DNA of 64,000 nt. Source: an uncultured virus (IMG/VR IMGVR_UViG_3300033463_005796). Taxonomy: Duplodnaviria > Heunggongvirae > Uroviricota > Caudoviricetes. Both the position numbers and the translations under genes were made by a program. Of the stretch, positions 1 through 64,000 are shown one piece after another. How positions within the stretch are numbered: position 1 is the first letter of the stretch; each line of letters begins with the position of its first letter. A model generated the notes under the pieces. The model saw nothing but the letters and a program-made list of their open reading frames with translations, made no database searches and was not told the DNA's origin. The stretch is from the IMG/VR virus record IMGVR_UViG_3300033463_005796; one strand, 5' to 3'.

Positions 1-7
1 TATTTCA

Positions 8-1531
8 TTGACTTCACAATATGGAAATTATTTTGAATGGAAAAACCAAAACAATGAATCTGTTGATGGTACGCCTAGAGGAGAAATTCCAGCTAAATAT
101 ATAAGTTCATTGAATGTATTTAGACAACCAATAATAGGTTTATATGTACCAGAAAATTCTACTAACTCATATGTTTCATTTGTATTTTTTAAAGATTACA
201 ATGCTAACCAAACTGGCTCACATACAGAATATCATGTAACTACATCAACAATTCCATATGATTCAGATGTAAGTTCTACATATGCTACAAAAGACCAACT
301 GTCAAGCTATCTGGAAAAAAGCAATGTTGCGCATTTAAATACAAGTGGTTATACAGCGCAACCGGTCAATAGTAATGAAGAGCTTACAGGAACAATCTAT
401 TTGCATAAGATCTCAAAGACAGGATCTTATAATGATTTGCTCAATAAGCCAGATTTGACAAAGTATGTTGAATTAAGTGCATTGAATTCATTGCCATTGT
501 CTTCTTATACATATCTAAGTACAACTACAAATATAAGCAATGACATCCAAGCAGCTGTTGTCCATAAGGCTGGCAATGAGACATTGAGTGGTGATCTATA
601 TCTTTCACACCAGATTGAAAATAGATTCTATGATAAATATGTATTATCTATGAAGCTGCCAAAACCTGGTGCACCAATATATAGTACTGATGTCGAAAAT
701 TTGGAGACCGTAAGAGTTATATTTGATGAACATCCATTAAGTCAATTATACTATACTGGAGATATAGCATATACAATGGAAAGATATGATGGAAATACTG
801 TTTTATCATCTCAATATACGCATGCAACTAAAGTTTATGGCTCATCACCTAATACTATGTGTTTTTATTTTACTGGATTATGGTATAAAAATATTTGGAG
901 TAAGTTAAATTATTTTGAATTAAATAATGTTTCAGCTGATACTAAAGCAGCTATTATTGCTAGTGCACAAGATGCATCTAATAATGGTTCAACCACTAAT
1001 AAAATTAAATATTATAAGCAAGCATATACTGTGAATGGTAGTATAGTAGACTATACACAGTATACGTACAATAATTGGAACACTATTAGACCCGTCTTTA
1101 ACGACTATTATAATTCAAATGAAAATATAAATTGTATTGATAGATTCATACAAGAAAGTGACTTAGAAAAGCTTAAATGGAATGATTTTGAGAATTTCAA
1201 GAAAGAAATAAGAGATGTAAATCTTTATTATAAGATTGTTTCACCAGAAGTTTCAGGCATAACAAGCATCTCCGTTGATCTTGAAGATAGAGCTATAAAT
1301 GCATTGACTGTTGATGATAGCACTCTTTCAGCAACAATTACTTTCCCGAACAAAATACAGGGATATGCTCGTGACTTCTTTGTTCGCTTGACTGTTACTG
1401 GATCAAATATTCCAACATTCATCTTCCAAGAACCAGATGGATCATCAATTTCATTTGACGTTATTGAAAATGATTGGGCAAATATTGAACAGGGCGTCAA
1501 TATCTTGATGTTCACTGAAACTGCTCAATAG
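8..1531 (+). CDS. putative tail/virion-associated protein (probably truncated at window start)
   Basis: 507-aa ORF open from the window edge; contains a tail-fibre-like TGSYNDLLNKP segment and VVHKAGNETLSG motif; heads the + strand AT-rich block. Confidence 0.55.
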   Translation: MTSQYGNYFEWKNQNNESVDGTPRGEIPAKYISSLNVFRQPIIGLYVPENSTNSYVSFVFFKDYNANQTGSHTEYHVTTSTIPYDSDVSSTYATKDQLSSYLEKSNVAHLNTSGYTAQPVNSNEELTGTIYLHKISKTGSYNDLLNKPDLTKYVELSALNSLPLSSYTYLSTTTNISNDIQAAVVHKAGNETLSGDLYLSHQIENRFYDKYVLSMKLPKPGAPIYSTDVENLETVRVIFDEHPLSQLYYTGDIAYTMERYDGNTVLSSQYTHATKVYGSSPNTMCFYFTGLWYKNIWSKLNYFELNNVSADTKAAIIASAQDASNNGSTTNKIKYYKQAYTVNGSIVDYTQYTYNNWNTIRPVFNDYYNSNENINCIDRFIQESDLEKLKWNDFENFKKEIRDVNLYYKIVSPEVSGITSISVDLEDRAINALTVDDSTLSATITFPNKIQGYARDFFVRLTVTGSNIPTFIFQEPDGSSISFDVIENDWANIEQGVNILMFTETAQ

Positions 1532-1554
1532 CATAAATATATAAAAGATATAAC

Positions 1555-4176
1555 ATGTTTTCACCAATAATAAAACATATTTATTCAAAAGGACGTATAT
1601 TAGCATCTAAATCAAAGGGTTCTAATGTACTTGAGCAAGATATCTACAAGCCAAAAATAAAGCCGGTTAGAAAATACTATGAGCTATTAACATCATATCA
1701 AATAGATGAATGCAATGGAAATGATCCAACAATAGCTAATGTAAACTTTCCAAGCGGCACATATTCTGCACTTGACTATACACCTGTTTGGACAGGACAT
1801 AGATTTACTGGATGGTATACGACATCATCAACACCAACAACCGCGGTTGATGCATCTGGAACACAAATCCAAATATCTGAGTATGTTGTTTATAATGCTA
1901 TTAATGCTTATGCACGCTGGCAGCTTCCAACTACTGTGGCATTTGACGCAACGACAAATGGTGGACAAATGCCTTCAGGATGGACTGCTCCATATTATTA
2001 TGATGGACAACCGTTTGGAGAATTGCCAACTCCAACAAAGACTGACTATGTATTTGTTGGATGGTTTACTCAAAATGGAAATCCTATAAATACAACTACA
2101 CATCTAGATTCTAGCAATACATCACTTACAGCTAGATTCAAAAAGGCACCAACAGAAACACGTATTGATGTAACTATTGACAATGCTAGCTATAATAAGT
2201 TTGGAATATACTCAACTGTCTCTAGAGACCAATCTGTTCCAACAATTGTTGATTGGGGTGATGGAACTAGCGATACAATATCTGGCAATATTTCACAACT
2301 TGTCCATACATATGCTAGTCTTGGAACATATACAGTTACAATCAATAATACAATAAGATCAATTGCTTTATCATATAGTGGTAGTGCATGGTATAGCACT
2401 AATACTAAGAATAGATATATAAAAATGCGAGTGAAGAGCATTTCACATAATATAAGCTCATTCCCAGACTATGCATTCTATTATTGTCAAAAATTAACAG
2501 ATGTTGTATTTCCATTGAACTCAGAATTTACAACAATACCAAATTATTGCTTTAGTTATTGTACATCATTAACTTACATAAATATTCCATCAAGCGTAAC
2601 TACAATTGGATCATATGCATTTAGAGGAGCAGTATTTGATTCTATAGTTATTCCAGAAACAGTTACAAATATTGATACTGGTGCATTTACTGGATGTGAT
2701 AATCTTAGAAATATTGCAATTGCTCCTGGAAGTTCATTGACGCTTGGAAATTCGATATTTTCTAGTTGCTATTTTGGAAATGATTTGAGTGGAATTGGTG
2801 TAATTGATCTTTCAACAAGACCGCTTTCAGCTATTTCAAGCAATTTAATGAGTATGTGCACATATCTTAAAGATATTCGTCTTCCAAATACAGTAAAGAC
2901 TATTGGTATGAGATCATTTAGAGGATGTTTTGATGAACCAGAAGCTATTGGAAAGATTGAATTGCCAGAAGGAATTGAGACACTGGGAACAGGAGCATTT
3001 CAAGTAGCAACATATCTTAAGAAGGTTGAGCTTCCATCAACACTGCAATCAATTGGAAATACTGCATTTAGCGGTTGCTCATGTCTTACTGCAATAAATA
3101 GCTATGCATCGACTGCACCAACAACATTAAGCGGATCATTTGGAACATCTGAAGCTTCTTATACTGGAAGAGACACTTATCTATCAGGAATAAATAAATT
3201 GAATCTTCCATCTGAGAATAGCGGCTATGATGAAGATTATTGGTCAAGTGCGTTGCTAGATCCAGACAAATGTGGATTCACTATTGGATCACTGCCAGAC
3301 AAGTCTAAGACTAGAGCATACTATGCTGATGGAAGTATGATTGAATATGACATATCTGGAGAGCTTATGCCAGGAATCATTGATACTAACAACTTAGTAG
3401 AAGTTGAACTTGGCAATACTATTACATCAATTGGATTTGATGTAGAAAATGATATAGCTGTATTTGATGTATGCTCAACTCTTAAATCAATAGATATTCC
3501 ATCAAGTGTCCATACAATTGGAGACTATGTATTTTGGCAATGTGGAGCTCTTACATCTGTCTATCTTCATGATGGCTTGTCATCTATTGGAAATAGCGTA
3601 TTCAATGAATGCACTGCATTGCAAGCAATCCTTATACCAAAGACTGTAGAAAAAATGGGCAGTACTGTATTTGATACTTGTACTTCATTACAGTCTATAA
3701 CTATTCCAGCATCAGTATCTGATATTGGCACACAAACATTTTTAAGCTGCACATCTTTAAACTCTGCAATAATTCTAGGAAAAATAAATCTTCTTACAGA
3801 AGGTACATTTAAAGATTGCACTTCATTGAACTATGTATATTTGCCAAATGAACTTACTGGCATTGGAAAAGGAGCATTTCAAAATTGCTCATCATTGAAG
3901 AAGCTTGAACTTAATGACAATATTTCAAATATTGCTAATGGCGCATTTAGTGGTTGTACTAGCTTGTCATATATCATTTGCAATAGTAATACTGCTCCAA
4001 CTGTTCAATCTGGTACATTTGGATCAAACAATACTAACTATGTAGGAGCTAATACTGCATTATCTGGAACTAATACATTGATTGTTCCTGATGGATCAAC
4101 TGGATATGATACTTCATATTGGTCAAGCATATTGCAAGATTCAACTAAATGCGGGTTCACAAAGGAGGAAATATAA
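1555..4176 (+). CDS. BspA-type leucine-rich repeat (LRR_5) protein with InlB B-repeat-like and PKD-like N-terminal domains
   Basis: many IPxSVTxIGxxAFxxCxxL repeats in two blocks; LPTPTKTDYVFVGWFT and GHRFTGWYT B-repeat motifs; VDWGDGT PKD-like motif. Confidence 0.85.
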   Translation: MFSPIIKHIYSKGRILASKSKGSNVLEQDIYKPKIKPVRKYYELLTSYQIDECNGNDPTIANVNFPSGTYSALDYTPVWTGHRFTGWYTTSSTPTTAVDASGTQIQISEYVVYNAINAYARWQLPTTVAFDATTNGGQMPSGWTAPYYYDGQPFGELPTPTKTDYVFVGWFTQNGNPINTTTHLDSSNTSLTARFKKAPTETRIDVTIDNASYNKFGIYSTVSRDQSVPTIVDWGDGTSDTISGNISQLVHTYASLGTYTVTINNTIRSIALSYSGSAWYSTNTKNRYIKMRVKSISHNISSFPDYAFYYCQKLTDVVFPLNSEFTTIPNYCFSYCTSLTYINIPSSVTTIGSYAFRGAVFDSIVIPETVTNIDTGAFTGCDNLRNIAIAPGSSLTLGNSIFSSCYFGNDLSGIGVIDLSTRPLSAISSNLMSMCTYLKDIRLPNTVKTIGMRSFRGCFDEPEAIGKIELPEGIETLGTGAFQVATYLKKVELPSTLQSIGNTAFSGCSCLTAINSYASTAPTTLSGSFGTSEASYTGRDTYLSGINKLNLPSENSGYDEDYWSSALLDPDKCGFTIGSLPDKSKTRAYYADGSMIEYDISGELMPGIIDTNNLVEVELGNTITSIGFDVENDIAVFDVCSTLKSIDIPSSVHTIGDYVFWQCGALTSVYLHDGLSSIGNSVFNECTALQAILIPKTVEKMGSTVFDTCTSLQSITIPASVSDIGTQTFLSCTSLNSAIILGKINLLTEGTFKDCTSLNYVYLPNELTGIGKGAFQNCSSLKKLELNDNISNIANGAFSGCTSLSYIICNSNTAPTVQSGTFGSNNTNYVGANTALSGTNTLIVPDGSTGYDTSYWSSILQDSTKCGFTKEEI

Positions 4177-4177
4177 T

Positions 4178-5806
4178 ATGAGTACTGCTGGACATAATAC
4201 TTTAGGTGAAAAAAATAGGAATTTGACATACGCATATTATAGCAATAAAAGACTTCCAGTAGTTTATAATATAGCAGGAGAATTATCTGCAAATAGTATT
4301 GACCTTAACAATTTAGTATCAATTGAAATTGGAAAAAATATAACAAGTATTAGAAGTCAAACGTTTAGAGGTTGCTCTAGTTTAAGATCTGTTTTACTTC
4401 CTAATAGCTTATCAAGTATTGGAAGTCAAGCATTTGAAAATTGTACAGGACTTATATCTGTAGAAATTCCAAATAATATTAATCTTACAAAAATTAATTC
4501 ATATGTTTTTCAAGGATGTTCTAATTTAACTTCAATTATTATTCCAAATACAATTACTGATATTGAAAGCTATGCATTTTATAATTGTACTAATTTATCA
4601 TCTGTTGTAATTCCAGATAGTGTTTTTAGTATAGGAAGTCATGTATTTGCTGGTACTTCATTAAAAAATAAGTTTGTTTATAATAAATCTGAAACTACAA
4701 TTTGGCATGCACCAACTGATATTAGTGGATCATATAGTATTCCAAATAATATAACAAAAATTGGAAATTATGCTTTTAGCGAATGCACTAATTTGTCATC
4801 TGTTGTAATTCCAGATAGTGTAACATGTATTAAATCTAGTGCATTTAGATACTGTATTAATTTAGCTTCTGTTACACTTCCAGCCAGCATATCATATATT
4901 GATAGCTATACTTTTCAAGATTGCCATAGTCTTTCATCTATAGATATTCCAAGTAATGTAGATTCTATTTATTCTTGTGCTTTTGAAAATTGTATCAATT
5001 TGTCATCTATTTATATTTCAAAAAATGTTCGAACTATTGGCAGCGATGCATTCCACAGCTGTTCTGAACTTACATCTATAATATTTGAACAGAATGGTGC
5101 ATATCCATTAAACTTTAACGAAGGCACATTTCTTTATTGTCAAAAATTAACAAATATTGATATTCCTAGCAGGGTTGCCGAAATATATCCTACGACATTT
5201 AGATTCTGTGATAATTTATCATCAATAAATATTGATATCAACAATGCTAATTATAGTTCTTATAACAGTAATGTTATAGTTAAAAAAAGCACAAATACAT
5301 TAATTTTTGGATGTAAAAATTCAACAATTCCAGATAATGTAACATGTATTGATGATTATGCATTTTATTATTGTTCAGCACTCACATCAATAAATATTCC
5401 AAATAAAACAACTAAAATTGGATTTAAAGCATTTTACTACTGTACTAATCTATCATCTATAAATATTGGAAACAGTTTGACATGTATTGATGATTATGCA
5501 CTTGAAGGTTGTAATAAATTACAATCTATTGATTTTCCAGCCTCACTGAAAATTCTTGGTGATAATTCTTTGCAAAGTTGTAGATCACTATCATCTATAA
5601 CATGTAGAAGTACTGCTGCTCCAACTATTTATAGCCAAACATTTGGATGGGAAAATAGCAATTATACTGGAAGAAATACATATTCAACTGGAAACAATGT
5701 ACTTTATATTAGCCAAAATGCAACAGGCTATGATACTTCATACTGGTCAAGCATTTTGTTGAATTCAACAAAATGCGGATTCCATACTTCATATATTCAA
5801 ACATAA
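4178..5806 (+). CDS. BspA-type leucine-rich repeat (LRR_5) protein
   Basis: tandem IPDSVxxIxxxAFxxCxNL repeats; ATG at 4178 follows AAGGAGG and the upstream stop, so preferred to the 4082 start. Confidence 0.85.
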   Translation: MSTAGHNTLGEKNRNLTYAYYSNKRLPVVYNIAGELSANSIDLNNLVSIEIGKNITSIRSQTFRGCSSLRSVLLPNSLSSIGSQAFENCTGLISVEIPNNINLTKINSYVFQGCSNLTSIIIPNTITDIESYAFYNCTNLSSVVIPDSVFSIGSHVFAGTSLKNKFVYNKSETTIWHAPTDISGSYSIPNNITKIGNYAFSECTNLSSVVIPDSVTCIKSSAFRYCINLASVTLPASISYIDSYTFQDCHSLSSIDIPSNVDSIYSCAFENCINLSSIYISKNVRTIGSDAFHSCSELTSIIFEQNGAYPLNFNEGTFLYCQKLTNIDIPSRVAEIYPTTFRFCDNLSSINIDINNANYSSYNSNVIVKKSTNTLIFGCKNSTIPDNVTCIDDYAFYYCSALTSINIPNKTTKIGFKAFYYCTNLSSINIGNSLTCIDDYALEGCNKLQSIDFPASLKILGDNSLQSCRSLSSITCRSTAAPTIYSQTFGWENSNYTGRNTYSTGNNVLYISQNATGYDTSYWSSILLNSTKCGFHTSYIQT

Positions 5807-5845
5807 TAAAATCTAAAGTAATTAAATAAGATTGGAGATTTACAA

Positions 5846-6334
5846 ATGACATATGTAAAACGATTATCAGAAACTGCAATTGATGCAAATCCTCCACATT
5901 CAGCTGTTATTGATGGAAAAGTAATAGTTGGAACACTTCCAGAAGCATATCTTAATAGTATTGGATATTATCGTTATTCTACATCAACTGCACCAACACC
6001 ATATGATGGATATCATGTAGAAGCCAGATACAATTATGACAACGATGAAAATCCAACACAAATCATCCAATCATGGGTCCAAGTAAAAGATCCAGATGAA
6101 GTTGCAGTCTATTCAAAAGTCAAGATTCTTCTTGCAGCACAAGAAGCAGGATTTATAGAACAGCTTATTGAATTTATAAAGTCAAATACCATAATTGAAT
6201 GCATTTGGAATGCAAGCAATACAATTGAAGACAATGAACTGCTAGATAAATATATAAATGCTGTAGCTGAAGCTCTTGGAAAAACCGAGCAGCAGGTACG
6301 AGATTTCTTAGATGAATATTGCTTAGCTGACTAG
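5846..6334 (+). CDS. hypothetical protein, possibly tail-fibre accessory
   Basis: 162-aa ORF with GGAG RBS, last gene of + strand block. Confidence 0.6.
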   Translation: MTYVKRLSETAIDANPPHSAVIDGKVIVGTLPEAYLNSIGYYRYSTSTAPTPYDGYHVEARYNYDNDENPTQIIQSWVQVKDPDEVAVYSKVKILLAAQEAGFIEQLIEFIKSNTIIECIWNASNTIEDNELLDKYINAVAEALGKTEQQVRDFLDEYCLAD

Positions 6335-6341
6335 TTTTAAC

Positions 6342-6677
6342 TCAAGCAATAATCTGGTTCAGCAATCTGTTTTTGTCAAATTTAACAAATTCATCTAATG
6401 CTTTCTGTAGTCGTTCTACTTCTTTTGGTTTTAGTAGCACTTCGTCAAATGATCCAAACCTGCATTTGAAGCCAAAGATGTATTTGATTCCATGCCAGAG
6501 CCGCTTCCAGAATCCCATTGACTGGTTCAAGTGGACTTGGATATAGAGCTCATCATTCCAGTCAACATTGTCTTTGTACCAAGATACAATGAACTGATGA
6601 GAGACATCACCGCAGTCGCATACGAAAAGCTGCTGTTTTAATCCTCTGCCTGTCATAGCTGGTCGCTCCCGTGGCAC
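6342..6677 (-). CDS. hypothetical protein
   Basis: ORF abutting neighbours in - strand block. Confidence 0.6.
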   Translation of the reverse strand: MPRERPAMTGRGLKQQLFVCDCGDVSHQFIVSWYKDNVDWNDELYIQVHLNQSMGFWKRLWHGIKYIFGFKCRFGSFDEVLLKPKEVERLQKALDEFVKFDKNRLLNQIIA

Positions 6678-6988
6678 TCATCTGAGAAGTCATCAATGAA
6701 GTTAGACCTGTTTGAATACCATCCAGTCTTCCAATGCCGCTTTCCATTGTCATCGGTATACTTGAATGCCACAGGGAATTTCCCACTACGCAGCGGTCTC
6801 TTCAAAGCTGGTTCATAGTTTGGATGGGTGTCATCCCATGAATAGCGCTTGACTGGCTGCTCTGCTTTGAGCTTCTTAAGCTCCTTCAGCCACTGCGCCA
6901 GTTGCGCATGGTCGGCACGGCAGTCTTTACTGCATTTCTTGTCATTTGCTTTCTCAAAAGCATGTTCAATTGCTTGGTCTAATGTCAT
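6653..6988 (-). CDS. hypothetical protein
   Basis: MTLDQAIEHA...CRADHAQLAQWLKELK; start chosen after AAGGAAAG. Confidence 0.6.
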   Translation of the reverse strand: MTLDQAIEHAFEKANDKKCSKDCRADHAQLAQWLKELKKLKAEQPVKRYSWDDTHPNYEPALKRPLRSGKFPVAFKYTDDNGKRHWKTGWYSNRSNFIDDFSDECHGSDQL

Positions 6989-6999
6989 TTTGCTTTCCT

Positions 7000-8436
7000 T
7001 TATCTGCTTCTTTTCAAACGGATGTTCTGTCCCCACTCAAGCTCTTGGCCATCTTCAGTAAGGACCCAGAGGACTGGATATCCTGGCTGGCGGTCTGGAA
7101 TTGAAGTATAGCCATCTGTAAGGCAGATCACTACATTTGGTGGATCAATGTGGTTCTTGTCAATCCAATTGAAGACTGGATGGTGGTCTGTTCCTCCACC
7201 ACCATACATCTTCCATTCTTTGTTTGTTGGTGGATTTTCATCATCAGAGTAATGCTCCACTTTCTGGATGTCTGCATCACAGTAGATGACGTCAAGGTCA
7301 TACTTTCCAAATGAATTGAGAAGTCCTACAAGCTCTCCAAAGAACTTAGGAAGGTCAGGAATGCAAGAGCCTGACGTGTCAAGAGCAACAACTCCTTTGA
7401 ACTGCTGCTGCCGAGTCGACTGCATATAGACTCCTTTCCAGACATGGCGACGGTTTGGAGGAAGCCAGTGGCGATTTCCACCGAGCGTCTGAGTCACGAA
7501 CTGACGAAGCACCTGCTGCCAAGGGATCTCATTCTTTGGAAGGTCGTCGACAATTCCCTGAAGGTGAGCTGGAAGAAGTCCACGATTGCGCTTGCGAGCA
7601 AAGTCTGCTGCTGACTTGATCTTCCCGCAGACACGGTCTTCAATCTCTTTAGGGTCATCGTCTTTAGAGTCAGGATCTTCCTTCTTTTCATGAGAGTCAA
7701 ATCCTTTTCCATTCTTTGAACCCTTGAGGTTCTTAGAGTCTTTTCCTTGGTTCCAGTCTTCTGGGATATCGCCGATTGGAGATCCATCAGGATTTTGTGT
7801 CTTTCCACCACTTCCATCATCCCCTTGGAAGTCACTCTTCTTGTCGCCTTTCCCTAACTCGTCTTCACTGATAGAAATGCCTTTAGCCTTTTTCTTCTCT
7901 TCCTCAGTCAAAGTCTTTCCAGAACCAAGTGCTTTTCCCTGTTTAGCTTGCTGAAGAAGCTTGTCATAGATCTCTTCATATGAAAGGTCTTTCCATTCAG
8001 GCTTATGTGGAAGTACGAATGGCGCTTTCAAACCCTCTTTAGTAAGAAGAAAATGGATTTCAAGGTCTGTAGCCCAGTTCCACAGCTCCTTGTTGCGGTT
8101 CATTTTACGAAGGAAGTGACGAAGGATCACATGCCAGCATTCATGCGCAAGAACGAAAAGCCTCTCTTCTGGATCAAGCTTAGCGTAGAAAAGGACATCG
8201 ACCCAAATCTTGTCGCCATTTGTGCAAGCAGTGTCGACTTCTGGCCAATGCCCAACAAGGACATCAAGACGAGAGATCACATTTCCAGTAAATGGAAATT
8301 TCGCCATCAACGTCTGCTTGTCGATGGCGATCTGCTCTGAGACCCATTTGATGAGTGCTTCTTCCTGAGCTTTCTTCTGCTCTTCTGTCAGCTCAACATG
8401 CTTATGTTCTTTCTTAGGAGTTTGGCCGTAACCCAT
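7000..8436 (-). CDS. DUF2201-type putative metallopeptidase with C-terminal VWA-like domain
   Basis: TACTNG, FVLAHECWH (HExxH), WNWATDLEI, DTSGS MIDAS, GGGGTD, LTDGY. Confidence 0.85.
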   Translation of the reverse strand: MGYGQTPKKEHKHVELTEEQKKAQEEALIKWVSEQIAIDKQTLMAKFPFTGNVISRLDVLVGHWPEVDTACTNGDKIWVDVLFYAKLDPEERLFVLAHECWHVILRHFLRKMNRNKELWNWATDLEIHFLLTKEGLKAPFVLPHKPEWKDLSYEEIYDKLLQQAKQGKALGSGKTLTEEEKKKAKGISISEDELGKGDKKSDFQGDDGSGGKTQNPDGSPIGDIPEDWNQGKDSKNLKGSKNGKGFDSHEKKEDPDSKDDDPKEIEDRVCGKIKSAADFARKRNRGLLPAHLQGIVDDLPKNEIPWQQVLRQFVTQTLGGNRHWLPPNRRHVWKGVYMQSTRQQQFKGVVALDTSGSCIPDLPKFFGELVGLLNSFGKYDLDVIYCDADIQKVEHYSDDENPPTNKEWKMYGGGGTDHHPVFNWIDKNHIDPPNVVICLTDGYTSIPDRQPGYPVLWVLTEDGQELEWGQNIRLKRSR

Positions 8437-8514
8437 GTTGTTTTCCTTTCATTGAATTACATAATAATTATATCAAGATGATCCTGATATAGCAGAACAA
8501 TTTTTAATAAATTT

Positions 8515-8793
8515 TTATTCTTTTTCTTGGATCTTCTTAATCTTTTGACTTGGATCTTCATCTGGAAACACCAGAAAACAAATTTCAGTTGTCAGAACGA
8601 CAAATGAAACAAGTCCTGTCAAAAGCCAAAATGAAAGAAATGGAAACCAGACAGGAGCAAGAGTCCAAAGCCATGGCCAATGGATTACATTGCAAAGCTT
8701 AAGGACTGGAAGAAACCCAACATACAAGACCATTGCTGGCCCTGTAAAGATCAAATTCTTATGGTCTAAGAAGTATGGGAATGTCTTATTCAT
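8515..8793 (-). CDS. small membrane protein
   Basis: hydrophobic, LKLCNVIHWPWLWTLAPVW. Confidence 0.6.
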   Translation of the reverse strand: MNKTFPYFLDHKNLIFTGPAMVLYVGFLPVLKLCNVIHWPWLWTLAPVWFPFLSFWLLTGLVSFVVLTTEICFLVFPDEDPSQKIKKIQEKE

Positions 8794-8794
8794 C

Positions 8795-9130
8795 TTATTT
8801 CTTCTTTGATTTCTTTTTCTTTGACTTGCTTTGTTTTTCTACGATTGGATTTTCAGCAAAGTGCTGGTTCAATGCAGTTGGATCAACATTCATCATGAAG
8901 TCTGGATTTACTCCAGAAGATGCAATAGATGACATGACTAATGAGAACTGGTTGATGAACACATTGATGTATGACGCTAGCTGGACTGCATAATGATGGC
9001 ATTCATCATCGCCACCTGAGACACCCAATATAGTAAAGTCATAGTTGCCAGCTGATGTCCTCTTCACTTCAATGTTGATGTTGCTTGAGCTTCCAAGATC
9101 TTCCGCTGTAGTTTTTTCTTCTGATTCCAT
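8795..9130 (-). CDS. hypothetical protein (paralog of 20006..20311)
   Basis: shared GxSGGD...YAxQxAxYxxVFI motif. Confidence 0.65.
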   Translation of the reverse strand: MESEEKTTAEDLGSSSNINIEVKRTSAGNYDFTILGVSGGDDECHHYAVQLASYINVFINQFSLVMSSIASSGVNPDFMMNVDPTALNQHFAENPIVEKQSKSKKKKSKKK

Positions 9131-9156
9131 TATTTCACCTTTTAAATATTTTACAG

Positions 9157-9585
9157 CTATTCACCATGGCCAATTTCATTCAGAGTTGTTTTTGTTGTCC
9201 TCATCAAGACAACTTCATCTTCCCAGTTTTTGTTCTCGTCATCTTTGCATTTGTCTAAGAACTCTAGAGCCTCATTCTCAGTCTTGAACCCTTTAGCCGA
9301 GAAGATGTTCATAGTAAAAGTCTTATGTTCTCCAAGAAGCATTGGCTTTCCATCATATTTGCATTTCACTACGAAATCAACAACGGCGTCATCCATTGCA
9401 AATGTATCTGATGTCTTCCATGAATAATTTCCAACAACTGGAGTTGGAGCAACTGTTGTTTCTTTTATTGCATCTACTGCTTTCTCTAGAACAGTCGTAA
9501 GGAGCTGCTTTGTAGCTTCTATTGTCTCATTGCTGTGTGTAGCAGCTTCAACAGGCTGTTCTTCATTATTTGTTTCTGTTTTCAT
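9157..9585 (-). CDS. hypothetical protein
   Basis: 142-aa ORF overlapping the end of dnaJ. Confidence 0.6.
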   Translation of the reverse strand: MKTETNNEEQPVEAATHSNETIEATKQLLTTVLEKAVDAIKETTVAPTPVVGNYSWKTSDTFAMDDAVVDFVVKCKYDGKPMLLGEHKTFTMNIFSAKGFKTENEALEFLDKCKDDENKNWEDEVVLMRTTKTTLNEIGHGE

Positions 9586-10732
9586 ATTTTTCTAATTGTT
9601 CTTTGAAGTTCTTCAAATATACTTTAGGATTATATGTACTTTGGAGAACACTGTCCAGATAAGATTTTTCATCTGGAGTGATTGAATCAACATCAATCAT
9701 ATCATATGTGACTTTAACTAGCAGAGATCCTTTATGGTCAATTCCACGGTTCCTCAGAGTTATGACTTTGCCATTGTCTGTCTTAGGTGAAATGTCTATT
9801 TGTTCAGGCCCAAATGGAGTCAAGACCATTGTCTTTCCGCCTAAGACTCCCATGAATGGATGGATGAACAGATTTGTCTCAAGGTTGAATGAATCATCAG
9901 ACTGCCGTGTAAAGACACCATCTGTATTGTCGGAGAACACAACAATGAGAAGATGCCCATCTTTTCCACCATTTAGCCCAGCTTCACCACCGCCATTCAC
10001 TCTTAAGATCCCACCATTTGGAAATCCAACAGGGATCTTCACTTTGAACTCTTTAGATGTCCGAATGCGTCCAGCTCCACTGCAGTTAGAGCACTTGTCT
10101 TTCATCTCAAATCCAGATCCATTGCATCTAGTGCATGGAGTCTGGAAGATAGTATATCCTTCGACTCTTTGGTGGATTCCTGTCCCATGGCATTCAGAAC
10201 ATGCTGCAAAGCCACTGCATTTATGCCCGTGGCAAACCGGACAAACATCGAGTTTATCCATAGTGAAAGTCTTCTCTGCCCCATACAAGACATCGTCAAA
10301 GTTGACTTTCATTTGGATCCTTACAGTCCTGCCATTCTCAGGGTCTAGATTTGAAGGAGGATCTCTTCTTTGCTCTTTTTCATCATCTTCGAATGGATTA
10401 AATCCAAACCCACGCATGTGCTTACGGATGAAATCAGCAAGGTTGTCTGGCATTCCATCTCCAAACCCACCATGCTGAGCATGGCCTCTAAGGCCATCTA
10501 TCCCATACTCATCATATGCACTTCTTTTCTCAGGATCAGACAAGCATTCATAGGCAGCTTGTCCTTTCTTGAACATCTCTTCAGCTGCTTTCTTCTCAGC
10601 TTCAGACTTCCCATGCTGCATGTCTGGATGGTACTGCTTGGAGAAATGCCTAAAAGCTTTCTTGATGTCGTCAGCTGAAGCATTTCTGTCGACACCAAGA
10701 ATCTTGTAGAAATCTGTCTCTGAATCATTCAT
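9566..10732 (-). CDS. dnaJ: DnaJ molecular chaperone
   Basis: J domain DFYKILGV...HPD, G/F region, CxxCxGxG zinc-finger repeats, C-terminal domain. Confidence 0.92.
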   Translation of the reverse strand: MNDSETDFYKILGVDRNASADDIKKAFRHFSKQYHPDMQHGKSEAEKKAAEEMFKKGQAAYECLSDPEKRSAYDEYGIDGLRGHAQHGGFGDGMPDNLADFIRKHMRGFGFNPFEDDEKEQRRDPPSNLDPENGRTVRIQMKVNFDDVLYGAEKTFTMDKLDVCPVCHGHKCSGFAACSECHGTGIHQRVEGYTIFQTPCTRCNGSGFEMKDKCSNCSGAGRIRTSKEFKVKIPVGFPNGGILRVNGGGEAGLNGGKDGHLLIVVFSDNTDGVFTRQSDDSFNLETNLFIHPFMGVLGGKTMVLTPFGPEQIDISPKTDNGKVITLRNRGIDHKGSLLVKVTYDMIDVDSITPDEKSYLDSVLQSTYNPKVYLKNFKEQLEKYENRNK

Positions 10733-11166
10733 CAGATTGATGATATGTCAATGTAAGCTTTGTCTTCGTCATCTGGCGTATCCCAGTCATGGTTGCACCA
10801 GTCAAGTTTGTCTAGATTGATGGTGAAGTGCTTAAAGTTTGCTTCTTTGCGTGTTGAAAAAAGAACCATCCATTCTTCAACTTGTGGCTTAGTCTTCTTC
10901 CAGAAGTCATAAAGCTTGTTGTTCCTTTCGATGAATTCTTTCTCTTCTTTCTCTGAAAGGCATCTGCGAAGGTCTTCTGACAAGTCTTTTGGATCTTCAA
11001 TCCTGTTGTATGGAACATCAAGCATCTCTTCTACTTCTTCAATGACGCACTCTTTTGGAAGGACATATGTCTCTTCAAAGATCCGCTTGACAATAGGACG
11101 AGTGCTGTCCCATTTGAAATTCATAGTTTCATTCGTATGCAGCTTAACAGTGTAGTTCATGGTCAT
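10732..11166 (-). CDS. hypothetical protein
   Basis: ORF 10732..11286, likely start MTMNY at 11166. Confidence 0.55.
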   Translation of the reverse strand: MTMNYTVKLHTNETMNFKWDSTRPIVKRIFEETYVLPKECVIEEVEEMLDVPYNRIEDPKDLSEDLRRCLSEKEEKEFIERNNKLYDFWKKTKPQVEEWMVLFSTRKEANFKHFTINLDKLDWCNHDWDTPDDEDKAYIDISSI

Positions 11167-11470
11167 TGTTGTCTTTCTTCTCGAACAAGCTTCCAATCCA
11201 TAAGCACAGCCCAATAATGCTTGCCACAGCCAGATAGATTCCTCCAATGACAATTGCAAACGCATAGAACAAAGCAAAGAATGCAATGCACAATGCCCAT
11301 GGTCCCCACAATGGGCAAGTCACTATCCACCATGGAAGGTCAGGGCAGTAGCCAAAACACTTTGCAAACAGCATCAGCAGAAATGCTACTCCAAGGACAC
11401 CTAATGAAGGTGTCCTGAAGATTGTCATGCTTGTTTTATTTTCTTCTTCGTTAGGCATTTTCTGGAACAA
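11144..11470 (-). CDS. small membrane protein
   Basis: hydrophobic, LPWWIVTCPLWGP, resembles 8515..8793. Confidence 0.6.
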   Translation of the reverse strand: MFQKMPNEEENKTSMTIFRTPSLGVLGVAFLLMLFAKCFGYCPDLPWWIVTCPLWGPWALCIAFFALFYAFAIVIGGIYLAVASIIGLCLWIGSLFEKKDNNDHELHC

Positions 11471-12059
11471 AGTTTGTCAGGATTTTCTCACCAACGACTT
11501 CACACTGCTGGGCGTTGAAGCAGATCTTAGCTGCTTCATGCATTTCCATTGTCACATCTCCACAAGCATCTGCATGGACAATGATCTTTGCATCTGGCCA
11601 AGCTGCACGAAGAAGCACGACATTTGCAAGAACGCAGATCGAAGTGCATACTCCACAGACATGGAATTCAAGGTCTGCGCCACGGCCAAGCATCTCTGCT
11701 GCTTGCTGGCCATAGCAGTATTTGTACTGGTCAAAGATTTCTTTGTGAAGGTCAATGCTTCCAAATGTTGGCTTGTCAAGAGCTACATAGTTCAAGTTAG
11801 CTTCAATGACTGCATTCTCAATAGACTGCTCTACTTTCCATCCATCTGTGTCTTTCTTGCAATGTGGAACAGGAAGCTTCTTTCCCTCAAGTGTCTCCAT
11901 ATAAAGATCAGTGTGAGTGTCGCGTGTAGCAAACACATAGTCCCACTTGTCTTGCTTGATCAGGGTTTTCACTTGCTCAATGGCGCCTTTGCAATGGGCA
12001 TTTCCAAGAGGGCCAGTAAGGAAGTCATTCTGCATGTCTACGATGATGAGTGCTTTCAT
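11451..12059 (-). CDS. isochorismatase-family cysteine hydrolase (nicotinamidase-like)
   Basis: LIIVDMQNDF, TRDTH, PHC..T.GW, DKPTFGS, GVCTSICV. Confidence 0.88.
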   Translation of the reverse strand: MKALIIVDMQNDFLTGPLGNAHCKGAIEQVKTLIKQDKWDYVFATRDTHTDLYMETLEGKKLPVPHCKKDTDGWKVEQSIENAVIEANLNYVALDKPTFGSIDLHKEIFDQYKYCYGQQAAEMLGRGADLEFHVCGVCTSICVLANVVLLRAAWPDAKIIVHADACGDVTMEMHEAAKICFNAQQCEVVGEKILTNFVPENA

Positions 12060-12148
12060 TTTGTTTTCTTTATTGAGTTTGTTTATTTATATTTTACTGA
12101 CTGAATACTAAAAATGCCCTCTTTTTCAAGAAGGCATTTTTAAAAGAA

Positions 12149-13696
12149 CTATGCTGCTAGAGCTTTTCGGACTGCATCATAGCGTGGAGCATCAAGCTGC
12201 TCAATGATGATGTCATATGGGTCAAGCTTGTTGCTCATCACCATCTTCATGATCGACTGGTTGAAGCCAGAAATCAATCCAACACCAAGGTCATTCTCAA
12301 CCATTGGGATTGTCCCAGTACGTGAGTTGATGTTCCAGAAGAAGAGCTTTGGCATCTTGTAGCCGGCAGCTTTCCACTTTTTCTCAATCTCTTTGAACAG
12401 ATATTCGCCTGGATTCTCACAAGCAAAATTGAACTCCATGTCAGAGAAGATGATGATCCCTGGAATCTCTTCTTGCTTGAGGTTTGCATTGACAGCTGTC
12501 CTCAAAACAAGGTCAAACACTGCTTCAAGGTTAGTTGTGCCACAATCTCCATGGCGTCCAGCAATCTTGAGCTGATTTAGAAGAGAACCATCTGAATCGA
12601 CTTGGAAGAACTCTGGATGGCTTCCAAACTCAATTGCTTTGCCACGCCATGGCTCAGCGTTGATTCCAGCAAAGTAGAGACCAAGGCCACGTGCAACGTC
12701 AATTGCCATGATGTTTCCACCAACATTTGTGCACATTGAACCGGAGCCATCAATCACTGGAATGAAGTTCGTGATTCCTTGCTGGCGGCCTTTTTCGACC
12801 ATGTCTTTCCAAGCAGCTTCAAGCGTAGCATCTTTGCTGTTTGAATAGTCACCATACCATCTGTCAGTGCAGTACTTAGAGACGATTGTTGGGCAATCAA
12901 GTGCTGCTGTGTTGATCTTAGCGCCTGACTCTGGCTTCTCAAGGTCTGCAAGCCATTGGCGACGACGAGTTTCATCGTGCTTCAAGAAGCTGTTTCTGTA
13001 GATGACTCCTGCACGAGATGGAACTTTGTTGTAGTCGATTTCACCCCACTTGTTAGAAGACATCTGAGTTTCAAGAACCTTGATATAACCACGGAGGGAA
13101 GCCAAAGTCTTGCGGTATTCCTTTTCCGTGATTCCAAGGACGTTGCGCCAGTATCTTGCAAGGTTCTTTGATTCTTGCGAAGATGCATTTGCAGATGGAC
13201 ACCACTTAGCCATCAATGAAATGCTCTTGTCAGCATCCATCCCATCGATGTCTTTGTCCCACTGGTCAACAAAAAGAAGGTTCGCTGCTTTCCGAACATC
13301 TTCAGACGCAGAAAGGAAATAAGGCGTCAACTCGAAGAATGACTTCCACGATCCATATTCAGGAATTAAGGAAAGCAGCGAAATTGCTGCAGCTGGATCA
13401 TTTTCAATGACCCAACCAAAAATCGCGTTGAAGACATGCTTCTCACCTTGGCCACCACGGCAGTCACGGACAAAGAACATCAACTCAAGTGCACGCTGCT
13501 TGTCTTCAGCATACACTTCTGAGAATGCTCTTTGAATGTCAACTGGACCAAGCTTGCGCATTGATCCAACTTTAAAAAAGAAATCGGTCAATGCATGACC
13601 TGATCGTGCATAACCTTTTGCGCCATTTTCTGTGATTGAGACTGAACCTTCAGCGTCAGTCTTCTGGAGTGAAGAGAGAAATTTGTTTGTCTTCAT
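12149..13696 (-). CDS. DUF2828-family protein (TROVE/Ro60-like helical domain plus VWA)
   Basis: TENGA, FFVRDCRGGQGEK, IPEYGSWK, LMAKWCPS, EYRKTL, IDYNKVPS, DGSGSM, TNLEAVFDLVL, FSDMEFN, FWNIN, SGF. Confidence 0.85.
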   Translation of the reverse strand: MKTNKFLSSLQKTDAEGSVSITENGAKGYARSGHALTDFFFKVGSMRKLGPVDIQRAFSEVYAEDKQRALELMFFVRDCRGGQGEKHVFNAIFGWVIENDPAAAISLLSLIPEYGSWKSFFELTPYFLSASEDVRKAANLLFVDQWDKDIDGMDADKSISLMAKWCPSANASSQESKNLARYWRNVLGITEKEYRKTLASLRGYIKVLETQMSSNKWGEIDYNKVPSRAGVIYRNSFLKHDETRRRQWLADLEKPESGAKINTAALDCPTIVSKYCTDRWYGDYSNSKDATLEAAWKDMVEKGRQQGITNFIPVIDGSGSMCTNVGGNIMAIDVARGLGLYFAGINAEPWRGKAIEFGSHPEFFQVDSDGSLLNQLKIAGRHGDCGTTNLEAVFDLVLRTAVNANLKQEEIPGIIIFSDMEFNFACENPGEYLFKEIEKKWKAAGYKMPKLFFWNINSRTGTIPMVENDLGVGLISGFNQSIMKMVMSNKLDPYDIIIEQLDAPRYDAVRKALAA

Positions 13697-13738
13697 TTGT
13701 TTTCCTTTCGTTTTGTTCGTTTGTTTTTGTTTTTGTTA

Positions 13739-13799
13739 CAAGACACGTTTTGTTTCTTGATCCTAATTAAGAAATTGAAGTATTGCTGTATGTGTCTTT
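13739..13799 (-). ncRNA. CAGCAA-stem RNA copy A (5' leader of the DUF2828 gene)
   Basis: AAGACAC-ATACAGCAA...GTGTCTT terminal stem with inner TTTCTT/AAGAAA hairpin. Confidence 0.65.
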
Positions 13800-13837
13800 A
13801 TAAGAAATATTATACTGATTGTTTTTTGTTTTTTTTT

Positions 13838-13943
13838 CAAGACGCATTTTTCTTTAGGAGTTTCCTCCCTGATGGATTTGAACCATCTAACGGAATTTTC
13901 AGTTCTGTATTTTACCAATTTATGTGTTGCTGTGTGCGTCTTT
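13838..13943 (-). ncRNA. CAGCAA-stem RNA copy B with tRNA-like insert
   Basis: AAGACGCA-CACAGCAA...TGCGTCTT; contains GAA-CTGAAAA-TTC anticodon-like arm and GATGG-TTCAAAT-CCATC T arm. Confidence 0.7.
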
Positions 13944-13961
13944 ATATTTTTATCTTTTAAA

Positions 13962-14106
13962 TGGTACAGAAGGCAGTGTTTGATTTAGCAATTACGAGGC
14001 ACGCCGCCTCAAGCTTTCCTTTCTGCATCAGCTGCAGAGCTCCTCGCTCAACAGCATACCCTTAACCGTGGATAATTAATGTTTTATGTGTTGCTGCATG
14101 TGCCTC
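13962..14106 (-). ncRNA. CAGCAA-stem RNA copy C, CCA-ended
   Basis: GAGGCAC-ATGCAGCAA...GTGCCTC; paralogous to copy D over its length. Confidence 0.65.
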
Positions 14107-14120
14107 AAAATTGTTTGAAA

Positions 14121-14651
14121 TTATTTCTTGTCAATCGGATCAGGATCGGCTGAATCTGTGCAGAAGAAAATGCCAGGCTTGAATCCGAAAACTTCATTTG
14201 CAAGATCCTGATACAATGTGCTTGCCTTTCCATCTACGTCAGACAGATCATCATTGAAGAATTGAACGACTTTCTTTTTGAAGACGAAGTAGTCAACCTT
14301 GTCTATAAAAACATCACGGATAGATTCGACACGAGAAAGTGCAGGATTTCCCTCGAACGCTTCACGAAGAAGCTGGTCAGCATCTTCTGTCTCGACAATA
14401 TTATCAATGCGCTCAGGAATGACTGTTGTTCTAACAACCACGTTTCCAAAAACGCGCTCAGCAGGAATCAACTTCTCAATTGCTTCTGCTTTCTTGTTTC
14501 CAACAACGTAGATTTTGACTTCTGGAGTCTTGCACTCTTCATCGAGTTCAACACGGACATTCTCATCTTCAGAGAAGAGAGCTTCAATTTGACGGAAATA
14601 TGTCACCCAAGGGGAAGACAATTTGATAGTTTTTTGCTGTGCTTTCATCAT
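14121..14651 (-). CDS. hypothetical protein embedded in the CAGCAA RNA cluster
   Basis: KLSSPW...VVQFFNDDLSD...STLYQDLANEVF; likely start MMKAQ. Confidence 0.7.
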   Translation of the reverse strand: MMKAQQKTIKLSSPWVTYFRQIEALFSEDENVRVELDEECKTPEVKIYVVGNKKAEAIEKLIPAERVFGNVVVRTTVIPERIDNIVETEDADQLLREAFEGNPALSRVESIRDVFIDKVDYFVFKKKVVQFFNDDLSDVDGKASTLYQDLANEVFGFKPGIFFCTDSADPDPIDKK

Positions 14652-14680
14652 AAGTTTTTTGTGTTTTGTTTGAAATGGCA

Positions 14681-14834
14681 TGGAGAGCGGTGTTAGATTT
14701 GACTATTACGAGGCACGTCGCCTCTATCTTGCTTTTCCACATCAGTTGAAGATGAGTCATATACGGATCTAGCCGGATCTACCTTCAACAATCGTACCTT
14801 GATTTAAGTATTTGTGTGTTGCTGTGTGTGCCTC
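14681..14834 (-). ncRNA. CAGCAA-stem RNA copy D, CCA-ended
   Basis: GAGGCAC-ACACAGCAA...GTGCCTC, internal GTTGAAG/CTTCAAC stem. Confidence 0.65.
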
Positions 14835-14875
14835 AAAATGTTTATGAATATAATATACTCAACCTATTTACTTTT

Positions 14876-15175
14876 TCAATAGTCGAAGATAGGAACAATT
14901 GAAATCAGTTCATAGCGTAAATCTGAATATTCTAGCATATCTGCATTGTTGTCGAAATACTCATATGGAAAGCTTCCAATCTTGGTTTTTTTAGCCCCCA
15001 CCTTTTCTTGCTTTTCAATATATAGAGCCTTTTCTCTAATTGCTTCTCTATATGAATCGCACTTCATCAAGCAGGTTGGAGGTTTTCCTTTAGAATTCTT
15101 TCTGTTGAAAGTAGAACTGCAGATGGCGTATTTCTCTGGAATGTCGTATTTTTCTGTTGTTTTTGTTTTTTCCAT
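14876..15175 (-). CDS. hypothetical protein
   Basis: tightly packed ORF. Confidence 0.55.
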   Translation of the reverse strand: MEKTKTTEKYDIPEKYAICSSTFNRKNSKGKPPTCLMKCDSYREAIREKALYIEKQEKVGAKKTKIGSFPYEYFDNNADMLEYSDLRYELISIVPIFDY

Positions 15176-15176
15176 C

Positions 15177-15545
15177 TTAGACTCCTAAGAATCTGAAGAC
15201 ATCTGACAAAGATTCATTCAGTGAAGCAAATGCGTCATTGTAGTAGATTGTCTTCTGGTTTGGATCTTTTACAAGGTTGAACTTTGAATATTGCTCCCTT
15301 GCTTTCTTCTCACATTCACGCCTTGCAAGATCTTCACGCCGTCTAGTTTCTTTCTTCTTGCGTTCAACTGCTTCAAAAAAGTCTTTAGACCGTTCAAGAT
15401 CTTCTCTGATCTGCTTTCCTTGTTCCCAATTTTCCCAATCAATATTGTCAGTCGTATTCAACAAGGAAAGCAGATAATGGCAGTCTCTAGTTAGATTTGC
15501 CACTTGGTCTTCAAGAGCTTTGATGTGCAGTTCTTGCAAAGACAT
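15177..15545 (-). CDS. hypothetical protein
   Basis: tightly packed ORF, coiled-coil-like. Confidence 0.55.
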   Translation of the reverse strand: MSLQELHIKALEDQVANLTRDCHYLLSLLNTTDNIDWENWEQGKQIREDLERSKDFFEAVERKKKETRRREDLARRECEKKAREQYSKFNLVKDPNQKTIYYNDAFASLNESLSDVFRFLGV

Positions 15546-15558
15546 AATCGCTCAGTGA

Positions 15559-16098
15559 TTATCGGTTTGCCTTTTTTACAAAGCGGCCTTTAGAGTCACG
15601 AGTTGATTTGCTGTGAGTTGGCCATGGCTTTACGACCTCTTTTTCACGACAAGCACATTTGTCATATGTCCCATCATCGACGTCATTAGCTCTCTTAGCA
15701 TTGCGCTTTGCAGCTCTCTTTGCTTTCTCTTCAGCTTCATGAGCTTCTTGGTCATAGCCATTAGCTACAACTTTAGAAAGCATATTGCCCATGCCATTGC
15801 CTTCAACAATGCCATCTTTACCAACTGTTCCATATGCACGCTTGACAATCGCATAGACGACTGCATGCTCACGGTTATATTCATCTGTTGGTGACTTCTT
15901 GACAATTGAACGTGTTCCATCAGTGAAGTACACGATCGTAGCGTTCTTGTTGAAGATCACTGACTTGACTGCAGGCATGTTGACGCCCTTCACCATTGGG
16001 ACTTCAACTTCACGATATGTGTACCACGTTGATGAAGGAAATGGCGCATAGCCAAAAATGTCTCCAAAAATCGTGTTGGCATATTCTAGGTTATTCAT
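15559..16098 (-). CDS. hypothetical phage protein
   Basis: VKSVIFNKNATIVYFTDGTRSIVK; C-terminal RDSKGRFVK. Confidence 0.7.
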   Translation of the reverse strand: MNNLEYANTIFGDIFGYAPFPSSTWYTYREVEVPMVKGVNMPAVKSVIFNKNATIVYFTDGTRSIVKKSPTDEYNREHAVVYAIVKRAYGTVGKDGIVEGNGMGNMLSKVVANGYDQEAHEAEEKAKRAAKRNAKRANDVDDGTYDKCACREKEVVKPWPTHSKSTRDSKGRFVKKANR

Positions 16099-16152
16099 TT
16101 TTTGTTTTCTTTCTTTTTATGTGTTCTTTGTTGAATTAAAAATAATATACTG

Positions 16153-16362
16153 CTATTGTTTGTTTTTAGCTTTTGATTCTTGAAGTTTTTGCATATACAA
16201 AGAATGTATAGCATTTGATTTCTTCTCAAGCTCTTTTACTTCTTGAGTCTTTAGCTCACGAATCATTCTAAGTTCATCTGCAATAGTCTCAAGAGCATTG
16301 ACTGCATGTGAAACCATGTCTTGTTCCCATTGTGTCAGAGGATTGCTAGCTGGCATTTTCAT
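16153..16362 (-). CDS. hypothetical protein
   Basis: short ORF with GGAG RBS. Confidence 0.5.
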   Translation of the reverse strand: MKMPASNPLTQWEQDMVSHAVNALETIADELRMIRELKTQEVKELEKKSNAIHSLYMQKLQESKAKNKQ

Positions 16363-16365
16363 CTC

Positions 16366-16629
16366 CTATTTGATTGAAGCCCAAATCATTCTTCCAGTAT
16401 ATCCACCATCGGTACTATGCTCTTCACGGTAGACTTTTCCATTCTTGTATGGACGAAGTGCTGATGTTGCGTCATATGATTCATAGTCTGAATCCATTGG
16501 TGTCCTATAGAGCATTGCATGGCGGATCTTGTCATAATGCTTGATTTTGAAGCTTGTCCCTAGAATAGGGCATCCATATTCTTGGACAAGCTTCTGTCCG
16601 CATACTGGGCATTTGTAGACGGTTGCCAT
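16366..16629 (-). CDS. hypothetical protein
   Basis: short ORF, N-terminal CPVC. Confidence 0.55.
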   Translation of the reverse strand: MATVYKCPVCGQKLVQEYGCPILGTSFKIKHYDKIRHAMLYRTPMDSDYESYDATSALRPYKNGKVYREEHSTDGGYTGRMIWASIK

Positions 16630-17481
16630 CTATTCTCCATCTTTCTTTGGAAAGAGCTTTCCAATCTTGTCTTCTTCTGTAGAAAGCTTGTAGTCCATTT
16701 TCAGTGGGACAACTTTAGTTCTAACCATGGTGTCTTCACCTGGATGGAACTGAGCATACTTTGGATCAATCTTCTCGATTGATGTCTTCTTGATGAGCCA
16801 GTGCCCATACAGAATATTGAAATCAATGCCCATCAGATGATGACCAGCCTTTGAAAGCATTTCAATGCGTTGGTCTTGTGACTTTCCAAGCAGTTCTTTG
16901 TGAGTGAACCACCTCTGCGCATATTGGTTGATAGCGCCACGAATGCAGTCATTCTGCCTCCAGACGAAGCAGTTGACAAGCTCCATCAGATCTGGAAGCT
17001 GGACAATCCTGCAATCAAATGATGGATATTCATTCTGCAAAATTGCAACGTCATCACGCTCTCTTTTAAGATCTAGAATACTTCCATCTCCAAAGAAATT
17101 AAAGACTGATCTTGTAAAAGCCATGCCAGCGTAAGATGCAATGTTCGAGACAAGCTTGAAGTATTTTCTATCAAATGGCGCAGTCTTGATGTTCTTCCAA
17201 CCAAGTGAGATCTCATCTGAATGTGTTTCAGCAACATCACACTTGAACTCGTTCATAAGCATGTAAGCGGTTGTTTGCATAAGCTGAGAAAACACAAATG
17301 AACGCTTCTCAGCAGGAAGATCCTTGAATGGATATCCAAGATTCTTAGTCAGCTTTGAAAAGTGGCGCCCGTCAATCCGTGCATATAGAGGAAGATCAGG
17401 AATGAGCAGCTGTCCATTTGCTACTTCCTCATAGCGCTTCATACGCTGTCCAAGCGCATCATACTCGTTTTCTTTGCTCAT
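16630..17481 (-). CDS. Thg1-like protein (tRNA-His guanylyltransferase / 3'-5' polymerase family)
   Basis: RMKRYE, RIDGRHFSK, HSDEISL, FDCR, WRQNDC motifs. Confidence 0.9.
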   Translation of the reverse strand: MSKENEYDALGQRMKRYEEVANGQLLIPDLPLYARIDGRHFSKLTKNLGYPFKDLPAEKRSFVFSQLMQTTAYMLMNEFKCDVAETHSDEISLGWKNIKTAPFDRKYFKLVSNIASYAGMAFTRSVFNFFGDGSILDLKRERDDVAILQNEYPSFDCRIVQLPDLMELVNCFVWRQNDCIRGAINQYAQRWFTHKELLGKSQDQRIEMLSKAGHHLMGIDFNILYGHWLIKKTSIEKIDPKYAQFHPGEDTMVRTKVVPLKMDYKLSTEEDKIGKLFPKKDGE

Positions 17482-17774
17482 TCTGCTTGATCCCAAAGGA
17501 TTGTAAGGCTTACTGTTTGTGTTGCAGTTCTATAGCTATGCTTAACTTCATATCCAAGATATTCTAGCCAATCAATGATTCCCTCGTATACTGGCTGTGA
17601 CTCATAGATTTGAAGAGCATTCACATCATCATAATATGCCATGTTTTCACCTTTGGCAATTTCCTTTTCAATGACTCGTTCAATGTCTTTACGAATCTTT
17701 TCTGGAACAAATCGAGCTGCAAGCTCAATGTTCCTTTTCTTAGTAGCTTCTAAAGCTTCTTTAGCTGTCTTCAT
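17478..17774 (-). CDS. hypothetical protein
   Basis: ATGA overlaps with both neighbours. Confidence 0.6.
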   Translation of the reverse strand: MKTAKEALEATKKRNIELAARFVPEKIRKDIERVIEKEIAKGENMAYYDDVNALQIYESQPVYEGIIDWLEYLGYEVKHSYRTATQTVSLTILWDQAE

Positions 17775-18067
17775 TTCTTCTTCCTTTTAAAGTGGTTCTC
17801 ATCAAGCTGCCTGTATGTATTGATGATCTCGATTGGCATAGAAGTATACGCCCAAAGCTTTACAACATCTTTGTTGCTTGGACTCGTCTTTTCACAACTC
17901 CAATATCCAGTCCCGTCTTTCAACATAGTGTATTTTGAAAATGTGAATCCGTTGAATGCTTCACGTCCATTTCTAGACGGAACATAGTCTGGAGCATAGA
18001 CAAAATACCATCCGGTATCAAATGGTCCATCCTCTCTATCGTGCCAAAATGTTGCAATCTGTCCCAT
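17771..18067 (-). CDS. hypothetical protein
   Basis: ORF with GGAG RBS. Confidence 0.55.
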   Translation of the reverse strand: MGQIATFWHDREDGPFDTGWYFVYAPDYVPSRNGREAFNGFTFSKYTMLKDGTGYWSCEKTSPSNKDVVKLWAYTSMPIEIINTYRQLDENHFKRKKK

Positions 18068-18127
18068 AAGAAATCTCCTAGATGTGCTTCTTAATTACTC
18101 GTTGTCTTTAGAGCTCATTGTTTGTTT

Positions 18128-18382
18128 TTATCTTTGTGACAAGAATAAAATTTTCTTTTCAGAAAATTGTTCTGGCGCATTTGTACTATCTTTGATTAAA
18201 ACTTGTACTTTTCTAAAAAACTTTTTAGAAATGTCACTGGAAATGAAACTATCTATCCAAGGTGATGAAGTGTCATAAAGATACCAACCAGATTTTAATA
18301 ACTTAGAAAAATCAATATAATCATTTCTCTTTATTGGATAAACTTCTACCCATTTCTTGTAGAATTTAGAAAAATCGTTCAT
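18128..18382 (-). CDS. hypothetical protein (AT-rich)
   Basis: ORF after the AAA ATPase. Confidence 0.45.
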   Translation of the reverse strand: MNDFSKFYKKWVEVYPIKRNDYIDFSKLLKSGWYLYDTSSPWIDSFISSDISKKFFRKVQVLIKDSTNAPEQFSEKKILFLSQR

Positions 18383-18398
18383 TTGTTTGTTTCTTTCC

Positions 18399-19547
18399 TT
18401 AGATGTGCTTCTTCATTGCTTTGCCGTGGACCTTTGCCCACTCTTTGTAGCCAGGATGCGCAAGCAAAATCTTAGTGTAGTCCTTATTGATCTTCTTGTG
18501 GGCGCCATCAAAAGACATGGCGTCGACTAGAGCCATTGTAGCAAAGTTGGAAGGAAGCTTAGTTGCAATCCTAAAGAATCCAGCGATTCTCTTAGACTCA
18601 TCGTCATCATCTTTTCCTTTCCAAAGATGATAGACCATTGCAGCAACCATTGCATACTGCTGGTCTGCTTTTTCTGGAATGACAACTGGCTTGTTCTCAT
18701 CTGTCATGACGTCAAGGATGTTCTCATAGACTTCACGGTTCTTGTAGAACTCCATGAACTCAGCACCAGCTCCAGGACCAACAAGGCCATAGACAATCTT
18801 CTTGACTACAGTTTTCTTAGCATTAGTCTTCTCCATGATGTCGACCATGTGAGAGACTTTCTCCCAAGAACGAGGGGATGGCCAGCCATACTCGAGATTC
18901 TCACCATCCATATGATGGAGCATCTCAGGACGATAACGGATGAAACCTACGACTGAAGGATTGATTCCATTGTTGATTGCCCAACGTGCCCAATCTTCAG
19001 CATCTTCAGCAAGCTCGATATGCATGAAGCGGTTTGCAAGAGCAGAAGACATAGACATAGCGACAGCACGATCCTCAGTGCGGTTGCCTGCACCACAGAT
19101 GTACCAGCCATCTGGGACTTTGTAGATGTCGCCAAGCTTACGGTCAAGGATCAGCTCATATGCTGCAACCTGGATCGAACGGTCGCATGAGACAACTTCA
19201 TCCAAGAAGAGGATGCCCTTTGAATTGGGATCACGTGGCCAGAAGTCAGGCGGATTCCAAGTCATGCTGTGCTTCTCATTGTCGACAGAAGGAAGGCCAC
19301 GGATGTCGACTGCATCCATTTCTGCAAGTCGCACATCGATGAATCCAATGCCAAGCTCTTCAGCAACCTGCTTGACAATCTGGCTCTTTCCAACACCAGG
19401 AGCACCATGGATAAGAAGCGGAGGAAGCTTCTTAGCAAGCTCGGGGTCATTGATGATCCCCTGAGTCTGCATAACTAAAATATCATGCAGTTCAGAAGCA
19501 GTAATTCTGTTCGACTGCACATCGAGATTTTTCGCTTTAGCGTTCAT
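18399..19547 (-). CDS. MoxR-like AAA+ ATPase
   Basis: Walker A GAPGVGKS, DIRGLP, Walker B ILFLDE, AGNR, ALANRF, PSPRSW. Confidence 0.88.
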   Translation of the reverse strand: MNAKAKNLDVQSNRITASELHDILVMQTQGIINDPELAKKLPPLLIHGAPGVGKSQIVKQVAEELGIGFIDVRLAEMDAVDIRGLPSVDNEKHSMTWNPPDFWPRDPNSKGILFLDEVVSCDRSIQVAAYELILDRKLGDIYKVPDGWYICGAGNRTEDRAVAMSMSSALANRFMHIELAEDAEDWARWAINNGINPSVVGFIRYRPEMLHHMDGENLEYGWPSPRSWEKVSHMVDIMEKTNAKKTVVKKIVYGLVGPGAGAEFMEFYKNREVYENILDVMTDENKPVVIPEKADQQYAMVAAMVYHLWKGKDDDDESKRIAGFFRIATKLPSNFATMALVDAMSFDGAHKKINKDYTKILLAHPGYKEWAKVHGKAMKKHI

Positions 19548-19613
19548 TTGTTTTCCTTTTCTTTAATTGAAAGTTCGTCGTCTATCAGACACGTATGGAT
19601 ATATTATACTGAT

Positions 19614-19973
19614 CTACCTGTTCTTTTTCAAGATTTCTTCAGTATTCATGATGTTCAATTTTCTCAGGTTGTCTACATGGAACCTGTCATCATCATAGAC
19701 GAACACATGCAGATAGCCATTGCTGCTAGAACGAACTGACTCTACCATCAAACCATTCATCATTGCTGGAATGTCAAGATAGCCAAGAAGATCTTCAATG
19801 ACTGACTCATCTTTTCCAGAATAAGTGCAATGGATCCCTTGGTTGTCAGAAGAAAAACAATGTGGAGTGAAATAGCATGCAGACAAGCCATCATATCGCT
19901 TGTCTGTGCCCATGAAAGATTTTAGAATCTCTTCGATCTCGGAGAGTTTCTTTTTGCGCTCAGTAGAATCCAT
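19614..19973 (-). CDS. hypothetical protein
   Basis: 119-aa ORF. Confidence 0.55.
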   Translation of the reverse strand: MDSTERKKKLSEIEEILKSFMGTDKRYDGLSACYFTPHCFSSDNQGIHCTYSGKDESVIEDLLGYLDIPAMMNGLMVESVRSSSNGYLHVFVYDDDRFHVDNLRKLNIMNTEEILKKNR

Positions 19974-20005
19974 TGCTGCTTTATTTGTTTGACATTTTTA
20001 TTATA

Positions 20006-20311
20006 TCAAGCTTGATTATTATTGGCAGTCTCATCAGAATTTTTATTTTCTGAGGATTTACTGTGCTCTTTTGAAATGTCATCAGCTACTTGCTGGAGCT
20101 TTTCAATGAAGACAATCATATACTTAGCAATCTGCTTTGCATATGCATCTGTAACTTCATCTCCTCCAGAGATTCCATCAATCTTGCATCTAAACTCTGA
20201 ATCATTCAGACGCTGCACTTCAAAGATGATCTTGCTGCTAGCAACTACTTTTTCTTCTTTGACTTCTTCAGTCTTTGTCTCAGGTGTTTCTTCTGCCATG
20301 TCTTTGTCCAT
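20006..20311 (-). CDS. hypothetical protein (paralog of 8795..9130)
   Basis: shared GISGGD motif. Confidence 0.65.
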   Translation of the reverse strand: MDKDMAEETPETKTEEVKEEKVVASSKIIFEVQRLNDSEFRCKIDGISGGDEVTDAYAKQIAKYMIVFIEKLQQVADDISKEHSKSSENKNSDETANNNQA

Positions 20312-20331
20312 TTTTTTATGAATAATATACG

Positions 20332-20604
20332 CTATAGAGTCTTGATGACGTCTTCAAACTTTAAGCATTTTCCAGGCTCTTTATGCGCATAGGCGATCTT
20401 CTTGACGTTGTTCCATGAGTCTGTATGGTAGAGAAGGTTGTGCTTTGACACTGCATCTGAGATCTTGTAGAAGCTGATGCTTGTCCCATTTGACTTCAAG
20501 AATTCAGTAAGGTCTAGTATGATTCCAAATTTGTTCCTGACAATCTCTGATTCATACTGCATCTGCGGTGTAAATATCTTGCTTTGGATCTTTTTCCTGT
20601 CCAT
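20332..20604 (-). CDS. hypothetical protein
   Basis: ORF in packed block. Confidence 0.5.
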   Translation of the reverse strand: MDRKKIQSKIFTPQMQYESEIVRNKFGIILDLTEFLKSNGTSISFYKISDAVSKHNLLYHTDSWNNVKKIAYAHKEPGKCLKFEDVIKTL

Positions 20605-20626
20605 TTTGTTTCTTGCTGGCTAGTTG

Positions 20627-20878
20627 TTATTTGTAGTTCTTAGATTGAACACGGTAAAGCTGATATACAGGGTTGATCCCAGGTGAAATTCGTTTGTAGA
20701 TATGGACTTGCTTTTCCATAGTCACTACGATGTTTGTCCCTTGAAGTAGGGCATTCTCAACCGGATATGGAGTATTGATGTAAGTCAAGATATTTCCATG
20801 CAATGAATGGACTGCTATGCACTTTGGACCTTCAGTCGTGCAGTAAGCCGGTTCATCATAGTATTCGTTTCTAGCCAT
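20627..20878 (-). CDS. hypothetical protein
   Basis: ORF in packed block, AAGTAATTA motif upstream. Confidence 0.55.
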   Translation of the reverse strand: MARNEYYDEPAYCTTEGPKCIAVHSLHGNILTYINTPYPVENALLQGTNIVVTMEKQVHIYKRISPGINPVYQLYRVQSKNYK

Positions 20879-20902
20879 ATTATTGTTAATTACTTTTGTT
20901 CA

Positions 20903-21271
20903 TTAGTGGAACACCATCCAACGGATCAGTTTGCCAATTGGCCAGAACTTCAGATATTCTGGAACTTCATCCCAGAGCTCTTGCTCTTTCTTTCTGACAA
21001 TCTCTTCGTGCGTCAGTTTCTTCTGTTCTTTTTCTTTCTTCAGCCGTTCTGCTTCATTGATGTTCGCTTGAGCAATGTTAATCGCAGTGTCAAGATTGTG
21101 CATCGTGACTTTCATCATGTCCTCAAAAGCAAGATCATCAGTGACCTCAATCTCTTTGCCTTTGTACTTTTCAGGATATTTCAAAAAGTCTTTCACTGTG
21201 TCTTTCTTGACTGACTCTTCCCAAGCAGAGTCCCAGTCAAAGAAGTCATCTGGTACTTCTAGTCTTTTCAT
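20903..21271 (-). CDS. hypothetical protein
   Basis: ORF directly after the sigma factor. Confidence 0.55.
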   Translation of the reverse strand: MKRLEVPDDFFDWDSAWEESVKKDTVKDFLKYPEKYKGKEIEVTDDLAFEDMMKVTMHNLDTAINIAQANINEAERLKKEKEQKKLTHEEIVRKKEQELWDEVPEYLKFWPIGKLIRWMVFH

Positions 21272-21273
21272 TT

Positions 21274-22056
21274 TCAGCAGAAAGCTGGAGCTAAGTCAGA
21301 CCAGCTGTTGATTGAGAACTTGTCTTTAAGACGCTGCTTGAACTTGTCTAAGATCGTCTTCTTAGATTTGTTTACTTCGGAGATGTTGATTCCAAGATCA
21401 ACAGAAATCTGCTTGACTGTGTCATGGTCTACAAATGCTCTTTGGAAGACTTCACGGTCTGTTGGATTGAAGTCAACAGAAGTCTTGACATAGTCAATCA
21501 AATGCTCATAGATCGAATGAGTGTCATTCTCTTCGATCTGGCTTTCAGTGTCTTTCACTGAACGCTGGTAAGTTGGATCAATCTGCTCTTCAATGAAGTT
21601 CTCATATGTAGCTCCAGACTGGTCATCTCCTGCTGTCTTGTCTTCATTGACAAAAGTATTCAGTCGAATTGAAGCTGCTGAGACTTGGTCATCTTTGTCA
21701 TAGAACTGCCCAACCATGTATTTGAAGACCCATGGCGTAGCATAAGTGATGAACTTGTTTCCTTTCTCTGGCTCAAACCTCTGAGCTGCAGTGACAAGAC
21801 CAAAGAACCCTCTTGCTACCATGTCATCAAAGTCATGTGTCTTCAGGGCATATTTCTTAGACATGCTGAAGACAATCCTGAGGTTGTGCATGATGAGAAG
21901 CTCCCTGCAGTGGTCCCTGTCTTTGTCCCACCATTCATCAATCAGAGCTTGCTCTTCTTCTTTTGAAAGCGTGTCATACTGCTTCTCTGACGCTTTCAGC
22001 TGTCGAATCATCGCTGTAGATGATTCATTATTCTGGATTGCGATCTGTTCTGCCAT
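21274..22056 (-). CDS. sigma-70 family RNA polymerase sigma factor
   Basis: LSKEEE, LIMHNLRIVFSMSKKY, DDMVARGFFGLVTAAQRFEPEKGNKFITYATPWV (region 2), C-terminal HTH-like region. Confidence 0.9.
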   Translation of the reverse strand: MAEQIAIQNNESSTAMIRQLKASEKQYDTLSKEEEQALIDEWWDKDRDHCRELLIMHNLRIVFSMSKKYALKTHDFDDMVARGFFGLVTAAQRFEPEKGNKFITYATPWVFKYMVGQFYDKDDQVSAASIRLNTFVNEDKTAGDDQSGATYENFIEEQIDPTYQRSVKDTESQIEENDTHSIYEHLIDYVKTSVDFNPTDREVFQRAFVDHDTVKQISVDLGINISEVNKSKKTILDKFKQRLKDKFSINSWSDLAPAFC

Positions 22057-22134
22057 TTCTGCCTCGATTCTTTATTGCCATTATATCAAGCTCTAGCTAT
22101 ACTTAGCAGAGCTTGTTCATTTTATTTGATTAAA

Positions 22135-22491
22135 TCATTTCTCAAAAAGTTTCATGAAGTCAATGACTTCTCTCTTTTCAGCGGTCTCTTTCAAGAAAAC
22201 TGTTTCTAGATCAAATTCATGATAGTCTTTTGCGAGATATCTAGTGAATACAAATCCATGATCAATAAGATACTGCGCATCCTCTTTAGAATACCAATGA
22301 AGAAGATCTTCAATTCGTGAACAAGAAGAATACCAGTTTTTCCCATCAATATGATATCTAGGATCATATCCCATAGGAAGATTCTTAGCATCTCCTTTAC
22401 AGTCTTTGCAACCCCAGACATATTCATTCTTAGAGTTGTACCAAAGACCGTTGTTTTCGTCAACAGCTTCTAGTCTATAAAGCCATTTCAT
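22135..22491 (-). CDS. hypothetical protein
   Basis: ORF coupled to RNA ligase gene. Confidence 0.6.
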   Translation of the reverse strand: MKWLYRLEAVDENNGLWYNSKNEYVWGCKDCKGDAKNLPMGYDPRYHIDGKNWYSSCSRIEDLLHWYSKEDAQYLIDHGFVFTRYLAKDYHEFDLETVFLKETAEKREVIDFMKLFEK

Positions 22492-22493
22492 TA

Positions 22494-23711
22494 TTAGTCT
22501 CCATTCTTGAGAAGGTACTTAGCTGAGACCTTCTTGAAGGAGATTTCTCCATTGTCGATTCTTTTGAAGACAACACCCTCGATCTGGTTTCCATTGTCAG
22601 ACTTCCGATCGACATACTTCTCAAAGTCTTCAATTGAATGGAGCTTCTGGAAGATCTTGCAAGTCTCAATGACCTTGACATGCTCAAGGCCAAGGAACTC
22701 ACAGATAGAGTATCTGACTTCCGGAGAGACAAACTTCTGGTCAGTGATGTCAAAGATGCGGAAGACTCTGAAGTGAGACTCAGCATTCTTGTCACGGTTG
22801 CCATTGAACTTTGGTCCAATCATTTCACCTTGGATTGCAAGCTCATGCTTAGCCGGGAAGATTTCTACGTCACCATCTTTTCTCACTAAGCCAATGCCAT
22901 ACAGCGTGTCAAGTCTGTTTTTCAGACCATCCCAGCCAATCTTCTTGAAAGCAGCAAACCAGTCATCGCTTCCACCATCGTCTTTCAAGAGGAAACGACG
23001 AGAAGAGATCTGCATTGCATCTTTTCCAGTCTCGGGGTTCCAAGTCAAAGGACGGTAGAAGAGGGTGCAAGAAGAACCATCATTCTTCTCAGTGCATTCC
23101 CAATCAGCATTGGCCATCTCTGGGTCAGTGAAGTATTCCATCAGTGCCTCAAGGCGGATCTCATCAGTCTTAGGAACATCTGAAGGGAAATTGCCTGAAG
23201 CATGGGACTGTGCTCTAGGACCGAGCTGAGAACGCTCGTCAAACCACTCGACAAGACGATCATAGACTTCAACTTTGAAGAGTGAAGTCATGTCAGTCCC
23301 AACAGGAAGATCTATGAAGAATGGAGTCTCAGGAGTGTTAGGAAACTCATGAGCAATTGTCTGCAGAGGAATGACAAGACCTTGAGAGACTTGGCCACGA
23401 AGCTTGATAGTCTTGATCTTCACATACTGCTCAGAGAATGCTGAAGACTCGGGTGTCTTTCCAGTGTAAAGCTTCTTCAAAGCTACGTTCTTAAGGAACT
23501 CCATGCAAGGAAGAAGATCATTGACATTGATTGCTGAGTCAATCTCGAAGTAGACGACCTTCTGACCAACAGAAAATTCACCTTTCTTTACGACGACTTT
23601 CCAGCCAAGGTTCTTCATCTCAGCTACTTCAAGAAAGTCAGAGTTCTCAATAGGAGAAAGCTTAGCAATCTCCTGGATTGACGCCATTTTACGTTGAGTT
23701 TCAGTAAGCAT
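22494..23711 (-). CDS. ATP-dependent RNA ligase, DRB0094/Rnl5-like
   Basis: N-terminal RKMASIQ...WKVVVKKGEF...VYFEIDS...KLRGQVSQGL; PKTDEIR; motif I EKNDGSS; QGEMIGP; FDI; EGVVFK; SFKKVS. Confidence 0.9.
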   Translation of the reverse strand: MLTETQRKMASIQEIAKLSPIENSDFLEVAEMKNLGWKVVVKKGEFSVGQKVVYFEIDSAINVNDLLPCMEFLKNVALKKLYTGKTPESSAFSEQYVKIKTIKLRGQVSQGLVIPLQTIAHEFPNTPETPFFIDLPVGTDMTSLFKVEVYDRLVEWFDERSQLGPRAQSHASGNFPSDVPKTDEIRLEALMEYFTDPEMANADWECTEKNDGSSCTLFYRPLTWNPETGKDAMQISSRRFLLKDDGGSDDWFAAFKKIGWDGLKNRLDTLYGIGLVRKDGDVEIFPAKHELAIQGEMIGPKFNGNRDKNAESHFRVFRIFDITDQKFVSPEVRYSICEFLGLEHVKVIETCKIFQKLHSIEDFEKYVDRKSDNGNQIEGVVFKRIDNGEISFKKVSAKYLLKNGD

Positions 23712-23769
23712 TTTCTTTTCCTTTGTTTTACGTTCTTATTATATCAACTTCTGCAGCAGTTTAGCAGAG

Positions 23770-24948
23770 TCATTCTATTTCAAAAAGCTGAATGAACTTG
23801 TCATCAGTGATTGACACCACAAAGTCATCTGTCAGCTTGCCATCATACGCCTTGAACCAAAGCATTGCCTGCGGCTCATTCTTATGACGAAGAGCAAAAT
23901 CTTTTCTAGAAAGGTGCTCTTCATTGATTTCACCATCAACACAAGTCTTAATGAACTTTACTCTCAGCATTGCAGCATTGACTCGAAGTCTAACCTCATC
24001 AAAGCGCTCCTTGTACTCGGGGAAATATGAAAGGAATTCAGCATCTTCACCTTTGCGGATCAAAGCTACCATTGCTTCTAGATCCATTGCTCCGTTTGAC
24101 ATCTGCTTGTGCAGTTGGAAATAGAGCTTTGATTTCATCTTGATCCTATTGCCATTGCCATCTCTGACAACAATGCCCTCATGCTTAATGCCAAATCCTT
24201 CAACAAGATTCGTGTAGTCTTCAGGAGACTTCATCTCATAAGCTGTTGGAGTGTCAACACCTAGCTGATATCCAACATAGCCATCAACCACAAGGTTCCC
24301 CGTCAGCTCTGCTCCATCTTCATTTCTGAACCTGCCAATAAGGAAGAGCTTTGGCTTTGGATAGTCAATGACAATGCGATTGAACCTAGAGCAAAGCTCA
24401 AAGCAATATGTCGCCTTCTTCCAAAGATATCCTCCTGTAAATGGATCTTTGCTATCCGGGCTTTCAAGCTTTTTCTTGAATTTAGGATAGTTCTTCTCAA
24501 TAATGTCTCTCAGCAGTGCGCCAAATGTTGGGTAGATGGCATCTGACAGTTCTGCTTCATCTACATCGAAGTTCTGTCGAGTTCCAAAAATCCAACGTCC
24601 ATCATAGTATGAAAGAAACACTAGTGTCCCATCTTCCTTGATTGTGGCATTTGCAGTGTCCCAATCGATATTTGCAGCAGGGCCTTCACCATAGTTGAAG
24701 AACCTGTTGAACCCCTTTCTTACGATTTTGAACTTCTCTTTTGAGTCAAGGACAAGGCCACGAGCTTCAGCTACGATTGGATCATAGTTGTCAGACTCAA
24801 GCATGTTGTAGTTGAACATGACATAGCGTCCATCTGCAAAAGACGAACGCTTGATCTTCAATGAATAAGGAGGTAGCTGAAGTGCAGCTTCCCAATCATC
24901 ATGCTCAAAAATGAACTTTTGAATGTTTAGCATCTTTTTATAGGTCAT
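23770..24948 (-). CDS. T4 Rnl1-like RNA ligase
   Basis: EARGLVL, RFFNYGE, motif I KEDGTL, FELCS...NRIV, EGIVV, RIKMKS. Confidence 0.88.
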   Translation of the reverse strand: MTYKKMLNIQKFIFEHDDWEAALQLPPYSLKIKRSSFADGRYVMFNYNMLESDNYDPIVAEARGLVLDSKEKFKIVRKGFNRFFNYGEGPAANIDWDTANATIKEDGTLVFLSYYDGRWIFGTRQNFDVDEAELSDAIYPTFGALLRDIIEKNYPKFKKKLESPDSKDPFTGGYLWKKATYCFELCSRFNRIVIDYPKPKLFLIGRFRNEDGAELTGNLVVDGYVGYQLGVDTPTAYEMKSPEDYTNLVEGFGIKHEGIVVRDGNGNRIKMKSKLYFQLHKQMSNGAMDLEAMVALIRKGEDAEFLSYFPEYKERFDEVRLRVNAAMLRVKFIKTCVDGEINEEHLSRKDFALRHKNEPQAMLWFKAYDGKLTDDFVVSITDDKFIQLFEIE

Positions 24949-25771
24949 CTAGTGTTTGTTCTTCACCCTTGCACATTGCAAGGAACTCTTTCTCAGACAG
25001 GAGCTTTGTCCCAAGCTCACGAGCTTTGCAGGCTTTAGTCGATGTGCTGTTAGGATCAGCAATGACAAGATAAGTAAGGCCCTTTGAAACACTGCTCTTG
25101 ATCTCAAACCCAACAGACTCAGCAAGCTTCTGAGCTTCAGTCCGCCCCATTGTCTCAAGTGCGCCTGTGAAACAAATAGACCCCTTAGAAGATGGGCGAG
25201 CGACATCATCTACTCCGCTATAGTGGTATCTAGAATCAGTAACAATCTTCTTTGTATTCTCAATGGCTTCAGGAAGATATTCCCAAAAAGCTTCAATTGA
25301 CTTCTCACCAATTCCAGCAGGAAGAGTTGAAAGCATATGCTGCTTCTCATTGTCTTCATGCTTCAGGCCCATGATCCAGTCAAAATGGTAATGCTCGATG
25401 ATCTTTCCAATCTGAACTTCTGCTAGACCCTTGAAGTGCATTGCTCTAAAGATCTTCTGTGGAGAAGCTGAAAACAGCTTGTCATTCAGCTCATTGTAAA
25501 GTGTAGTCTCACTCTTATAGTTTGGATTTGGAGTGAATGAGATCAAATCACTGACAGTCTTGATTCCAAAGTTGTCAAGCTGCTTCTTAGCTGAATGCTT
25601 GATGTCAAACTTCTTGATGAACACAGTCAAAGCAGTGCCAAGCTTAGCTTCACACTCTTTGTTCATGCATCGAAGGTCAACACCATCAACCACCAATGGA
25701 GATCCACAGCATGGACAGACCATTGGCGCCAGATAGCGGTCATGTAGCTCTTGAACTGAAATGTCTTTCAT
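24938..25771 (-). CDS. NAD-dependent DNA ligase, C-terminal part (Zn finger, HhH, BRCT)
   Basis: CPCCGSPL...LRCMNKEC, GIGEKS HhH, ICFTGAL...SSVSKGLTYLV...KARELG BRCT. Confidence 0.85.
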   Translation of the reverse strand: MKDISVQELHDRYLAPMVCPCCGSPLVVDGVDLRCMNKECEAKLGTALTVFIKKFDIKHSAKKQLDNFGIKTVSDLISFTPNPNYKSETTLYNELNDKLFSASPQKIFRAMHFKGLAEVQIGKIIEHYHFDWIMGLKHEDNEKQHMLSTLPAGIGEKSIEAFWEYLPEAIENTKKIVTDSRYHYSGVDDVARPSSKGSICFTGALETMGRTEAQKLAESVGFEIKSSVSKGLTYLVIADPNSTSTKACKARELGTKLLSEKEFLAMCKGEEQTLDDL

Positions 25772-25927
25772 GATTTCTTTTATTAGGTTTACATAATAAT
25801 TATATCAAGTTTAAAACTAATTGGCAGAATAAAATTTAACTAATTTAAAATTTTAACAAAAAGCTCTTGCCTATAGACAGGCAAGAGCATAGCATAGCAA
25901 TTAATGTTCGTTCCATGATGTTTTATA

Positions 25928-26003
25928 TGGGGCGGCGGATGGGATTTGAACCCATAGTTATTCGGACCACAACCGAAAGTCTTGCCATTAGACGACTGCC
26001 ACC
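25928..26003 (-). tRNA. tRNA-His(GTG), G-1 encoded
   Basis: cloverleaf, TTCGG-TTGTGGT-CCGAA, C73, CCA. Confidence 0.9.
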
Positions 26004-26809
26004 ATTTTAATATTTTCTAAAGATATTTTACCATTTATAAAATCACCATAATTTGTTTTATCAATAAAAAGTATTTTAACATCATTTTGTGTTAAAACTA
26101 ATTTCATTTTTTCTTTATCTTTTGAACTATAAAAACCTTTCACTTCAATGTATAAATCATTTTTTGGAATATAAAAATCTGGAATATATCTGTGTTCAGA
26201 ATTATCTTCTTTAAAATATTTTATTGTTTTATTTCTTTCCCAGAGTATTCCTAAATCATTTAATCTTTTTGCAACATTTAATTCCCATAATCCTTGAAGT
26301 TTATATTCTTCATTATTTATATTAAAATATGAATAAAACTTTACATCAGTTCTTTGTGAAGGTAACTTTCCATTTTTATATAAATAAATTTTTGTTCTTG
26401 ACATTTTATCACGTGATTCTTTAGAATGATGTCTTCCTTTAAATCCCGGTATTATTTTTCCATTTTTTATATTATTTATATATGTTTCACTACCTCTTTT
26501 AATACTAATATTTGTTTCTTTTGTCAAACCTTTATTCCATCCACCTTTAACACAGAGTTGTGAATGTTCTTTATGCTGGTGTTCTTTTAATTTAGCACGT
26601 GTTTCTCCAATAAAATCACAATGTGAACATTTCCATGTTCCAAATGGTGATTTTAATTTTAGATGACTAGTAGATGTATTAAAATTACAAACATGCCTTT
26701 TTACTTTAGAGGCAATAAATTTCATTCTACATGATTTAGAACAAAATCTTCCACTACCATAAGATCCATCATGCTCTTTCTTACAAAATTCACAAATATA
26801 TTTTTCCAT
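25988..26809 (-). CDS. putative homing endonuclease (Zn finger, NUMOD3-like, PD-(D/E)xK domain)
   Basis: CEFC...RFCSKSC, FKGRHHSKESRDKMS, YIPDFY...IEVKG; very AT-rich insertion in tRNA array. Confidence 0.75.
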   Translation of the reverse strand: MEKYICEFCKKEHDGSYGSGRFCSKSCRMKFIASKVKRHVCNFNTSTSHLKLKSPFGTWKCSHCDFIGETRAKLKEHQHKEHSQLCVKGGWNKGLTKETNISIKRGSETYINNIKNGKIIPGFKGRHHSKESRDKMSRTKIYLYKNGKLPSQRTDVKFYSYFNINNEEYKLQGLWELNVAKRLNDLGILWERNKTIKYFKEDNSEHRYIPDFYIPKNDLYIEVKGFYSSKDKEKMKLVLTQNDVKILFIDKTNYGDFINGKISLENIKMVAVV

Positions 26810-26844
26810 ATAATTTAATTACTTTAAATGATTAAATTATTGGT

Positions 26845-26867
26845 TTACCAAACTGAGCTACCGTCGC
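26845..26867 (-). pseudogene. 5' fragment of a tRNA
   Basis: GCGACGG-TA-GCTCAGTTTGGTAA then breaks off at the endonuclease leader. Confidence 0.55.
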
Positions 26868-26868
26868 A

Positions 26869-26944
26869 TGGCACATTGAGCCAGACTCGAACTAGCATTA
26901 GTGGATTTGGAGTCCACGGTCCTAACCAATTGGACGATCAATGT
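26869..26944 (-). tRNA. tRNA-Trp(CCA)
   Basis: GTGGA-CTCCAAA-TCCAC, CCA end. Confidence 0.92.
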
Positions 26945-26946
26945 AT

Positions 26947-27021
26947 TGGCATTTCCGCTGGGAATCGAACCCAGACCTTCTGAATGAGAATCAGAGAACC
27001 TAACCTTTAATCGACGGAAAC
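26947..27021 (-). tRNA. tRNA-Glu(CTC)
   Basis: TCTGA-TTCTCAT-TCAGA. Confidence 0.92.
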
Positions 27022-27096
27022 TGGCGTCCCATGCTGGAGTCAAACCAACTTCACTGGTTCCGTAGACCAGGGCCCGATTCGTTAGACCAATGGGAC
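27022..27096 (-). tRNA. tRNA-Arg(ACG)
   Basis: CTGGT-CTACGGA-ACCAG. Confidence 0.9.
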
Positions 27097-27104
27097 ATAT
27101 AAGA

Positions 27105-27180
27105 TGGAGCATTCGGTGGGTGCCGCCCCCACGTATAGCGGTTTTGCAGACCGCCGCGTTTGCTGTTTCGCCACGAATGC
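27105..27180 (-). tRNA. tRNA-Cys(GCA)
   Basis: GCGGT-CTGCAAA-ACCGC, U73, atypical T loop. Confidence 0.85.
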
Positions 27181-27181
27181 T

Positions 27182-27256
27182 TGGTGCTGGAAGATGGAAT
27201 CGCACCACCGACGCTCTGCTCTTCAGGCAGACGCTCTACTTCTGAGCTATTCCAGC
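27182..27256 (-). tRNA. tRNA-Phe(GAA)
   Basis: TCTGC-CTGAAGA-GCAGA. Confidence 0.92.
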
Positions 27257-27331
27257 TTTTGCTCTTGAATTCCATCTGCAATCCGAAGCCAGACCACTTA
27301 GATTTTAAAGTTGTCGAAATCAAATCAACTT

Positions 27332-27406
27332 TGGTATGTCTGACAGGACTCGAACCCGCATAGAATTCCTTAGGACGGAACCGAGGATCCATTCCTCAAC
27401 AGACAC
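27332..27406 (-). tRNA. tRNA-Arg(CCT)
   Basis: GTTCC-GTCCTAA-GGAAT. Confidence 0.85.
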
Positions 27407-27482
27407 TGGTGGGCATGGCAGGATTCGAACTTGCACTTGACTGCCTCTGAAACAGTTGCCTCTGCCGTTGGGCTACATACCC
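27407..27482 (-). tRNA. tRNA-Leu(CAG), short variable loop
   Basis: ACTGT-TTCAGAG-GCAGT, A73, 5-nt variable loop. Confidence 0.85.
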
Positions 27483-27490
27483 GAAATCAA

Positions 27491-27565
27491 TGGTGGCGTT
27501 GGCAGGACTCGAACCTACAACCATGGGATTATGATTCCCGTGCTCTACCATTGAGCCACAACGCC
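27491..27565 (-). tRNA. tRNA-Met(CAT), elongator (Ile2 not excluded)
   Basis: CGGGA-ATCATAA-TCCCA, G2:C71 and C3:G70. Confidence 0.88.
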
Positions 27566-27577
27566 ACTGTGAAGAAG

Positions 27578-27664
27578 TGGTGGGCCTGATAGGAATTGCA
27601 CCTACACGGGATTTCTCCCCTTGGATCCTTAGTCCAAGGCGGCTGCTAGTTACGCCACAGACCC
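27578..27664 (-). tRNA. tRNA-Leu(AAG)
   Basis: TTGGA-CTAAGGA-TCCAA, long variable arm. Confidence 0.85.
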
Positions 27665-27698
27665 ATATTTATATTTTACTTTTTGAAAGTTGAAATTT

Positions 27699-27787
27699 CA
27701 GAGAGGAGAGGATTCGAACCTCCGGACGTTTTTAGGCGCCACAGCATTTCCAGTGCTGCTCCATAAGCCAGACTCGGACACCTCTCT
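27699..27787 (-). tRNA. tRNA-Ser(GGA), no encoded CCA
   Basis: CAGCA-CTGGAAA-TGCTG, long variable arm, G73. Confidence 0.9.
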
Positions 27788-27792
27788 ATAGT

Positions 27793-27884
27793 TGGCGCCG
27801 GGAGAAGGATTCGAACCTTCGGGACGTTTTGAGGCGTCCAACGGTTTAGCAAACCGTCGCTTTAAGCCACTCAGCCATCCCAGC
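27793..27884 (-). tRNA. tRNA-Ser(GCT)
   Basis: ACGGT-TTGCTAA-ACCGT, long variable arm. Confidence 0.92.
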
Positions 27885-27892
27885 ATTAAATT

Positions 27893-27984
27893 TGGCGGAA
27901 GGTGAGGGCTTCGCTCCCCCGTGGCTTTTTAGGGCCAACCGCATTTCGAGTGCGGCGCGATAAGCTGGACTCTGCCAACCTTCC
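27893..27984 (-). tRNA. tRNA-Ser(CGA)
   Basis: CCGCA-CTCGAAA-TGCGG, long variable arm, atypical T loop. Confidence 0.88.
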
Positions 27985-28060
27985 TGGTGGTCCCAGCCCG
28001 ACTCGAACAGGCGACATTCTGCGTGTAAAGCAGACGTTCTAACCACTGAACTATGGAACC
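27985..28060 (-). tRNA. tRNA-Val(TAC)
   Basis: TCTGC-TTTACAC-GCAGA. Confidence 0.92.
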
Positions 28061-28134
28061 TGGTTGTCCCTCAGGGATTCGGACCCCGACTAACTGATCC
28101 AGAGTCAGTTGTGCTGCCATTACACCAAGGGACA
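28061..28134 (-). tRNA. tRNA-Gln(CTG)
   Basis: ACTGA-CTCTGGA-TCAGT. Confidence 0.92.
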
Positions 28135-28139
28135 ATAAA

Positions 28140-28215
28140 TGGAGCACGTGATGGGATTTGAACCCACGACATCCTCCATGGCAAGGAGGCATTCTAGCCA
28201 CTGAATTACACGCGC
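28140..28215 (-). tRNA. tRNA-Gly(GCC)
   Basis: CCTCC-TTGCCAT-GGAGG. Confidence 0.92.
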
Positions 28216-28221
28216 ATTTTA

Positions 28222-28298
28222 TGGTCGGCCAGGTCCGACTTGAACGGACGACTTTCTCCTTATCAGGGAGACTATCTAACCAGCTGATATACTGGCCG
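28222..28298 (-). tRNA. tRNA-Ile(GAT)
   Basis: TCTCC-CTGATAA-GGAGA. Confidence 0.92.
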
Positions 28299-28322
28299 AT
28301 GAAAATATTTTAAATATTATAC

Positions 28323-28985
28323 TTATTTACCATTTTTAATTTTTCGCCCAGCTTTCCAACCATTTGGAATAGATTCTGTTTTAAAAATTGTTTTTGATTC
28401 TAAGGTCTTAATATTATAAATCCAAATTTTACCATACATTGCATTTTTATTTTTAAAATGGTTTTTTGACATTTTCTTTCTTGTTTCTTCAGAATGATTT
28501 TTTCCAAACATTGGATTTTTATTACCGACTCTACTAAATTTTTCAGGATTATTTAGTTTTGCTTTTGCTATTCCTTCTTTTACTCTTTTTTTATGATATT
28601 CAGATAATTTTTTCCCTATTTTGCCAATATTATTTAATTTCATTTTATTTATGTAAATAAATCCAAAATTTCCATCATTAATACTATCTCTATTTTTATT
28701 TATATAATCCCATCCACCATCTCCACCAACTTTTAAATTATACGTATCATCTCTAGCTACAAACTCTTCATTAACAATCTCTTTTTCTTTTGCATCCATT
28801 TCATCTTTGTCCTTACAAAAGAAAAGAATTTTTCTATCAAAATTTTCTATGCCATATTTATTAATAGCATTCCAAAGAATTTTTCCTGATCCTAAATAAC
28901 CATCATTGAGATTATTTGTTTGGTGCTGACCAATATAAATTTTTCCATTTATTTTATTTGTTGTTTGATAAATTAAAAAATACAT
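28323..28985 (-). CDS. GIY-YIG (Seg-like) homing endonuclease with NUMOD3 motif
   Basis: LIYQTTNKINGKIYIGQH, YLGSG, YNLKVGG, NPMFGKNHSEETRKKMS; AT-rich. Confidence 0.88.
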   Translation of the reverse strand: MYFLIYQTTNKINGKIYIGQHQTNNLNDGYLGSGKILWNAINKYGIENFDRKILFFCKDKDEMDAKEKEIVNEEFVARDDTYNLKVGGDGGWDYINKNRDSINDGNFGFIYINKMKLNNIGKIGKKLSEYHKKRVKEGIAKAKLNNPEKFSRVGNKNPMFGKNHSEETRKKMSKNHFKNKNAMYGKIWIYNIKTLESKTIFKTESIPNGWKAGRKIKNGK

Positions 28986-29026
28986 AATTGAACCTTTAAA
29001 AATATTTACTTTTTAAAGGTTCAATT
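28986..29026 (-). promoter_or_regulatory. perfect 16-bp inverted repeat abutting the endonuclease ATG, with AGTAAATAT in the loop
   Basis: AATTGAACCTTTAAAA-N9-TTTTAAAGGTTCAATT. Confidence 0.7.
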
Positions 29027-29033
29027 CTAAGCT

Positions 29034-29107
29034 TTGCGGGAGCATGATTTGAACATGCAACACACGGGTTATGGGCCCGTTGAGCTACCGGGTTGCTCTA
29101 TCCCGCA
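29034..29107 (-). tRNA. initiator-type tRNA-Met(CAT), no encoded CCA
   Basis: ACGGG-CCCATAA-CCCGT with three G:C pairs, GAGC/GCTC D stem. Confidence 0.88.
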
Positions 29108-29196
29108 GTAATTAAAGGTTCAATATTATTTACAAAAAACCCATCAGAGTTGAACCTCAAGGAGAATTACTTCTATCTTGAACTCTGATGAATAAG

Positions 29197-29277
29197 AGAG
29201 TCCGCTACTCTGCCGATTGAGTTACACCGGAATAATTGGTTCCGGTGGAGGGACTTGAACCCTCAACTCGCGGATTA
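29197..29277 (-). tRNA. circularly permuted tRNA, most likely Lys(CTT), split in the anticodon
   Basis: 3' half 29277-29237 (TAATCCGC...CACCGGAACCA) precedes 5' half 29231-29197 (TCCGGTG...GCGGACTCT); all four stems pair. Confidence 0.8.
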
Positions 29278-29352
29278 TGGCAAGGCACCCGGGAGTTGAA
29301 CCCGGCTCTTCGGGATGAAAGCCCGATGAACTAACCGATATTCGAGTGCCTC
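29278..29352 (-). tRNA. tRNA-Glu(TTC)
   Basis: TCGGG-CTTTCAT-CCCGA, G73, CCA. Confidence 0.9.
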
Positions 29353-29359
29353 ATTAAGC

Positions 29360-29435
29360 TGGCTCCCAGACCAGGATTCGGACCTGGAACTACCTGATTA
29401 ACAGTCAGGACTTCTACCAATTGAAGTATCTGGGA
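29360..29435 (-). tRNA. tRNA-Asn(GTT)
   Basis: CCTGA-CTGTTAA-TCAGG. Confidence 0.92.
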
Positions 29436-29455
29436 ATAATTGAAAATATTATACT

Positions 29456-29533
29456 TGGTCGGAGAGATAGGATTTGAACCTACGACATCTTGCTCCCAAA
29501 GCAAGCGCTCTAGCCAGACTGAGCTACTCTCCG
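29456..29533 (-). tRNA. tRNA-Pro(TGG)
   Basis: CTTGC-TTTGGGA-GCAAG. Confidence 0.93.
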
Positions 29534-29539
29534 TTAAGT

Positions 29540-29673
29540 TGGTTTGTCCAATAGGATTTTCACCTATATCACCGGCCGTATTCTCCGGTGTTCTTTCAGT
29601 CAAAGATAGGTCGACTCTGCTTTGACCTAGCGGCTCTCCATCATCTTGCTTCGTCCGCTTGAACTATGAACAA
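29540..29673 (-). ncRNA. tRNA-like RNA with a large structured D-loop insertion
   Basis: acceptor TTGTTCA/TGGACAA-ACCA, T arm ATAGG/CCTAT, D stem GTTC/GAAC enclosing about 67 nt, non-canonical anticodon loop. Confidence 0.7.
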
Positions 29674-29691
29674 ATGAAAAATGATTGATGT

Positions 29692-29768
29692 TGGTGGACA
29701 CGTGGGGACTCGAACCCCGATCCTCTGAGTGCAAATCAGAAATTCTAACCAAATTGAACTACCGGCCC
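29692..29768 (-). tRNA. tRNA-Ala(TGC), imperfect acceptor stem
   Basis: TCTGA-TTTGCAC-TCAGA, G3:U70. Confidence 0.82.
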
Positions 29769-29773
29769 ATGAA

Positions 29774-29932
29774 TGGTGGCGCCTGGTGGTAACGCTCCAC
29801 CCGTCCCGAAGGAGCAGATTTTGGCGGGCTCACGGGGAATCGAACCCCGAATAATGGATCGACAATCCATAGTTATAACCGTTTAACTATGAGCCCACAG
29901 TCTGCCGCCCCTCTTTAGAGCTATAAGACGCC
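29774..29932 (-). tRNA. tRNA-Tyr(GTA) interrupted in the anticodon by a complete tRNA-Asp
   Basis: 5' half 29932-29897 ends GCAGA-CTGT; 3' half 29821-29774 starts AAA-TCTGC; acceptor GGCGTCT/AGGCGCC-ACCA; long variable arm. Confidence 0.85.
29822..29896 (-). tRNA. tRNA-Asp(GTC), nested in tRNA-Tyr
   Basis: GGGCTCA/TGAGCCC-GCCA, ATGGA-TTGTCGA-TCCAT. Confidence 0.92.
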
Positions 29933-29965
29933 ATAGGAAAGTTTGTTCGTTTGTCACAGATCAAA

Positions 29966-30040
29966 TGGAGCCGGCTGAGAATTCCGAGATCTCGACCCGC
30001 GGTTTACAAAACCGCTGCTCTGCCGCTGAGCTAAGCCGGC
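29966..30040 (-). tRNA. tRNA-Thr(TGT)
   Basis: GCGGT-TTTGTAA-ACCGC, atypical T arm. Confidence 0.87.
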
Positions 30041-30102
30041 ATTTAGATATATTGTACCTAGTTATTTACTTTTTACTTTTTGTTTTTTCACTTATTTTTG
30101 TT

Positions 30103-30178
30103 TGGAGCCGAGGCTCAGGATCGAACTGAGAACCGATGCTTACGAGGCAACTGTTTTAACCAGTTAAACTATCCCGGC
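30103..30178 (-). tRNA. tRNA-Thr(CGT)
   Basis: GTTGC-CTCGTAA-GCATC. Confidence 0.88.
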
Positions 30179-30181
30179 ATG

Positions 30182-30325
30182 AATAGTTGTAGCAATACCA
30201 TACGTTTGCTCTTTTTCAGCCCCTACGTTCCAATCAATGCAGTTCATCACACAACAGGCTCGACTAGTATTACCTTCATGCAATTCCCTGAACGGAAAAG
30301 ACTAGCTCTTGGTGGGACAACTATT
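30182..30325 (-). ncRNA. candidate rod-shaped ncRNA
   Basis: terminal AATAGTTGT/ACAACTATT plus nested short stems. Confidence 0.45.
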
Positions 30326-30340
30326 AAGAACCTTTAAAAA

Positions 30341-30583
30341 TCAAACTGAATAATCATGATCTAGATATTCATCAGTGAAGACATTATACCTATTGATGCC
30401 AACGATCTTTTTGCCGAAATCATTCTGAGAAATCATTAGCGTCCGTCTCTGAAGGCTGTCTCCCTTCTTCCAAATTGGCTTCTTGAAGACAAGCATAATG
30501 CTGCCGCCCCAAGGCTCCCAACCAATGATGTCTTTCACTGAAACTTTTTTCGTGCGATGAGCTGACTGGTCGTAGAATTTCAT
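30341..30583 (-). CDS. hypothetical protein
   Basis: ORF with AAGGAA RBS and class I promoter upstream. Confidence 0.6.
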   Translation of the reverse strand: MKFYDQSAHRTKKVSVKDIIGWEPWGGSIMLVFKKPIWKKGDSLQRRTLMISQNDFGKKIVGINRYNVFTDEYLDHDYSV

Positions 30584-30777
30584 GTGTGTTTTCCTTGTTG
30601 TTCGTTTGACGATTTGATTATATCAAGATTGGATTTCTTTAGCAGACTAAATTCAGATTTGAAAAAATTTTGACTTTCTTAAAAAGTGACCCTTACGCCC
30701 CAGAGTATTTTTCAATTTTATGGTTTTGCCCGGGAATGAAAAACTGATACGCATGGAGCAGCTAGCAAAGGATGGAG

Positions 30778-30851
30778 GCAGAACCGAGGTAAAAGTTCGG
30801 CATGAAGCACTTAAGATACGCAACGAATCCGTCATCTCCATTTTAATCTGC
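30778..30851 (-). ncRNA. structured RNA motif copy 1 (three-way junction with pseudoknot)
   Basis: paralog at 50589-50651 with compensatory change. Confidence 0.65.
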
Positions 30852-30880
30852 CTGCGCGCGACTTGCCACCTTGCCAATTA

Positions 30881-31025
30881 GGATCATCTAGCCAGACTTG
30901 CACTGACGGCTCCCACTGAAATGTACACGCTCTACCGGACTGAGCTACAGTACCCTTTCGAGTACCGATTGGATTTGAACCAATGACCTTGTGGTGTGGC
31001 GCTCTACTACCTGAGCTATAGATGA
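30881..31025 (-). ncRNA. double-tRNA (dumbbell) RNA
   Basis: outer tRNA halves enclose a permuted tRNA domain whose acceptor stem is capped by GAAA. Confidence 0.8.
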
Positions 31026-31026
31026 A

Positions 31027-31133
31027 TGGTCGCCACAGCAGGATCGTCCTGCATTCCCGGAGTCATGCTAATGCCTCGCAAGCAAAGCTGGGGCTCCAGT
31101 GTCCTAGGATTAAATTCTTTAGACGATGTGGCT
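31027..31133 (-). ncRNA. tRNA-like RNA with expanded anticodon arm
   Basis: GCCACA/TGTGGC-GACCA, GTCT/AGGAC D arm, CTGGAG/CTCCGG stem with 31-nt insert, GCAGG/CCTGC T arm. Confidence 0.7.
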
Positions 31134-31163
31134 TTGTTGAACTTTTGGCTGCGATAACCAATT

Positions 31164-31256
31164 TGGCGCGTTTTGCTAGGGTTTTGCCCTTGTCACCAGA
31201 CCCAGTCAGGAGTCAAACCTTACTAGAGGTCGAATCGAACGGCACTTTCACCGCGC
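31164..31256 (-). ncRNA. candidate CCA-ended ncRNA with two T-loop-like motifs
   Basis: GCGCG/CGCGC closing stem, GTTCGATTC and GGTTTGACTCC. Confidence 0.45.
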
Positions 31257-31306
31257 TAGAACTCGGTTGCTTTCAACTTAAATATTTTACAGATCTCTTT
31301 CTGCTT

Positions 31307-31618
31307 TTAAAATCCCGCAGTCTTCTTTGTGAAAGCTTTTGCCTTAGCTTTCATCGCTTTGTAGACTTCTCTCTGCCGAGGAGTAGGGACAAGATAGCGG
31401 TTGTATGTCTTGCCGTCTTTGCCCTCATAAGCGTCAAAGTGGATGACAACAAGGTCTCCATGGCGCATCTGAACTCTTTTGTGAAGCCGGCAGTCATAGG
31501 CAAAGACATTGCCAACATGGCCCTTGGCGTCAATGTTGTCTTGCGTGCTAAACTGAAGCGGCATCATCTTCTGAGACTCAGAGAATGAAAGGCAGTCATT
31601 GTGCGGGTTGAAATACAT
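31307..31618 (-). CDS. hypothetical protein
   Basis: ORF with AAGGAAA RBS. Confidence 0.6.
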   Translation of the reverse strand: MYFNPHNDCLSFSESQKMMPLQFSTQDNIDAKGHVGNVFAYDCRLHKRVQMRHGDLVVIHFDAYEGKDGKTYNRYLVPTPRQREVYKAMKAKAKAFTKKTAGF

Positions 31619-31646
31619 GTGTTTGTTTCCTTTTCTTTGTTGTTAT

Positions 31647-31985
31647 TTATTGTTTGTCGTTTTCTAAATCAGCTTCAAGCTCAGATGCGTTAGCATCCCA
31701 ACTTTCTACTTCAAATGAGAGTTTCATCCATGGGTCAGCTGTGAAGTCTTTTTCAACCCAGAATCCGCCAGATGCCATGCAGTCGACATCTGCATTTGCG
31801 CAATCCCACATAAGGCGTGATGCCTCTTCTTTGATCTGCTCTACAGTTGGCACATCTCCAACAGTCGCCCACTTCCATCCAAGAGCGTCCATGACTTGAT
31901 GGACTATGTCAAAGTTGAAATTGTCAAAGATGTCATTCAAGACATCAATGCACTGTTCTTTGTTGCTGTCAGTTATCTTGTTCAT
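31647..31985 (-). CDS. hypothetical phage protein
   Basis: IFDNFNFDIVHQVMDALGWKW...SGGF. Confidence 0.7.
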   Translation of the reverse strand: MNKITDSNKEQCIDVLNDIFDNFNFDIVHQVMDALGWKWATVGDVPTVEQIKEEASRLMWDCANADVDCMASGGFWVEKDFTADPWMKLSFEVESWDANASELEADLENDKQ

Positions 31986-32036
31986 GTCGTTACGTCTATA
32001 TTATATCAAGCTTTCTTGCAGTCTAGCAGAGCACTT

Positions 32037-33119
32037 TTAAATTTTTCTTCCATTGACTTCAACAATCTTTGGAATGATCTCACCAGACTTAAGGACTTTG
32101 ACATTGGCGCCAGGATGGATGTCATTCTTCGTGATGAAGTCTACATTGTAGAGGCTTGCTTTCTGGACAATTGTCCCTGCAAGCTCAACCGGGTCAAGCA
32201 AAGCGACTGGGACAAACTTGCCGTCTTTGGATGGACCAGTCCATTCAATCCCTACGACTACTGAATCTGCAATAGACTCATTGATCTTGTAAGCAATCTG
32301 GTTCTCTGGAATGAGCTTGTCTTCATTCCTGTAGCTGTCATCAGACATGACAAGGCCATCGACTCCATAAGGGAATGGCTGCTTGACATAGCGGCGAAGC
32401 TCTTCATTGAAGCGCTCAAAGCTTTCAGCTGTCAGAGTGTAGACTTCAGTTGGCGTGATAGTCTTGTTCCAAGCTACATAGAAGCCATTCTTCTCAAGGA
32501 ATTCAAACTGCTCTTTCTTAGTGAACTTGTCGCCAAACACCGTGTAAGCGACAAATGTGATCTTCTTCAGGTCTTCAGTGATGTCTTTGCGTCCAACAAT
32601 CCCTGCAGTAGCATTGCGAGGATTGGCAAAGTCAAGGCCTTCAAAGTCTTTTTCAAGGATGACAAGCTCACCACGGATGTCAAGAGTGCTCTTGTCATAG
32701 ATCGACTTTGGAACATAGCTGACGCTGAAGATCTTGTCAGTGATGTTCTCACCTCTGCTTCCATCTCCACGAGTAGTTGCAGATACTAAGCTTCCATTCT
32801 CATAATGGAGCCTGCAGCTGATGCCATCGACTTTAGCACTGATGTTCAGTCCAGTCGTGACATGGCTGTTAAGCCACTTCTCAAGGTTCTCGGGCTCTTC
32901 AGCTTTGAACTTCTCAAGAGAGCCCATAGGATATGGATGCTGGACTTTGCCAGCTTTCTCAAACAGCGTTGAACGGAACTTTGTCCACTCTTCAAATGAA
33001 AGATTGCTTCTAAGCTCATCACAAAGGCCATCAAACTCCTGGTCAGACATCACAGGATTGCCTTCACGATAAGCAACGTTAGCAGAAATGATTTTGCTCT
33101 TGAGTTCAGCAGTAGTCAT
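32037..33119 (-). CDS. ligA: NAD-dependent DNA ligase, N-terminal part (Ia, adenylation, OB domains)
   Basis: YREGNPVMSDQEFD, HPYPMGSLEK, KVDG, TRGDGSRGENIT, RGE, NPRNATAG, DGLV, AYK, KSGEIIPKI then stop. Confidence 0.9.
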   Translation of the reverse strand: MTTAELKSKIISANVAYREGNPVMSDQEFDGLCDELRSNLSFEEWTKFRSTLFEKAGKVQHPYPMGSLEKFKAEEPENLEKWLNSHVTTGLNISAKVDGISCRLHYENGSLVSATTRGDGSRGENITDKIFSVSYVPKSIYDKSTLDIRGELVILEKDFEGLDFANPRNATAGIVGRKDITEDLKKITFVAYTVFGDKFTKKEQFEFLEKNGFYVAWNKTITPTEVYTLTAESFERFNEELRRYVKQPFPYGVDGLVMSDDSYRNEDKLIPENQIAYKINESIADSVVVGIEWTGPSKDGKFVPVALLDPVELAGTIVQKASLYNVDFITKNDIHPGANVKVLKSGEIIPKIVEVNGRKI

Positions 33120-33166
33120 TGTCTTAGTCTTAGTTTGTTTACAAGATTATTATATCAAGCTGTAAA

Positions 33167-33535
33167 CTAATTGGCAGACTCATTTTTATTATTTTGTTTT
33201 CCAAAGAATGCATTGTTGATGCATCTTCCAGTGTACTTGATGAATTCACTGAGCCCAATTGCCATGACAAACACATATGCAATGGCGACTAGACTTCCAA
33301 CAATTCCAAGCACAATGACCAATGGCGCCCACAAGAAGAACGTAATCTGCCATGTAGTAAGCCTGAATGCATCTAGCCAATAGCCAACAGTGTCAGCAAT
33401 AAAAAGGAAGACTGTTGCTCGAATGCATCCGCAGCAGATGACTGAAATCGTGTTGATGAAGTTCATAATGGACTTCTTTGCTTCTTCAAGCTCTTCCTTG
33501 CTGTAGTTGAAATATTTGTTGTCTTTGTTTTCCAT
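33167..33535 (-). CDS. membrane protein
   Basis: hydrophobic segments. Confidence 0.55.
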   Translation of the reverse strand: MENKDNKYFNYSKEELEEAKKSIMNFINTISVICCGCIRATVFLFIADTVGYWLDAFRLTTWQITFFLWAPLVIVLGIVGSLVAIAYVFVMAIGLSEFIKYTGRCINNAFFGKQNNKNESAN

Positions 33536-33566
33536 AGTAATAATTTACCCTTTAGTTGAAAACACT

Positions 33567-34022
33567 TTAGTCCAATTTCTTTTCAAACTTTAGTTTTCCA
33601 CGCTCAATGAAATACTGCTTGATGTCCATGCTGCCAACAAATTCATCATACTCTACAACATTTGCAGCACAACCAATGACCATCAATGAGCTGTTTTCAG
33701 AACCAGGCATATTAACAACTAAGATCTTCTTCTCCTTAGCAAATGCATATCCACATTCCCATGCTGTTCCAGCACTAGCTCCATTCCGTCCAAAGTTGCA
33801 AAGGACAATCCAATCAGCATGATCAATAGCTACGACATCCATTGTGAAGACACATTGTCCCCACATCTCCATTGTGATTCCCCACTCATTGGGGACTTTA
33901 TGAAGGCCCGGGCGATAGACATCATCGACATCAAACTTAGTCAATAGCTTCTGATAGATTCCACTGACTAAGTTCTTTACCTTGTCTTCAGCTACAACTG
34001 GTCCTGCCAAATAGACTTTCAT
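33567..34022 (-). CDS. nucleoside 2-deoxyribosyltransferase family protein
   Basis: KVYLAGP, DVVAIDHAD, AGTAWECGYAFAKEK. Confidence 0.85.
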   Translation of the reverse strand: MKVYLAGPVVAEDKVKNLVSGIYQKLLTKFDVDDVYRPGLHKVPNEWGITMEMWGQCVFTMDVVAIDHADWIVLCNFGRNGASAGTAWECGYAFAKEKKILVVNMPGSENSSLMVIGCAANVVEYDEFVGSMDIKQYFIERGKLKFEKKLD

Positions 34023-34306
34023 TTGACAAACTTTACTTCAAGATCTATCTTATGGTATGTAAATGGATATTTAGCTTTAAGCTTGTCGGCCATGACCTTT
34101 TCAAAGCTCCGCTTAAGGACATCAGCATCATACATCATTCTGTCATCTCCTCCATTGATTTTGCCAGGGAGGAGACGGGTGTTCTCTACGATCTTTCCTT
34201 CCTCAACAAAAATCGGAGGATCAAGATCCATGACAACTTTCCATTTTGCAGCAATCTTACTTTTCATTTTGTTTTTCCTTTTCGTTTTATCAAAGTTCGT
34301 GGACAA
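34019..34306 (-). CDS. hypothetical protein
   Basis: ATGA overlap with next gene. Confidence 0.55.
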   Translation of the reverse strand: MSTNFDKTKRKNKMKSKIAAKWKVVMDLDPPIFVEEGKIVENTRLLPGKINGGDDRMMYDADVLKRSFEKVMADKLKAKYPFTYHKIDLEVKFVK

Positions 34307-34568
34307 TTGTTTTCATAAGATACCGAAGTTTTCTAGGCTTAGGTTTGAAGCCTTGTTCCCAATAGTCCTTTTGCTTTTTGACATAGTTCATTGCCTCATC
34401 CAACGAATCAAAAGAAATGACCTTTCTTGTTGTGGGAAACAGCCCATCATCAAAAGCATAATATTGCCAGCCATGCCACCAGTCCCCGATCTGAGGGAAA
34501 TACTTGATGGTGTCATCACTGTAGTGGTTCTCTGCAACTCTGAACTTGTGTTTCATACTAGCCTCCAT
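34290..34568 (-). CDS. hypothetical protein
   Basis: ORF in packed block. Confidence 0.55.
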   Translation of the reverse strand: MEASMKHKFRVAENHYSDDTIKYFPQIGDWWHGWQYYAFDDGLFPTTRKVISFDSLDEAMNYVKKQKDYWEQGFKPKPRKLRYLMKTIVHEL

Positions 34569-34578
34569 AAGTAGATGT

Positions 34579-35247
34579 TCATTTTGCCACTCTTACTTTG
34601 TCGTGGCCTCGCTCAATATTTGCATTAAGATAATCTTCAAGCGAACCTTCTTCTAGTTCACGATTCTTTCTGTCAATATCGATGATTTCATCAAGCGTTC
34701 TTGGCGCATAATCCATTCCTCGAATCATGCAACCAACATTATACATTCGAGATTCATGAAGGTAAAGATCTTCAATTTGCTTGCGGACATGCTTGATGCA
34801 TTGCGCATCCCAAGAAATATGGACATGGCCATAAAGATGGTAGGTGTTGTCGTGGTGCATGTTCACGAAGAAAGGCATCGGCGAATGGTTCAGTACCACA
34901 TAGCGTGCCTTACCATTAGCTCCTGGATCCTGGACCACTTCCTGGTGAGACCAATTCCTAATGAAGTTGTACTCCTTCAGAAGATTCAGAATCTCAGTCT
35001 TGTCATGGTTGCCCTTGACTATGTGCTTCTGGCCGTTGAGCTGCTTGAGAATCCGGACCCACTCTTCATACTTGTTGGACCAGACCACATCCCCAAGAAT
35101 GTAGACTGTATCATTTGGATCAACTGTCTTGTTCCAAAGCTCAATCATGTCATGCTCCATGTTGACAGTATTTGCCCAAGGACGATTGTCATAGCGCATA
35201 ATGTTCTTATGGCCGAAGTGCGTATCTGAAATGTATCTGATAGCCAT
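34579..35247 (-). CDS. calcineurin-like metallophosphoesterase
   Basis: SDTHFGH, LGD, GNHD, H.P, YGHVH, NVG. Confidence 0.9.
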   Translation of the reverse strand: MAIRYISDTHFGHKNIMRYDNRPWANTVNMEHDMIELWNKTVDPNDTVYILGDVVWSNKYEEWVRILKQLNGQKHIVKGNHDKTEILNLLKEYNFIRNWSHQEVVQDPGANGKARYVVLNHSPMPFFVNMHHDNTYHLYGHVHISWDAQCIKHVRKQIEDLYLHESRMYNVGCMIRGMDYAPRTLDEIIDIDRKNRELEEGSLEDYLNANIERGHDKVRVAK

Positions 35248-35248
35248 C

Positions 35249-35512
35249 TTATTTTCTTGCCTTTCTTTTATTGATTAAATCAATCATCTTTGGCTCTACA
35301 TGGAACCAGCAACGCTCACCATCTGGATATTCAAGCATCAATGCTAATAAACCACTTCTAGGCCTCACTTGCAAACGGGAAGCATCACACCAGCCATAAG
35401 CACTCTCACAAAGAGTATCAGTATCAAGCATTCCTAATGCTCTAGAATCATATAGTTCATAAATGAACAGTTCTGGAGAAAGTTCTTCAAGTTTATTCAT
35501 TGCTTTAATCAA
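35249..35512 (-). CDS. hypothetical protein
   Basis: ORF in packed block. Confidence 0.55.
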   Translation of the reverse strand: MIKAMNKLEELSPELFIYELYDSRALGMLDTDTLCESAYGWCDASRLQVRPRSGLLALMLEYPDGERCWFHVEPKMIDLINKRKARK

Positions 35513-35784
35513 TCAAGTTTCATGAATTGATCTGTAAGTTTGTCTGGATCAATTCTTTTAAACTCTTTTTTCAAATAAGGCAAAAGAGTCTTTGCTATTC
35601 GATAACAGTCAGGACAATTGCATGGTTCATCTGTGTGGACCATTGACTCTTGACCATACTCAACGTGTGGCGTATCCCAAGCAAGACCACAGAGCGTAAA
35701 CTCATAAGCATTGATTCCGCCTGAAACACCATTCCAAAGATGGACAACGCCTGTTGAAGGTTCTTTAAAGTTAAGTGCTTTCAT
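35509..35784 (-). CDS. hypothetical protein, possible Zn binding
   Basis: H...TLCG...CPDC; class I promoter upstream. Confidence 0.6.
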   Translation of the reverse strand: MKALNFKEPSTGVVHLWNGVSGGINAYEFTLCGLAWDTPHVEYGQESMVHTDEPCNCPDCYRIAKTLLPYLKKEFKRIDPDKLTDQFMKLD

Positions 35785-35849
35785 TTTATCTGATAATTTA
35801 ATTATATCAAACTGTTTAAAAATTGGCAGACTAAAGTAATTAATTATTT

Positions 35850-36290
35850 ATGCCGCTTTCATTTCCAGTATATTGGCTTCTTAGCTCCGGTGGAACACTT
35901 GGAGTCAACTGGAATGCAGGAACTGAACTTGCATCTAACAAAGGTGTCTGGCATGGTGGTGGCAGTGGATGCTCTATTGAGATAACTAAGATTGGAAGTG
36001 TCTACTGGAAATGCACATCAGGATCTGAAGCGAACTTAGGAAGAGGAGGAAATCCAGATTTGAATGGTCCAGATGTCTATATCTGGTTCAAGAACAAAGC
36101 TAATGGAAAAATCATCGGTGGATTCTTAGACAGATGGACTTTAGACCGTCCTCGTTTACGTGGATTTGGAAATATCAAAAAGCTTTGGCATATGAATCCA
36201 GCACTTATAATTGCTACTTCCAGTGAAGCTCAATTAGGATTATGTGGCCAGAATGGTGGAGTAAAGTCTCCTTGGTATCGGTTAGGTTAA
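35850..36290 (+). CDS. hypothetical protein (lone + strand gene)
   Basis: 146-aa ORF filling the gap, AAGTAATTA upstream. Confidence 0.6.
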   Translation: MPLSFPVYWLLSSGGTLGVNWNAGTELASNKGVWHGGGSGCSIEITKIGSVYWKCTSGSEANLGRGGNPDLNGPDVYIWFKNKANGKIIGGFLDRWTLDRPRLRGFGNIKKLWHMNPALIIATSSEAQLGLCGQNGGVKSPWYRLG

Positions 36291-36917
36291 GCTGTCTAAG
36301 ACATAGCACCATTGCTCTATCTCTTCTTCATTAAGCTGTATCTTATAGCCAATCTTCCATAGTTCTTCTGCTGTTATTGTGCAGAGGAGCTTTTCTTTTT
36401 TAGAATTAGTCTCTTTGATGACTTGGAACTTTTGAAGTGGGACATTGCTTTCAGCTATCAGTTCCTTGAATCCCTCTCTGTCGTCATTCCATCCATGGAA
36501 ATCTGGATAGACATTGTCCATCAGCCATTTTGCCAGAGCAGTGCTTGAGACTAAGACAATGGAATCTTTCTCACAAAACGCAATGAATCTGTCTTGGACA
36601 TCTGGATTCTCTATTTTGACTTCCAACGAAACATCCCGTTTGTTTCCATTTGTATCGAATGGACATATCCAATGGTTGTCCCAGTCTATCTTTGTCTTGA
36701 TTCCCTTTGGTGATTTAGCGTCAAAAGCTATCCAATCTTTTCCGTTTCGTCGAAGGAAAAAATCACATTTGAGAGCATGGTCTTCATGCCAATTTTTCCT
36801 TGACCGCATTTCAATTGTTTTGTCGAATGGGTACTTTGCCCTTGTCCGTGATAAGATGATCTTTGAAACAAATTCTTCTATTGGACCTGCATATTTTTCG
36901 AAATCTTCTTTTGGCAC
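36282..36917 (-). CDS. hypothetical protein, possible PD-(D/E)xK nuclease fold
   Basis: CDFF...FDAKS spacing only. Confidence 0.5.
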   Translation of the reverse strand: MPKEDFEKYAGPIEEFVSKIILSRTRAKYPFDKTIEMRSRKNWHEDHALKCDFFLRRNGKDWIAFDAKSPKGIKTKIDWDNHWICPFDTNGNKRDVSLEVKIENPDVQDRFIAFCEKDSIVLVSSTALAKWLMDNVYPDFHGWNDDREGFKELIAESNVPLQKFQVIKETNSKKEKLLCTITAEELWKIGYKIQLNEEEIEQWCYVLDSLT

Positions 36918-37256
36918 AATATCGTTATAACTGATTCACTAATCATAATATACTCCTAATGAAATGCACCTTCTGACAGGTCACTTTGAGGAACTTTGAA
37001 CTTCTGGGCTTATCTCATGCAATTTTTAATAAATAGGATTTTGGAACTAATGACATTATAACTTTTGAACTGCCAATATTTTTAATAACACTTAAAGAAA
37101 CGACAATATTGCTATTGTCATTTCTTTAAGTTATTGAAGCTGTAATCTTTATGTTTCAGGATTATTGAAAATCGGTTTAAAGCATTATTTATCCTGTTGA
37201 AAGAAAATCAGCCACGAGCATCAAATGATGTCACTTTTAGGCTTGTTGTCTGTCAC

Positions 37257-37622
37257 TCAGATGGTTGCTTCAGGCTTTGCTCCAGCACCCTCATTGTCCC
37301 ATGCGACTGGAACAGGAATGGTAGCTGAACCACCTTCAGCTGCAACCTTGACAACACCTACGAGGTCATCATAGGCAGACGGTCCAAAGTAATTTCGGAT
37401 AGCCTCACCACCAGACTTCCGCTCAAGGAGCGTCAGTGCATTCTTGAAACGCTTTCGACCAACAAGCTCACCAACATGCTTCCATGCATTCTGAGCTGTG
37501 CGAGCCAGCTTGACGGCTTCAGGGAGTGGCTTACGGCCACGCTTCTTAGGAGTAGTTTCTTCGTTCATTTTGTTGTTTCCTTTACTTTCTCTTTCCGAAC
37601 AGGCTGAACAGGAATCCAGCAT
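37257..37622 (-). CDS. hypothetical protein with AT-hook-like KKRGRKP
   Basis: likely start MNEET after AAGGAAA. Confidence 0.55.
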   Translation of the reverse strand: MLDSCSACSERESKGNNKMNEETTPKKRGRKPLPEAVKLARTAQNAWKHVGELVGRKRFKNALTLLERKSGGEAIRNYFGPSAYDDLVGVVKVAAEGGSATIPVPVAWDNEGAGAKPEATI

Positions 37623-37759
37623 GATGCTTAGTTTCTTTGATGATTCTCTTCTTCGGCTTGTATGCGGACTTTGTGATTTTACCCATTTTTGTTTGTTTCG
37701 TTGTTGTTTGTTTTAAACTCTTTTCCTTTCTTTGGTTGGTTTGGTTGGTTTGGTTGAGC

Positions 37760-38194
37760 TTAGATCGCAAACGTGTCAGCAAGGACCCAGTAGTTAGGCT
37801 TGCTTTCATCTTCCCAGAACACAGCACCATTCTCATCAAGAGTCTCGATGCTTGCTCCAAAGTATTGGCTAAGATTAGACTTAGATGCACGGACTGAACA
37901 TCCAGTCTTCTCATTCATGATCTCAAGGTAAGTGTAAGTCATAGACTTATGCTTTTCCTTAGTAAGAGTCATCTTGATGTATTCAGGAAGCTTGTAAGTC
38001 ATGATCGGAATCATTCGCTTCCAGATGGCAAACCGACGGGCGACTTCTTCCAAAGAGACCTTTTGCTTGACCCATTCAGTGACAGTTCCATCACGATGCT
38101 TGACAATGTGCTTTTCCATTTGATTAGTACCCCCAAGATTCGTAGTGAGTAGACTTGCCAGGCTTCTCAAGATAAGCATCAGCATAAGATGCAA
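37760..38194 (-). CDS. hypothetical protein
   Basis: likely start MEKHI. Confidence 0.55.
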   Translation of the reverse strand: MHLMLMLILRSLASLLTTNLGGTNQMEKHIVKHRDGTVTEWVKQKVSLEEVARRFAIWKRMIPIMTYKLPEYIKMTLTKEKHKSMTYTYLEIMNEKTGCSVRASKSNLSQYFGASIETLDENGAVFWEDESKPNYWVLADTFAI

Positions 38195-38681
38195 TCCGAA
38201 TGTATGGACGCTTGTCTTCGTAGTATTGAGCTGCTTGGACTCGCTTTACGTCACCATTCTTCTGGTCTTTGATATGGACTGAAAAGCTCTTCACTGGAAG
38301 AAGTGTCCCATCAGAAGGAATATCATACGTGCGGTCTGCAGAGAATGGACCGGTCCCATGGTCATCTAAGATAGGAGGACAGACTTCCTTGATCCTGACA
38401 CTGTTCTTTCCAACCTTCTCAATGACTTGGAAGAAGTCAACATTCGTCTGCTCATATCCCCAAGAGCAAGAGAAGACATCACCGACCTTCACTTTGTCGA
38501 GGATTCCTTCATTGTCAGCTTTGCGCTGAGCAGCACGTTCCTTCCGTTCAGCTGCAAGGCGTTCCTTTCGAGCAAGCACCTTCCGGTTGTGCTCTTCATA
38601 GAATGCCTTTGACTCAGGAGAAAGATAGTCTGGAATCGGCCAAATGCCATGCTTCGTGTAGGGGTTTTTGATTTTGAGCAT
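38124..38681 (-). CDS. hypothetical phage protein
   Basis: VKVGDVFSCSWGYEQTNVDFFQV. Confidence 0.7.
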   Translation of the reverse strand: MLKIKNPYTKHGIWPIPDYLSPESKAFYEEHNRKVLARKERLAAERKERAAQRKADNEGILDKVKVGDVFSCSWGYEQTNVDFFQVIEKVGKNSVRIKEVCPPILDDHGTGPFSADRTYDIPSDGTLLPVKSFSVHIKDQKNGDVKRVQAAQYYEDKRPYIRIASYADAYLEKPGKSTHYESWGY

Positions 38682-38705
38682 TTTGATTTTCCTTTGTTTT
38701 ATGGT

Positions 38706-39023
38706 TTAGAGGCTAACTACTTTGTTGGCTGATAGACGGAATCGTGCACGAGGATTTTCTTTATGGATTCTATCCATCCAATAAAGGAAAGTTCCAACAA
38801 ACTTATTGTCATTTGAAGGCATGTTGTAGCCATAGCTAATGTCACAGCAAGCATAAGAAGGTTCATTGTCTTCAACTTCTCTGTCATTGAAATATGCATA
38901 GAGGTCGAAGAGAATCTTTTCACCTTGGCCAAAATGCTTAATGACATCTTTAGCAGTAGACTTTGTCTTCTGATAAGACATTGTCACACCATAGTTCGTC
39001 GACATAATCCAGTTCTTAAGCAT
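38706..39023 (-). CDS. hypothetical protein (paralog of 46790..47206)
   Basis: shared IHxENPxARF. Confidence 0.6.
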   Translation of the reverse strand: MLKNWIMSTNYGVTMSYQKTKSTAKDVIKHFGQGEKILFDLYAYFNDREVEDNEPSYACCDISYGYNMPSNDNKFVGTFLYWMDRIHKENPRARFRLSANKVVSL

Positions 39024-39108
39024 TAGTTGATTTCCTCTGTTTTATCAGGTTGACAGAATTATTATAACAAGCTGGAAACCTATTAGCAGTCTCTCTAGAT
39101 TTTTATTT

Positions 39109-40251
39109 TCAAGAGGCCTTTTCTTTTGCAAGAGAAACCATCGACAGGAACTCAGACTCGGACAGAAGCTTTGTCCCAAATGCACGCGCACGGCAAGCTT
39201 TGATCGACGTAGAGTTAGGATCAGCCATCACAAGGTATTTCAAGCTTTGTGTCACACTAGTATGGATGTCAAATCCAACAGACCGAGCAAGCTTCTGCGC
39301 ATCTGCACGAGTCATTGTCTCAAGTGCGCCTGTGAAGCAGATAGAGCCTTTATAAGGAACTGTCTTGTTCTGAGGAACTTCTTCTGGCTTGTCAAGCGTA
39401 CTGGCTGCAAGCTCTAGCATGTCAATAGAAGGAGGAGCAGAAGGAGCATCAGCTGCAATAGGCTCTTCAGCCATTGGAGCTTCCGGCTCAACAGGAACCT
39501 GAATCTCCTTCTTTCTGAAGATGATCAAGTTCTGCCCGTATTCAACATGCTTGAACTCAGAATACTCATAGCCATCAGCAATGATCTCACGGAACTTCTC
39601 CTTGCAGACTGCAAGGAACTCATTGCGCTTAGTTGCACGGCACCAGTTCCTCTTCTTCTTGCTGTCAGGAATTGGACCAACACCGACAGTCTGAAAATGA
39701 CGGAACCGATAGAGCTGCTTGTCCGGATCGAACCAAAGCGAATAAGTGTTGTGAACTCCTCGAGAATAGCTGCCTTTACTTTGGTAGTTGTAAGACCATC
39801 CAGTATCAAAGTCAACAATGGCTTTTTCTAGAGGAACTAGTGTGACACGGTCAACACCATTCTTTCGAGACCAAGAAGCATGGTCGTTGTCAAGACAAAG
39901 AAGATGGACATCAGGCGTAGTATTTCCCCAAGAAGTCGGCTTGATGAAGCCATCAGGAAGCTTATAGAACTTTGAATCATTCCCTGAAAGGCCCCCTCGG
40001 AAAGAACGCTCAAACGCTTCACAGTAATTTCGGCCAATCTTTCGAACTTCTCGATTGCCAGCTTCTACCTTGACTCGAACTTCTTCATACTTTCGGATCA
40101 TGGCTTCATGAAGAGCATCAGAGATGTCCTTCGGAAGATACTGCTCTTTGACAATCGGGTGAGAAGTCGCAGCTCCCCAACCGGGACCGTTGTACCACTT
40201 CTCAGTGCAGATCGAGATGAGCTCACCGGGGAATTCAGCTTTGCGTGCCAT
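39109..40251 (-). CDS. protein with C-terminal ligase-type BRCT domain
   Basis: KGSICFTGALETM...ADPNSTS.KAC.AR..GTKLLSE.EFL nearly identical to BRCT of 24938..25771. Confidence 0.8.
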   Translation of the reverse strand: MARKAEFPGELISICTEKWYNGPGWGAATSHPIVKEQYLPKDISDALHEAMIRKYEEVRVKVEAGNREVRKIGRNYCEAFERSFRGGLSGNDSKFYKLPDGFIKPTSWGNTTPDVHLLCLDNDHASWSRKNGVDRVTLVPLEKAIVDFDTGWSYNYQSKGSYSRGVHNTYSLWFDPDKQLYRFRHFQTVGVGPIPDSKKKRNWCRATKRNEFLAVCKEKFREIIADGYEYSEFKHVEYGQNLIIFRKKEIQVPVEPEAPMAEEPIAADAPSAPPSIDMLELAASTLDKPEEVPQNKTVPYKGSICFTGALETMTRADAQKLARSVGFDIHTSVTQSLKYLVMADPNSTSIKACRARAFGTKLLSESEFLSMVSLAKEKAS

Positions 40252-40274
40252 TTGGTTGTTTCCTTTGTTTTGGG

Positions 40275-40607
40275 TTAAGAATCCAGGATTACAAGAATGT
40301 CGTCAATAGCCGACTGAGGATCATAGGTCTCAGAATAAGTTTGACTTGGAGCATCAGACCAAGGATCCCATTCAAAGTATTTTCGAAGGACATCCTTGAT
40401 CGCTTCAACTTTCACAGTGTCATTTCTGTTAGGATAGAACTTCGCGAACAGAAGGTCATAGTTGTCTTTAATGATCTTGACCTCTTCCTTAGACATGTTG
40501 ACTGTATAATCCCGAAGGTAGCAGTCGAACATCTCCTTAGTGACGTCTTCAACAGTCACAGGATCGAAGTTTCCAAAATCGCAGTCAGCCATTTTGTTTC
40601 CTTTCAC
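40275..40607 (-). CDS. hypothetical protein
   Basis: acidic ORF in early block. Confidence 0.55.
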   Translation of the reverse strand: MKGNKMADCDFGNFDPVTVEDVTKEMFDCYLRDYTVNMSKEEVKIIKDNYDLLFAKFYPNRNDTVKVEAIKDVLRKYFEWDPWSDAPSQTYSETYDPQSAIDDILVILDS

Positions 40608-41018
40608 TTAAGCAGTTTCAACAGCGTAAGCATTGCACTTGACGGTTGTATGGACTTCAAGTGGACGGATGAACCAGTCAACCTGACCACCTGAATCTCC
40701 AGGAAGCTCATATTCTTCAACAAACCGTTCAATGATCTTGGGATCGACAGAAGGAACATAGCGGGTGTACCAAGAAGAATCCCACTCACCACGAACAAGG
40801 ATCTTGCACCAAGTCTTGCCCTCTTCTTCGTCTAGAGGCTCATAGCAGAACCCCATAGACTTAATATGGCCATCAGTGAAGAAATCACGCATAACTCCAT
40901 ATCCACCGATCTTGTTAGGATCATTGAGGAAGTCTTCATACCACTTGATGCAGCGAGCTTCCTGTTCAGGAGTATGGTCAGCGACTTCTTTGACGAACTT
41001 CCAGCAGTAGAGTTTCAT
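40608..41018 (-). CDS. hypothetical protein
   Basis: first gene after class I promoter. Confidence 0.6.
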   Translation of the reverse strand: MKLYCWKFVKEVADHTPEQEARCIKWYEDFLNDPNKIGGYGVMRDFFTDGHIKSMGFCYEPLDEEEGKTWCKILVRGEWDSSWYTRYVPSVDPKIIERFVEEYELPGDSGGQVDWFIRPLEVHTTVKCNAYAVETA

Positions 41019-41110
41019 GGTTGATTTTATTTGTTGGTTTGTTTTATTTGGGTGATATAATTATTATAACAAACTGAAAATCTTTTGGCAGTCTCAATTA
41101 AAAATAATTT

Positions 41111-41425
41111 TTATCCATCAAGTGCCGATTTAGCGAGGTATTGAAATCTGTCCCATGCAGCATTTGCTCGATCAATATCTCCAGGACAAATGTCAATGGC
41201 TCCAAGCATGTCAAGATATTCGATGTCAGCGCTCTTTGCCATTCTCTTAAAGTCTTCATCAGTCTTCCCTGGAAAATGATTGTTGCACCACTCTTCAACA
41301 TCGTGGTTGATCTTGACAAGGTCTTCATATGTCATAGTGTTTCCTTTGTTGCTAGTTGTTCTCAGCAGCGTCTTCAAGCTGGTTGCAAAGTGAATCCCAA
41401 TAGTCTTGGCCATAGTAAGCCACAA
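41111..41425 (-). CDS. hypothetical protein
   Basis: likely start MTYED. Confidence 0.5.
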   Translation of the reverse strand: MWLTMAKTIGIHFATSLKTLLRTTSNKGNTMTYEDLVKINHDVEEWCNNHFPGKTDEDFKRMAKSADIEYLDMLGAIDICPGDIDRANAAWDRFQYLAKSALDG

Positions 41426-41555
41426 TTGGGCCTTTAGCTTCTTCCTTGTTCAGCCACTCAAGTGCTGCACACCAGAACTTGCCTTCAACAAGCGAATTGA
41501 ATGTGTCAATCGCTTGGTTGGCTTTGGTCAGGATGTTCTTCCAGTCTTTAGCCAT
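41352..41555 (-). CDS. hypothetical protein
   Basis: first gene after class I promoter. Confidence 0.55.
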   Translation of the reverse strand: MAKDWKNILTKANQAIDTFNSLVEGKFWCAALEWLNKEEAKGPIVAYYGQDYWDSLCNQLEDAAENN

Positions 41556-41646
41556 GTTGATTTCCTTTCAGGTGGGTGACAATATTATTATAATAAAAAA
41601 CTAAATTTTTGGCAGAATTATTTTTATCCGCTAAAAATTTAGTAAA

Positions 41647-41738
41647 AAGAGTGGCGGTCTAACTGTTGAACCTACTGCCGGGTATCGTTAATTGATTGGT
41701 CCGGCAGGCTGGATTTGCACCCGCAACGTCCACCTTAT
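41647..41738 (-). tRNA. circularly permuted Ile-like tRNA (anticodon reconstructs as TAT)
   Basis: 3' half 41738-41697 (ATAAGGTGG...CTGCCGGACCA) precedes 5' half 41681-41647 (CCGGCAG...CCACTCTT). Confidence 0.75.
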
Positions 41739-41813
41739 TGGAGCGGCATATGGGATTTGAACCCATGTGATTAGCTTGGAAGGCTAGGACCCGAACCACT
41801 AGGCCAATGCCGC
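41739..41813 (-). tRNA. tRNA-Gly(TCC)
   Basis: CTAGC-CTTCCAA-GCTAA, U73. Confidence 0.9.
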
Positions 41814-41822
41814 ATCTTTATT

Positions 41823-41904
41823 TGGTGCCGAAGGTGGGACTTGAACCCACACGCTTTCGCGGAGCATTTTGAGTGCTCTGTGTCTGCCATTCCACCACTT
41901 CGGC
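41823..41904 (-). tRNA. tRNA-Leu(CAA)
   Basis: GAGCA-CTCAAAA-TGCTC, long variable arm. Confidence 0.92.
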
Positions 41905-41938
41905 AAAGTATATTTTACTTACTTTCGTAAAAGAAAAA

Positions 41939-42060
41939 CAAGACGCATTTGTTACGTTACTCTATCAACTGAGCTACAGTCTCGATTTGGCGAGACTGGT
42001 GGGACTCAAACCCACGACCAACGGGTTAATAGCCAAGTATGTTTTGCTGTATGCGTCTTT
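41939..42060 (-). ncRNA. CAGCAA-stem RNA copy E with permuted tRNA domain (YrlA-like architecture)
   Basis: AAGACGCA-TACAGCAA...TGCGTCTT enclosing T arm, CAGTCTCG-CCAAAT-CGAGACTG acceptor hairpin, D arm. Confidence 0.8.
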
Positions 42061-42128
42061 AAATTATTGGAGGAACCTCAAGACCAATCACTCGTTGGTA
42101 TTTGTAAGACTCATTGTTTCAGGTTCTT

Positions 42129-42202
42129 TGGTGGTGCTCCGAGCCATATTTCAGGCATCTCCCCGGCGGGTGTTCTTAGTTTCCTTGAACTATCGGAACA
42201 AC
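42129..42202 (-). ncRNA. tRNA-like RNA with stunted anticodon arm
   Basis: TGTTCCGA/TCGGAGCA, GTTC/GAAC D arm, CCC-GCC-GGG, CCA end. Confidence 0.65.
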
Positions 42203-42404
42203 AGTGTTTGCGCTCACACAATTGAGGGCATACCGTTTAGCCCTTACCTTTTGGTTTGATCTTTGCCCGAAGGCGAATCTTCAGAGAGGCCTAACTCAAT
42301 ACAATGGTTCTGCGTATCTCATTCTCAGCATTTTCGTCTAGCATGCGCAGCCCGCTATCTTCTATGCTGTCAGTCCACCCGGACTGAATCATGAGGCAAA
42401 GTCT

Positions 42405-42614
42405 TTATCGAGCAAGCTTAGCTTCCCAAGCAGAACGATGCTGGTTGCGAAAGATCGCATTGTCAGTGACTGCAATTTCCTTCAGGCCGCGGCCAGTCTC
42501 AGTACGAGACTCATGGAGATAGATAGTGAATCTTGCTTGGCGAGTAGCATAGATGTTGACATTGTCTGGATCAATGTCATATGAACGATGTGAGATTTTA
42601 TCGTAGAGTTTCAT
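42405..42614 (-). CDS. hypothetical protein
   Basis: first gene after promoter; N-terminus resembles 30341..30583. Confidence 0.55.
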   Translation of the reverse strand: MKLYDKISHRSYDIDPDNVNIYATRQARFTIYLHESRTETGRGLKEIAVTDNAIFRNQHRSAWEAKLAR

Positions 42615-42908
42615 GTGTTTTGTTTGTTGTTTGTTGCTTTGTTTGATTATATCATACCAAGACTCAAGTCAATTGGCAGATATTTTGAAAAATTATTTGT
42701 TGAGTGTGAAAGCGGTATGGAGTGGAAGATACTCTTCAGGATGCGCCTTGTTGTACTCAGCGACCTTCTCCTTCAGATCCTTCTTGCATTCAGCGTCAAT
42801 CCGAATGTAATCAATGAAAGGACCAGCTTTCTTATGTCGTGCAATAGTGTAGTGCTTCATGTTTATATTTTACCTTGTTGTTTGTGTTGTTTGAAATGTT
42901 TTTAATCT

Positions 42909-43196
42909 TTAATGCAAGCTTTCAAGATGCTTAAGTGCTTCCTTTGCAGCTTCAACTGCACGATGACAAGCCCATTCAGAAAGTGGTGACTTGCCATCTC
43001 TGACATCTAGAAGGATAGCTTTCTTAAGGTCATTGGGACCAGGACCACTGAAGAACCCCTTAGAGATCGAGGGGAACTTATTGCCATTGATGATCTTCTT
43101 CAGCTCACTTTTCTGAAGGGCAGAAATCTGAAAGTCAAGATATTCATTCACTACATTCTTCATGTAGGTGTCAAAGTACTTTTCAACTCTAGTCAT
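42909..43196 (-). CDS. hypothetical protein
   Basis: ORF with GAGG RBS. Confidence 0.55.
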   Translation of the reverse strand: MTRVEKYFDTYMKNVVNEYLDFQISALQKSELKKIINGNKFPSISKGFFSGPGPNDLKKAILLDVRDGKSPLSEWACHRAVEAAKEALKHLESLH

Positions 43197-43205
43197 GGCT
43201 TTTCC

Positions 43206-43748
43206 TCACTTGATTCGAATGAGAGAAACTTTCTCCTTGATTCCATTCTTGCGATTCTCTCTTGAGCAAGACCTGCAACTGTAGTTGCTCGGATTCCTGA
43301 CACATCCAACATACCGATGGAAACCCCAGACATGGCCACACTTAGGGCACTTCACAATGTATTTGTATGCGCCGTTGATCTGGTCATTAGTCATCTTCTC
43401 TTGGCAGTCAGTGCATCGAGACACATGGTACTTGTCAGGGAATTTCTCATTGATCTTAGCCGCGAATGACTTGAACAGCTTACGATGCCCCCATGCTCCA
43501 GCACAATGGCACAGCTCATGGATCATCGTATTCAAGATAGCGTTCTCAGACGTGAATCCACATAGAGTGTAGCTAAGCTTGATGATGTAGTCATAGTCTC
43601 CACTGTAGTCTTTCTGGCAATATCCCCAGTAGCTTCCAATCTTCTGATGGTAGAGAACACCAATCCGAAAGCGTGGAGGAACAGGGACTCCAGCAGCTAC
43701 AGCATCTGCATAAGCTTCATTGAAAAGCTCAGTAAGTGGACGAGCCAT
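43206..43748 (-). CDS. SprT-like zinc metalloprotease
   Basis: WGYC, TMIHELCH..G..GH, CPKC and CRSC zinc ribbon. Confidence 0.85.
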   Translation of the reverse strand: MARPLTELFNEAYADAVAAGVPVPPRFRIGVLYHQKIGSYWGYCQKDYSGDYDYIIKLSYTLCGFTSENAILNTMIHELCHCAGAWGHRKLFKSFAAKINEKFPDKYHVSRCTDCQEKMTNDQINGAYKYIVKCPKCGHVWGFHRYVGCVRNPSNYSCRSCSRENRKNGIKEKVSLIRIK

Positions 43749-43771
43749 CTTAAGATCTCCTGTTGTTGGTT

Positions 43772-44083
43772 TTAAGCATGGAAAGCGCCAATCCAATAGA
43801 CGCCTTTTGCATAGAGCTCATTAGCCCGCTTGTAAAAAGACTCATCATCCTTGAAGCATTCAATGTCAGAAGGCCGAAGCTCAATGTCAAGCCGCTCCTT
43901 GTTCCGGCAATGCTTGCCGCGATAAGTGGCGGCATAGATCACGTGAGCGTACTTGCCCTCCTTCAAAATACGAGAAGCAGCATCACTCGAAGTTTCAGGC
44001 CGCTTCCATCCTTCAAGGTTGTACCAGCTCCTCGGAAATCCGAGACGAGCAAGCATGTTGAGAGTTGTTCCAAGTCTGCGCAT
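43772..44083 (-). CDS. hypothetical protein
   Basis: first gene after class I promoter. Confidence 0.55.
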   Translation of the reverse strand: MRRLGTTLNMLARLGFPRSWYNLEGWKRPETSSDAASRILKEGKYAHVIYAATYRGKHCRNKERLDIELRPSDIECFKDDESFYKRANELYAKGVYWIGAFHA

Positions 44084-44164
44084 GGTTGTTTAGTTTGTTT
44101 GGGGTTGACAGTATTATTATAACAAACTGGAAATCTTTTGGCAGTCACATTGAAATTTTATTTT

Positions 44165-44455
44165 TCAATGCTCTTCAGCCCAGACCCAAGTTCCAGTAGT
44201 CTCATCATAGATGACTTCATCTGCAAGCTGCGGTTCTCCAAAAGAGATATGGAACCTGTCAGCAGGGTCTTCAGGAGTGGAGTACTTTGCGCAAGTTCCA
44301 CCCTTCTCGATGTCATACAAGTCTTCTACAATCATTCGCTGCGCCTCATCAGGAGACTCAGCAATTGCAGTCCATGGCTCAACCTTAGGAAACACGTCTA
44401 GGTTAGGGTTGGGAGAAGTGTCGAAGATTGTCACGTTGTAGAGGTACTGGTTCAT
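44165..44455 (-). CDS. hypothetical protein
   Basis: ORF in early block. Confidence 0.55.
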   Translation of the reverse strand: MNQYLYNVTIFDTSPNPNLDVFPKVEPWTAIAESPDEAQRMIVEDLYDIEKGGTCAKYSTPEDPADRFHISFGEPQLADEVIYDETTGTWVWAEEH

Positions 44456-44461
44456 GTTAGT

Positions 44462-44674
44462 TCAGCTCCAAAGGTTGTAGACTGTCCGTGTAGAAGAGCA
44501 TAGAGTAGTCTTGTCATACCCGATTGCCTTCTGATGGTTTGCTGCAATGTGCATTGCTTCAACAACGCTGTCAGCATAGAGTGTCTGGTAAAGTGACTTA
44601 CAGTCCTTCTTTGAATAGCGGACTTTGACTTTGAAGGACTTATGCCAAGGATTGCTTCTCATTAGATGCCTCAA
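44462..44674 (-). CDS. hypothetical protein
   Basis: ORF in early block. Confidence 0.45.
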   Translation of the reverse strand: MRHLMRSNPWHKSFKVKVRYSKKDCKSLYQTLYADSVVEAMHIAANHQKAIGYDKTTLCSSTRTVYNLWS

Positions 44675-44976
44675 ACTACAACAATGTGATAGCCACTGTT
44701 CTTCTTAGAATTGTCAAAAATGCAACTGTAGATCGATCCTTGGCAATGGACTTCATAGTTCCACCATGGAAGCTCAGGATCAAATCCGGTAGCTTCATGC
44801 AGATATTCCTTAGCCTTCTTCACAAGCTCATCTGCGACATCGAGGTCTACAAGCTTGTTCTTGGTAGGAGCATTCCTACGGTAACGAAGCTTGAAGATGC
44901 GCTTTCTGCCCTCTTCACCTTCAAGCCCATGAGTTTCATCATTGATGTAGACGTAGTAGTTAGCTTTCATCTTCAA
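44671..44976 (-). CDS. hypothetical protein
   Basis: ORF in early block. Confidence 0.55.
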   Translation of the reverse strand: MKMKANYYVYINDETHGLEGEEGRKRIFKLRYRRNAPTKNKLVDLDVADELVKKAKEYLHEATGFDPELPWWNYEVHCQGSIYSCIFDNSKKNSGYHIVVV

Positions 44977-45069
44977 GCCTCTGTGCGTTGCCTCTGTTCA
45001 TTGACTATGGTTAGTCGGCAGATGCGCACCCCCTGCCGAATGCCTTTGCGCTTGCTTGGGAAATTGCTT

Positions 45070-45474
45070 CTACAGGTAAGAAGCCGCGAGATCAGCGTAC
45101 TTGGCAGCAAGGCCAGCATAGCGCTTGACCTGAGCAACGTAGTCAGTCTCACCAAAGGTGTACCGCTTCCCGTGCTGGAAGAGACGCAGCTCCTCGCAGA
45201 AGGATTCAAACTCAGAACCCTTGATGTAGTAGTGAGTCTTGCCATCCTTCAAGATGATGACATTGTAATTGCTGCCTCTCATCTTATCCAAGGTAGACTC
45301 CTTAATGCTGAGCTTCTCCCAATCAGGCTGAAGGATGTTGTCAACATCATCAAACAGCTCGAAGGGAATGATGAATGTCCGCTTAGCGATAGGATCGTAG
45401 AACTTTGCAGCACGATCGGACTTTGCAATGTCGATGTATTCCATTTGGTTGTTTCCTTTGTTTGTTGTTAGCAA
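45070..45474 (-). CDS. hypothetical protein
   Basis: likely start MEYID. Confidence 0.55.
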   Translation of the reverse strand: MLTTNKGNNQMEYIDIAKSDRAAKFYDPIAKRTFIIPFELFDDVDNILQPDWEKLSIKESTLDKMRGSNYNVIILKDGKTHYYIKGSEFESFCEELRLFQHGKRYTFGETDYVAQVKRYAGLAAKYADLAASYL

Positions 45475-45785
45475 TCGTAAGCTTCTTTGAGATTTCGCTT
45501 CAGCTCAGTAGCTTCCTTCCAAGAAATATAACTAGCAGCTTTGTTCTGGAAGACGGTCCGTCCAGTCTTTCTTTCGAAGACCCAGAGATTGACGTCGTAC
45601 TTTGCCTTTTCCATTCCATAAGGATCGGCGGGCGACACCTTGATGATGTCAATTCGAACTTTAGTAGGTTTAGCCATTTGATTTCTCCTTGTTTTAGAAG
45701 CTCCAGTCGTAGTAGTATTCAGCATGCCCCATGGCAAAACGGTTTCCCCAACCCTTGCCATCATATCCCTTAGAGTACCAGCCAT
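45468..45785 (-). CDS. hypothetical protein
   Basis: likely start MAKPT after AGGAG. Confidence 0.5.
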   Translation of the reverse strand: MAGTLRDMMARVGETVLPWGMLNTTTTGASKTRRNQMAKPTKVRIDIIKVSPADPYGMEKAKYDVNLWVFERKTGRTVFQNKAASYISWKEATELKRNLKEAYDC

Positions 45786-46086
45786 TCCGGCTTTTCCTCC
45801 ACTTCAGAGTGACAATTTCACCATTAGGATCTTCCTTGATGATCCAGTCTTGATGGCCCATAGGATGAGGCTTGTTAGGATCGACCTCATGCTTCATAGC
45901 CTGGACCTTCAATGACTTGATCTTTCCTCCAAGCACGTTGATCTCAACAACGCGAAAAGGATTTCGATCAGACCACAGAAGCTCAGTGCAGCCGAGACCA
46001 ATCTTCCAGTGCTTCCCCATTTCAGGGCCATAAGATTCAGCAACATGGTTTGCTTGAATCTCATTGATTATCGAGCCGTATTCCAT
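45694..46086 (-). CDS. hypothetical phage protein
   Basis: GLGCTELLWSDR...EYYYDWSF; first gene after promoter. Confidence 0.65.
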   Translation of the reverse strand: MEYGSIINEIQANHVAESYGPEMGKHWKIGLGCTELLWSDRNPFRVVEINVLGGKIKSLKVQAMKHEVDPNKPHPMGHQDWIIKEDPNGEIVTLKWRKSRNGWYSKGYDGKGWGNRFAMGHAEYYYDWSF

Positions 46087-46162
46087 TTTGTTTGTTCCTT
46101 GGTTGTTGTCAAGTGGGTGACATAATTATTATAACAAACTGGAAATCTTTTGGCAGTCTCAA

Positions 46163-46537
46163 TTAAATTATTTTTTTCTTGCTTTTAGCGCCAATTCCCG
46201 GCCTTACTGACTGGATTGTGATTCCAAGCTTGTTGGCCATCTTCTGACAGTCTTCACAAGGATCGATTGGAAGGACTTCTCCACTCAAGCCAATTCTCAT
46301 GATGACAATTGTCTTCAATCCAAAAGGATAGTAGCGTGCCATTGCATAAGCTTCTGCATGAAGGCCAGATCCAATGACAGGCTTGATGTTGTCTTTGCGG
46401 AACTTATTTGTCGTGTAGCCTATTACTTGGCCCTTCTTGTCAAGAGCAACACATGAAATACGATACTGAGAAGGAGACTGCTCTGCCTTCTTCTTCAGTC
46501 GCTGTATGACAGCTGGATTGTCAAGAATTGCACACAT
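46163..46537 (-). CDS. zinc-dependent cytidine/deoxycytidylate deaminase-fold protein
   Basis: LHAE and PCEDC motifs; ATG at 46537 preferred because the TTG start overlaps a tRNA-like RNA. Confidence 0.75.
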   Translation of the reverse strand: MCAILDNPAVIQRLKKKAEQSPSQYRISCVALDKKGQVIGYTTNKFRKDNIKPVIGSGLHAEAYAMARYYPFGLKTIVIMRIGLSGEVLPIDPCEDCQKMANKLGITIQSVRPGIGAKSKKKII

Positions 46538-46547
46538 TTGATTTATT

Positions 46548-46617
46548 TGGTTGCTCAAGTGAGGCTATTACTCACATTTCCAGAAAGACTCCAGTGTCCT
46601 AATTAGACGATTGAGCT
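46548..46617 (-). ncRNA. tRNA-like RNA lacking a canonical anticodon loop
   Basis: GCTCAA/TTGAGC-AACCA, GTCT-AATT-AGGAC, CTGGA-GTCTT-TCTGG, GTGAG/CTCAC. Confidence 0.7.
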
Positions 46618-46697
46618 TCTGATTCATTTTTAGGAACCTTCTCAACAAACGTTTTTCGGGGAACCCTGTGTGAAGGAACAGTTTGAATGAATCAAGC

Positions 46698-46774
46698 TGG
46701 CGCGCCAGGGGGGACTCGAACCCTCAACCCTCGGCTTAGAAGGCCGATGCTCTGTCCAGTTGAGCTACTGGCGC
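46698..46774 (-). tRNA. tRNA-Arg(TCT)
   Basis: TCGGC-CTTCTAA-GCCGA, canonical. Confidence 0.95.
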
Positions 46775-46789
46775 ATTAAGATAATATAC

Positions 46790-47206
46790 TTACTTATCTT
46801 CGGGGTCATCGACATATCGAGTCCCAAAGACCTGGAACCGGGCCTTAGGATTCTCTACATGGATCTTTGTAAGAATACTAAGAAGGTTGTTCTTGTCCTT
46901 GTAGAAAGGATCCACCAATGGAAGGTTCTTGTAGATTGCAGGGCAACGGCCTTCAATCTCCTTTTGAGAAGGATAAGCATGAAGCTCAAACCGAATCTTC
47001 TCTCCCAAGAAATGCTTGCAAGCCTCTTTGCAATGCTTTGCAATAGTCCTTGCAGGAAGATAGACGTCGTAGCACGTGTGGATTATGTCAGAGGTATGCA
47101 TTGTTGTTTTCCTTGTTTTAAGCGTTGTCCTTGACCCACTCGACGAGACGAATGACGCTAGACATATCAAGGTCGCTAAGCAGATAGTCATATCCTCCAA
47201 TAGCAA
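46790..47206 (-). CDS. hypothetical protein (paralog of 38706..39023)
   Basis: likely start MHTSD. Confidence 0.55.
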   Translation of the reverse strand: MLLEDMTICLATLICLASFVSSSGSRTTLKTRKTTMHTSDIIHTCYDVYLPARTIAKHCKEACKHFLGEKIRFELHAYPSQKEIEGRCPAIYKNLPLVDPFYKDKNNLLSILTKIHVENPKARFQVFGTRYVDDPEDK

Positions 47207-47516
47207 GGGTTACGTCACCATCATAATAAAGATATTCGAGATCTTCAAGATAATCTTCAGAATCTTCATTCGCAAAAAGCGCAATATTAGCGTCTGAAAG
47301 ATCGATCTTCTCTTCCTTCTGCTTTTCAATAGCAGAACGCAGATAATCCTCGGCGGCACGGTAGAATGCCGTCTCAGTATTGGTAATCTTGTCGGACAGA
47401 GCAGTAAGCTTGTTGACAATGTCAGTCTTCTTAGTTTTCTTAGTGTTCATTTTAGCATCCTTTTCCAAAGAAGCCGGGCTTGCAGATTTCATTTGCATAG
47501 AAGAGCTCATCTGCAT
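47118..47516 (-). CDS. hypothetical protein
   Basis: likely start MNTKK. Confidence 0.55.
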   Translation of the reverse strand: MQMSSSMQMKSASPASLEKDAKMNTKKTKKTDIVNKLTALSDKITNTETAFYRAAEDYLRSAIEKQKEEKIDLSDANIALFANEDSEDYLEDLEYLYYDGDVTLAIGGYDYLLSDLDMSSVIRLVEWVKDNA

Positions 47517-47754
47517 AGTTCTCTCCTAGAGGCTTGTGGATCTTTTCAAGGCCATCAAGAGCAGTTTCAAGCCGCTTGTTCAAAGTATTGACTCGAGCTT
47601 CATACATGTATTTATCGAAGTCAGTATCTTCTTTCATGCTCTTTGCAGTATAAAGAGCCCAAGCAACATCTTGCGTGATGACACCTATTCGATAGGCTTC
47701 AACAATGTGGTCAGGGGAATTTCCCTTTGCGTATTTTGGATCAATGTTTTCCAT
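47452..47754 (-). CDS. hypothetical protein
   Basis: first gene after class I promoter. Confidence 0.55.
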   Translation of the reverse strand: MENIDPKYAKGNSPDHIVEAYRIGVITQDVAWALYTAKSMKEDTDFDKYMYEARVNTLNKRLETALDGLEKIHKPLGENYADELFYANEICKPGFFGKGC

Positions 47755-47829
47755 GGGTTTTATCAGGTTGGTGACAGTATTATTATAACAAACTGGAAAT
47801 CTATTGGCAGTCTCGCTAGAAATTATTTT

Positions 47830-48192
47830 TCAGAGGTCAGCACCATCTGTGTAGTTGAGATTGCAAGGAGACCACCATCCGTCGATGTCAATCTCTCTGC
47901 CATTCAAATAAGCATGCACTTGGTCTTCCTCTTTGTGATAGCTGATGAGGACACCATCAAGAGCATTCAGCCTACGGCTTGTGCTCAAAGTAGGATAGCC
48001 GCAATAAGAAACATAGGAAGGAATATCTCTATGGCTCTTCTTGTGCTTGTCGCACCAGGTGGCAATAGGATTGCCATGGAAATAAAGAACCCATTCCTTC
48101 TTCTCATTGTCATGCTTGAAGACGGTGTTTCCACTAGAGAAGAATTCTCGCTTGTGGATAGCACCAATGATCTCTAGACAGATTTTTCTCAT
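47830..48192 (-). CDS. hypothetical phage protein
   Basis: LYFHGNPIA...CGYPTLSTSRRLNAL. Confidence 0.65.
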   Translation of the reverse strand: MRKICLEIIGAIHKREFFSSGNTVFKHDNEKKEWVLYFHGNPIATWCDKHKKSHRDIPSYVSYCGYPTLSTSRRLNALDGVLISYHKEEDQVHAYLNGREIDIDGWWSPCNLNYTDGADL

Positions 48193-48452
48193 TTGCTTGC
48201 CTTTGGTTAGTTTGCTTCCTTGTTTTTGATTGGCAGATTTATTATATCAAATTGAAAAATAATTGGCAGTCTCAATTTTTAACCGTTGTTCCAGAGGGAA
48301 ATTTTTGCATTCTGGAATCCCTTTGGCAAACGAAAATCTAGTACCGCCATGAAAGACCTAAAACGGAACAAACGGAACCGAGCTCTGCTCAGGCTCAAGA
48401 GCGTTTCAACCAGGAGTCCTCTTGATTTAATCCGTTAACTCCTACCCACAAC

Positions 48453-49274
48453 TTAATTCCAGCCGCGATTCGCAATCAGCTTCTTGATGACATTCTCCTT
48501 AGTGACAGGGACAGGAGAACCATTCAGCATCAGCGTGCTGCAATTGCCGGCATAGTACTTTGTAGCTTTAGCGACAAACTTTGGAGAAAGGTCACCCCAA
48601 CGACGAGGAGTCTTTGTCGTAACGTGGGCATCATTCCAATGAGTGTCTCCATTTCGATTGATGTCGAAGTTCAAAACAAGAGAACCATCATTGTCAATTC
48701 CGGTTCGCGTCCAATAAGCTTTTGTGATGTTCTTCTTCTGAAGAGACTTCATCTTTGGAGCTTTGCGAGCGACAGCCAGGACTAGCTCAGCGACCTTCTT
48801 GTTCGTCAGGTCAAGGTTCCTTCGGCCAGAGACATGCCGATTAGAATGGCGCTTGATCCGCAGATTCTTGCACCGTTGAGCAAACTCTTTGTCAGCAGTC
48901 CAAGCTCCCTTCTCCTCACGAGATCCAATAGCATAGAATGTCTCTTCACGAAGAGTCTCAGTAGGATGACGGCGGTCGACAGAGTTCCAATGCTTCTTCC
49001 CAACATACTTGTAGATTCCAAGAGTCCGAGCAGAAGGCTCATCATCCGGGCCAGAATAGAAGCACGGTCGATCAAGCTCAACAAGAATGAAAGTGTTCCT
49101 CGTCTCAGGAGAAATTCCACGAAGGACACAATGAGAAGTCATGTTCGAGTAGTCATTAGCAGGACCATCGAAGATGTAGCCATTGTTGAGAAAATGCCTT
49201 ACAGAGTTTGAAAAGCTTCCAATCATCTGTTCCTCAGAGAGGATTAAGGCAGTGGGCAAACTAGAATTTTTCAT
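48453..49274 (-). CDS. hypothetical protein
   Basis: 273-aa ORF after class I promoter. Confidence 0.65.
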   Translation of the reverse strand: MKNSSLPTALILSEEQMIGSFSNSVRHFLNNGYIFDGPANDYSNMTSHCVLRGISPETRNTFILVELDRPCFYSGPDDEPSARTLGIYKYVGKKHWNSVDRRHPTETLREETFYAIGSREEKGAWTADKEFAQRCKNLRIKRHSNRHVSGRRNLDLTNKKVAELVLAVARKAPKMKSLQKKNITKAYWTRTGIDNDGSLVLNFDINRNGDTHWNDAHVTTKTPRRWGDLSPKFVAKATKYYAGNCSTLMLNGSPVPVTKENVIKKLIANRGWN

Positions 49275-49280
49275 GTGGTT

Positions 49281-49367
49281 GTTCCTTGGTTGTTGTCAGG
49301 TGGGTGACATAATTATTATAACAAGCTGGAAACCTATTGGCAGTCCCGCTAGAAATTATTTTTAATC
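49281..49367 (-). promoter_or_regulatory. class I promoter/stem-loop/RBS cassette (identical copy at 52871-52957)
   Basis: AAAATAATTT, CTGCCA-N17-TATAAT with TG extension, TGTCA-CCCACC-TGACA hairpin, AAGGAA. Confidence 0.85.
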
Positions 49368-49586
49368 ATCCCATGGCCATTCAAAGCCAAGGTCAGTCAT
49401 AGCCTTGAAGACTGCATCTCTCATGTCTAAGAAAGAATCATTTGGATTTTCATTATGCTTTACAGCATTATCACAAACCTTCTTTTCAATTTCCTTGATG
49501 TCGTCATCATTCAACGCCGTATCAAAGAGGTCTTTGTCACAGCAGTCGACTAGAGCACTTTTGAAGAGTTCTTTATCAAGCTTCAT
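49362..49586 (-). CDS. hypothetical protein
   Basis: ORF in early block. Confidence 0.55.
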   Translation of the reverse strand: MKLDKELFKSALVDCCDKDLFDTALNDDDIKEIEKKVCDNAVKHNENPNDSFLDMRDAVFKAMTDLGFEWPWDD

Positions 49587-50021
49587 TTAAATCCACCCAT
49601 AAAGTTTCAGAGTCTTGACGTCATCAGGATGGACGTAGACTTCTTTCACACAAGGGTCAGAAGAGCGCTCTTTGTAAGTAATGACACCAAAGGGTTTTTT
49701 GCCACTCGAAGGCTTTTCTACAATGCTTCCACATACGAGGTTGTGGCTGGAGAGATAGACATTGCGGTGCTTGTAGATGTCACGCACCCAGATGTGGAAG
49801 AAGTAGCAGCTAGAATCAAAGATCGTAATTCCAGTATTGCCGACATGAGACATCAATCTGACGTCATTTTTTCTGCAAGTCTCATGAATCTTTTTAAAGG
49901 AAAGGTGCTTCATTTTACTTCTCCTTCGAATAGAACTTGTTCTGCAGCTCACCATAGTGCTGGATGACAGACCAGTACTCGATTTCAGAAAGGCCAGCTG
50001 CACGCGCCGCAGCATGAGCAT
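49587..50021 (-). CDS. hypothetical protein
   Basis: likely start MKHLS. Confidence 0.5.
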   Translation of the reverse strand: MLMLRRVQLAFLKSSTGLSSSTMVSCRTSSIRRRSKMKHLSFKKIHETCRKNDVRLMSHVGNTGITIFDSSCYFFHIWVRDIYKHRNVYLSSHNLVCGSIVEKPSSGKKPFGVITYKERSSDPCVKEVYVHPDDVKTLKLYGWI

Positions 50022-50112
50022 CCATGATCATGTTGTAATGGCCCTGCATCTGAACATGCCGATAACTGTCGAACATGCTCTTCGTAATCTTTTCAAGTGG
50101 AAGAATCTTCAT
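49915..50112 (-). CDS. hypothetical phage protein
   Basis: VQMQGHYNMIMD...IQHYGEL. Confidence 0.6.
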   Translation of the reverse strand: MKILPLEKITKSMFDSYRHVQMQGHYNMIMDAHAAARAAGLSEIEYWSVIQHYGELQNKFYSKEK

Positions 50113-50347
50113 TTGGTTTATGCTGCTGGTAGTTTTGGCTGTATGTCAATTTGATTGACAGGACTATTATAACAAACTGGGAACTAATTGGCAGTCACAT
50201 CAGAAATTATTTATATTTGATGCAGACTTCATAGATCCAGTTCAATGCTTCCCAGACCATAGAACAAAGGAAAGGAATGACTGTAAAGACAATGCCAATC
50301 ACTAGCGCGATCAGCATCACTGCAAGGAAATAGTCCATCTTGCTTCC

Positions 50348-50554
50348 TTAATTGATAAGGATAAGATAGTCGTCAGGATTCTTGCCAGAAGCCTCAAGAT
50401 TCTTCTTCTCAAGGTCACGGATCAATTGAGCACTCTCAGAAGTGTTCTCAAGGCCAAAGAACATACGCTTAAGGACCTGCTCTTCATCACGTCCATCTTT
50501 GCGACGGATAGTCACTTCACATTCAAGTCCAAGAGTCGTTTCATTGATTCTCAT
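50348..50554 (-). CDS. hypothetical protein
   Basis: ORF downstream of RNA motif copy 2. Confidence 0.5.
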   Translation of the reverse strand: MRINETTLGLECEVTIRRKDGRDEEQVLKRMFFGLENTSESAQLIRDLEKKNLEASGKNPDDYLILIN

Positions 50555-50588
50555 GTTTGTTCTTTCTTTTGGGCGTTAAATCAACCAA

Positions 50589-50651
50589 GCAGAACCGAGG
50601 TCAAAGTTCGGCATGAAATGTTTCAACCAGGCACCTTCCATTTTGATCTGC
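50589..50651 (-). ncRNA. structured RNA motif copy 2
   Basis: paralog of 30778-30851. Confidence 0.65.
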
Positions 50652-50695
50652 AGCGCCCGACGCCAGAAAAGGAGGTTCTGACGTCTTAACCAAAT

Positions 50696-51016
50696 TTAAG
50701 GCGTGCAGTCGTCAAGTGCAATCCCGGTAAGGCGCTCAAGCATAATCATAGCATCCCACACGGTGTCAGTAGACTCAGTCACTTCAAGATAGTCACGCTC
50801 TTCCTGAGTGAAAAGCTTCTTGTTGGCAGAGATCTTCTTCAGAAACTCATCAGCATTATAGCCATCATTTCGGAAAAGCTTCTCATTTAAACCGAACTTC
50901 TCATGCTTGACCTTAGAATGGATCTTCTTCGTAAGGATCGCATTCGTATATTCCGTAATTGCACTAAGGCATGCACGGAACTTGACTTCTTTCTGCTTCT
51001 TGGTAAGTTTCTTCAT
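50696..51016 (-). CDS. hypothetical protein
   Basis: ORF in early block. Confidence 0.55.
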   Translation of the reverse strand: MKKLTKKQKEVKFRACLSAITEYTNAILTKKIHSKVKHEKFGLNEKLFRNDGYNADEFLKKISANKKLFTQEERDYLEVTESTDTVWDAMIMLERLTGIALDDCTP

Positions 51017-51047
51017 TGGTAGTTTGTTGTTAGTTGTTCAAAATATT

Positions 51048-51383
51048 TTACTTGAAATAGAGAGTGATTGTCTTGCCATTTCCACGGCTGATGTCGACCC
51101 ACGATTCAGTGGGGCCAAGAGCTCCAACAGCATGAATCTCTCCATCGTATTCGCTCTTCTGCTGGTCAGCAAGCGCGGTGTTGAGCTCAGCAGAGTCATC
51201 ATAATTGTAGAGCTTGACAAGAGGATCAAGCTTCTTCGCTTTGTTGAAAGCTCGAGCAAAGCCCTTCTGGCCAGGATTGAAGTAGTTTCCACCACATCCA
51301 CAGCGGCATCCACTTTCAAGACCAGTGTAAGCTTTAGTGACTTCCTTGTTCTGAAGAAGGAGATTGAGGGTGATTGTAGTCAT
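51048..51383 (-). CDS. hypothetical phage protein
   Basis: YTG..GCRCGCGGNY motif. Confidence 0.65.
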   Translation of the reverse strand: MTTITLNLLLQNKEVTKAYTGLESGCRCGCGGNYFNPGQKGFARAFNKAKKLDPLVKLYNYDDSAELNTALADQQKSEYDGEIHAVGALGPTESWVDISRGNGKTITLYFK

Positions 51384-51472
51384 GGTTTTATTTGTTGGTT
51401 GTTGTCAGGTGGGTGACATAATTATTATAACAAGCTAGAAATCTTTTGGCAGTCCCGCTTGATTTTTATTTT

Positions 51473-52105
51473 TTATTGCGCCCACATAGCAAGCTCAATG
51501 AGCTTCGAAGAGATCTCATCAACGTCTTTCTGAATCTTCTCCATTCGTTCAGCGAGCTTAGCAATCTCAGAAGCGAGAGTTGGAACAGGAAGCTTCGAAC
51601 AATCATCAGCTGGAGCAGGAGGATTGATGCAAACGTTAAGCTTGCAATGAGAACAATCACCTTCACAGCCATAGCATTCCTGAGGAGTGAAGTCATCATC
51701 TCTCCATTCCTCTTTCTTTGGAGGAATATCTTCTTTCTTTGGAGAATACTTTTGCATCATCTTTTTAAAGACATTCATTCCCTCATTGGTGATGAAGTAA
51801 GTAGGAGCGCATTTCTTCCAAGCTGACTGAGCACGGTCACAGCTGTCAGTGTGGCTCCAATAAGAAGGAGGGCACTTCACCCTCTTGAATCCACCATCAG
51901 GCTCGACAAGTCCATCTTCCATGAGCTTAGCCCACAGAGAAGAATGATAGCCAGGAGTGTAATGTCCATAGCGCGTTTCTTTATAGACTTCCTTGCGAGT
52001 CATCCCAGTATGAGGGACATCTGCAAGCCGCCTAAGAATGAATCCGCATCCTGTCTCAGGATTGATTCGAGAGTAGTCAACGATCTTTGCTCCGTTGTAC
52101 GCCAT
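51473..52105 (-). CDS. hypothetical protein, possible winged helix plus Cys-rich tail
   Basis: GMTRKEV...LMEDGLV...YFITNEG; CYGC..DCSHC. Confidence 0.6.
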   Translation of the reverse strand: MAYNGAKIVDYSRINPETGCGFILRRLADVPHTGMTRKEVYKETRYGHYTPGYHSSLWAKLMEDGLVEPDGGFKRVKCPPSYWSHTDSCDRAQSAWKKCAPTYFITNEGMNVFKKMMQKYSPKKEDIPPKKEEWRDDDFTPQECYGCEGDCSHCKLNVCINPPAPADDCSKLPVPTLASEIAKLAERMEKIQKDVDEISSKLIELAMWAQ

Positions 52106-52150
52106 TTGATTGTTTCCTTTGTTTGGTTGTTGAACAGATGCAATTAAGCT

Positions 52151-52537
52151 TTAGCTTGCTTCACGATTCTTGTTGTTGTCACGGACATCATCAAGCCAAC
52201 GAGCGCCAACATTGAACCGAGGAAGAATAAGATTCTGCCAGCCGGTGATGTCTTCAAGGCGGAATGACACGATGCTAACGTCAGAAGGATATGCATTAGA
52301 GCCAGTCAATCCATCAATCTGGTTCATGACAGCGCCCTTAGTCACATAGACACTTGCTTCAGGCTTGAAATCAGCACCATACTTTTTCATCCATTTGACG
52401 GCAGCATCAAGATTCTCGCCATCAGTGCTGAACCCTTCAAATGTAAGAGCAGACCCAAGAGAATCAAGCTCATCAGCCGTTGTCACATTCTTGATGTTCA
52501 TTTCTTCTGTTCCTTGTTTTGATTGTTGGTTAGACAT
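52151..52537 (-). CDS. hypothetical phage protein
   Basis: GLTGSNAYP...GARWLDDVRDNN; likely start MNIKN. Confidence 0.65.
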   Translation of the reverse strand: MSNQQSKQGTEEMNIKNVTTADELDSLGSALTFEGFSTDGENLDAAVKWMKKYGADFKPEASVYVTKGAVMNQIDGLTGSNAYPSDVSIVSFRLEDITGWQNLILPRFNVGARWLDDVRDNNKNREAS

Positions 52538-52865
52538 CCATCAGCTGTGTCTCAGCGACCCAGAAAAGAAATCGCTCTCCAGTCTTGACAATCTCATATT
52601 CGAACTGAGAGCCACAGCACTCACTGGGATGCTCAGTCAGATACTCATTGAAGTAGTCAATCGGAATGGAAAATGGAATCTCACCGTTAATAAGGCTCTC
52701 ACGAACGTCGTTTGCCATCTTGTTGGCAAAGTTCCGAAGCCACTGCTCAGCGCTCTCATGATTGAGGAAGAACCGTGCATGGCAGTTCCACTCAATACTG
52801 TTAAAGTTATATTCGCTAGACTTTGAGGGTTTCTTTGCGAAACGAATTCCGTAGATGGTTTTCAT
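52530..52865 (-). CDS. hypothetical protein
   Basis: first gene after class I promoter. Confidence 0.55.
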   Translation of the reverse strand: MKTIYGIRFAKKPSKSSEYNFNSIEWNCHARFFLNHESAEQWLRNFANKMANDVRESLINGEIPFSIPIDYFNEYLTEHPSECCGSQFEYEIVKTGERFLFWVAETQLMDV

Positions 52866-52870
52866 TGTTT

Positions 52871-52957
52871 GTTCCTTGGTTGTTGTCAGGTGGGTGACAT
52901 AATTATTATAACAAGCTGGAAACCTATTGGCAGTCCCGCTAGAAATTATTTTTAATC
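52871..52957 (-). repeat. 87-bp exact repeat of 49281-49367 (promoter cassette)
   Basis: base-by-base identity. Confidence 0.9.
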
Positions 52958-53347
52958 GCGGTCAAAGTCAGCGTGCATGTCTTTCTCATAAGAACCGATC
53001 TTCACAATCTTGTTGGTCTTGTCGAACTTGACTAGCTGGTAGTCTCCATTGCGCCACGCCCAGAACTCGACTTTGGAATCGCCGTATCCATTGTCCCACA
53101 TCAGACCCTTAGCGATCTTGGCGTTCTTCTTAGCTTCAGCAATGGAAGTCGCAGGAGTTCCACGAAGCCAATCGGAGAAATACGCAGGTTTGCCGTAGAT
53201 GTCCCAACCGCGCTCCATGTAAAGTTCAGCGCAAGTGTTGATCTTCTTGACACGCCCAGTGTCATAGTCTTCCTTCACAGACGTGTCATTGTACCAAGCT
53301 GGATTTCCTCCAGTGTCTTTGCAAATGCAACGAATGTAGATCTTCAT
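52952..53347 (-). CDS. hypothetical protein
   Basis: ORF in early block. Confidence 0.6.
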   Translation of the reverse strand: MKIYIRCICKDTGGNPAWYNDTSVKEDYDTGRVKKINTCAELYMERGWDIYGKPAYFSDWLRGTPATSIAEAKKNAKIAKGLMWDNGYGDSKVEFWAWRNGDYQLVKFDKTNKIVKIGSYEKDMHADFDRD

Positions 53348-53361
53348 CTCTAAGTTTCCTT

Positions 53362-53955
53362 TTAAGAATTAGAAGAAGACACACCGATCTTGTCGTATTC
53401 GTCTTCCCAGACTCCACTCAAAGCATCAAAGAGTTCGCTGAAATGCCGATTGCAATAATTGTCGCATTCATCCTGGTCATCAAAGATTTCTGAATGTCCA
53501 TGGCTTGCAAGCTTGTCCCAGATGAAGGAATCTCTCTCTTCAATCCACTTAGTGATTTCATCATCGCAATGCTCCGCGATATTGTGCTCAATGATTTCTC
53601 GAGCTAAAGCATAGATGTCGACATTGGGTTCTTCATCTTCCTCATCGTCTTCATCTTCTTCCTCAGACTCTTCATCTTCTTCAGACTCAGAATCTTCCTC
53701 TTCCTCATCATCTTCATCGTCAGGCTGGCCGAACATCTCTTTCCAGCACTTGTCGCAGATTCCAGACATGAGAGCCTCACGATCACTGGGAGAAAGATTA
53801 GGAAGAAGATCTTGGATCAATCCATCATGATCAATCCACTTGAGATAGTTCTTGTATTCCTCATCAGTCATGACAATCGTCGTGTACTCACCGCAATGAG
53901 GGCAACGACGTTCAACAATGTTCTGATAAGCGTAAGGTGAATCCTTCATCGGCAT
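53362..53955 (-). CDS. zinc-ribbon protein with long acidic tract
   Basis: CPHC...LIQDLLPNLSPSDREALMSGICDKCW, then about 30 D/E/S residues. Confidence 0.7.
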   Translation of the reverse strand: MPMKDSPYAYQNIVERRCPHCGEYTTIVMTDEEYKNYLKWIDHDGLIQDLLPNLSPSDREALMSGICDKCWKEMFGQPDDEDDEEEEDSESEEDEESEEEDEDDEEDEEPNVDIYALAREIIEHNIAEHCDDEITKWIEERDSFIWDKLASHGHSEIFDDQDECDNYCNRHFSELFDALSGVWEDEYDKIGVSSSNS

Positions 53956-54214
53956 GGTCAGTCCTCCTTGGTGAAGTAGCGAGCAGCTTCAGCGACTGAG
54001 TCAAACGTGACTCGAGAAGCAGAATGTCCATCAAATGTCCCAATGAACGTAAGTTCCTTGGTCCGTGCATAAGCGCCGTCATCAAACAGATAACCTGCTC
54101 GAGACGCGATCTCGATGAGCTTTGAGAGTGTCATGGTTTTTGTGGTTGTTTTGGGGTTGACAGTATTATTATAACAAGCTGGAAACTATTTGGCAGTCCC
54201 GCTTGATTTTTATT

Positions 54215-54652
54215 TTAAATGTCGGCAGCATCAGGATGGTTGGCAATCCAGTCACGACGAGCTTGGACCCGATCAAAAGAGACGCCAGTAGAAAGATTCA
54301 GCTTTCCATTATTGTCTTCAATGATGTCAATGATCTTCTTTGCAAGGGTCATATCCTGGTCATGCTGGACAGCGGCATTTGCTTGAGCATAGATGTCATA
54401 GAGCTTCTCATCATGATCGCGATCAGGCCATCTCAGATAGATAGACCCAGAAATCCAAGCCTTCTGAGTATGAGTTCGATTCCATTCATTGCAGAAATCA
54501 TTCTGCTTCTTTGCATATCCGCTCCAAGAGCCACTAACAGTCTTAGTCGCAAGAGCGTTCTGGCCATTGTAGCTCTGGCCCCACGGAGTCAGATGAGTGA
54601 CGACGACGAATTCGTTCTTCATTGGTTGTCTTGATTTAGTTGTTAGTTCCAC
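54215..54652 (-). CDS. hypothetical protein
   Basis: likely start MKNEF. Confidence 0.55.
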   Translation of the reverse strand: MELTTKSRQPMKNEFVVVTHLTPWGQSYNGQNALATKTVSGSWSGYAKKQNDFCNEWNRTHTQKAWISGSIYLRWPDRDHDEKLYDIYAQANAAVQHDQDMTLAKKIIDIIEDNNGKLNLSTGVSFDRVQARRDWIANHPDAADI

Positions 54653-54951
54653 CAGATGTCGTAATGGTCAGCATAAGGAAATCCATCACTGCATCGAGTC
54701 TGATGGACCTTGAACCCCTGCTTCTCGATGCTCTCTTTGACGATCTTGAACTTCTGCCAATCGTTATTGTAAGGAGAGCAATTGACATTGATTGCTGAAT
54801 GGGCATGGTTCTGGCCTTTAGAAGCAGCCTCTCGAATCTGCTTCTCCAGCCACTTCATTTCATCGGCAAAGTCCTTGGATTCCAGAAAATCCTTGGTTTT
54901 CTTTTCCAGAGAATTGTTCGTTGTAGCACGAATTTCGTCAATTAGGCTCAT
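54643..54951 (-). CDS. hypothetical protein
   Basis: first gene after class I promoter. Confidence 0.6.
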   Translation of the reverse strand: MSLIDEIRATTNNSLEKKTKDFLESKDFADEMKWLEKQIREAASKGQNHAHSAINVNCSPYNNDWQKFKIVKESIEKQGFKVHQTRCSDGFPYADHYDIWWN

Positions 54952-55044
54952 GGTTGATTTGGTTGTTAGTGGTTGTTTTGGGGGTTGACAGTATTATTAT
55001 AACAAACTGGAAACCTATTGGCAGTCCCGCTAGAAATTATTTTA

Positions 55045-55269
55045 TCAGACGTCTGATGGCTCACGGACCCAAGAGAACTTTGCAGCGGTGATTCCATTGT
55101 CTTCACGCCCCCAGTTCAAGAACTTCTCGATTCTCTTCTTTCCATACAGCTTGTCGCTGTAGAAGATCTCAATGCTGTTCAATCCAGTAGCATCTGCGCC
55201 TGGAGCAATGTTCCAGACAATGTCAGTGACGGTGTACTTGTAGTTGAAACGCTTTGGTGCAATGTTCAT
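55045..55269 (-). CDS. hypothetical protein
   Basis: ORF in early block. Confidence 0.5.
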   Translation of the reverse strand: MNIAPKRFNYKYTVTDIVWNIAPGADATGLNSIEIFYSDKLYGKKRIEKFLNWGREDNGITAAKFSWVREPSDV

Positions 55270-55271
55270 TG

Positions 55272-55808
55272 CTAGACTCCAAACTTCTCGTTCTTCAGTT
55301 TCTCGTGAAGCTTCTCAGAAAAATACTTCGACTCAACATCAGTAAGGATCTCCCTGTGGAAGATGACCGGATAATCATTCACCCAGTCAGCCATCTCAAA
55401 GTGCTGGAGGCCGAGACGATGCTTCTTGACGGTCTCATCGGGGACATTGTGAACATTATCATGCTCAGTCCGAAGAGTGAAGACGAAGATAGAACGGTTG
55501 AACATCTTCGCAATCTCGAAGTAGGGCTTCAGCTCCCACATCTGGCAGAACGTGTTAGCCACGACAATCGGAACAGTAGGGCAGTCACGAGCAAACCGAA
55601 TGACTTCACCCTGGTTCCAGTTGTGGGCGAACTTCAGAAGGTTCGCGTTGAAGTGGTAGTCATGGTTGTTGACAGCGTCCTTGAAGAAGTTGTCAGTCTC
55701 AAAGATGAGGCAGTTGATCGCATCATCCTCGGGACCACGGATCTCTTCAGCGAACGTCGACTTGCCAGCGCCAGAAGCGCCACGGACGAAGATCATCGGA
55801 GCATTCAT
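55272..55808 (-). CDS. AAA_33-type P-loop kinase (polynucleotide-kinase-like)
   Basis: RGASGAGKSTFA, ETDNFF, AHNW, VANTF..WEL.PY, NVHNVP. Confidence 0.82.
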   Translation of the reverse strand: MNAPMIFVRGASGAGKSTFAEEIRGPEDDAINCLIFETDNFFKDAVNNHDYHFNANLLKFAHNWNQGEVIRFARDCPTVPIVVANTFCQMWELKPYFEIAKMFNRSIFVFTLRTEHDNVHNVPDETVKKHRLGLQHFEMADWVNDYPVIFHREILTDVESKYFSEKLHEKLKNEKFGV

Positions 55809-56056
55809 TAGTTGTTTCCTTTCTGGAAGTAGTAGCGGATTTGGAATCGGTTGAGCCCATAGATTCGGCATCGAGTGCCGTTGTATTCTTTCATGAGCTT
55901 CTGCCAGTGCTCACCAGCGGGCTTGAACTGAACAATCGGCTTAGGAGTGCCAGGAGGAATGTCAAAGTACATGTGCTCGTACTTGATGATTCCTTTCTTC
56001 TTTCCACGTCCAGGACGTAGATCCCAGATTTCGTAGAGGACGTCAAGCTTGTCCAT
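55808..56056 (-). CDS. hypothetical protein
   Basis: TAATG coupling to kinase. Confidence 0.55.
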   Translation of the reverse strand: MDKLDVLYEIWDLRPGRGKKKGIIKYEHMYFDIPPGTPKPIVQFKPAGEHWQKLMKEYNGTRCRIYGLNRFQIRYYFQKGNN

Positions 56057-56265
56057 CAGTCAATCTCCTTCGTCAGTTTGTTGAGGTTCTGCCGAGAACG
56101 CATCTTGTCCCGCTTAGAACGCATGACACGTGTTCCAGTGTTGAATGGAATGATGACACGCGGCTTGAGCAGCTTAGACTTGTTCTTGTTTTTCATTGGC
56201 ATGGTTATTATAACAAACTGAAAAACAATTGGCAGATCCGACTAGAAAATAATTTCAGTCGGCCA

Positions 56266-56781
56266 TCAAGCTGCAATCTCTTTCACGCCCTTCTCAACAG
56301 CGGCAATGTAGATCTTGATCTCACGGACAATGCGCTCGGCACGATTCTTGACAAAGTAGCCATCATTCGCATAGAGCTTAGCAAAAGTATCAGCGTCAGT
56401 GCCATAGTCATCTGGGCCAATGGTCCATTTGATAGTCACGCCATCAGACAGCAGCCGAGCAATCAGATCATGGTTTCCGCAAGCTCCACCTGCTTTATAT
56501 CCAAACTTAGTCGTCCAGCCGGCAAAGCCAAGGGTGTGGTTGATGCAGTCAGTCGTAAAGATGGAATGGGCGAAGATAGAGTTCTTATTCACAATTCCAT
56601 AGTTGAGCTTCATAAGCTTTTCAACGACGGGCGCAAGCTCAAACACCTTAGGAAGGAGCTTCTCAGCCTCATGGAGCTGAGCAGCTACAAAAGCGATGTT
56701 GTAATTCTCAATATGCTTCTTGGCGTCCTCACGGGCGTTCTCGACTTTGTCAAGCTTCTTAAGCATCTCTTCAGCTGTCAT
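56266..56781 (-). CDS. hypothetical protein
   Basis: 171-aa ORF with GGAG RBS. Confidence 0.65.
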   Translation of the reverse strand: MTAEEMLKKLDKVENAREDAKKHIENYNIAFVAAQLHEAEKLLPKVFELAPVVEKLMKLNYGIVNKNSIFAHSIFTTDCINHTLGFAGWTTKFGYKAGGACGNHDLIARLLSDGVTIKWTIGPDDYGTDADTFAKLYANDGYFVKNRAERIVREIKIYIAAVEKGVKEIAA

Positions 56782-56793
56782 TTTCTTTTCTCC

Positions 56794-57045
56794 TTACTTT
56801 TTGGCAATGAAGAAGCGAGTATTTCCCATCGGTTCCACTCCACGAAGACGCACCGATGTCTCAGTCTCACGATCAAGCGTCCACCTAACCTTCAGGTGGA
56901 GAGTATTGAGACGCTTGACGAGATCCTTGCCGTTCTTTGCATCTTCAACTGCATCATGGATGTAGACAGTATCTTCACGATCCCAAGGAAGATCACTGAT
57001 AGCACAGGGAATCATGGATGCCGTAGTGTAATGAGGATTGGTCAT
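56794..57045 (-). CDS. hypothetical protein
   Basis: ORF with AAGGAAA RBS. Confidence 0.6.
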   Translation of the reverse strand: MTNPHYTTASMIPCAISDLPWDREDTVYIHDAVEDAKNGKDLVKRLNTLHLKVRWTLDRETETSVRLRGVEPMGNTRFFIAKK

Positions 57046-57068
57046 TTGGTTGTTTCCTTTGGTTGGGT

Positions 57069-57335
57069 TTAAAGAGCAATGTTGAAGTGCTTCTTGATGT
57101 GGTCAAGCGCATCCTTCCAGGTGGTCTTGCCATCAGCCAAGAATCCGGGAATGTCTTTAGCCGTCTTCGTGTCGACAGGCGTAATGCTGTCGAAGTAGAA
57201 GTCAGCTCCATTCTTCTTTGAAGCGCCGTGCTTCCGTGCCCAGCGGATGAAGTCCATCTGGTTGGAATAGACGAGCGTGCATCCGAAAGCTTGCTCGGGA
57301 TAAGCCTTCGAATAGTAGAAGTATCTCATGTCCAT
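57069..57335 (-). CDS. hypothetical protein
   Basis: first gene after class I promoter. Confidence 0.6.
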   Translation of the reverse strand: MDMRYFYYSKAYPEQAFGCTLVYSNQMDFIRWARKHGASKKNGADFYFDSITPVDTKTAKDIPGFLADGKTTWKDALDHIKKHFNIAL

Positions 57336-57420
57336 GTGGTTGTTCCTTGTTGGTTTGGTGGGTGACAGAATTATTATAACAAGTTGAAAATCTTTTGGCA
57401 GTCCCGCTAGAAATTATTTT

Positions 57421-57678
57421 TCAGCGGTCGACTTCTACTCGGTCCTTTGGGTACCAGTGTTGATAGCAAGCAATAGCATTAATCTCTGCTTGCTTCTCAT
57501 TGGAGCCGCCAATGTTTGCGACATGGTGCAAGACACTGCCGCTTGGAGTAGTGATCTTCAAGTGGACAGAGTAGAGGTTCGTTCCAGGATCGCTGTTGAT
57601 CCTTCGTCTGATAAGAGACATGCTTTCCTTCTTTCTCTTAGGCGATGGCGACACAGTCATACCATCTGCGAAGTGCAA
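57421..57678 (-). CDS. hypothetical protein
   Basis: likely start MSLIR. Confidence 0.45.
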   Translation of the reverse strand: MHFADGMTVSPSPKRKKESMSLIRRRINSDPGTNLYSVHLKITTPSGSVLHHVANIGGSNEKQAEINAIACYQHWYPKDRVEVDR

Positions 57679-57798
57679 GAGCTGCGAACTTTGCAGAAGT
57701 AGGATTCGTGTAAGCGCTCACACGACGAGCGCGGGTGCACGTCCCATCAGGATCATAGTTGTAAGCGAAGACAAGCCATGGTTTCATGTGTTTTCTCC

Positions 57799-58158
57799 TT
57801 AGATGATCTTGATGCTGGCATGAGCATTGTTCTCATCGATCAGCATCTTCTCTGCATTCTTGAGAGCGCCATTGGCATGCGGGAACCAGCCGATCGAGAA
57901 AGGAATCGGCCTGTCAGTCTGGACGCAGCTGATCAGCGACATGACTGCGTTGTTGGCCTTGATCAGTTCGGCCAAAATCTGTTCTTTGGTTGCAGGGTTC
58001 ATGGTTGTTTGGTTAGTTTGGGTTAACGCTTCATTTCGTGCTCCATTCTCCTTCGACTTTTTCAGGAAGATCGATGACAGTCTTTCCAATTTTCCAATGG
58101 CCGGCAGGAGACCAATCATTGTCTTCAGACGCCTCTTCATCTTCGACATATTCACCAA
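57799..58158 (-). CDS. hypothetical protein
   Basis: likely start MNPAT. Confidence 0.45.
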   Translation of the reverse strand: MVNMSKMKRRLKTMIGLLPAIGKLERLSSIFLKKSKENGARNEALTQTNQTTMNPATKEQILAELIKANNAVMSLISCVQTDRPIPFSIGWFPHANGALKNAEKMLIDENNAHASIKII

Positions 58159-58258
58159 TCACGACTTCTTCTTTGAGAGTCGCGACGTATTCGTCAAGAA
58201 GGTCGGGGTTTTCTTCCGCGAACTTGTTAACCTTTTGGACAAAGTCTTTAAGTGTCAT
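58031..58258 (-). CDS. hypothetical protein
   Basis: first gene after class I promoter. Confidence 0.55.
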   Translation of the reverse strand: MTLKDFVQKVNKFAEENPDLLDEYVATLKEEVVIGEYVEDEEASEDNDWSPAGHWKIGKTVIDLPEKVEGEWSTK

Positions 58259-58339
58259 GGTTTTGTGGTTATTTGGGGTTGACAGTATTATTATAACAAA
58301 CTGGAAACTTATTGGCAGTCACATCAGAAAATAATTTTT

Positions 58340-58669
58340 CTAATGGATCCGGTTGATGATGCACTTGTCAATGTCGAAGACCTCTTCAACACGGCTGCCA
58401 GTGAACTCTGGCCACTTGGCAGCATCTTCATCAAGTCGCTTTTGGACAATGCTGCGAGCATCATCCTCATTTTCAGCATTGAGATAAGTGCGGAAATTGA
58501 CACGCTTCTTCAACTGCTTGCGCTTTCCATTCTTGTCATAAGTGTATGTTGGCGTAGAATAAGTGACGCACCACCGGCAATGAAGGTTGGTTTCTTCAGG
58601 CATGCTTCTTTCCCTTTCTCTTCTTGGTTGGGAACCTGGTAAGGACTTTGTAGTTAAAGCCTTCGACAA
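58340..58669 (-). CDS. hypothetical protein
   Basis: likely start MPEET. Confidence 0.5.
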   Translation of the reverse strand: MSKALTTKSLPGSQPRRERERSMPEETNLHCRWCVTYSTPTYTYDKNGKRKQLKKRVNFRTYLNAENEDDARSIVQKRLDEDAAKWPEFTGSRVEEVFDIDKCIINRIH

Positions 58670-58898
58670 GCCAATTGCCGGCTTCAGTCAGCTCATCGCA
58701 GATGTAGTCGGCCGTCAAGTCAGATGGCTTGTCGATCTCAAGGACAAGATCCATCTCGGTGCCAAGTGAAGCCTTCACTTCAGCGATCCTGGCTTCAATC
58801 TTCTCTTCGTCTTCAATGTCTTCTTCAGGCATTGAATCGATGACGTCCTCATCTTCGACACTCCACCTGATGTTGTAGCAATGAACTTTAACAGTCAT
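58596..58898 (-). CDS. hypothetical phage protein
   Basis: YNIRW...ICDELTEAGNWLVEGF. Confidence 0.6.
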   Translation of the reverse strand: MTVKVHCYNIRWSVEDEDVIDSMPEEDIEDEEKIEARIAEVKASLGTEMDLVLEIDKPSDLTADYICDELTEAGNWLVEGFNYKVLTRFPTKKRKGKKHA

Positions 58899-59105
58899 CT
58901 AGTTTCCTCCTGGTTCGACGATCCATTTGACATTGACATCGTAAGCCGCCATCGGCCAGACACTGAGCAAGAACTTGCGTGTGTCACGGACAAAATCTTT
59001 GACTGAACGCCTCTTGTCAATTATGACGAACGTTCGAGACCCCATCTCGACAAGACGGCCATCGAAGTTGGCGACGACTTGCCATTTGATTGTGAACTTG
59101 GTCAT
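58899..59105 (-). CDS. hypothetical protein
   Basis: ORF in early block. Confidence 0.5.
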   Translation of the reverse strand: MTKFTIKWQVVANFDGRLVEMGSRTFVIIDKRRSVKDFVRDTRKFLLSVWPMAAYDVNVKWIVEPGGN

Positions 59106-59108
59106 TGC

Positions 59109-59366
59109 TTAGTCCTCAAAAGTGAGATTGCGGCGGGTGATGACGACGTTGTGGAAGAGCTTGGCAGGGTCGTCGCCGCGGACGGCTCGGCTCAAGTGGA
59201 CTCCAGCCCAGAGAGTCTTCGGCCCAATCTCGATCTTGGAGACCTTCGCTCCCCAGACATTCTCGAACTGGTCACGGATAGCTTCCTTGATGCCATCAAG
59301 GGTCTTAGCGCATCGTGCCGTCCGGAAGGTGTTTCCAAACGCTGTGTAGAAGTTGATCTTGCTCAT
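59109..59366 (-). CDS. hypothetical protein
   Basis: first gene after class I promoter. Confidence 0.55.
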   Translation of the reverse strand: MSKINFYTAFGNTFRTARCAKTLDGIKEAIRDQFENVWGAKVSKIEIGPKTLWAGVHLSRAVRGDDPAKLFHNVVITRRNLTFED

Positions 59367-59492
59367 TGGCTGTTTCTTTGGTTGTTGGTTGTTTGAGCTG
59401 CTTTATTCAAGCGGCATAATTATTATAACAAATTGGGTCCTAATTGGCAGGACCCATCAGAAAATAATTTTCCCCGCTAGACAGCCATCATT

Positions 59493-59711
59493 CTACTTAG
59501 ACTCTTCTTTGTTCTTAGCGATCAGGCCATCGATGTCGGCGGAAGTCTTCCTAAGGAACTTAAGCATCCCATCAAGGAGCTTGTCCTCTCGCTCAAGCGT
59601 TTCAATCTCGCCATCAAGCTTCCCTTGAATCTTGCCGACGCGATATCCGACAAAGCATCCAGCAAGGAAGCAGATTCCGCCCATGAAGACTGGGTCATTC
59701 AGCAGTTCCAT
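59493..59711 (-). CDS. small membrane-anchored protein
   Basis: N-terminal hydrophobic helix. Confidence 0.55.
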   Translation of the reverse strand: MELLNDPVFMGGICFLAGCFVGYRVGKIQGKLDGEIETLEREDKLLDGMLKFLRKTSADIDGLIAKNKEESK

Positions 59712-60130
59712 TTCATTTTCTCCTTTTCTTTTTTATTGCTGTCTAGCCAGCAAATGGATCGTCAAGAAACGACGAGAGCTCCTTGCCAGCCTCAGGATGC
59801 TCAAGCAGATAGAGCATGATTTCCGGCTGACGAAACGCAAAACCAGTCAAGAACAGCGCTTCCATCGCGATTCCAATGCCATAGAACCAGATGGCGAAAA
59901 CCATCAGCACAGAAAGAATTTCCAAGATTTCCATTTGTGTTTCTCCTTTTAGTAGATCGGGTCGAACGGACTGGCCATCTTCACGGACCTCACCTTCAGG
60001 CTGCATGCCGCTGCGGCCAGCTCGGCCTCGTGCCTTGCGTCCATAGAGTTCTTCGCCCAGACAGACGTGACGACGCCGTTGGTGAACCTGACGGTGTAGC
60101 GGAAAGAATTCATTTTGTTTTTCCTTTTGT

Positions 60131-60340
60131 TTAGATTTGAATCGCTGAAACGAACTGGATGCTGCGATAGCATCGGCTCATGTAGAACCGAGCTGCAAGG
60201 TTGAAGGCCGTCTCAGAAGGAGACTGGCCATTGAGCGCACCAAGGCAGACACGCTGCCTGCGGCACACGACTTTCGACGGATCGCCAACTGCCCGTTGGA
60301 CGAGCATCTTGACGGAGTATGTTGCGACTGGGCTGCTCAT
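60131..60340 (-). CDS. hypothetical protein
   Basis: first gene after class I promoter. Confidence 0.5.
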   Translation of the reverse strand: MSSPVATYSVKMLVQRAVGDPSKVVCRRQRVCLGALNGQSPSETAFNLAARFYMSRCYRSIQFVSAIQI

Positions 60341-60552
60341 GTGGGTTTATTTCCTTGGGCTGCTGCTCAATCAAGCAGCATGATTATTATAACAATCTGG
60401 AAACTATTTGGCAGTCACATCAGAAAATAATTTTATCTCGGTCAGCCTCGCCAGCCGTAGCATTTCCTTGCCATTCTCATCAGCCACTGCCATCTGTAGT
60501 ATTCAGAAGGCCGGCACGTGAAGAAATAGAGCGTCATTTGGTTTCTCTCCTT

Positions 60553-60846
60553 TCAGCTGACGACCGGAAGATTGCGAAGCTCACCCCAGAAGTGATGGTA
60601 CTCGGTATGCTGGAAGAACCAGAACGCCGAGTCAACGTCCTCGAACGTCATGGTCAGCTTCTTCATTCTGCTGTCACCGGCGTAGAATCCCGAGACCTTG
60701 ATCTTCCCAGTCTCTTCAAAGAACTTCTCATCGCAGTCCCAGTGGAATTTGCTAGGGATGTAGTTCTTGAAGTCACGGACTCGGAACTTGACGTAGTCTT
60801 CCTCACTGACGGCATGGCCGCAGTAGTCTCTCATCTTCTTAGGCAT
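60553..60846 (-). CDS. hypothetical protein
   Basis: ORF in early block. Confidence 0.55.
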   Translation of the reverse strand: MPKKMRDYCGHAVSEEDYVKFRVRDFKNYIPSKFHWDCDEKFFEETGKIKVSGFYAGDSRMKKLTMTFEDVDSAFWFFQHTEYHHFWGELRNLPVVS

Positions 60847-60868
60847 CTAGTTTCTCTCTTTGATTGTC

Positions 60869-61117
60869 CTACGCGAAGACTCCCAAGATCCGCTGGTTCG
60901 CCTTGAACGCCATCGCACAGCGGTCCTCAGGATACGAAAGAACAACGAACTTGCCAGCTGGATATTGGTTGTGCAGAACGCGGCTGATCTTGTCCTTCGC
61001 CTTGTCCAAAGTGTCGTGCTTCGAACAGCAGCACCAGCCGGCATCTACGCAGTTGCCCCCGTCAGGGACGCCCTTGTAGACCTCAGTCCAAACCATCTGG
61101 TAGTCGTTGGGGATCAT
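60869..61117 (-). CDS. hypothetical protein
   Basis: ORF in early block. Confidence 0.5.
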   Translation of the reverse strand: MIPNDYQMVWTEVYKGVPDGGNCVDAGWCCCSKHDTLDKAKDKISRVLHNQYPAGKFVVLSYPEDRCAMAFKANQRILGVFA

Positions 61118-61127
61118 CGCATTGTCC

Positions 61128-61355
61128 TCACTGCTTTACGAGCTCGTAGCCCGTAGTCATGCTCCAATAGGAGCGGCCGTTGTTCAGGCAATTCAGAAGC
61201 CCGCGGATCGACTTGATCTGCCAACGCTCTTTGCCGTTGCATTCAATGGTATACCCAAACACGTTGTCAACAAGCTCACGGAGCGTTCCCGTGTAGTCGT
61301 GAGAATGGCCGTTGTGCCGGGTGCGGACCGTGTAGACTTTGCTGGAATTAGCCAT
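61128..61355 (-). CDS. hypothetical phage protein
   Basis: GTLRELVDNVFGYTIECN...KSIRGLLNCLN. Confidence 0.6.
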   Translation of the reverse strand: MANSSKVYTVRTRHNGHSHDYTGTLRELVDNVFGYTIECNGKERWQIKSIRGLLNCLNNGRSYWSMTTGYELVKQ

Positions 61356-61396
61356 TTTGTTTTTTCCTTTTAGTTAGGGTTGCTGCAGTTGATGGT

Positions 61397-61663
61397 TCAG
61401 CTGTGCCAAGCTTCATTGCGGATGCGCACGATCTCCTCAGCCTTGGCTTTGCCGGCGTCACCGGAGAATGGAAGGCCGACCGACTTCGTCTTGGTGCCGT
61501 ACCAAGAGCTCTTCTCTCCGTTAGGACCCACAGGGCGTTCCATCACGTAGTACCACGGTTCTTTGAGGATCTGAGGATCGTTGCGGTCGCCGGACGGGAG
61601 CTGTGTGACTTTCTTGACGAAGTACCGCCGCTTGCTCTTAGGAATGGAATCGAGTTTGGACAT
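61397..61663 (-). CDS. hypothetical protein
   Basis: first gene after class I promoter. Confidence 0.55.
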   Translation of the reverse strand: MSKLDSIPKSKRRYFVKKVTQLPSGDRNDPQILKEPWYYVMERPVGPNGEKSSWYGTKTKSVGLPFSGDAGKAKAEEIVRIRNEAWHS

Positions 61664-61761
61664 GTGGGTTGTTCTCTTTTTGGTTTGAGCTGCTCAATCA
61701 AGCAGCAAGATTATTATAACAAAAGACAAAACAATTGGCAGTCCCATCAGAAATTATTTTA

Positions 61762-62088
61762 TCAGTCGGAGACGACAACTTGCCAGTCATCCTCATAGAT
61801 GATCGGACCAAGGCTTACATCATCGGTGACAACCTCTAGGATCCGCACTCCATCAAGAAACCGCTTGAAGAACGGCAAAGTATGCTTCTTGAAAGCAGCA
61901 CACCCAGATTCCGTAAACCAAGACATACGGCTTCCATAGAAAGGAAGAGCCGACTTCGGAAGCCATGAAACGGCCGGACTTGAAAGGATCTCATTCTTCC
62001 AGACATCTGGACTTACAGACTTCTTAAGGAAATCGTAGATCCCTACACCATTGACAGTGAACCTATGCAAGATCATTTCCAGCTCCAT
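61762..62088 (-). CDS. hypothetical phage protein
   Basis: SWFTESG...IIYEDDWQVV. Confidence 0.6.
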   Translation of the reverse strand: MELEMILHRFTVNGVGIYDFLKKSVSPDVWKNEILSSPAVSWLPKSALPFYGSRMSWFTESGCAAFKKHTLPFFKRFLDGVRILEVVTDDVSLGPIIYEDDWQVVVSD

Positions 62089-62300
62089 GGACTTTTCTCC
62101 TTATCGGTTCTTGTTGTTCGCCCAGATTAGAAATGCGCCGAAAAAGAAATATGCGGCAATTGCTGACAAAGTCGCATTGACGAAACGGCCTTCAGCATAA
62201 TGGAGTATTGCTGCATAAAGAGAAAAAATCGCTGCAAGCCCGTTGCAAACTACTATTGCAGTTTTCATGGTCTTTTATCTTTCATTTATTAGAAACTTTC

Positions 62301-62482
62301 GGTGGAATCTTTGGCGGAATCTTTGGCGGAACTGCCGGCGGAATCTTTGGCGAAACTCCCGGCGGAATCGCAAATTTTTGCCCTAAACCTCCGCGCGACC
62401 CACGCGCGCCCGTGCGGCATGGATTCCGCCGAAAAACGAAAAGCCCGGCGATTCCGCTTAAAAAAGCGATTCCGCTTAAAAA
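62301..62482. repeat. six 12-bp GGCGGAATCTTT-type tandem units plus three inverted GATTCCGC copies
   Basis: direct reading of non-coding region. Confidence 0.85.
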
Positions 62483-62527
62483 TTTGCTCTGCTAATTTTT
62501 AGCCGCTATCGTAGTTTCTCCGCACTG

Positions 62528-63115
62528 CTATTTCCTTTCGATTTTTCCCATGAGGGTCTTTGTGATGTATGCGTCAAGTTCGGCTTCGCTGACCGGTCTG
62601 TAGTTCCAGACGTCTGTGCCGACGTTGATGTTGAGAACGGGCGGCGTGAACTTGAACTTCCAGGCGTCATGCACATGGCCGCACAGATGGATATGAAACC
62701 AGAGATGTCCGTCTGTGTAGGTGGGAGTTTCAACCTGCTCCCAGCGAGAATCGTAAGATGGGAAGTGGCCGACAGAAACGATGTATCTTCCTATTTTTCG
62801 GGTAAGGGTCCGGCCGATGACGCGCACATGGTTGTTCGCATCGTGGTTCCCTTCGAGGAAAATGATCGGGGCATGGATCTGGGAGACGTAGAAGTCGGGC
62901 TTGTTCCGGCCGGTTTCGATCCCGCGGTTCTTGCCGTAGTTGAGGAAGTCACCGACATGGATGAGGATGTCATCTGGCTTGACGCGCTCGTTGATTCCGC
63001 GGATGAGGGCAGCGTCATGCTTCTCGACGGACTTGAACGGACGATGCGCCCAGTCGATGATGCCGGGGGACTGGGAGCTTTGGAGGTGCAAGTCACTTGT
63101 GAAGAATGTTTTCAT
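62528..63115 (-). CDS. calcineurin-like metallophosphoesterase
   Basis: FTSDLHL, HVGD, GNHD, HFP, CGHVH, NVGTD. Confidence 0.9.
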   Translation of the reverse strand: MKTFFTSDLHLQSSQSPGIIDWAHRPFKSVEKHDAALIRGINERVKPDDILIHVGDFLNYGKNRGIETGRNKPDFYVSQIHAPIIFLEGNHDANNHVRVIGRTLTRKIGRYIVSVGHFPSYDSRWEQVETPTYTDGHLWFHIHLCGHVHDAWKFKFTPPVLNINVGTDVWNYRPVSEAELDAYITKTLMGKIERK

Positions 63116-63204
63116 CGAGGAACTTTGTTTTTCTCTGGGACTATTATAACAAAGTGACAGGGGTTTAGCAGAGTTGGATAAAATATTTTTTAATAAAACG
63201 GATT

Positions 63205-63233
63205 CTGCTAAAACAAAATTATTTTGTTATAAT
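63205..63233 (+). promoter_or_regulatory. class I promoter on the + strand
   Basis: CTGCTA-N17-TATAAT with TG extension. Confidence 0.7.
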
Positions 63234-63239
63234 AGCCGG

Positions 63240-63321
63240 CATTAAAGGAAATCCCCCTCCCGATGAGGCCCACACGGCGGACCCAACACGCCACTCACCG
63301 GGAGGGGGATTCCGGTTTTTT
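63240..63321 (+). ncRNA. candidate small RNA (GC-rich hairpin ending in U tract)
   Basis: AATCCCCCTCCCG/CGGGAGGGGGATT stem then TTTTTT, directly after promoter. Confidence 0.55.
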
Positions 63322-63335
63322 ACCCAGGAAACCGG

Positions 63336-63686
63336 TCAAAGATAGATTTTGTCGGAAGCATAAGTCCGTTTACGATAAGTCTGGTTGTCGTCCTTCGAGA
63401 CATATTCGAACTCGAGGTACTTTGTCCCAAACTCGTTTTGGACGACTTCGTTCTTCAGGAGCTTGTGGCCCCAGTAGTCGGCGAAGTTCTTGTTCTTGCG
63501 GATGAGGTCTTCCCACGGAAGGTACGGATCCCAGTCGTTGCCGCTCGAGAAGACCCAGCGGCCGTTCTTCTTGACATGGACGTAAGATGTGACAAGGCAC
63601 TTCGTGCTAGTGGAGTTGCTGCTCATTGTCGGTTTCCTTTCTGTTTGCTTAAGGTGTTGAAAAAGCAATCGTCTATTATAACACAA
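63336..63686 (-). CDS. hypothetical protein
   Basis: likely start MSSNS after class I promoter. Confidence 0.55.
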   Translation of the reverse strand: MCYNRRLLFQHLKQTERKPTMSSNSTSTKCLVTSYVHVKKNGRWVFSSGNDWDPYLPWEDLIRKNKNFADYWGHKLLKNEVVQNEFGTKYLEFEYVSKDDNQTYRKRTYASDKIYL

Positions 63687-63723
63687 AAGAAACTTTTTAG
63701 CAGTGCTTCATTTTAAAAAAAAA

Positions 63724-63987
63724 TCAATCGACCAGCGTGAACACGTAGTCGAAGAACTGGGAGAACCCGATGGACTTCTTCGCCGGAAAGAGACTTGCAT
63801 TGTGGGCAAGGTCTTTGAAGAGTTCGGATTCGGGGTTTCCGTTCCAGATCCAGTCGTAAGCCTCGCGGGCAACTTCTTCGGATTCGAAGACGATTCCGAT
63901 GTAGTTCTTCGAAAACTCGACGGACTTCACGCGGATGAAATCCAGGCCGATGTTCGGGTCGGAGACTTTGTCGATTCGGAGCTTCAT
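63724..63987 (-). CDS. hypothetical protein
   Basis: ORF at window end. Confidence 0.55.
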   Translation of the reverse strand: MKLRIDKVSDPNIGLDFIRVKSVEFSKNYIGIVFESEEVAREAYDWIWNGNPESELFKDLAHNASLFPAKKSIGFSQFFDYVFTLVD

Positions 63988-64000
63988 GCGTGCGTGGGGC

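What the first reader, a model, noticed from the sequence alone, without database searches (positions are those of the whole stretch)
22494..41813. Candidate new system: phage tRNAs broken at the anticodon and assembled using neighbouring tRNAs as processing guides plus phage RNA ligases
Seen: 28 intact tRNAs cover 18 amino acids; only Tyr and Lys lack intact genes in this window, and exactly these occur as anticodon-split genes (plus an Ile-like one). In all three cases the 3' half begins at the base right after the CCA of an intact tRNA (Asp, Glu, Gly). An Rnl1-like and an Rnl5-like ligase lie next to the array; a Thg1-like protein, P-loop kinase and two phosphoesterases are also present. 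Known: RNase P and RNase E/Z leave 3'-OH and 5'-P ends, the substrates of ATP-dependent RNA ligases; T4 Rnl1 seals anticodon breaks; tRNA-Lys (PrrC, PARIS) and tRNA-Tyr (retron PtuAB, colicin E5) are anticodon-nuclease targets. Inference: ordinary tRNA maturation liberates the halves and a phage ligase seals them, making supply of these tRNAs ligase-dependent; alternatives are pre-nicked decoys or protection of the gene from anticodon-targeting DNA elements.
Basis: partly seen in the sequence, partly recalled or inferred. Interest (0 to 1): 0.95.

Follow-up and report, generated by a model that had tools for sequence, protein, structure and literature searches.

The report
Phage tRNA genes broken at anticodon
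A large phage from ruminant guts carries three tRNA genes that are interrupted or circularly rearranged exactly in the anticodon loop, next to two RNA ligase genes, which points to an undescribed way of cutting and rejoining tRNAs in a bacterial virus.

Summary
All tRNAs lie on the minus strand: 28 intact genes cover 18 amino acids, with none for Tyr or Lys. "Split" covers two layouts. tRNA-Tyr(GTA) has a whole tRNA-Asp inside its anticodon loop. tRNA-Lys(CTT) and tRNA-Ile(TAT) are circularly permuted (3' half, CCA, spacer, 5' half) and start at the base after the CCA of tRNA-Glu or tRNA-Gly.

Comparative evidence shows these are maintained genes, not debris:
- DNA contigs from three other ruminant runs lack exactly the 75-base tRNA-Asp, giving the predicted joined Tyr gene.
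- A relative with 68% ligase identity keeps Tyr[Asp]Tyr with compensatory stem changes.
- The permuted Lys covaries in another relative.
- Relatives carry Lys, Asn and Glu genes interrupted by 64-72-base tRNA-like inserts. These keep an acceptor stem and CCA or CCC, and most a T arm.

Best reading (0.6): tRNA end-processing enzymes cut beside the guide tRNA, and the adjacent Rnl1-like or Rnl5-like ligase seals the loop. No RNA data exist. The 3' end of the permuted 5' halves is unexplained. Lak megaphage "enigmatic" tRNA introns are partial prior art. No paper on permuted tRNA genes in phages turned up.

The parts
29897..29932 (-). tRNA-Tyr(GTA) 5' exon: acceptor strand, D arm, anticodon-stem strand, and loop bases CTGT
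   Evidence: Read. The precursor's minimum-energy fold is a nested double cloverleaf. Joint 29821->29897 in the DNA of three other runs.
29822..29896 (-). tRNA-Asp(GTC), a complete tRNA ending in CCA that sits inside the Tyr anticodon loop as the 'intron' and processing guide
   Evidence: ARAGORN; Rfam 66.6 bits. These exact 75 bases are absent from contigs of X3, X5 and X6 and present in X4, L058 and L063 (with a different Asp sequence).
29774..29821 (-). tRNA-Tyr 3' exon: loop bases AAA, anticodon-stem strand, long variable arm, T arm with loop AGCGTTA, acceptor strand, ACCA
   Evidence: Acceptor pairs 1-72 and 2-71 covary with the 5' exon in L063.
29278..29352 (-). tRNA-Glu(TTC); its CCA abuts the first base of the Lys 3' half (guide tRNA)
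   Evidence: Same arrangement in L058.
29237..29277 (-). Permuted tRNA-Lys(CTT), 3' half (TAA, anticodon-stem strand, T arm, acceptor strand, ACCA)
   Evidence: Joined with the 5' half it is called tRNA-Lys(ctt). Fold.
29197..29236 (-). 5-nt spacer (29232-29236), then the permuted tRNA-Lys 5' half (29231->29197, ending CTCT)
   Evidence: Five stem pairs changed versus L058 and all still pair, three of them by changes on both sides.
29131..29193 (-). Hairpin plus T-run starting 3 nt after the Lys 5' half (terminator-like)
   Evidence: Fold (z -2.5). Conserved in L058. NOT called by the consensus terminator scan.
41739..41813 (-). tRNA-Gly(TCC); its CCA abuts the first base of the Ile 3' half (guide tRNA)
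41697..41738 (-). Permuted tRNA-Ile(TAT), 3' half
   Evidence: An X6 contig runs collinear over 41553-41764.
41647..41696 (-). 15-nt spacer (41682-41696), then the permuted tRNA-Ile 5' half (41681->41647, ending CTT). The junction register is less certain: a shift would read Lys(TTT).
   Evidence: The alternative register was proposed by ARAGORN's intron mode.
41594..41643 (-). Hairpin plus T-run starting 3 nt after the Ile 5' half (terminator-like)
   Evidence: Fold (z -4.7). Not called by the consensus scan.
23770..24948 (-). Rnl1-like ATP-dependent RNA ligase, the candidate sealing enzyme
   Evidence: Pfam RNA_lig_T4_1 65 bits. T4 Rnl1 structures match at E 5e-10 with KEDGTL aligned to KEDGSL. 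PHROG 562. Relatives of this gene lie within 10 kb of the broken tRNA genes in L058, L062 and L063, but those loci were found through this gene.
22494..23711 (-). Rnl5-like RNA ligase (N-terminal OB fold plus nucleotidyltransferase), a second candidate sealing enzyme
   Evidence: Pfam RNA_ligase plus PHA02142 OB. Naegleria gruberi RNA ligase matches at E 3e-27.
16630..17496 (-). Thg1-like protein; belongs to the tRNA toolkit, its role here is inferred only
   Evidence: Pfam Thg1 73.9 bits; PHROG 4717.

Best explanation
These are discontinuous but functional tRNA genes of two related layouts.

Nested layout (Tyr). A complete tRNA, or in relatives a stripped-down tRNA-like element, sits inside the anticodon loop.

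Permuted layout (Lys, Ile). The 3' half follows directly on the CCA of an upstream tRNA. It is followed by a short spacer and then the 5' half.

Proposed route, all steps inferred:
1. The precursor folds so that the two halves already pair through the acceptor and anticodon stems.
2. The host's tRNA end-processing enzymes treat the guide tRNA as a normal substrate. RNase P cuts at its 5' end and leaves a 3'-OH on the upstream exon.
3. An RNase Z/BN-type cut directly after its CCA leaves a 5'-phosphate on the downstream exon.
4. The nicked anticodon loop is sealed by the phage Rnl1-like ligase, or possibly the Rnl5-like one. These ends need no healing.
5. In the permuted genes the acceptor loop is opened by the same enzymes.

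Shown here: gene anatomy, exact junctions, conservation, covariation, and the presence of ligases with the right chemistry.
Inferred: every enzymatic step, the ligase's identity, and how the 3' end of the permuted 5' halves is made.
For: 1. Exact anatomy. In all three genes the 3' part starts at the base after a tRNA's CCA. In Tyr both boundaries are fixed by tRNA-Asp, and the loop adds to 7 nt with T33, anticodon GTA and A37. The precursor's minimum-energy fold is a double cloverleaf.

2. The predicted junction exists as DNA. A joint 29821->29897, skipping exactly 75 bases with no bases between and no register ambiguity, is seen in contigs of 3 of the 4 runs laid (X3, X5, X6). X4 keeps the insert.

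3. Deep conservation. L058 has 93% Rnl1 identity and L063 has 68%. Both keep Tyr[Asp]Tyr. In L063 acceptor pairs 1-72 and 2-71 and one D-stem pair changed on both sides (alignment).

4. Permuted Lys in L058. Five stem pairs differ and all five still pair, three by double changes. One of the double changes lies in the anticodon stem formed between the first and last segments of the gene. The loop bases are unchanged.

5. The same tRNA occurs in different states. The window's permuted Lys is most like the intact Lys(ctt) of L063 (0.78). The nested Asn of L063 is most like the intact Asn genes (0.77). Lys(CTT) is permuted in the window and L058, and nested in L062 and L063.

6. Inserts look like processing handles. 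All four tRNA-like inserts in L062 and L063 (64-72 nt) fold with a 6-7-bp acceptor stem and end in CCA or CCC, while their D and anticodon arms are degenerate. Three of the four also fold with a T arm; the Glu insert's minimum-energy fold shows none.

7. Specificity of my scan. It found no CCA-tailed nested hit in the window plus L001-L057 (1.04 Mb). Within L058-L084 (0.28 Mb) the only such hits were the four in L062 and L063.

8. Rnl1-like and Rnl5-like ligases lie next to the array.

9. From established knowledge (recalled, not from a call): RNase P and RNase Z leave 3'-OH and 5'-P ends; E. coli RNase BN/Z and Thermotoga RNase Z cut CCA-bearing precursors right after CCA; T4 Rnl1 seals anticodon-loop nicks.
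Against: - There is no RNA evidence of any kind.
- The permuted 5' halves have no guide tRNA downstream. Three nt and a hairpin follow, so their 3' end is unexplained and the Ile junction register is uncertain.
- A cut exactly after CCA is not the general bacterial route, and the host is unknown.
- The joined Tyr is not recognised by ARAGORN. Its D and T loops are non-canonical.
- In L063 the Asn insert gives a 7-nt loop only in a register where it ends CCC. ARAGORN's own call of that insert, one base different on each side, would leave a 5-nt loop.
- The L063 Lys insert has a G-A mismatch at the top of its acceptor stem.
- L063 also has intact Lys genes, so a broken copy could be dispensable.
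- My nested scan accepts only products that ARAGORN calls, so the '7-nt loop' is partly built in for the relatives' cases.
- All relatives were found through the ligase gene, so the ligase link is untested.
- Stem covariation proves structure, not ligation.
Confidence: 0.6

Rival explanations
1. The RNAs are made and cut but never sealed. They act as nicked tRNA-shaped RNAs, either Y-RNA-like scaffolds for a Ro60-like protein or product-like decoys for host anticodon nucleases that target Lys or Tyr tRNAs.
For: - The permuted Lys region hits the Rfam YrlA model (32.3 bits, E 3e-4).
- The window holds other YrlA-like or Y-RNA-like elements: 41932-42045 (39.7 bits), 30924-30992 (30.8 bits), and two RNAs just upstream of the DUF2828/DUF7788 'RNA-binding protein' gene.
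- M. smegmatis YrlA has a 7-bp acceptor stem, is cut by RNase P, and gains CCA in vivo (PMC4201824, passages read).
- A decoy would also conserve its stems and anticodon-loop bases.
Against: - Lys and Ile lack the terminal helix shared by the window's three Y-RNA-like elements (GACRCAYACAGCAA ... YGYGTCTTG). They begin at the base after a tRNA's CCA instead.
- All YrlA scores are far below Rfam's threshold of 69 bits.
- The two loop pieces add to a canonical 7-nt loop with a sense anticodon.
- The same tRNA occurs intact in a relative.
- The intron-less Tyr allele is an ordinary tRNA gene.
Confidence: 0.15
2. The outer genes are casualties of recombination in a tRNA array rich in homing endonucleases. 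The inserted or neighbouring tRNA works, while the outer halves are tolerated debris because the host supplies those tRNAs.
For: - Two endonuclease genes lie inside the array, 28323-28985 (GIY-YIG) and 25988-26809.
- Relatives differ by inserts at several places in the array, and the 25988-26809 gene is absent in X5 and X6.
- tRNA-Asp is present or absent among close relatives.
- L063 has redundant intact Lys genes.
- The Tyr body is odd enough that ARAGORN rejects it.
Against: - Tyr[Asp]Tyr persists between phages with only 68% Rnl1 identity, while the Asp sequence itself diverged to 0.69.
- Every stem substitution seen in the Tyr and Lys halves is compensated or gives G-T.
- The loop bases and CCA are unchanged.
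- Inserts that have lost decoding features are still kept.
Confidence: 0.12
3. The genes are matured, but by another route. A dedicated nuclease could leave 2',3'-cyclic phosphate and 5'-OH ends, which are then healed by the kinase-like and phosphoesterase proteins and sealed by Rnl1, or sealed directly by a host RtcB.
For: - The window has an AAA_33 kinase-like protein, two metallophosphoesterases and a Thg1-like protein.
- The permuted 5' halves need some cut that no tRNA guide explains.
Against: - No candidate nuclease was found among the 91 reading frames scanned against Pfam.
- The strict placement of junctions at the ends of tRNA-shaped elements fits the tRNA end-processing enzymes better.
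Confidence: 0.1
4. The arrangements are assembly errors.
For: tRNA arrays are repetitive, and metagenome assemblies can form chimeras.
Against: The same layouts appear in independent assemblies:
- L058: Tyr and Lys.
- L063: Tyr.
- X4 contig across 29692-29975, and X6 contig across 41553-41764.
Confidence: 0.01

Closest known systems
Lak megaphage tRNA 'enigmatic introns' (Devoto et al. 2019, PMC6784885; passages read, first entry of Table S6)
   Same: Phage tRNA genes, including Tyr(GTA), are interrupted in the anticodon loop. One intron 'itself may encode a tRNA'. The intron is present or absent among related genomes.
   Different: A different phage lineage, from ruminant guts rather than Lak. 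Here the insert's two ends coincide with the junctions and it ends in CCA, whereas the Lak A1 Tyr intron I saw carries about 26 extra bases before its tRNA-like part and ends CTA. No permuted genes and no mechanism appear in the passages I read. Only RNA ligase 2 was seen in the two 'ligase' rows shown of six.
Circularly permuted tRNA genes of Cyanidioschyzon merolae and other algae and archaea (recalled; PMC3400036 and PMC3673656 seen only as search listings and abstract starts)
   Same: The 3' half lies upstream of the 5' half in one unit. The acceptor ends are linked by a short spacer. The junction of the mature tRNA lies in the anticodon loop (in some of those cases).
   Different: Those rely on a bulge-helix-bulge motif, the splicing endonuclease and a circular intermediate. 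Here no such motif forms and the host is presumably a bacterium. One end is set by an abutting tRNA's CCA.
Phage T4 tRNA-Lys repair: PrrC cut, Pnkp healing, Rnl1 sealing (recalled)
   Same: An Rnl1-type ligase acts on a tRNA nicked in the anticodon loop. tRNA-Lys is the substrate.
   Different: In T4 the break is damage done by a host nuclease to a finished tRNA. Here the break is written into the gene, so ligation would be part of biogenesis.
YrlA / bacterial Y RNAs (Chen et al. 2014, PMC4201824; passages read)
   Same: Same order of T arm, acceptor hairpin and D arm. An acceptor loop that RNase P can open. They occur in phages beside tRNA genes.
   Different: YrlA has a Ro60-binding helix, lacks a sense anticodon loop, and lies beside a Ro60 gene. 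Lys and Ile here have none of these. The window's real Y-RNA-like elements are separate loci.
Group I introns in bacterial tRNA anticodon loops, and split tRNA genes of Nanoarchaeum (both recalled)
   Same: The tRNA coding sequence is interrupted at the anticodon loop, or halves are assembled through base pairing.
   Different: There is no ribozyme core: the inserts are 64-77 nt with a tRNA shape, and no intron family was hit. The halves are not on separate transcripts with long complementary leaders.

Membership tests
Circularly permuted tRNA gene | 3' half upstream of 5' half on the same strand, acceptor ends linked by a short spacer | tested here: met
   Lys: 29277->29237, 5 nt, 29231->29197. 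Ile: 41738->41697, 15 nt, 41681->41647.
Circularly permuted tRNA gene | Rotated sequence forms a complete cloverleaf with a 7-nt anticodon loop | tested here: met
   ARAGORN calls tRNA-Lys(ctt), 76 nt, and tRNA-Ile(tat), 77 nt. The unrotated folds are; Lys z -3.6, Ile only z -1.1.
Circularly permuted tRNA gene | Bulge-helix-bulge motif at the termini for the splicing endonuclease (algal/archaeal type) | tested here: not met
   The termini are a 3-4-nt 5' overhang and a 3-4-nt 3' overhang on the anticodon stem. No tRNA-intron endonuclease domain was found in the 91 frames scanned.
Circularly permuted tRNA gene | Circular RNA intermediate and mature joined tRNA | not testable with these tools
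   No RNA run holds the stretch.
tRNA gene with a tRNA-shaped intron (as noted in Lak phages) | Insert inside the anticodon loop that itself folds as a tRNA, with outer exons forming a tRNA | tested here: met
   tRNA-Asp 29822-29896 lies between CTGT and AAA. Relatives: L058, L063, L062.
tRNA gene with a tRNA-shaped intron (as noted in Lak phages) | Intron-less allele in related genomes that equals the exons joined | tested here: met
   Joint 29821->29897, skipping 75 bases, in X3, X5 and X6.
YrlA Y RNA (Rfam RF02553) | Score at or above the family's gathering threshold (69 bits) | tested here: not met
   Lys region 32.3 bits. The Ile region has no YrlA hit at E<=10. 41932-42045 scores 39.7 bits.
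YrlA Y RNA (Rfam RF02553) | Long terminal helix for Ro60 binding, and a position beside a Ro60-type gene | tested here: not met
   Lys and Ile start at the base after a CCA and end before a hairpin. They lack the shared ends of the window's Y-RNA-like trio. They lie 15-28 kb from the DUF2828 gene.
Group I intron in a tRNA | Ribozyme core of about 200 nt or more | tested here: not met
   The insert is exactly a 75-nt tRNA. No intron family reached E<=10 in 25500-30500.
Rnl1 (T4 RNA ligase 1) family | Pfam RNA_lig_T4_1 above cut-off and the lysine motif KxDG | tested here: met
   65 bits against a cut-off of 28.3. KEDGTL aligns to KEDGSL of 2c5u.
Rnl1 (T4 RNA ligase 1) family | C-terminal domain that gives tRNA specificity | tested here: inconclusive
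   The alignment to T4 Rnl1 covers only residues 38-285 of 392. No structure was predicted.
Rnl5 (Naegleria/Deinococcus type) family | N-terminal OB fold followed by the nucleotidyltransferase domain | tested here: met
   PHA02142 OB at 9-116 and RNA_ligase at 203-399. 5cot matches at E 3e-27 over both parts.

The most novel reading that the evidence does not exclude
A protein-and-RNase-P-based tRNA splicing pathway exists in bacterial viruses. tRNA-shaped introns, or abutting tRNAs, recruit the cell's own tRNA end-processing enzymes as the 'splicing endonucleases', and a phage Rnl1-type ligase joins the exons. This would give phage RNA ligases a biosynthetic role rather than only a repair role. 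It would also allow nested and circularly permuted tRNA genes, the latter not reported before outside eukaryotes and archaea in the literature I searched. A corollary is that genes can be broken only where the repair ligase already works. That would explain why the broken set (Lys, Tyr, Asn, Glu) resembles the known targets of anticodon nucleases; that target list is recalled, not tested here.
Probability: 0.5. Interest if true: 0.92.

Novelty: new variant of a known kind. Interest (0 to 1): 0.85.

Why it matters
Bacteria and their viruses are thought to lack protein-mediated tRNA splicing. Their few known tRNA introns are self-splicing. If these genes are matured as proposed, several things follow:
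- tRNA end-processing enzymes would double as splicing nucleases.
- Phage RNA ligases would have a role in making tRNAs, not only in repairing them.
- The 'enigmatic' tRNA introns of Lak megaphages would get a testable mechanism.
- Permuted tRNA genes would extend to a third domain of hosts.
- Standard tRNA finders would be shown to miss such genes, so phage tRNA sets are undercounted. Here Tyr, Lys and one Ile were invisible.
- It would offer a natural design for ligase-gated tRNA expression.

Tried and rejected
- Whole genome of the window: none held.
- GenBank phages: no close relative. There were 13 records, and each match covered only about one tRNA's length.
- IMG/VR: a single-protein search found no relative. 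Exact patterns from the Lys and Tyr 3' halves found nothing. The profile search gave only distant ligases of 34% identity or less.
- Genome contigs: one distant hit.
- The records behind L058, L063 and L067 could not be searched further. The relatives' versions of the Ile gene could therefore not be read, apart from one collinear X6 contig.
- No RNA holder was listed among 24 runs.
- ARAGORN does not call the joined Tyr, even at a lowered threshold.
- ARAGORN's own intron mode mostly returns chimeras of adjacent tRNAs and shifts the junctions. It read Lys as Glu or Thr, for example, so I used my own scans.
- The consensus terminator scan does not call the hairpins after the permuted genes.
- The DUF2828/DUF7788 protein has no sequence match to any solved structure and no TROVE hit in Pfam at E<=10. 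Its likeness to Ro60 rests on the neighbouring Y-RNA-like RNAs and on recall.
- The 32-kb end of LR756508.1, the best GenBank ligase relative at 30% identity, has two tRNAs and no broken gene.
- Mis-assembly was considered and rejected.
- Group I intron and bulge-helix-bulge intron were considered and rejected.

Full report
**What is in the window.** All tRNA genes lie on the minus strand. ARAGORN. A tRNA-Cys at 27105-27180 appears at a lower ARAGORN threshold and scores 44.9 bits in Rfam. A tRNA-Thr(TGT) at 29969-30040 scores 48.8 bits in Rfam. The window is part of a longer contig from a large phage. Its own ligase protein is on record on a 72-kb contig, and close relatives sit on contigs of 270-296 kb. 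No whole genome is held, so intact Tyr or Lys genes elsewhere cannot be excluded.

*Nested (Tyr).*
- The 5' exon runs 29932->29897: acceptor strand, D arm, anticodon-stem strand, then CTGT.
- The complete tRNA-Asp(GTC) follows at 29896->29822, ending GCCA.
- The 3' exon runs 29821->29774: AAA, the other anticodon-stem strand, a long variable arm as in bacterial Tyr tRNAs, a T arm and ACCA.
- tRNA-Asp therefore sits between loop positions 35 and 36. The loop pieces add to 7 nt, with T33, anticodon GTA and A37.
- The 159-nt precursor's minimum-energy fold is a cloverleaf inside a cloverleaf (-64.2 kcal/mol, z -3.3).

*Permuted (Lys and Ile).*
- Lys(CTT): tRNA-Glu(TTC) ends at 29278. The 3' half runs 29277->29237 and ends ACCA. 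After 5 nt the 5' half runs 29231->29197 and ends CTCT.
- Ile(TAT): tRNA-Gly(TCC) ends at 41739. The 3' half is 41738->41697, the spacer is 15 nt, and the 5' half is 41681->41647, ending CTT.
- When the halves are rotated by coordinates in a script, ARAGORN calls full cloverleaves for tRNA-Lys(ctt) and tRNA-Ile(tat).
- Unrotated, the Lys unit folds as a T arm, an acceptor hairpin and a D arm, closed by the anticodon stem with short overhangs (z -3.6). The Ile unit folds the same way but no better than shuffles (z -1.1).
- Each permuted gene is followed, after exactly 3 nt, by a long hairpin and a T-run. I read these as terminators, although the consensus scan does not call them.

*Weak points.*
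- The joined Tyr is not called by ARAGORN. It has four bases between the acceptor and D stems, a D loop without GG, and the T loop AGCGTTA.
- ARAGORN's intron mode shows that shifting the Ile junction would read Lys(TTT).

**Relatives.**
- GenBank phages hold no close relative, and IMG/VR holds none either.
- The Rnl1-like protein has many metagenome relatives. A profile of 44 of them fetched 27 metagenome loci.
- The useful loci are L058 (93% ligase identity), L063 (68%) and L062 (66%).
- Twenty-four DNA runs from 17 studies of bovine, goat and sheep gut hold parts of the array. None is an RNA run.

**The Tyr junction is confirmed at the DNA level.** I laid the contigs of four runs from other studies on 25900-42200. 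Three of them (X3, X5, X6) have a joint 29821->29897. It skips exactly the 75 bases of tRNA-Asp, with no bases between and no ambiguity of register. X5's 547-nt contig carries tRNA-Ala, the joined Tyr gene and tRNA-Thr, with 10 other differences. X4 has a contig that runs unbroken over 29692-29975, so it keeps the insert. The predicted ligation product thus exists as an ordinary gene in close relatives. tRNA-Asp behaves like an intron with presence/absence polymorphism.

**The broken state is old and under selection.**
- L058 has the same Tyr[Asp]Tyr arrangement.
- L063 has it too, with a tRNA-Asp only 0.69 identical.
- In L063 acceptor pairs 1-72 and 2-71 changed from G-C to C-G on both exons, and one D-stem pair changed from C-G to A-T. 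The variable arm was replaced by another hairpin.
- The permuted Lys of L058 has a 7-nt spacer and the same downstream hairpin. It differs from the window at five stem pairs, and all five still pair.
- Three of those five changed on both sides. One lies in the anticodon stem, which forms between the first and last segments of the gene.
- The loop bases CTCT and TAA are unchanged.

**More cases, in other layouts.** I wrote a scan that deletes any candidate insert (6-7-bp acceptor stem plus a 4-nt tail) and asks ARAGORN whether the rest is a tRNA broken within the anticodon loop. It found four cases:

| Locus | Outer tRNA | Insert length | Insert ends | Junction |
|---|---|---|---|---|
| L062 | Lys(CTT) | 65 nt | TCCA | 34\|35 |
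| L063 | Asn(GTT) | 71 nt | ACCC | 36\|37 |
| L063 | Glu(TTC) | 72 nt | ACCA | 35\|36 |
| L063 | Lys(CTT) | 64 nt | ACCA | 32\|33 |

- No CCA-tailed hit occurred in the window plus L001-L057 (1.04 Mb). None occurred in the rest of L058-L084, nor in L085 and L086.
- The permuted scan found only the window's two genes and L058's Lys, among 84 loci.
- The scan accepts only products that ARAGORN recognises, so the 7-nt loops of these four cases are partly built in.
- The anticodon assignments do fit the tRNA bodies. The nested Asn is most like the intact Asn genes (0.77), and the window's permuted Lys is most like an intact Lys(ctt) of L063 (0.78).
- The four inserts are not decoding tRNAs. Their D and anticodon arms are short or degenerate, but all keep a 6-7-bp acceptor stem and the terminal CCA or CCC. 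Three of the four fold with a 5-6-bp T stem and 7-nt loop; the Glu insert's minimum-energy fold shows no T arm. The acceptor stem and T arm are the parts that RNase P and RNase Z read (established knowledge, recalled).
- Two of the inserts share a long motif around the T arm (identity 0.75).
- In L063 six of 11 free-standing intact tRNAs end in CCA, against four of four inserts if ARAGORN's register is taken for the Asn insert. This is suggestive only.

**Mechanism.**

*Shown:* gene anatomy, exact junctions, conservation, covariation, and two ligase genes beside the array.
- The Rnl1-like ligase at 23770-24948 scores 65 bits in Pfam. It matches T4 Rnl1 structures at E 5e-10, with the KEDGTL lysine motif aligned.
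- The Rnl5-like ligase at 22494-23711 has an N-terminal OB fold plus a nucleotidyltransferase domain. It matches the Naegleria ligase at E 3e-27.

*Inferred:*
- RNase P cuts at the 5' end of the guide tRNA and leaves a 3'-OH on the upstream exon.
- An RNase Z/BN-type cut directly after CCA leaves a 5'-phosphate on the downstream exon. Such cuts are described for E. coli RNase BN and Thermotoga RNase Z (recalled).
- The tRNA body holds the two ends in place, and a ligase seals them without any healing step.
- In the array, several intact tRNAs abut with no spacer (coordinates). RNase P alone would therefore make many CCA ends there.

*Unexplained:* the 3' end of the permuted 5' halves. In both genes the distance from the anticodon stem to the hairpin, plus the loop bases on the 3' half, adds to 10, which is 7 plus 3. 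With only two genes this may be chance.

**The main look-alike: Y RNAs.**
- The Lys unit hits Rfam's YrlA model at 32.3 bits, because YrlA is in effect a permuted tRNA-like domain.
- The window does hold Y-RNA-like elements: 41932-42045 (39.7 bits) and two RNAs at about 13842-13943 and 13742-13790.
- Those two lie directly upstream of a DUF2828/DUF7788 gene that PHROGs names 'RNA-binding protein'.
- The three share conserved ends that pair into a terminal helix.
- Chen et al. 2014 found YrlA beside Ro60 genes, also in phages. [quoted passage not shown]
- The permuted Lys and Ile lack that terminal helix. They begin at the base after a CCA, carry sense anticodon loops, and have intact or nested counterparts in relatives.
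- I therefore do not file them as Y RNAs. An unligated, decoy-like role is still not excluded (0.15).

**Prior art and novelty.**
- Devoto et al. 2019 reported 'enigmatic introns' in Lak megaphage tRNAs. One 'itself may encode a tRNA' and is present or absent among cohorts, and one lies in Tyr(GTA). No mechanism is given in the passages I read.
- The first entry of their Table S6 shows a 93-nt Tyr intron whose 3' part looks tRNA-like but is preceded by about 26 other bases. I did not read the rest of that table.
- My searches found no paper on permuted tRNA genes in phages or bacteria, nor on RNase P or ligase-based excision of tRNA-shaped introns. The library lacks most subscription journals.
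- I rate the finding a new variant of known kinds (disrupted tRNA genes; Lak introns). If the proposed pathway holds, it would be a new kind of splicing.

**Verdict.**
- Best explanation: 0.6.
- Rivals: unligated mimic or decoy 0.15; tolerated debris 0.12; matured by another route 0.1; assembly artefact 0.01.
- Interest: 0.85.

Noticed in passing
window 13742-13943 (-), 41935-42062 (-); gene 12149-13696 (-): Three Y-RNA-like RNAs share conserved 5' and 3' ends that pair into a terminal helix. Two lie directly upstream of a DUF2828/DUF7788 'RNA-binding protein' gene. The third has a permuted tRNA-like domain whose acceptor loop holds GCCA (YrlA 39.7 bits, below threshold). This is probably a phage Ro60-like/Y RNA pair, but Ro60 likeness of the protein was not shown.
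   Followed up: partly
window 30878-31026 (-): A composite RNA. An outer tRNA-like frame (7-bp acceptor stem, D arm, T arm) carries, where its anticodon arm should be, an inner permuted tRNA-like module made of a T arm, an 8-bp hairpin and a D arm (YrlA 30.8 bits). L063 15140-15300 looks similar by eye. Function unknown.
   Followed up: partly
window 25988-26868 (-): An endonuclease gene (Phage_endo_I/DUF7487) lies between tRNA-Trp and tRNA-His. A tRNA 5' fragment follows tRNA-Trp at 26866->26840. Contigs of X5 and X6 skip 25995-26859, and L058 has Trp and His 11 nt apart with a different His sequence. This looks like a homing-type insertion that replaced the start of tRNA-His.
   Followed up: partly
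window 32037-33119 (-) and 24938-25771 (-): The NAD-dependent DNA ligase is split into two genes about 6 kb apart. One holds the adenylation and OB domains; the other holds the zinc finger and BRCT domains. The tRNA array lies between them.
   Followed up: no
window 29774-29932, 27105-27180, 29969-30040 (-); L063 18770-18845, 15390-15465: A recurrent class of phage tRNAs has non-canonical T loops (AGCGTTA, GGCGGCA or GGCAGCA types) together with D loops lacking GG. They are conserved between the window and L063. Standard finders miss or under-score them.
   Followed up: no
L063 15306-15384: An intact tRNA-Lys(CTT) has the unusual anticodon loop CCCTTAC, with C at position 33. It lies in the same phage as a nested Lys(CTT) with a canonical loop and an odd Lys(TTT).
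   Followed up: no
window 28323-28985 (-); L063 19655-20677: GIY-YIG/NUMOD3 homing-endonuclease genes lie inside the tRNA arrays. Relatives carry other inserts at 27096/27104 (628 bases) and 27413/27671 (442 bases). The arrays are hot spots for mobile genes.
   Followed up: no
L011 18218-18339: In an unrelated viral contig, a tRNA-Val(TAC) carries a 47-nt insert after position 37 that is not tRNA-shaped. No overlapping intact tRNA is called. This may be another kind of phage tRNA intron.
   Followed up: no
window 7000-8436, 18399-19547, 9566-10732, 21274-22056 (-): Other genes in the window include a MoxR-type AAA ATPase, a DUF2201 metallopeptidase/VWA protein, a DnaJ homologue and a sigma-70-like factor. 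A BspA-type leucine-rich-repeat protein lies at 1555-4176 (+).
   Followed up: no

Follow-up and report, generated by a model that had tools for sequence, protein, structure and literature searches.

The window, the 64,000-nt stretch of DNA from an uncultured virus that was analyzed here at its full length, carries an array of tRNA genes on its minus strand. ARAGORN identified 26 tRNAs and Rfam added two, giving 28 tRNAs that cover 18 amino acids, and several of the array tRNAs abut without a spacer. The two genes missed by ARAGORN and found by Rfam, tRNA-Cys(gca) (27108-27180, minus strand) and tRNA-Thr(tgt) (29969-30040, minus strand), have odd T arms. The window DNA has a GC content of 42% and occurs in metagenome runs from the ruminant gut, and proteins 74-87% identical to one window protein sit on contigs of 270-300 kb. 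A permuted tRNA-like sequence, referred to below as the element, lies within the array in the following arrangement.

29278-29352, minus strand: tRNA-Glu(ttc), called by ARAGORN and Rfam; its CCA abuts the element.
29197-29277, minus strand: the whole permuted tRNA-like element, read from the sequence, directly after the CCA of tRNA-Glu(ttc).
29237-29277, minus strand: 3' half, consisting of TAA, the 3' strand of the anticodon stem, a 5-nt variable loop, the T arm, the 3' strand of the acceptor stem, the discriminator A and CCA (sequence, ARAGORN and MFE fold).
29232-29236, minus strand: linker ATTAT that closes the acceptor hairpin (sequence and MFE fold), with a predicted RNase P site at its 3' edge.
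29197-29231, minus strand: 5' half, consisting of the 5' strand of the acceptor stem, the D arm, the 5' strand of the anticodon stem and CTCT (sequence, ARAGORN, fold and covariation).
29133-29190, minus strand: long imperfect hairpin (29142-29190) followed by GGG and a T6 run (MFE fold), the terminator-like end of the Pro-Asn-Glu-element unit.

This order of 3' half with ACCA, ATTAT linker and 5' half on the minus strand had been proposed in a first-pass annotation of the locus and is correct in every detail. The 21 stem pairs of the element all form (acceptor 7/7, D 4/4, anticodon 5/5 and T 5/5), and the pairing, which the same annotation had described, is seen both in the ARAGORN drawing and in the unconstrained MFE fold. 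The fold of 29125-29277 consists of the permuted cloverleaf, then the long hairpin at 29142-29190 and the T run, with an energy of -49.7 kcal/mol (z = -4.5) that was equalled by none of 200 shuffles. Rotation of the two halves yields a 76-nt tRNA-Lys(ctt) drawn by ARAGORN with U33, A37, A73, G18G19 and a normal T loop; the program is permissive, returning a tRNA of some kind for 534 of the 1530 combinations of breakpoints. The anticodon depends on where the 7-nt loop is cut. It reads CTT when the halves contribute 4+3 nucleotides, CTC when they contribute 5+2, 6+1 or 7+0, and CAT when the A of the Glu CCA is used, so that the identity is Lys, Glu or Met by cut position, as the caveat in the first-pass annotation had anticipated.

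The downstream hairpin was not called by a simple terminator scan, and a search for a repeat family elsewhere in the window found none (5 matches at ≤3 mismatches versus 4.7 expected). The motif TTGAACCTTTAA occurs on both sides of the neighboring tRNA-Met(cat) (29034-29107), at 28986-29026 and at ~29115-29126 on the minus strand; the copy downstream of tRNA-Met(cat) is a 17-bp perfect hairpin and is followed by a GIY-YIG endonuclease gene (28323-28985).

The rotated element was compared with the 28 tRNAs of the window and one tRNA from the related contig L012. The nearest relative is the latter gene, which shares 73% identity with the element, and the others reach at most 68%. It is located as follows.

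L012 3181-3257, plus strand: canonical tRNA-Lys(ctt) between tRNA-Asn and tRNA-Glu, unusual in its T loop (AGCAAAG); absent from the window and from the related 8-kb locus L002.

The 7-nt anticodon loops of the two RNAs are identical, and their anticodon stems differ by one flipped pair. As judged from this comparison, the element is shown here to descend from a phage tRNA-Lys(CUU) gene, which upholds the earlier proposal of a circularly permuted gene derived from tRNA-Lys(CTT). The tRNA-Glu(ttc) of L012 (3263-3400, plus strand) has a 63-nt hairpin insertion in its anticodon loop that is too short for a group I intron, and a contig of run X4 apparently has ~75 additional nucleotides at the corresponding site of tRNA-Glu in the window (29317), judged from record coordinates.

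Homologues of the element were sought with a pattern scan of metagenomes, which returned 14 loci. Twelve are chance matches in unrelated sequence and two, L002 and L012, are true homologues whose element sequences are identical, leaving one distinct homologue for comparison with the window (n = 2 sequences). The search pattern fixed the acceptor stem, which places acceptor-stem covariation outside what the comparison can show. The 81-nt core differs by 14 substitutions and two indels, and the flanks differ by one change in 86 upstream columns, tRNA-Glu included, and by two substitutions and one indel in 76 downstream columns. Pairing is kept in 8 of 8 stem substitutions: one anticodon-stem pair and two T-stem pairs are changed on both sides, and two further pairs go from G-C to G-U. 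The D arm is invariant, the consensus positions of the T loop are kept, and the linker in the homologue is 7 nt long and differs from ATTAT. The downstream hairpin is bulged and near-invariant, with one substitution in 49 nt between the window and L002. Over the element and the hairpin, 38 of 38 pairs form in both the window and the homologue versus 38-46% in slid-partner controls, and a shuffle control, which is weak with two sequences, gave 69/500. The first-pass annotation had named loss of stem complementarity in homologues as an outcome that would refute its reading; the L002/L012 homologue keeps every pair.

Further contigs with the element came from four other runs and differ from the window at 1 of 76 nt (X7), 8 of 137 nt (X4) and 15 of 390 nt (X6). 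A single X7 contig, with 30 letters on its short side, has the element immediately after the CCA of tRNA-Thr(cgt). In contigs of X3 and X4, the entire Asn-Glu-element block is missing from this position. No homologue of the element was found in cultured phages. In IMG/VR, neither the Rnl1-like protein of the window used as query nor two exact DNA patterns found a relative, and one match, in coding DNA, is due to chance.

The substitution pattern indicates that the fold of the element is under selection, and a decaying remnant is unlikely because the stem pairs have been kept through compensatory changes. A neutral leftover of a tandem tRNA-Lys duplication from which both outer halves were deleted would follow the accepted route to permuted genes set out in PMC3978253, and the absence of the Asn-Glu-element block from some relatives is in keeping with it. 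The 8 of 8 paired substitutions and the retained T-loop consensus already disfavor this origin, and we consider it highly improbable.

YrlA-type Y RNAs contain a tRNA-like module with the same permuted order as the element. The Rfam YrlA model (RF02553) gave a local match at 29200-29272 (32.3 bits, E = 1.2e-5 on 191 nt, model positions 23-88), aligning the T arm, the closed acceptor hairpin and the D arm in the order of the model. Any permuted tRNA would match this core of the model, and the scores of the element (32.3 bits) and of the L002/L012 homologue (34.5 bits) are below the gathering threshold of 69 bits. The window contains a candidate partner protein and several further RNAs of this general kind.

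12149-13696, minus strand: protein with a Ro60-like fold (Pfam DUF2828 + DUF7788; AlphaFold model and Foldseek).
~14710-14836, 13996-14106, 13839-13942 and 13740-13798, minus strand: four Y-RNA-like genes directly upstream of the Ro60-like gene, recognized by a motif and a closing helix.
41940-42059, minus strand: E2, a Y-RNA-like gene (full YrlA model, 39.7 bits); the acceptor loop of its permuted tRNA-like module starts GCCA.
30884-31025, minus strand: E3, an outer tRNA-like RNA with a 7-bp acceptor stem and an inner permuted module (30924-30992) in its anticodon region (YrlA, 30.8 bits).

The AlphaFold model of the 12149-13696 protein has a pLDDT of 79, and its match to Ro60/TROVE structures spans the whole protein. 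Foldseek hits at E ≤ 0.001 were Ro60/TROVE proteins in 12 of 12 cases, including that of Thermus phage phiLo. Sequence searches gave no TROVE match (Pfam, E ≤ 10) and no match in the PDB, and the predicted fold is what links the protein to Ro60. Its relatives in IMG/VR are distant (26-42% identity). Phage Ro60 homologues are described as binding phage-encoded Y-like RNAs (PMC12135203).

The Y-RNA-like family comprises five genes, the four upstream of the Ro60-like gene and E2. Each has a 16-nt 5' motif, AAGACRCAYACAGCAA or a GAGGCAC variant, and a closing helix of 7-9 bp that covaries in the upstream four. The first gene (~14710-14836) lies beyond an ORF at 14121-14681, and the gene at 13839-13942 holds a T-arm-like hairpin. 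The 5' motif has four matches in the window at ≤2 mismatches versus 0.16 expected (at 13783, 13927, 14819 and 42044), and a fifth, variant copy at ~14106 was seen by eye. The upstream four match no Rfam family at E ≤ 0.01 in a whole-window scan. The window was also scanned for T arms with a closed acceptor hairpin of 7 bp directly after them; three of the minus-strand hits are the element, 41977-42015 in E2 and 30948-30984 in E3.

The ends of E2 pair in a 9-bp closing helix. E2 is probably a Y RNA of the Ro60-like system because it has the same 5' motif and end helix as the genes beside the Ro60-like gene. The first-pass annotation had drawn a parallel between the element and a "Tyr case", which is this locus; the parallel is not supported, since E2 carries the Y-RNA-like motif and closing helix and Tyr was obtained in 0 of 1530 rotated constructs. 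The inner acceptor loop of E3 is CGAAAG and lacks a CCA. In its homologue (L002 5694-5836, minus strand), the inner acceptor hairpin is a different 7-bp stem, the T stem covaries and the rest is almost unchanged; the double structure of E3 was drawn by hand and is not recovered by the MFE fold (z = -0.3). Two other phages (L016 3624-3723 and L022 3362-3473) have an over-long tRNA in normal tRNA order, with a 27-40-nt insertion near the anticodon stem, just downstream of a related DUF2828 gene, a candidate partner RNA.

The element could be a Y RNA proper if the phage Ro60-like protein bound the downstream hairpin instead of an end helix. The protein is encoded in the same window, 15.5 kb away, phage Ro60 homologues bind Y-like RNAs, and the hairpin is bulged and nearly unchanged between the window and L002. 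The end helix that binds Ro60 and the conserved 5'-strand motif are absent from the element, where the upstream flank is tRNA-Glu and the sole flank pairing is 4 bp after a 5-nt bulge, and a pattern search of the window found no AAGACRCAYACAGCAA motif with a closing helix near 29.2 kb. No Ro60-type partner site is thus evident. The hairpin and U run also read as a plain terminator, and YrlA-type matches were found in 0 of 6 other phage loci near a related protein and in 0 of 2 whole IMG/VR records. Membership in the Y RNAs proper is unlikely.

The first-pass annotation had gone further and had the two halves joined into a working tRNA-Lys. The genes that bear on this proposal lie in one block with the Ro60-like gene.

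22494-23711, minus strand: RNA ligase of the PF09414 type (Pfam), beside the tRNA array.
23770-24948, minus strand: RNA ligase of the T4 Rnl1 type, PF09511 (Pfam), beside the tRNA array.
16630-17496, minus strand: gene for a Thg1-like 3'-5' polymerase of this block.

The window also encodes an AAA_33 kinase-like protein and two phosphoesterases. NAD-dependent DNA ligase domains sit on separate minus-strand ORFs at 32037-33119, 24938-25771 and 39109-40251, with adenylation and OB, zinc finger and BRCT, and BRCT parts.

In a true permuted tRNA gene, RNase P and trimming would open the acceptor end, and an Rnl1-type ligase would then seal the healed ends of the anticodon loop to give a decoding tRNA-Lys(CUU). 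The rotated sequence has the features of a canonical tRNA, the tRNA most similar to it is the canonical L012 tRNA-Lys(ctt), the halves sum exactly to the anticodon loop of that tRNA, the window encodes the repair enzymes listed above, and the element starts right after a CCA in two contexts, Glu and, in the one X7 contig, Thr(cgt). No canonical tRNA-Lys was found in the window or in L002, and Lys and Tyr are the only amino acids without a tRNA in the window. The latter count was rejected as proof of function: the window is part of a larger phage with scattered tRNAs and relatives of ~300 kb.

Several observations stand against joining. A BHB motif with a 4-bp central helix was found in 0 of 18 layouts, the best having 2 of 4 central-helix pairs, in agreement with the earlier reader, who had seen none. 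No Pfam match to a tRNA-splicing endonuclease was found among the 35 larger ORFs scanned. The 5' half continues without a break through a spacer of 10 nt to the terminator-like hairpin. That hairpin is present where the first-pass annotation reported it; its suggested role in defining the 3' end of the 5' half is unsupported, as nothing marks a cut after position 35. The anticodon varies with the cut, and the sibling modules E2 and E3 cannot be re-joined into tRNAs. L012 has the canonical tRNA-Lys(ctt) and the element together, which argues that the element is not needed as a tRNA. A literature search found no permuted tRNA gene of a phage or bacterium; the 34 such genes counted in a 2014 review come from algae and one archaeon, and all depend on BHB motifs (PMC3978253). 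Joining into a working tRNA-Lys is therefore unsupported, and a true permuted tRNA gene is distinctly unlikely. If this reading were true, permuted tRNA genes would for the first time be known beyond algae and archaea, and the element would have a ligase-based maturation route.

A specific BHB-free route can be drawn up in which RNase P and trimming open the acceptor loop, phage end-healing enzymes and the Rnl1-type ligase close the anticodon loop, and tRNA-Lys arises only where the repair set is active. There is a small chance that maturation proceeds in this way. If so, it might, for example, provide a tRNA-Lys supply that a Lys-directed anticodon nuclease could not deplete beforehand.

The position of the element suggests a role in processing in which the RNA itself does nothing: an RNase P site in the mimic would free the tRNA operon from the terminator hairpin for upstream 3' maturation. 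The element is the last unit before the terminator-like hairpin, and the abutting array tRNAs imply that RNase P cuts define many 3' ends. Acceptor and T arms would suffice for this purpose, yet the D arm is invariant and the anticodon stem is compensated, and tRNA-Glu would stay fused to the 3' half. A pure processing module is very doubtful.

The reading that we favor, by a modest measure, is that the element is a non-decoding tRNA mimic, a permuted derivative of tRNA-Lys(CUU) built like the tRNA-like module of a YrlA Y RNA. It folds as a permuted cloverleaf, is conserved by compensatory change, descends from tRNA-Lys and keeps company with Y-RNA-like genes and a Ro60-like protein. The selection evidence for a mimic comes from two distinct homologous sequences whose acceptor stem was fixed by the search pattern. 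Several points count against a mimic. The YrlA scores are far below 69 bits. The element has neither the 16-nt motif nor the closing helix that the five Y-RNA-like genes have in common. The full 5-bp anticodon stem and the halves that sum exactly to the Lys loop are features that a mere mimic would not need. The tRNAs of the window lack only Lys and Tyr.

The element would be the final part of the Pro-Asn-Glu operon transcript, which would end at the hairpin and U run. The two halves would fold into an L-shape with a normal elbow in which the acceptor stem is closed by a loop starting ACCA and the ends of the RNA are on the anticodon-stem side. By analogy with Mycobacterium smegmatis YrlA, RNase P would cut immediately 5' of the acceptor 5' strand, and the linker would be trimmed by exonucleases to the encoded CCA. 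This would leave a tRNA look-alike of two pieces with a CCA end, held together by 12 base pairs and tertiary contacts. We infer that the open anticodon end stays unjoined and that no codon is read. The RNA may instead pass for a tRNA and be bound by tRNA-handling enzymes, by the phage RNA-repair set or by a tRNA-directed host nuclease.

If the element is such a mimic, phage tRNA genes give rise to new tRNA mimics, which the phages use without a Ro60-binding stem, the defining feature of Y RNAs. The class would then be wider, and partners other than Ro60 would be expected. The window provides a compact test bed, in which a Ro60-like protein and five Y-RNA-like genes occur together with the putative orphan mimic of Lys type, a double tRNA-like RNA, a Thg1-like enzyme and two RNA ligases.

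The permuted tRNA genes of algae and Thermofilum pendens resemble the element in having a 3' half, an intervening sequence and a 5' half on one strand, and in forming a rotated canonical cloverleaf with the break in the anticodon loop; two of the T. pendens genes also encode CCA (PMC3978253, PMC3218864). Unlike these genes, the element has no BHB motif at its termini, and a splicing endonuclease is not expected in a bacterial host. A circular intermediate and a joined product are hallmarks of the algal and T. pendens genes, whereas the element is known here from its sequence.

Two-piece tmRNA, the product of permuted ssrA, shows that a tRNA-like RNA can be encoded by a permuted gene in bacteria. 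Its precursor undergoes cleavage in the acceptor loop, and the RNA functions as two base-paired pieces with a CCA end (PMC3985003). The tag reading frame, pseudoknots and alanine charging described there for tmRNA are not seen in the element. Phage tRNAs that evade or neutralize tRNA-cleaving defenses (PMC10264068, PMC11464382, PMC11555353) share with the element a Lys-type body, a tRNA array and RNA-repair neighbors; as reported, they are ordinary contiguous tRNAs, unlike the permuted element. By analogy, a decoy role against a tRNA-cleaving defense can be hypothesized.

The closest likeness in layout is to the YrlA-type Y RNAs, which have the same succession of stem strand, variable loop, T arm, closed acceptor hairpin, D arm and stem strand. 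They are reported to be present in most phage genomes searched by Chen et al. 2014 (PMC4201824), and the genome of the element likewise encodes a Ro60-like protein. The YrlA of M. smegmatis has a 7-bp acceptor stem like that of the element and CCA at the acceptor 3' strand; it is cut in vitro by RNase P RNA and is found in vivo as two halves, one of them CCA-ended (PMC4201824). By this precedent, finding CCA and an acceptor stem of 7 bp in a permuted RNA of tRNA-like form does not by itself point to a decoding tRNA. The element differs from YrlA in having no Ro60-binding end helix, no conserved 5' motif and no adjacent Ro60-like gene, and in having a full 5-bp anticodon stem, both halves of the Lys anticodon loop and a 5' end that abuts the CCA of tRNA-Glu. 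The CCA of the element is part of its gene, whereas CA is added to M. smegmatis YrlA once the RNA has been cut (PMC4201824), and unlike Rfam YrlA members the element scores less than half of the cut-off. These likenesses and differences are consistent with an orphan, Lys-derived variant within an already known design of permuted tRNA mimics.

What the first reader, a model, noticed from the sequence alone, without database searches (positions are those of the whole stretch)
29540..29673. tRNA-shaped RNA with a hairpin and pseudoknot grafted into the D loop
Seen: acceptor, D stem, anticodon-like arm (CCGG/CCGG, loop lacking U33) and T arm with ACCA end. The D loop holds AGCGG...CCGCT and an H-type pseudoknot candidate AGGTC/GACCT with AGTC/GACT; GTCAAAG/CTTTGAC is an alternative pairing. 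Shares TAGTTCAAG...AAGAACACC...GAT...TGAAA with 42129-42202. Inference: tRNA scaffold used to stabilise or deliver an RNA domain.
Basis: partly seen in the sequence, partly recalled or inferred. Interest (0 to 1): 0.7.

Follow-up and report, generated by a model that had tools for sequence, protein, structure and literature searches.

The report
Phage tRNA-shaped RNA with enlarged D arm
An uncultured cattle-gut phage carries, inside its tRNA gene row, a 134-base RNA built like a tRNA that cannot decode and has two extra hairpins in its D loop; it resembles the still unexplained small stable RNAs of phage T4.

Summary
It shows a 7-bp acceptor stem, U8-A9, a 4-bp D stem, a 4-bp anticodon-like stem, a 5-bp T stem and an encoded ACCA, with a 67-nt D loop. 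The element lies between tRNA-Ala and tRNA-Pro in the tRNA row of a large uncultured ruminant-gut phage.

One fetched homologue (L091, 72% identical, same neighbours) keeps 68 of 70 pair cells. Six pairs changed on both sides. Random placement of the same number of changes gives at least six such pairs in 0.045% of trials.

The insert is therefore two hairpins. P1 has an invariant purine-rich internal loop, and P2 varies in sequence but is compensated.

ARAGORN and Rfam do not call it a tRNA. It has an 8-9-nt anticodon loop without U33 and an odd T loop.

Best reading: a non-decoding, tRNA-processed stable RNA that displays a binding module, closest in kind to T4 species 1 RNA (RNAC). No expression data exist.

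P1 carries the Y-RNA motif GNCGAAG, and the phage encodes a Ro-like protein and YrlA-like RNAs. That link is weak.

The parts
29540..29673 (-). Whole tRNA-shaped RNA, 134 nt (r1 = 29673, r134 = 29540)
   Evidence: Read. Model R1 self-hit 174.4 bits; homologue L091 86.5 bits.
29667..29673 (-). Acceptor stem, 5' strand TTGTTCA (r1-7)
   Evidence: Pairs with 29544-29550. 7 of 7 pairs are identical in L091. In a relative in run X3, G126>A turns U5-G into U5-A.
29544..29550 (-). Acceptor stem, 3' strand TGGACAA (r124-130)
29661..29666 (-). U8 A9 and D stem 5' strand GTTC (r8-13)
   Evidence: Identical in L091 and in the short paralog.
29629..29659 (-). P1 hairpin in the D loop (r15-45). It has a 5-bp stem AGCGG/CCGCT, an internal loop ACGAAG / GAGAG, a C26-G35 and A27-U34 clamp, and a variable 6-nt apical loop.
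   Evidence: G18-C42 becomes A-U in L091. The internal-loop strands are 8/8 and 7/7 identical; the apical loop is 2/6 identical.
29649..29655 (-). GACGAAG, a match to the bacterial Y-RNA motif GNCGAAN0-1G
   Evidence: the only match in the 4.3-kb tRNA row. The base rate is 0.05 per 134 nt. It is kept in L091 at position 568. The motif is taken from PMC4201824.
29598..29627 (-). P2 hairpin in the D loop (r47-76): GGTCAAAG / CTTTGACT with a 14-nt loop holding the palindrome GTCGAC
   Evidence: Three pairs are compensated in L091 (48-75, 51-72, 52-71). The two distal pairs and the outer G-U are lost. The L091 loop holds the palindrome GCTAGC.
29590..29597 (-). Junction GAAA and D stem 3' strand GAAC (r77-84)
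   Evidence: 8 of 8 identical in L091.
29572..29588 (-). Anticodon-like arm: CCGG / CCGG with the 9-nt loop AGAATACGG (8 nt in L091), no U33
   Evidence: one G-C to G-U change. ARAGORN does not accept it.
29551..29567 (-). T arm ATAGG / CCTAT with the non-canonical loop TGAAAAT
   Evidence: Two pairs are compensated in L091, and one pair is deleted on both strands. The L091 loop is GGAAGAT.
29540..29543 (-). Encoded discriminator A plus CCA
   Evidence: 4 of 4 identical in L091. tRNA-Pro starts 6 nt further on.
42132..42199 (-). Short paralog (68 nt). It has the same D arm and flanks, an ordinary 11-nt D loop, a truncated 10-nt anticodon arm, a TGAAATAT T loop and ACCA.
   Evidence: R1 gives 21.5 bits with the filters off.

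Best explanation
This is a gene for a non-decoding, tRNA-derived small stable RNA, one cassette in the phage's tRNA operon.

Shown: it has tRNA geometry with a 7-bp acceptor stem and encoded ACCA. It lies 18 nt after tRNA-Ala and 6 nt before tRNA-Pro on the same strand. Its stems are kept by compensatory change. Its anticodon loop and T loop are not those of a working tRNA.

Inferred:
- It is transcribed with its neighbours, because any precursor that yields tRNA-Ala and tRNA-Pro contains it.
- It is released by the enzymes that mature tRNAs (RNase P at the 5' end, 3' trimming to CCA).
- The tRNA chassis gives it processing and stability.
- The working part is the D-arm insert. A three-way junction is closed by the D stem. 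Hairpin P2 is structural only, since its sequence is free and its pairing is kept. Hairpin P1 presents an invariant purine-rich internal loop (ACGAAG opposite GAGAG, which can form tandem sheared G-A pairs) as a docking site for a protein or another RNA.

The partner and the biological effect are unknown. The same is true of its closest analogue, T4 species 1 RNA (RNAC).
For: Geometry and pairing.

Context in a row of 25 tRNA genes on the minus strand, with spacers of 18 and 6 nt.

Homologue L091, with the same order Thr-Asp-Ala-element-Pro. Model score 86.5 bits, E 2e-23.

Covariation:
- Of 36 pairs, 25 are the same, 1 changed on one side, 6 changed on both sides and 4 are lost.
- 97.1% of cells are paired, against 27-46% when the partners are slid.
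- Random placement of the same 37 changes gives a mean of 1.18 compensated and 13.5 broken pairs. P(6 or more compensated) = 0.00045 and P(4 or fewer broken) = 0.00005.

Selective pattern: acceptor, D stem, junction and P1 internal loop are 100% identical. P2 strands are 4/8 and 2/8 identical, and the overall figure is 97/134.

The core is tRNA-like: R1 aligns ordinary tRNAs end to end with P1 and P2 deleted, at 16-23 bits.

Non-decoding: ARAGORN and Rfam tRNA do not call it. ARAGORN also fails at its default threshold after in-silico removal of the insert.

Precedent: T4 species I and II RNAs are cut from the same precursor as its eight tRNAs (PMC2330249, passage). They are confirmed by Northern blot but of unknown function (PMC9697503, passage). 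The T4 species 1 fold shows acceptor-like ends, a T arm and a very long hairpin in the D position.
Against: - Only one homologue could be fetched, and the alignment used for the counts was fitted to the model's structure.
- No RNA run holds the region, so expression and the RNA ends are unverified.
- The proposed structure is 5.5 kcal/mol above the MFE, and the fold z-score is only -1.79.
- The T loop (TGAAAAT / GGAAGAT) lacks the canonical T-loop letters, and G18 G19 are missing. An L-shaped elbow, and hence efficient RNase P or CCA-enzyme recognition, is not assured.
- A relative in run X8 has A74>U, which breaks U49-A74 in P2. A relative in run X5 joins 29535 to 29692, so it lacks the element and the element is dispensable.
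- No sequence similarity to T4 species 1 was found (no R1 hit on L001).
Confidence: 0.6

Rival explanations
1. Y-RNA-like adaptor. The P1 hairpin would be a Ro-binding module grafted onto a tRNA chassis. The RNA would work with the phage's Ro-like protein (or a host Rsr) in an RNP that handles damaged or misfolded tRNA, or that recruits a host exonuclease.
For: - P1 holds GACGAAG, which matches GNCGAAN0-1G. That motif is thought to mediate Rsr binding in bacterial Y RNAs (PMC4201824, passages). It sits in an internal loop, as described for the CGAA motif of phage phiLo Yrl RNAs (PMC12135203, passage). It is invariant in L091.
- The phage encodes a DUF2828+DUF7788 protein at 12149-13696. Homologues are annotated 'Ro-like RNA binding protein'. 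With its own two families left out of the search, 24 of its 30 feature hits in the protein atlas are clusters carrying TROVE plus vWA_Ro60.
- The same window holds YrlA-type tRNA mimics, a Thg1-like gene and two RNA ligase genes.
Against: - The motif is expected by chance 0.05 times per 134 nt.
- There is no Rfam YrlA hit on the element at E up to 10.
- The Ro-like gene is 16 kb away and has its own adjacent RNA units with a different invariant word, CAGCAA, in this window and beside the DUF2828 gene in 4 of 4 other phages checked. The element has AAGCAA and L091 has AAGCAG.
- The Ro-like protein gives no sequence match to solved Ro60 structures.
- The topology differs from YrlA, which has a closed acceptor and a motif in the basal stem.
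Confidence: 0.15
2. Decaying tRNA pseudogene. A tRNA gene was hit by an insertion of hairpin-forming DNA in its D loop, is no longer functional, and is drifting.
For: - The anticodon loop and T loop are non-canonical, and tRNA finders reject the element even without the insert.
- The element is precisely absent from one relative, and the row is highly modular (tRNA-Asp and other cassettes come and go).
- The P2 loop carries 6-nt palindromes, as small mobile hairpins often do.
Against: - Drift should break stems. Instead there are 6 compensated pairs against an expected 1.18, and 4 lost pairs against an expected 13.5.
- The 15 internal-loop letters of P1, the junction and the ACCA are invariant at 72% overall identity.
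- A paralog keeps the same odd D-arm flanks and the TGAAA T loop while its acceptor and T stems differ in a compensated way.
Confidence: 0.12
3. A working but aberrant tRNA. It would be charged and used in translation, for example for unconventional decoding with an 8-9-nt anticodon loop.
For: It has a 7-bp acceptor stem, a discriminator and encoded CCA. Enlarged anticodon loops occur in frameshift-suppressor tRNAs (recalled, not from a call). The row has no tRNA-Lys.
Against: - Loop length and letters differ between the two homologues (AGAATACGG against GGAATCAG), so no anticodon is conserved.
- There is no U33.
- The T loop and D loop lack the letters that build the elbow.
- The paralog has no anticodon arm to speak of.
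Confidence: 0.04

Closest known systems
Bacteriophage T4 species 1 RNA (RNAC; with species 2 / RNAD), L001:4741-4877
   Same: Both are encoded inside the phage tRNA gene cluster, next to a homing-endonuclease gene. They are of similar size (137 and 134 nt). Both have acceptor-like paired ends and a T arm next to the 3' strand. Both have a greatly enlarged element in the D position and a non-decoding hairpin in the anticodon position (one search compared). T4's RNA is made from the tRNA precursor and has no known function (PMC2330249; PMC9697503).
   Different: No detectable sequence or model similarity (no R1 hit). T4 has one long hairpin and a canonical TTCGAAT T loop, and no encoded CCA. The present RNA has a true 4-bp D stem closing a junction of two hairpins, an odd T loop and an encoded ACCA.
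Bacterial and phage Y RNAs of the YrlA type (Rfam RF02553)
   Same: Both are tRNA mimics encoded by phages that also carry a Ro-type protein. The GNCGAAG-type motif is present.
   Different: YrlA has a closed acceptor-like stem-loop, its 5' and 3' ends form the Ro-binding stem, and it lies within 4 kb of the Ro gene (PMC4201824). Here the acceptor is open and ends in CCA, the motif is in a D-loop hairpin, and the Ro-like gene is 16 kb away. There is no RF02553 hit.
Canonical tRNA (Rfam RF00005)
   Same: The cloverleaf spacing is 7/2/4/.../4/1/4-5/loop/4-5/4/5/7/5/7/ACCA. U8, A9 and A14 are present. It sits in a tRNA row.
   Different: The D loop is 67 nt and holds two hairpins. The anticodon loop is 8-9 nt and lacks U33. 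The T loop lacks the T-Psi-C letters. Neither ARAGORN nor RF00005 calls it.
Engineered 'tRNA scaffold' for recombinant RNA (seen only as a search listing and the start of an abstract, PMC3401473)
   Same: The idea is the same: a foreign RNA domain embedded in a tRNA body so that the cell processes and stabilises it.
   Different: That scaffold is man-made, and as far as I recall the insert replaces the anticodon arm rather than the D loop. Nothing here shows that stabilisation is the natural role.

Membership tests
tRNA (RF00005) | Cloverleaf with a 7-bp acceptor, 3-4-bp D stem, 5-bp anticodon stem, 5-bp T stem and a 3' CCA | tested here: inconclusive
   The stems and spacing are present. The anticodon stem has only 4 standard pairs and the D loop is 67 nt.
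tRNA (RF00005) | 7-nt anticodon loop with U33 and a purine at position 37 | tested here: not met
   The loop is 9 nt (AGAATACGG). In L091 it is 8 nt (GGAATCAG). Neither has U33.
tRNA (RF00005) | T loop T54-Psi55-C56...A58, and G18 G19 in the D loop | tested here: not met
   The T loop is TGAAAAT here and GGAAGAT in L091. The D loop is replaced by P1 and P2.
tRNA (RF00005) | Recognised by tRNA finders | tested here: not met
   ARAGORN found 26 genes and this is not among them. RF00005 gives no hit at gathering score or at E up to 10. ARAGORN at its default threshold also fails after the insert is removed in silico.
T4-type small stable RNAs of phage tRNA clusters (species 1 / RNAC) | Encoded within the tRNA cluster on the same strand | tested here: met
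   It lies between tRNA-Ala and tRNA-Pro, with spacers of 18 and 6 nt. L091 has the same arrangement.
T4-type small stable RNAs of phage tRNA clusters (species 1 / RNAC) | tRNA-like ends (paired 5'/3' stem plus T arm) with a non-tRNA interior | tested here: met
   for this RNA and for T4 species 1.
T4-type small stable RNAs of phage tRNA clusters (species 1 / RNAC) | Sequence or profile homology to T4 RNAC | tested here: not met
   R1 gives no hit on L001:4741-4877. Its only hit there is T4 tRNA-Ser.
T4-type small stable RNAs of phage tRNA clusters (species 1 / RNAC) | Accumulates as a discrete stable RNA cut from the tRNA precursor | not testable with these tools
   No RNA run holds the region.
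YrlA / bacterial Y RNA (RF02553) | Rfam model score at or above 69 bits | tested here: not met
   No hit on 29540-29673 at E up to 10.
YrlA / bacterial Y RNA (RF02553) | GNCGAAN0-1G motif near the 5' end, in the stem formed by the RNA's two ends | tested here: inconclusive
   The motif is present and conserved. It lies in an internal hairpin of the D loop, and its chance rate is 0.05 per 134 nt.
YrlA / bacterial Y RNA (RF02553) | Encoded within about 4 kb of the Ro60 gene on the same strand | tested here: not met
   The Ro-like gene is at 12149-13696 on the same strand, but about 16 kb away.
YrlA / bacterial Y RNA (RF02553) | Bound by Ro60/Rsr | not testable with these tools
   This needs a pull-down or a gel-shift assay.
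tmRNA | tRNA-like domain plus a tag reading frame and pseudoknots | tested here: not met
   ARAGORN reports no tmRNA. Rfam gives no tmRNA hit on the element. The short ATG frame in P1 stops after 4 codons and is not conserved with L091 (read).

The most novel reading that the evidence does not exclude
Phages of this lineage would run a private RNA-surveillance kit made of several tRNA mimics. This RNA would be a new topological class of Y-type RNA. It would have an open, CCA-ended tRNA body, processed like a tRNA and possibly handled by tRNA enzymes. Its D arm would display a Ro-type docking loop (ACGAAG/GAGAG). The palindromic loop of P2 could let two molecules kiss. In this way it would bridge the Ro-like protein, or a host exonuclease, to tRNA-handling machinery during infection or counter-defence.
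Probability: 0.15. Interest if true: 0.8.

Novelty: new variant of a known kind. Interest (0 to 1): 0.6.

Why it matters
Small stable RNAs in phage tRNA clusters have been known since T4 but have no known function, as recent work still states (PMC9697503). A second, unrelated example now exists with a clear architecture: a tRNA body, a conserved display loop and a compensated structural hairpin. This suggests that 'tRNA chassis plus cargo' is a recurrent phage design rather than a T4 oddity. It also gives a defined loop to mutate and a defined RNA to use as bait.

The surrounding window makes the system a good entry point into how large phages manage or imitate tRNAs. It holds a Ro-like protein with its own repeated RNA units, YrlA-type mimics, a Thg1-like enzyme and RNA ligases.

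Tried and rejected
**Relatives in public phage records.** DNA searches found only the flanking tRNAs. The best protein identity was 35%.

**IMG/VR (viral contigs).**
- Five DNA-pattern scans and one protein scan gave no homologue.
- The 73, 5 and 3 pattern hits were chance matches in coding DNA.
- The anchor from the conserved spacer gave 0 hits.

**Metagenome scan.** 21 loci were returned and 1 is real, L091.

**Genome scan.** 14 loci were returned and none is real.

**Own genome.** None is held.

**Expression.** No RNA holder is listed for the region.

**Earlier findings of this scan.** Nothing by place or by sequence.

**Rfam.** No family fits the element at E up to 10.

Rejected.

**A coding frame in P1.** Rejected, because it is not conserved.

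**YrlA next to DUF2828 genes.** 0 of 4 phage records have an RF02553 match, and sub-threshold hits also occur in 6 of 14 control genomes. The 32-bit YrlA hit at 29200-29272 therefore carries little weight on its own.

**Sequence match of the Ro-like protein to solved Ro60.** None. The only four hits, all arginine kinase, are at chance level (E 0.72-1.7).

**The 110-nt 'tRNA-Undet' of Synechococcus phage B23.** Its insert is in the anticodon region, so it is not an analogue.

**Promoter and terminator scan of 28900-30700.** Nothing above the shuffled expectation.

Full report
**Where it lies**

The window is part of a large, uncultured phage.
- The runs that hold it near-identically are bovine-gut metagenomes.
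- No whole genome is held.
- The best protein identity to any deposited phage is 35%.
- IMG/VR has no relative.

Genes and tRNAs run on the minus strand. ARAGORN finds 26 tRNA genes, 23 of them between 25.9 and 30.2 kb. Rfam adds two more in that row.

The finding occupies most of a 158-nt gap between tRNA-Ala (29692-29768) and tRNA-Pro (29456-29533).

**The observation**

Read on the minus strand, with r = 29674 - p, the 134 nt from 29673 to 29540 have exact tRNA spacing:

| Part | Sequence and position |
|---|---|
| Acceptor stem | TTGTTCA / TGGACAA |
| Positions 8-9 | U8 A9 |
| D stem | GTTC / GAAC |
| Position-26 equivalent | one A |
| Anticodon-like stem | CCGG / CCGG, 9-nt loop |
| Variable region | 4 nt |
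| T stem | ATAGG / CCTAT, loop TGAAAAT |
| 3' end | discriminator A, then CCA |

The D loop is 67 nt. Neither ARAGORN nor any Rfam family calls the element, even at E up to 10. As a single sequence its fold is not exceptional: z is -1.79, and the cloverleaf-like structure is 5.5 kcal/mol above the MFE. The case therefore rests on comparison.

**Comparison**

One scan of metagenome contigs returned 21 loci, of which 1 is a true homologue, L091:550-680. It has the same neighbours: Thr, Asp, Ala, the element, then Pro. A covariance model built from the window sequence alone (R1) finds it at 86.5 bits, E 2e-23.

Overall identity is 97 of 134, but it is unevenly spread:
- Acceptor stem, D stem, the GAAA junction, ACCA and both strands of the P1 internal loop are 100% identical.
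- The P2 strands are 4/8 and 2/8 identical.
- The T stem strands are 2/5 and 2/5 identical.

Of 36 modelled pairs:
- 25 are unchanged.
- 1 changed on one side (G-C to G-U).
- 6 changed on both sides and still pair: 18-42, 48-75, 51-72, 52-71, 108-122 and 109-121.
- 4 are lost. These are the outer G-U and the two distal pairs of P2, plus one T-stem pair deleted on both strands.

97.1% of cells are paired (68 of 70), against 27-46% when the partners are slid. Placing the same 37 changes at random gives a mean of 1.18 compensated and 13.5 broken pairs. P(6 or more compensated) is 0.00045.

Caveat: there is only one homologue, and the alignment was fitted to the model.

Contigs of four other ruminant-gut runs add fragments of evidence:
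- L091-like variants occur in X3 and X4.
- In X3, G126>A makes U5-G into U5-A.
- In X8, A74>U breaks one P2 pair.
- In X5, one contig joins 29535 directly to 29692, so that relative lacks the element.

Other cassettes of the row, such as tRNA-Asp, are likewise present or absent among relatives.

**What the insert is**

In L091, 2 of 5 pairs of AGGTC/GACCT hold. AGTC/GACT keeps two wobbles, loses one pair and has one gap. No pair is compensated.

The D loop is thus a junction closed by the D stem and carrying two hairpins.

- **P1 (r15-45).** It has a 5-bp stem with one compensated pair. An internal loop, ACGAAG opposite GAGAG, is invariant and can form tandem sheared G-A pairs (my reading of the sequence). 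A two-pair clamp and a variable 6-nt tip complete it.
- **P2 (r47-76).** Its sequence is free but its pairing is kept. Its loop holds a 6-nt palindrome in both homologues, GTCGAC and GCTAGC. Composition-matched shuffles give a joint chance of about 0.035. This is unexplained; a loop-loop dimer is possible.

**Is it a tRNA?**

The core is tRNA-like. R1 aligns ordinary tRNAs end to end with P1 and P2 skipped, at 16-23 bits.

It is not a decoder:
- The anticodon loop is 9 nt here and 8 nt in L091, with different letters and no U33.
- The T loops are TGAAAAT and GGAAGAT.
- G18 G19 are absent.
- After the insert is removed in silico, ARAGORN still rejects it at the default threshold. It accepts only the window copy at 80% stringency.

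**The second locus**

Window 42132-42199 (minus) is a 68-nt tRNA-shaped RNA. It has the same D arm and flanks (TAGTTCAAG ... AAGAACACC), an ordinary 11-nt D loop, a stub in place of the anticodon arm, a TGAAATAT T loop and ACCA.

Its acceptor and T stems differ from the candidate's but still pair. The D-arm letters, not the stems, are what the two copies share.

**Mechanism**

Any precursor that yields tRNA-Ala and tRNA-Pro contains this RNA, and maturation of the neighbours alone would release it (inference).

I take it to be a stable, tRNA-processed, non-decoding RNA. Its chassis supplies processing and stability, and the P1 loop is a docking site. P2 is a structural strut. The partner is unknown.

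The closest known thing is T4 species 1 RNA (RNAC):
- It has the same location in a tRNA cluster, next to a Seg-type endonuclease gene.
- It is of similar size.
- It has paired ends, a T arm, a huge D-position hairpin and a non-decoding anticodon-position hairpin.
- It is cut from the tRNA precursor (PMC2330249).
- Its function is still unknown (PMC9697503).

There is no sequence or model similarity between the two. I therefore file the element as the same kind, not the same family.

**The Ro lead**

P1 contains GACGAAG, a match to GNCGAAN0-1G. That motif is proposed to mediate Ro binding in bacterial Y RNAs (PMC4201824; compare the CGAA motif of phage phiLo Yrl RNAs, PMC12135203).

The window encodes a DUF2828+DUF7788 protein. 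Homologues of it are annotated Ro-like. Its nearest named clusters in the protein atlas are TROVE plus vWA_Ro60.

Several points weigh against the link:
- The motif's chance rate is 0.05 per 134 nt.
- There is no YrlA model hit.
- The Ro-like gene has its own neighbouring RNA units with a different invariant word, CAGCAA.

I keep this as the novel reading, at about 15%.

**Verdict**

This is a real, conserved, structured tRNA-derived RNA. The pseudoknot is wrong, and the 'scaffold plus cargo' anatomy is right. It is a new variant of the little-understood phage tRNA-cluster small RNAs. The literature searches run for this report returned no description of it.

Noticed in passing
window 13740-14834 (minus) and 41940-42059 (minus); L118:6461-6716; L119:4653-4914; L120:6712-7545; L121:4870-4930 and 6809-6854: There is a repeated RNA unit of one design: a 7-9-bp stem, then 0-3 nt, then the invariant word CAGCAA, then 40-110 nt of interior, then the closing strand followed by G. 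Four copies lie just upstream of the window's Ro-like (DUF2828) gene and one lies next to the short paralog. The same design sits beside the DUF2828 gene in all 4 other phages checked (Mycobacterium Bazzle, Listeria LP-083-2, Salmonella BPS15Q2, Synechococcus B23). Rfam gives no YrlA hit in those four records. It looks like an undescribed partner-RNA family of phage Ro-like proteins. A search for DUF2828 in papers gave only plant and tardigrade papers.
   Followed up: partly
window 41940-42059 (minus): This CAGCAA unit has the full YrlA layout: a basal stem, a T arm GTGGG TTTGAGT CCCAC, an 8-bp closed acceptor-like stem with a CCAAAT loop, TA, and a D arm GCTC...GAGT. It lies 72 nt after the short tRNA-shaped paralog and 35 nt before tRNA-Leu.
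   Followed up: partly
window 29108-29277 (minus): This is a circularly permuted tRNA-like element. In order it has an anticodon-stem 3' strand, a T arm GAGGG TTCAAGT CCCTC, the acceptor 3' strand plus ACCA, a short loop, the acceptor 5' strand, TA, a D arm and the anticodon-stem 5' strand. A long hairpin and a T run follow. Rfam YrlA scores 32.3 bits against a cut-off of 69. It has no CAGCAA or GNCGAA word. Relatives in run X5 carry it with changes.
   Followed up: partly
window 27108-27180 and 29969-30040 (minus): Two tRNAs are seen by Rfam only. Reading their loops, they are Cys-like (GCA) and Tyr-like (GTA). Both have non-canonical T loops and no encoded CCA. The first has AAACAGCAAA as its D loop, that is, the CAGCAA word.
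   Followed up: no
window 7000-25771: This is an RNA-handling gene block: a Ro-like DUF2828 gene (12149-13696), a Thg1-like tRNA-His guanylyltransferase (16630-17496), an AAA ATPase, a DUF2201 metallopeptidase/VWA protein, DnaJ, a sigma-like factor and two RNA ligases (22494-23711 and 23770-24948). A phosphoesterase lies at 34579-35247.
   Followed up: partly
window 32037-33119, 24938-25771 and 39109-40251 (minus): The NAD-dependent DNA ligase appears to be split. An N-terminal part and a C-terminal part are encoded about 6 kb apart, with the tRNA row and endonuclease genes between them. A further BRCT-bearing paralog is also present.
   Followed up: no
window 29769-29821 and 29897-29968 (minus); L091:268-333 and 412-471: Two non-tRNA spacers of the row (53 and 72 nt) are conserved in L091, for example CTTATAGCTCTAAAGAGGGGCGGCAGACTGT. 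They may be further small RNAs or processing signals.
   Followed up: no
L119:3459-4010 (Listeria phage LP-083-2): A ROOL RNA match just under the cut-off (87.4 against 99.1 bits) lies between the tRNA row and the Ro-like gene.
   Followed up: no
L121:6863-6972 (Synechococcus phage B23): A 110-nt 'tRNA-Undet' lies next to the DUF2828 gene. It carries an insert of about 37 nt in the anticodon region.
   Followed up: no
window 28900-30300 in runs X3, X4, X5, X8: The tRNA row is modular among relatives. Contigs skip tRNA-Asp (29821 to 29897) in three runs, skip 29106-29456 in one, and replace tRNA-Pro or the spacer before tRNA-Ala with 101-186 other letters.
   Followed up: no
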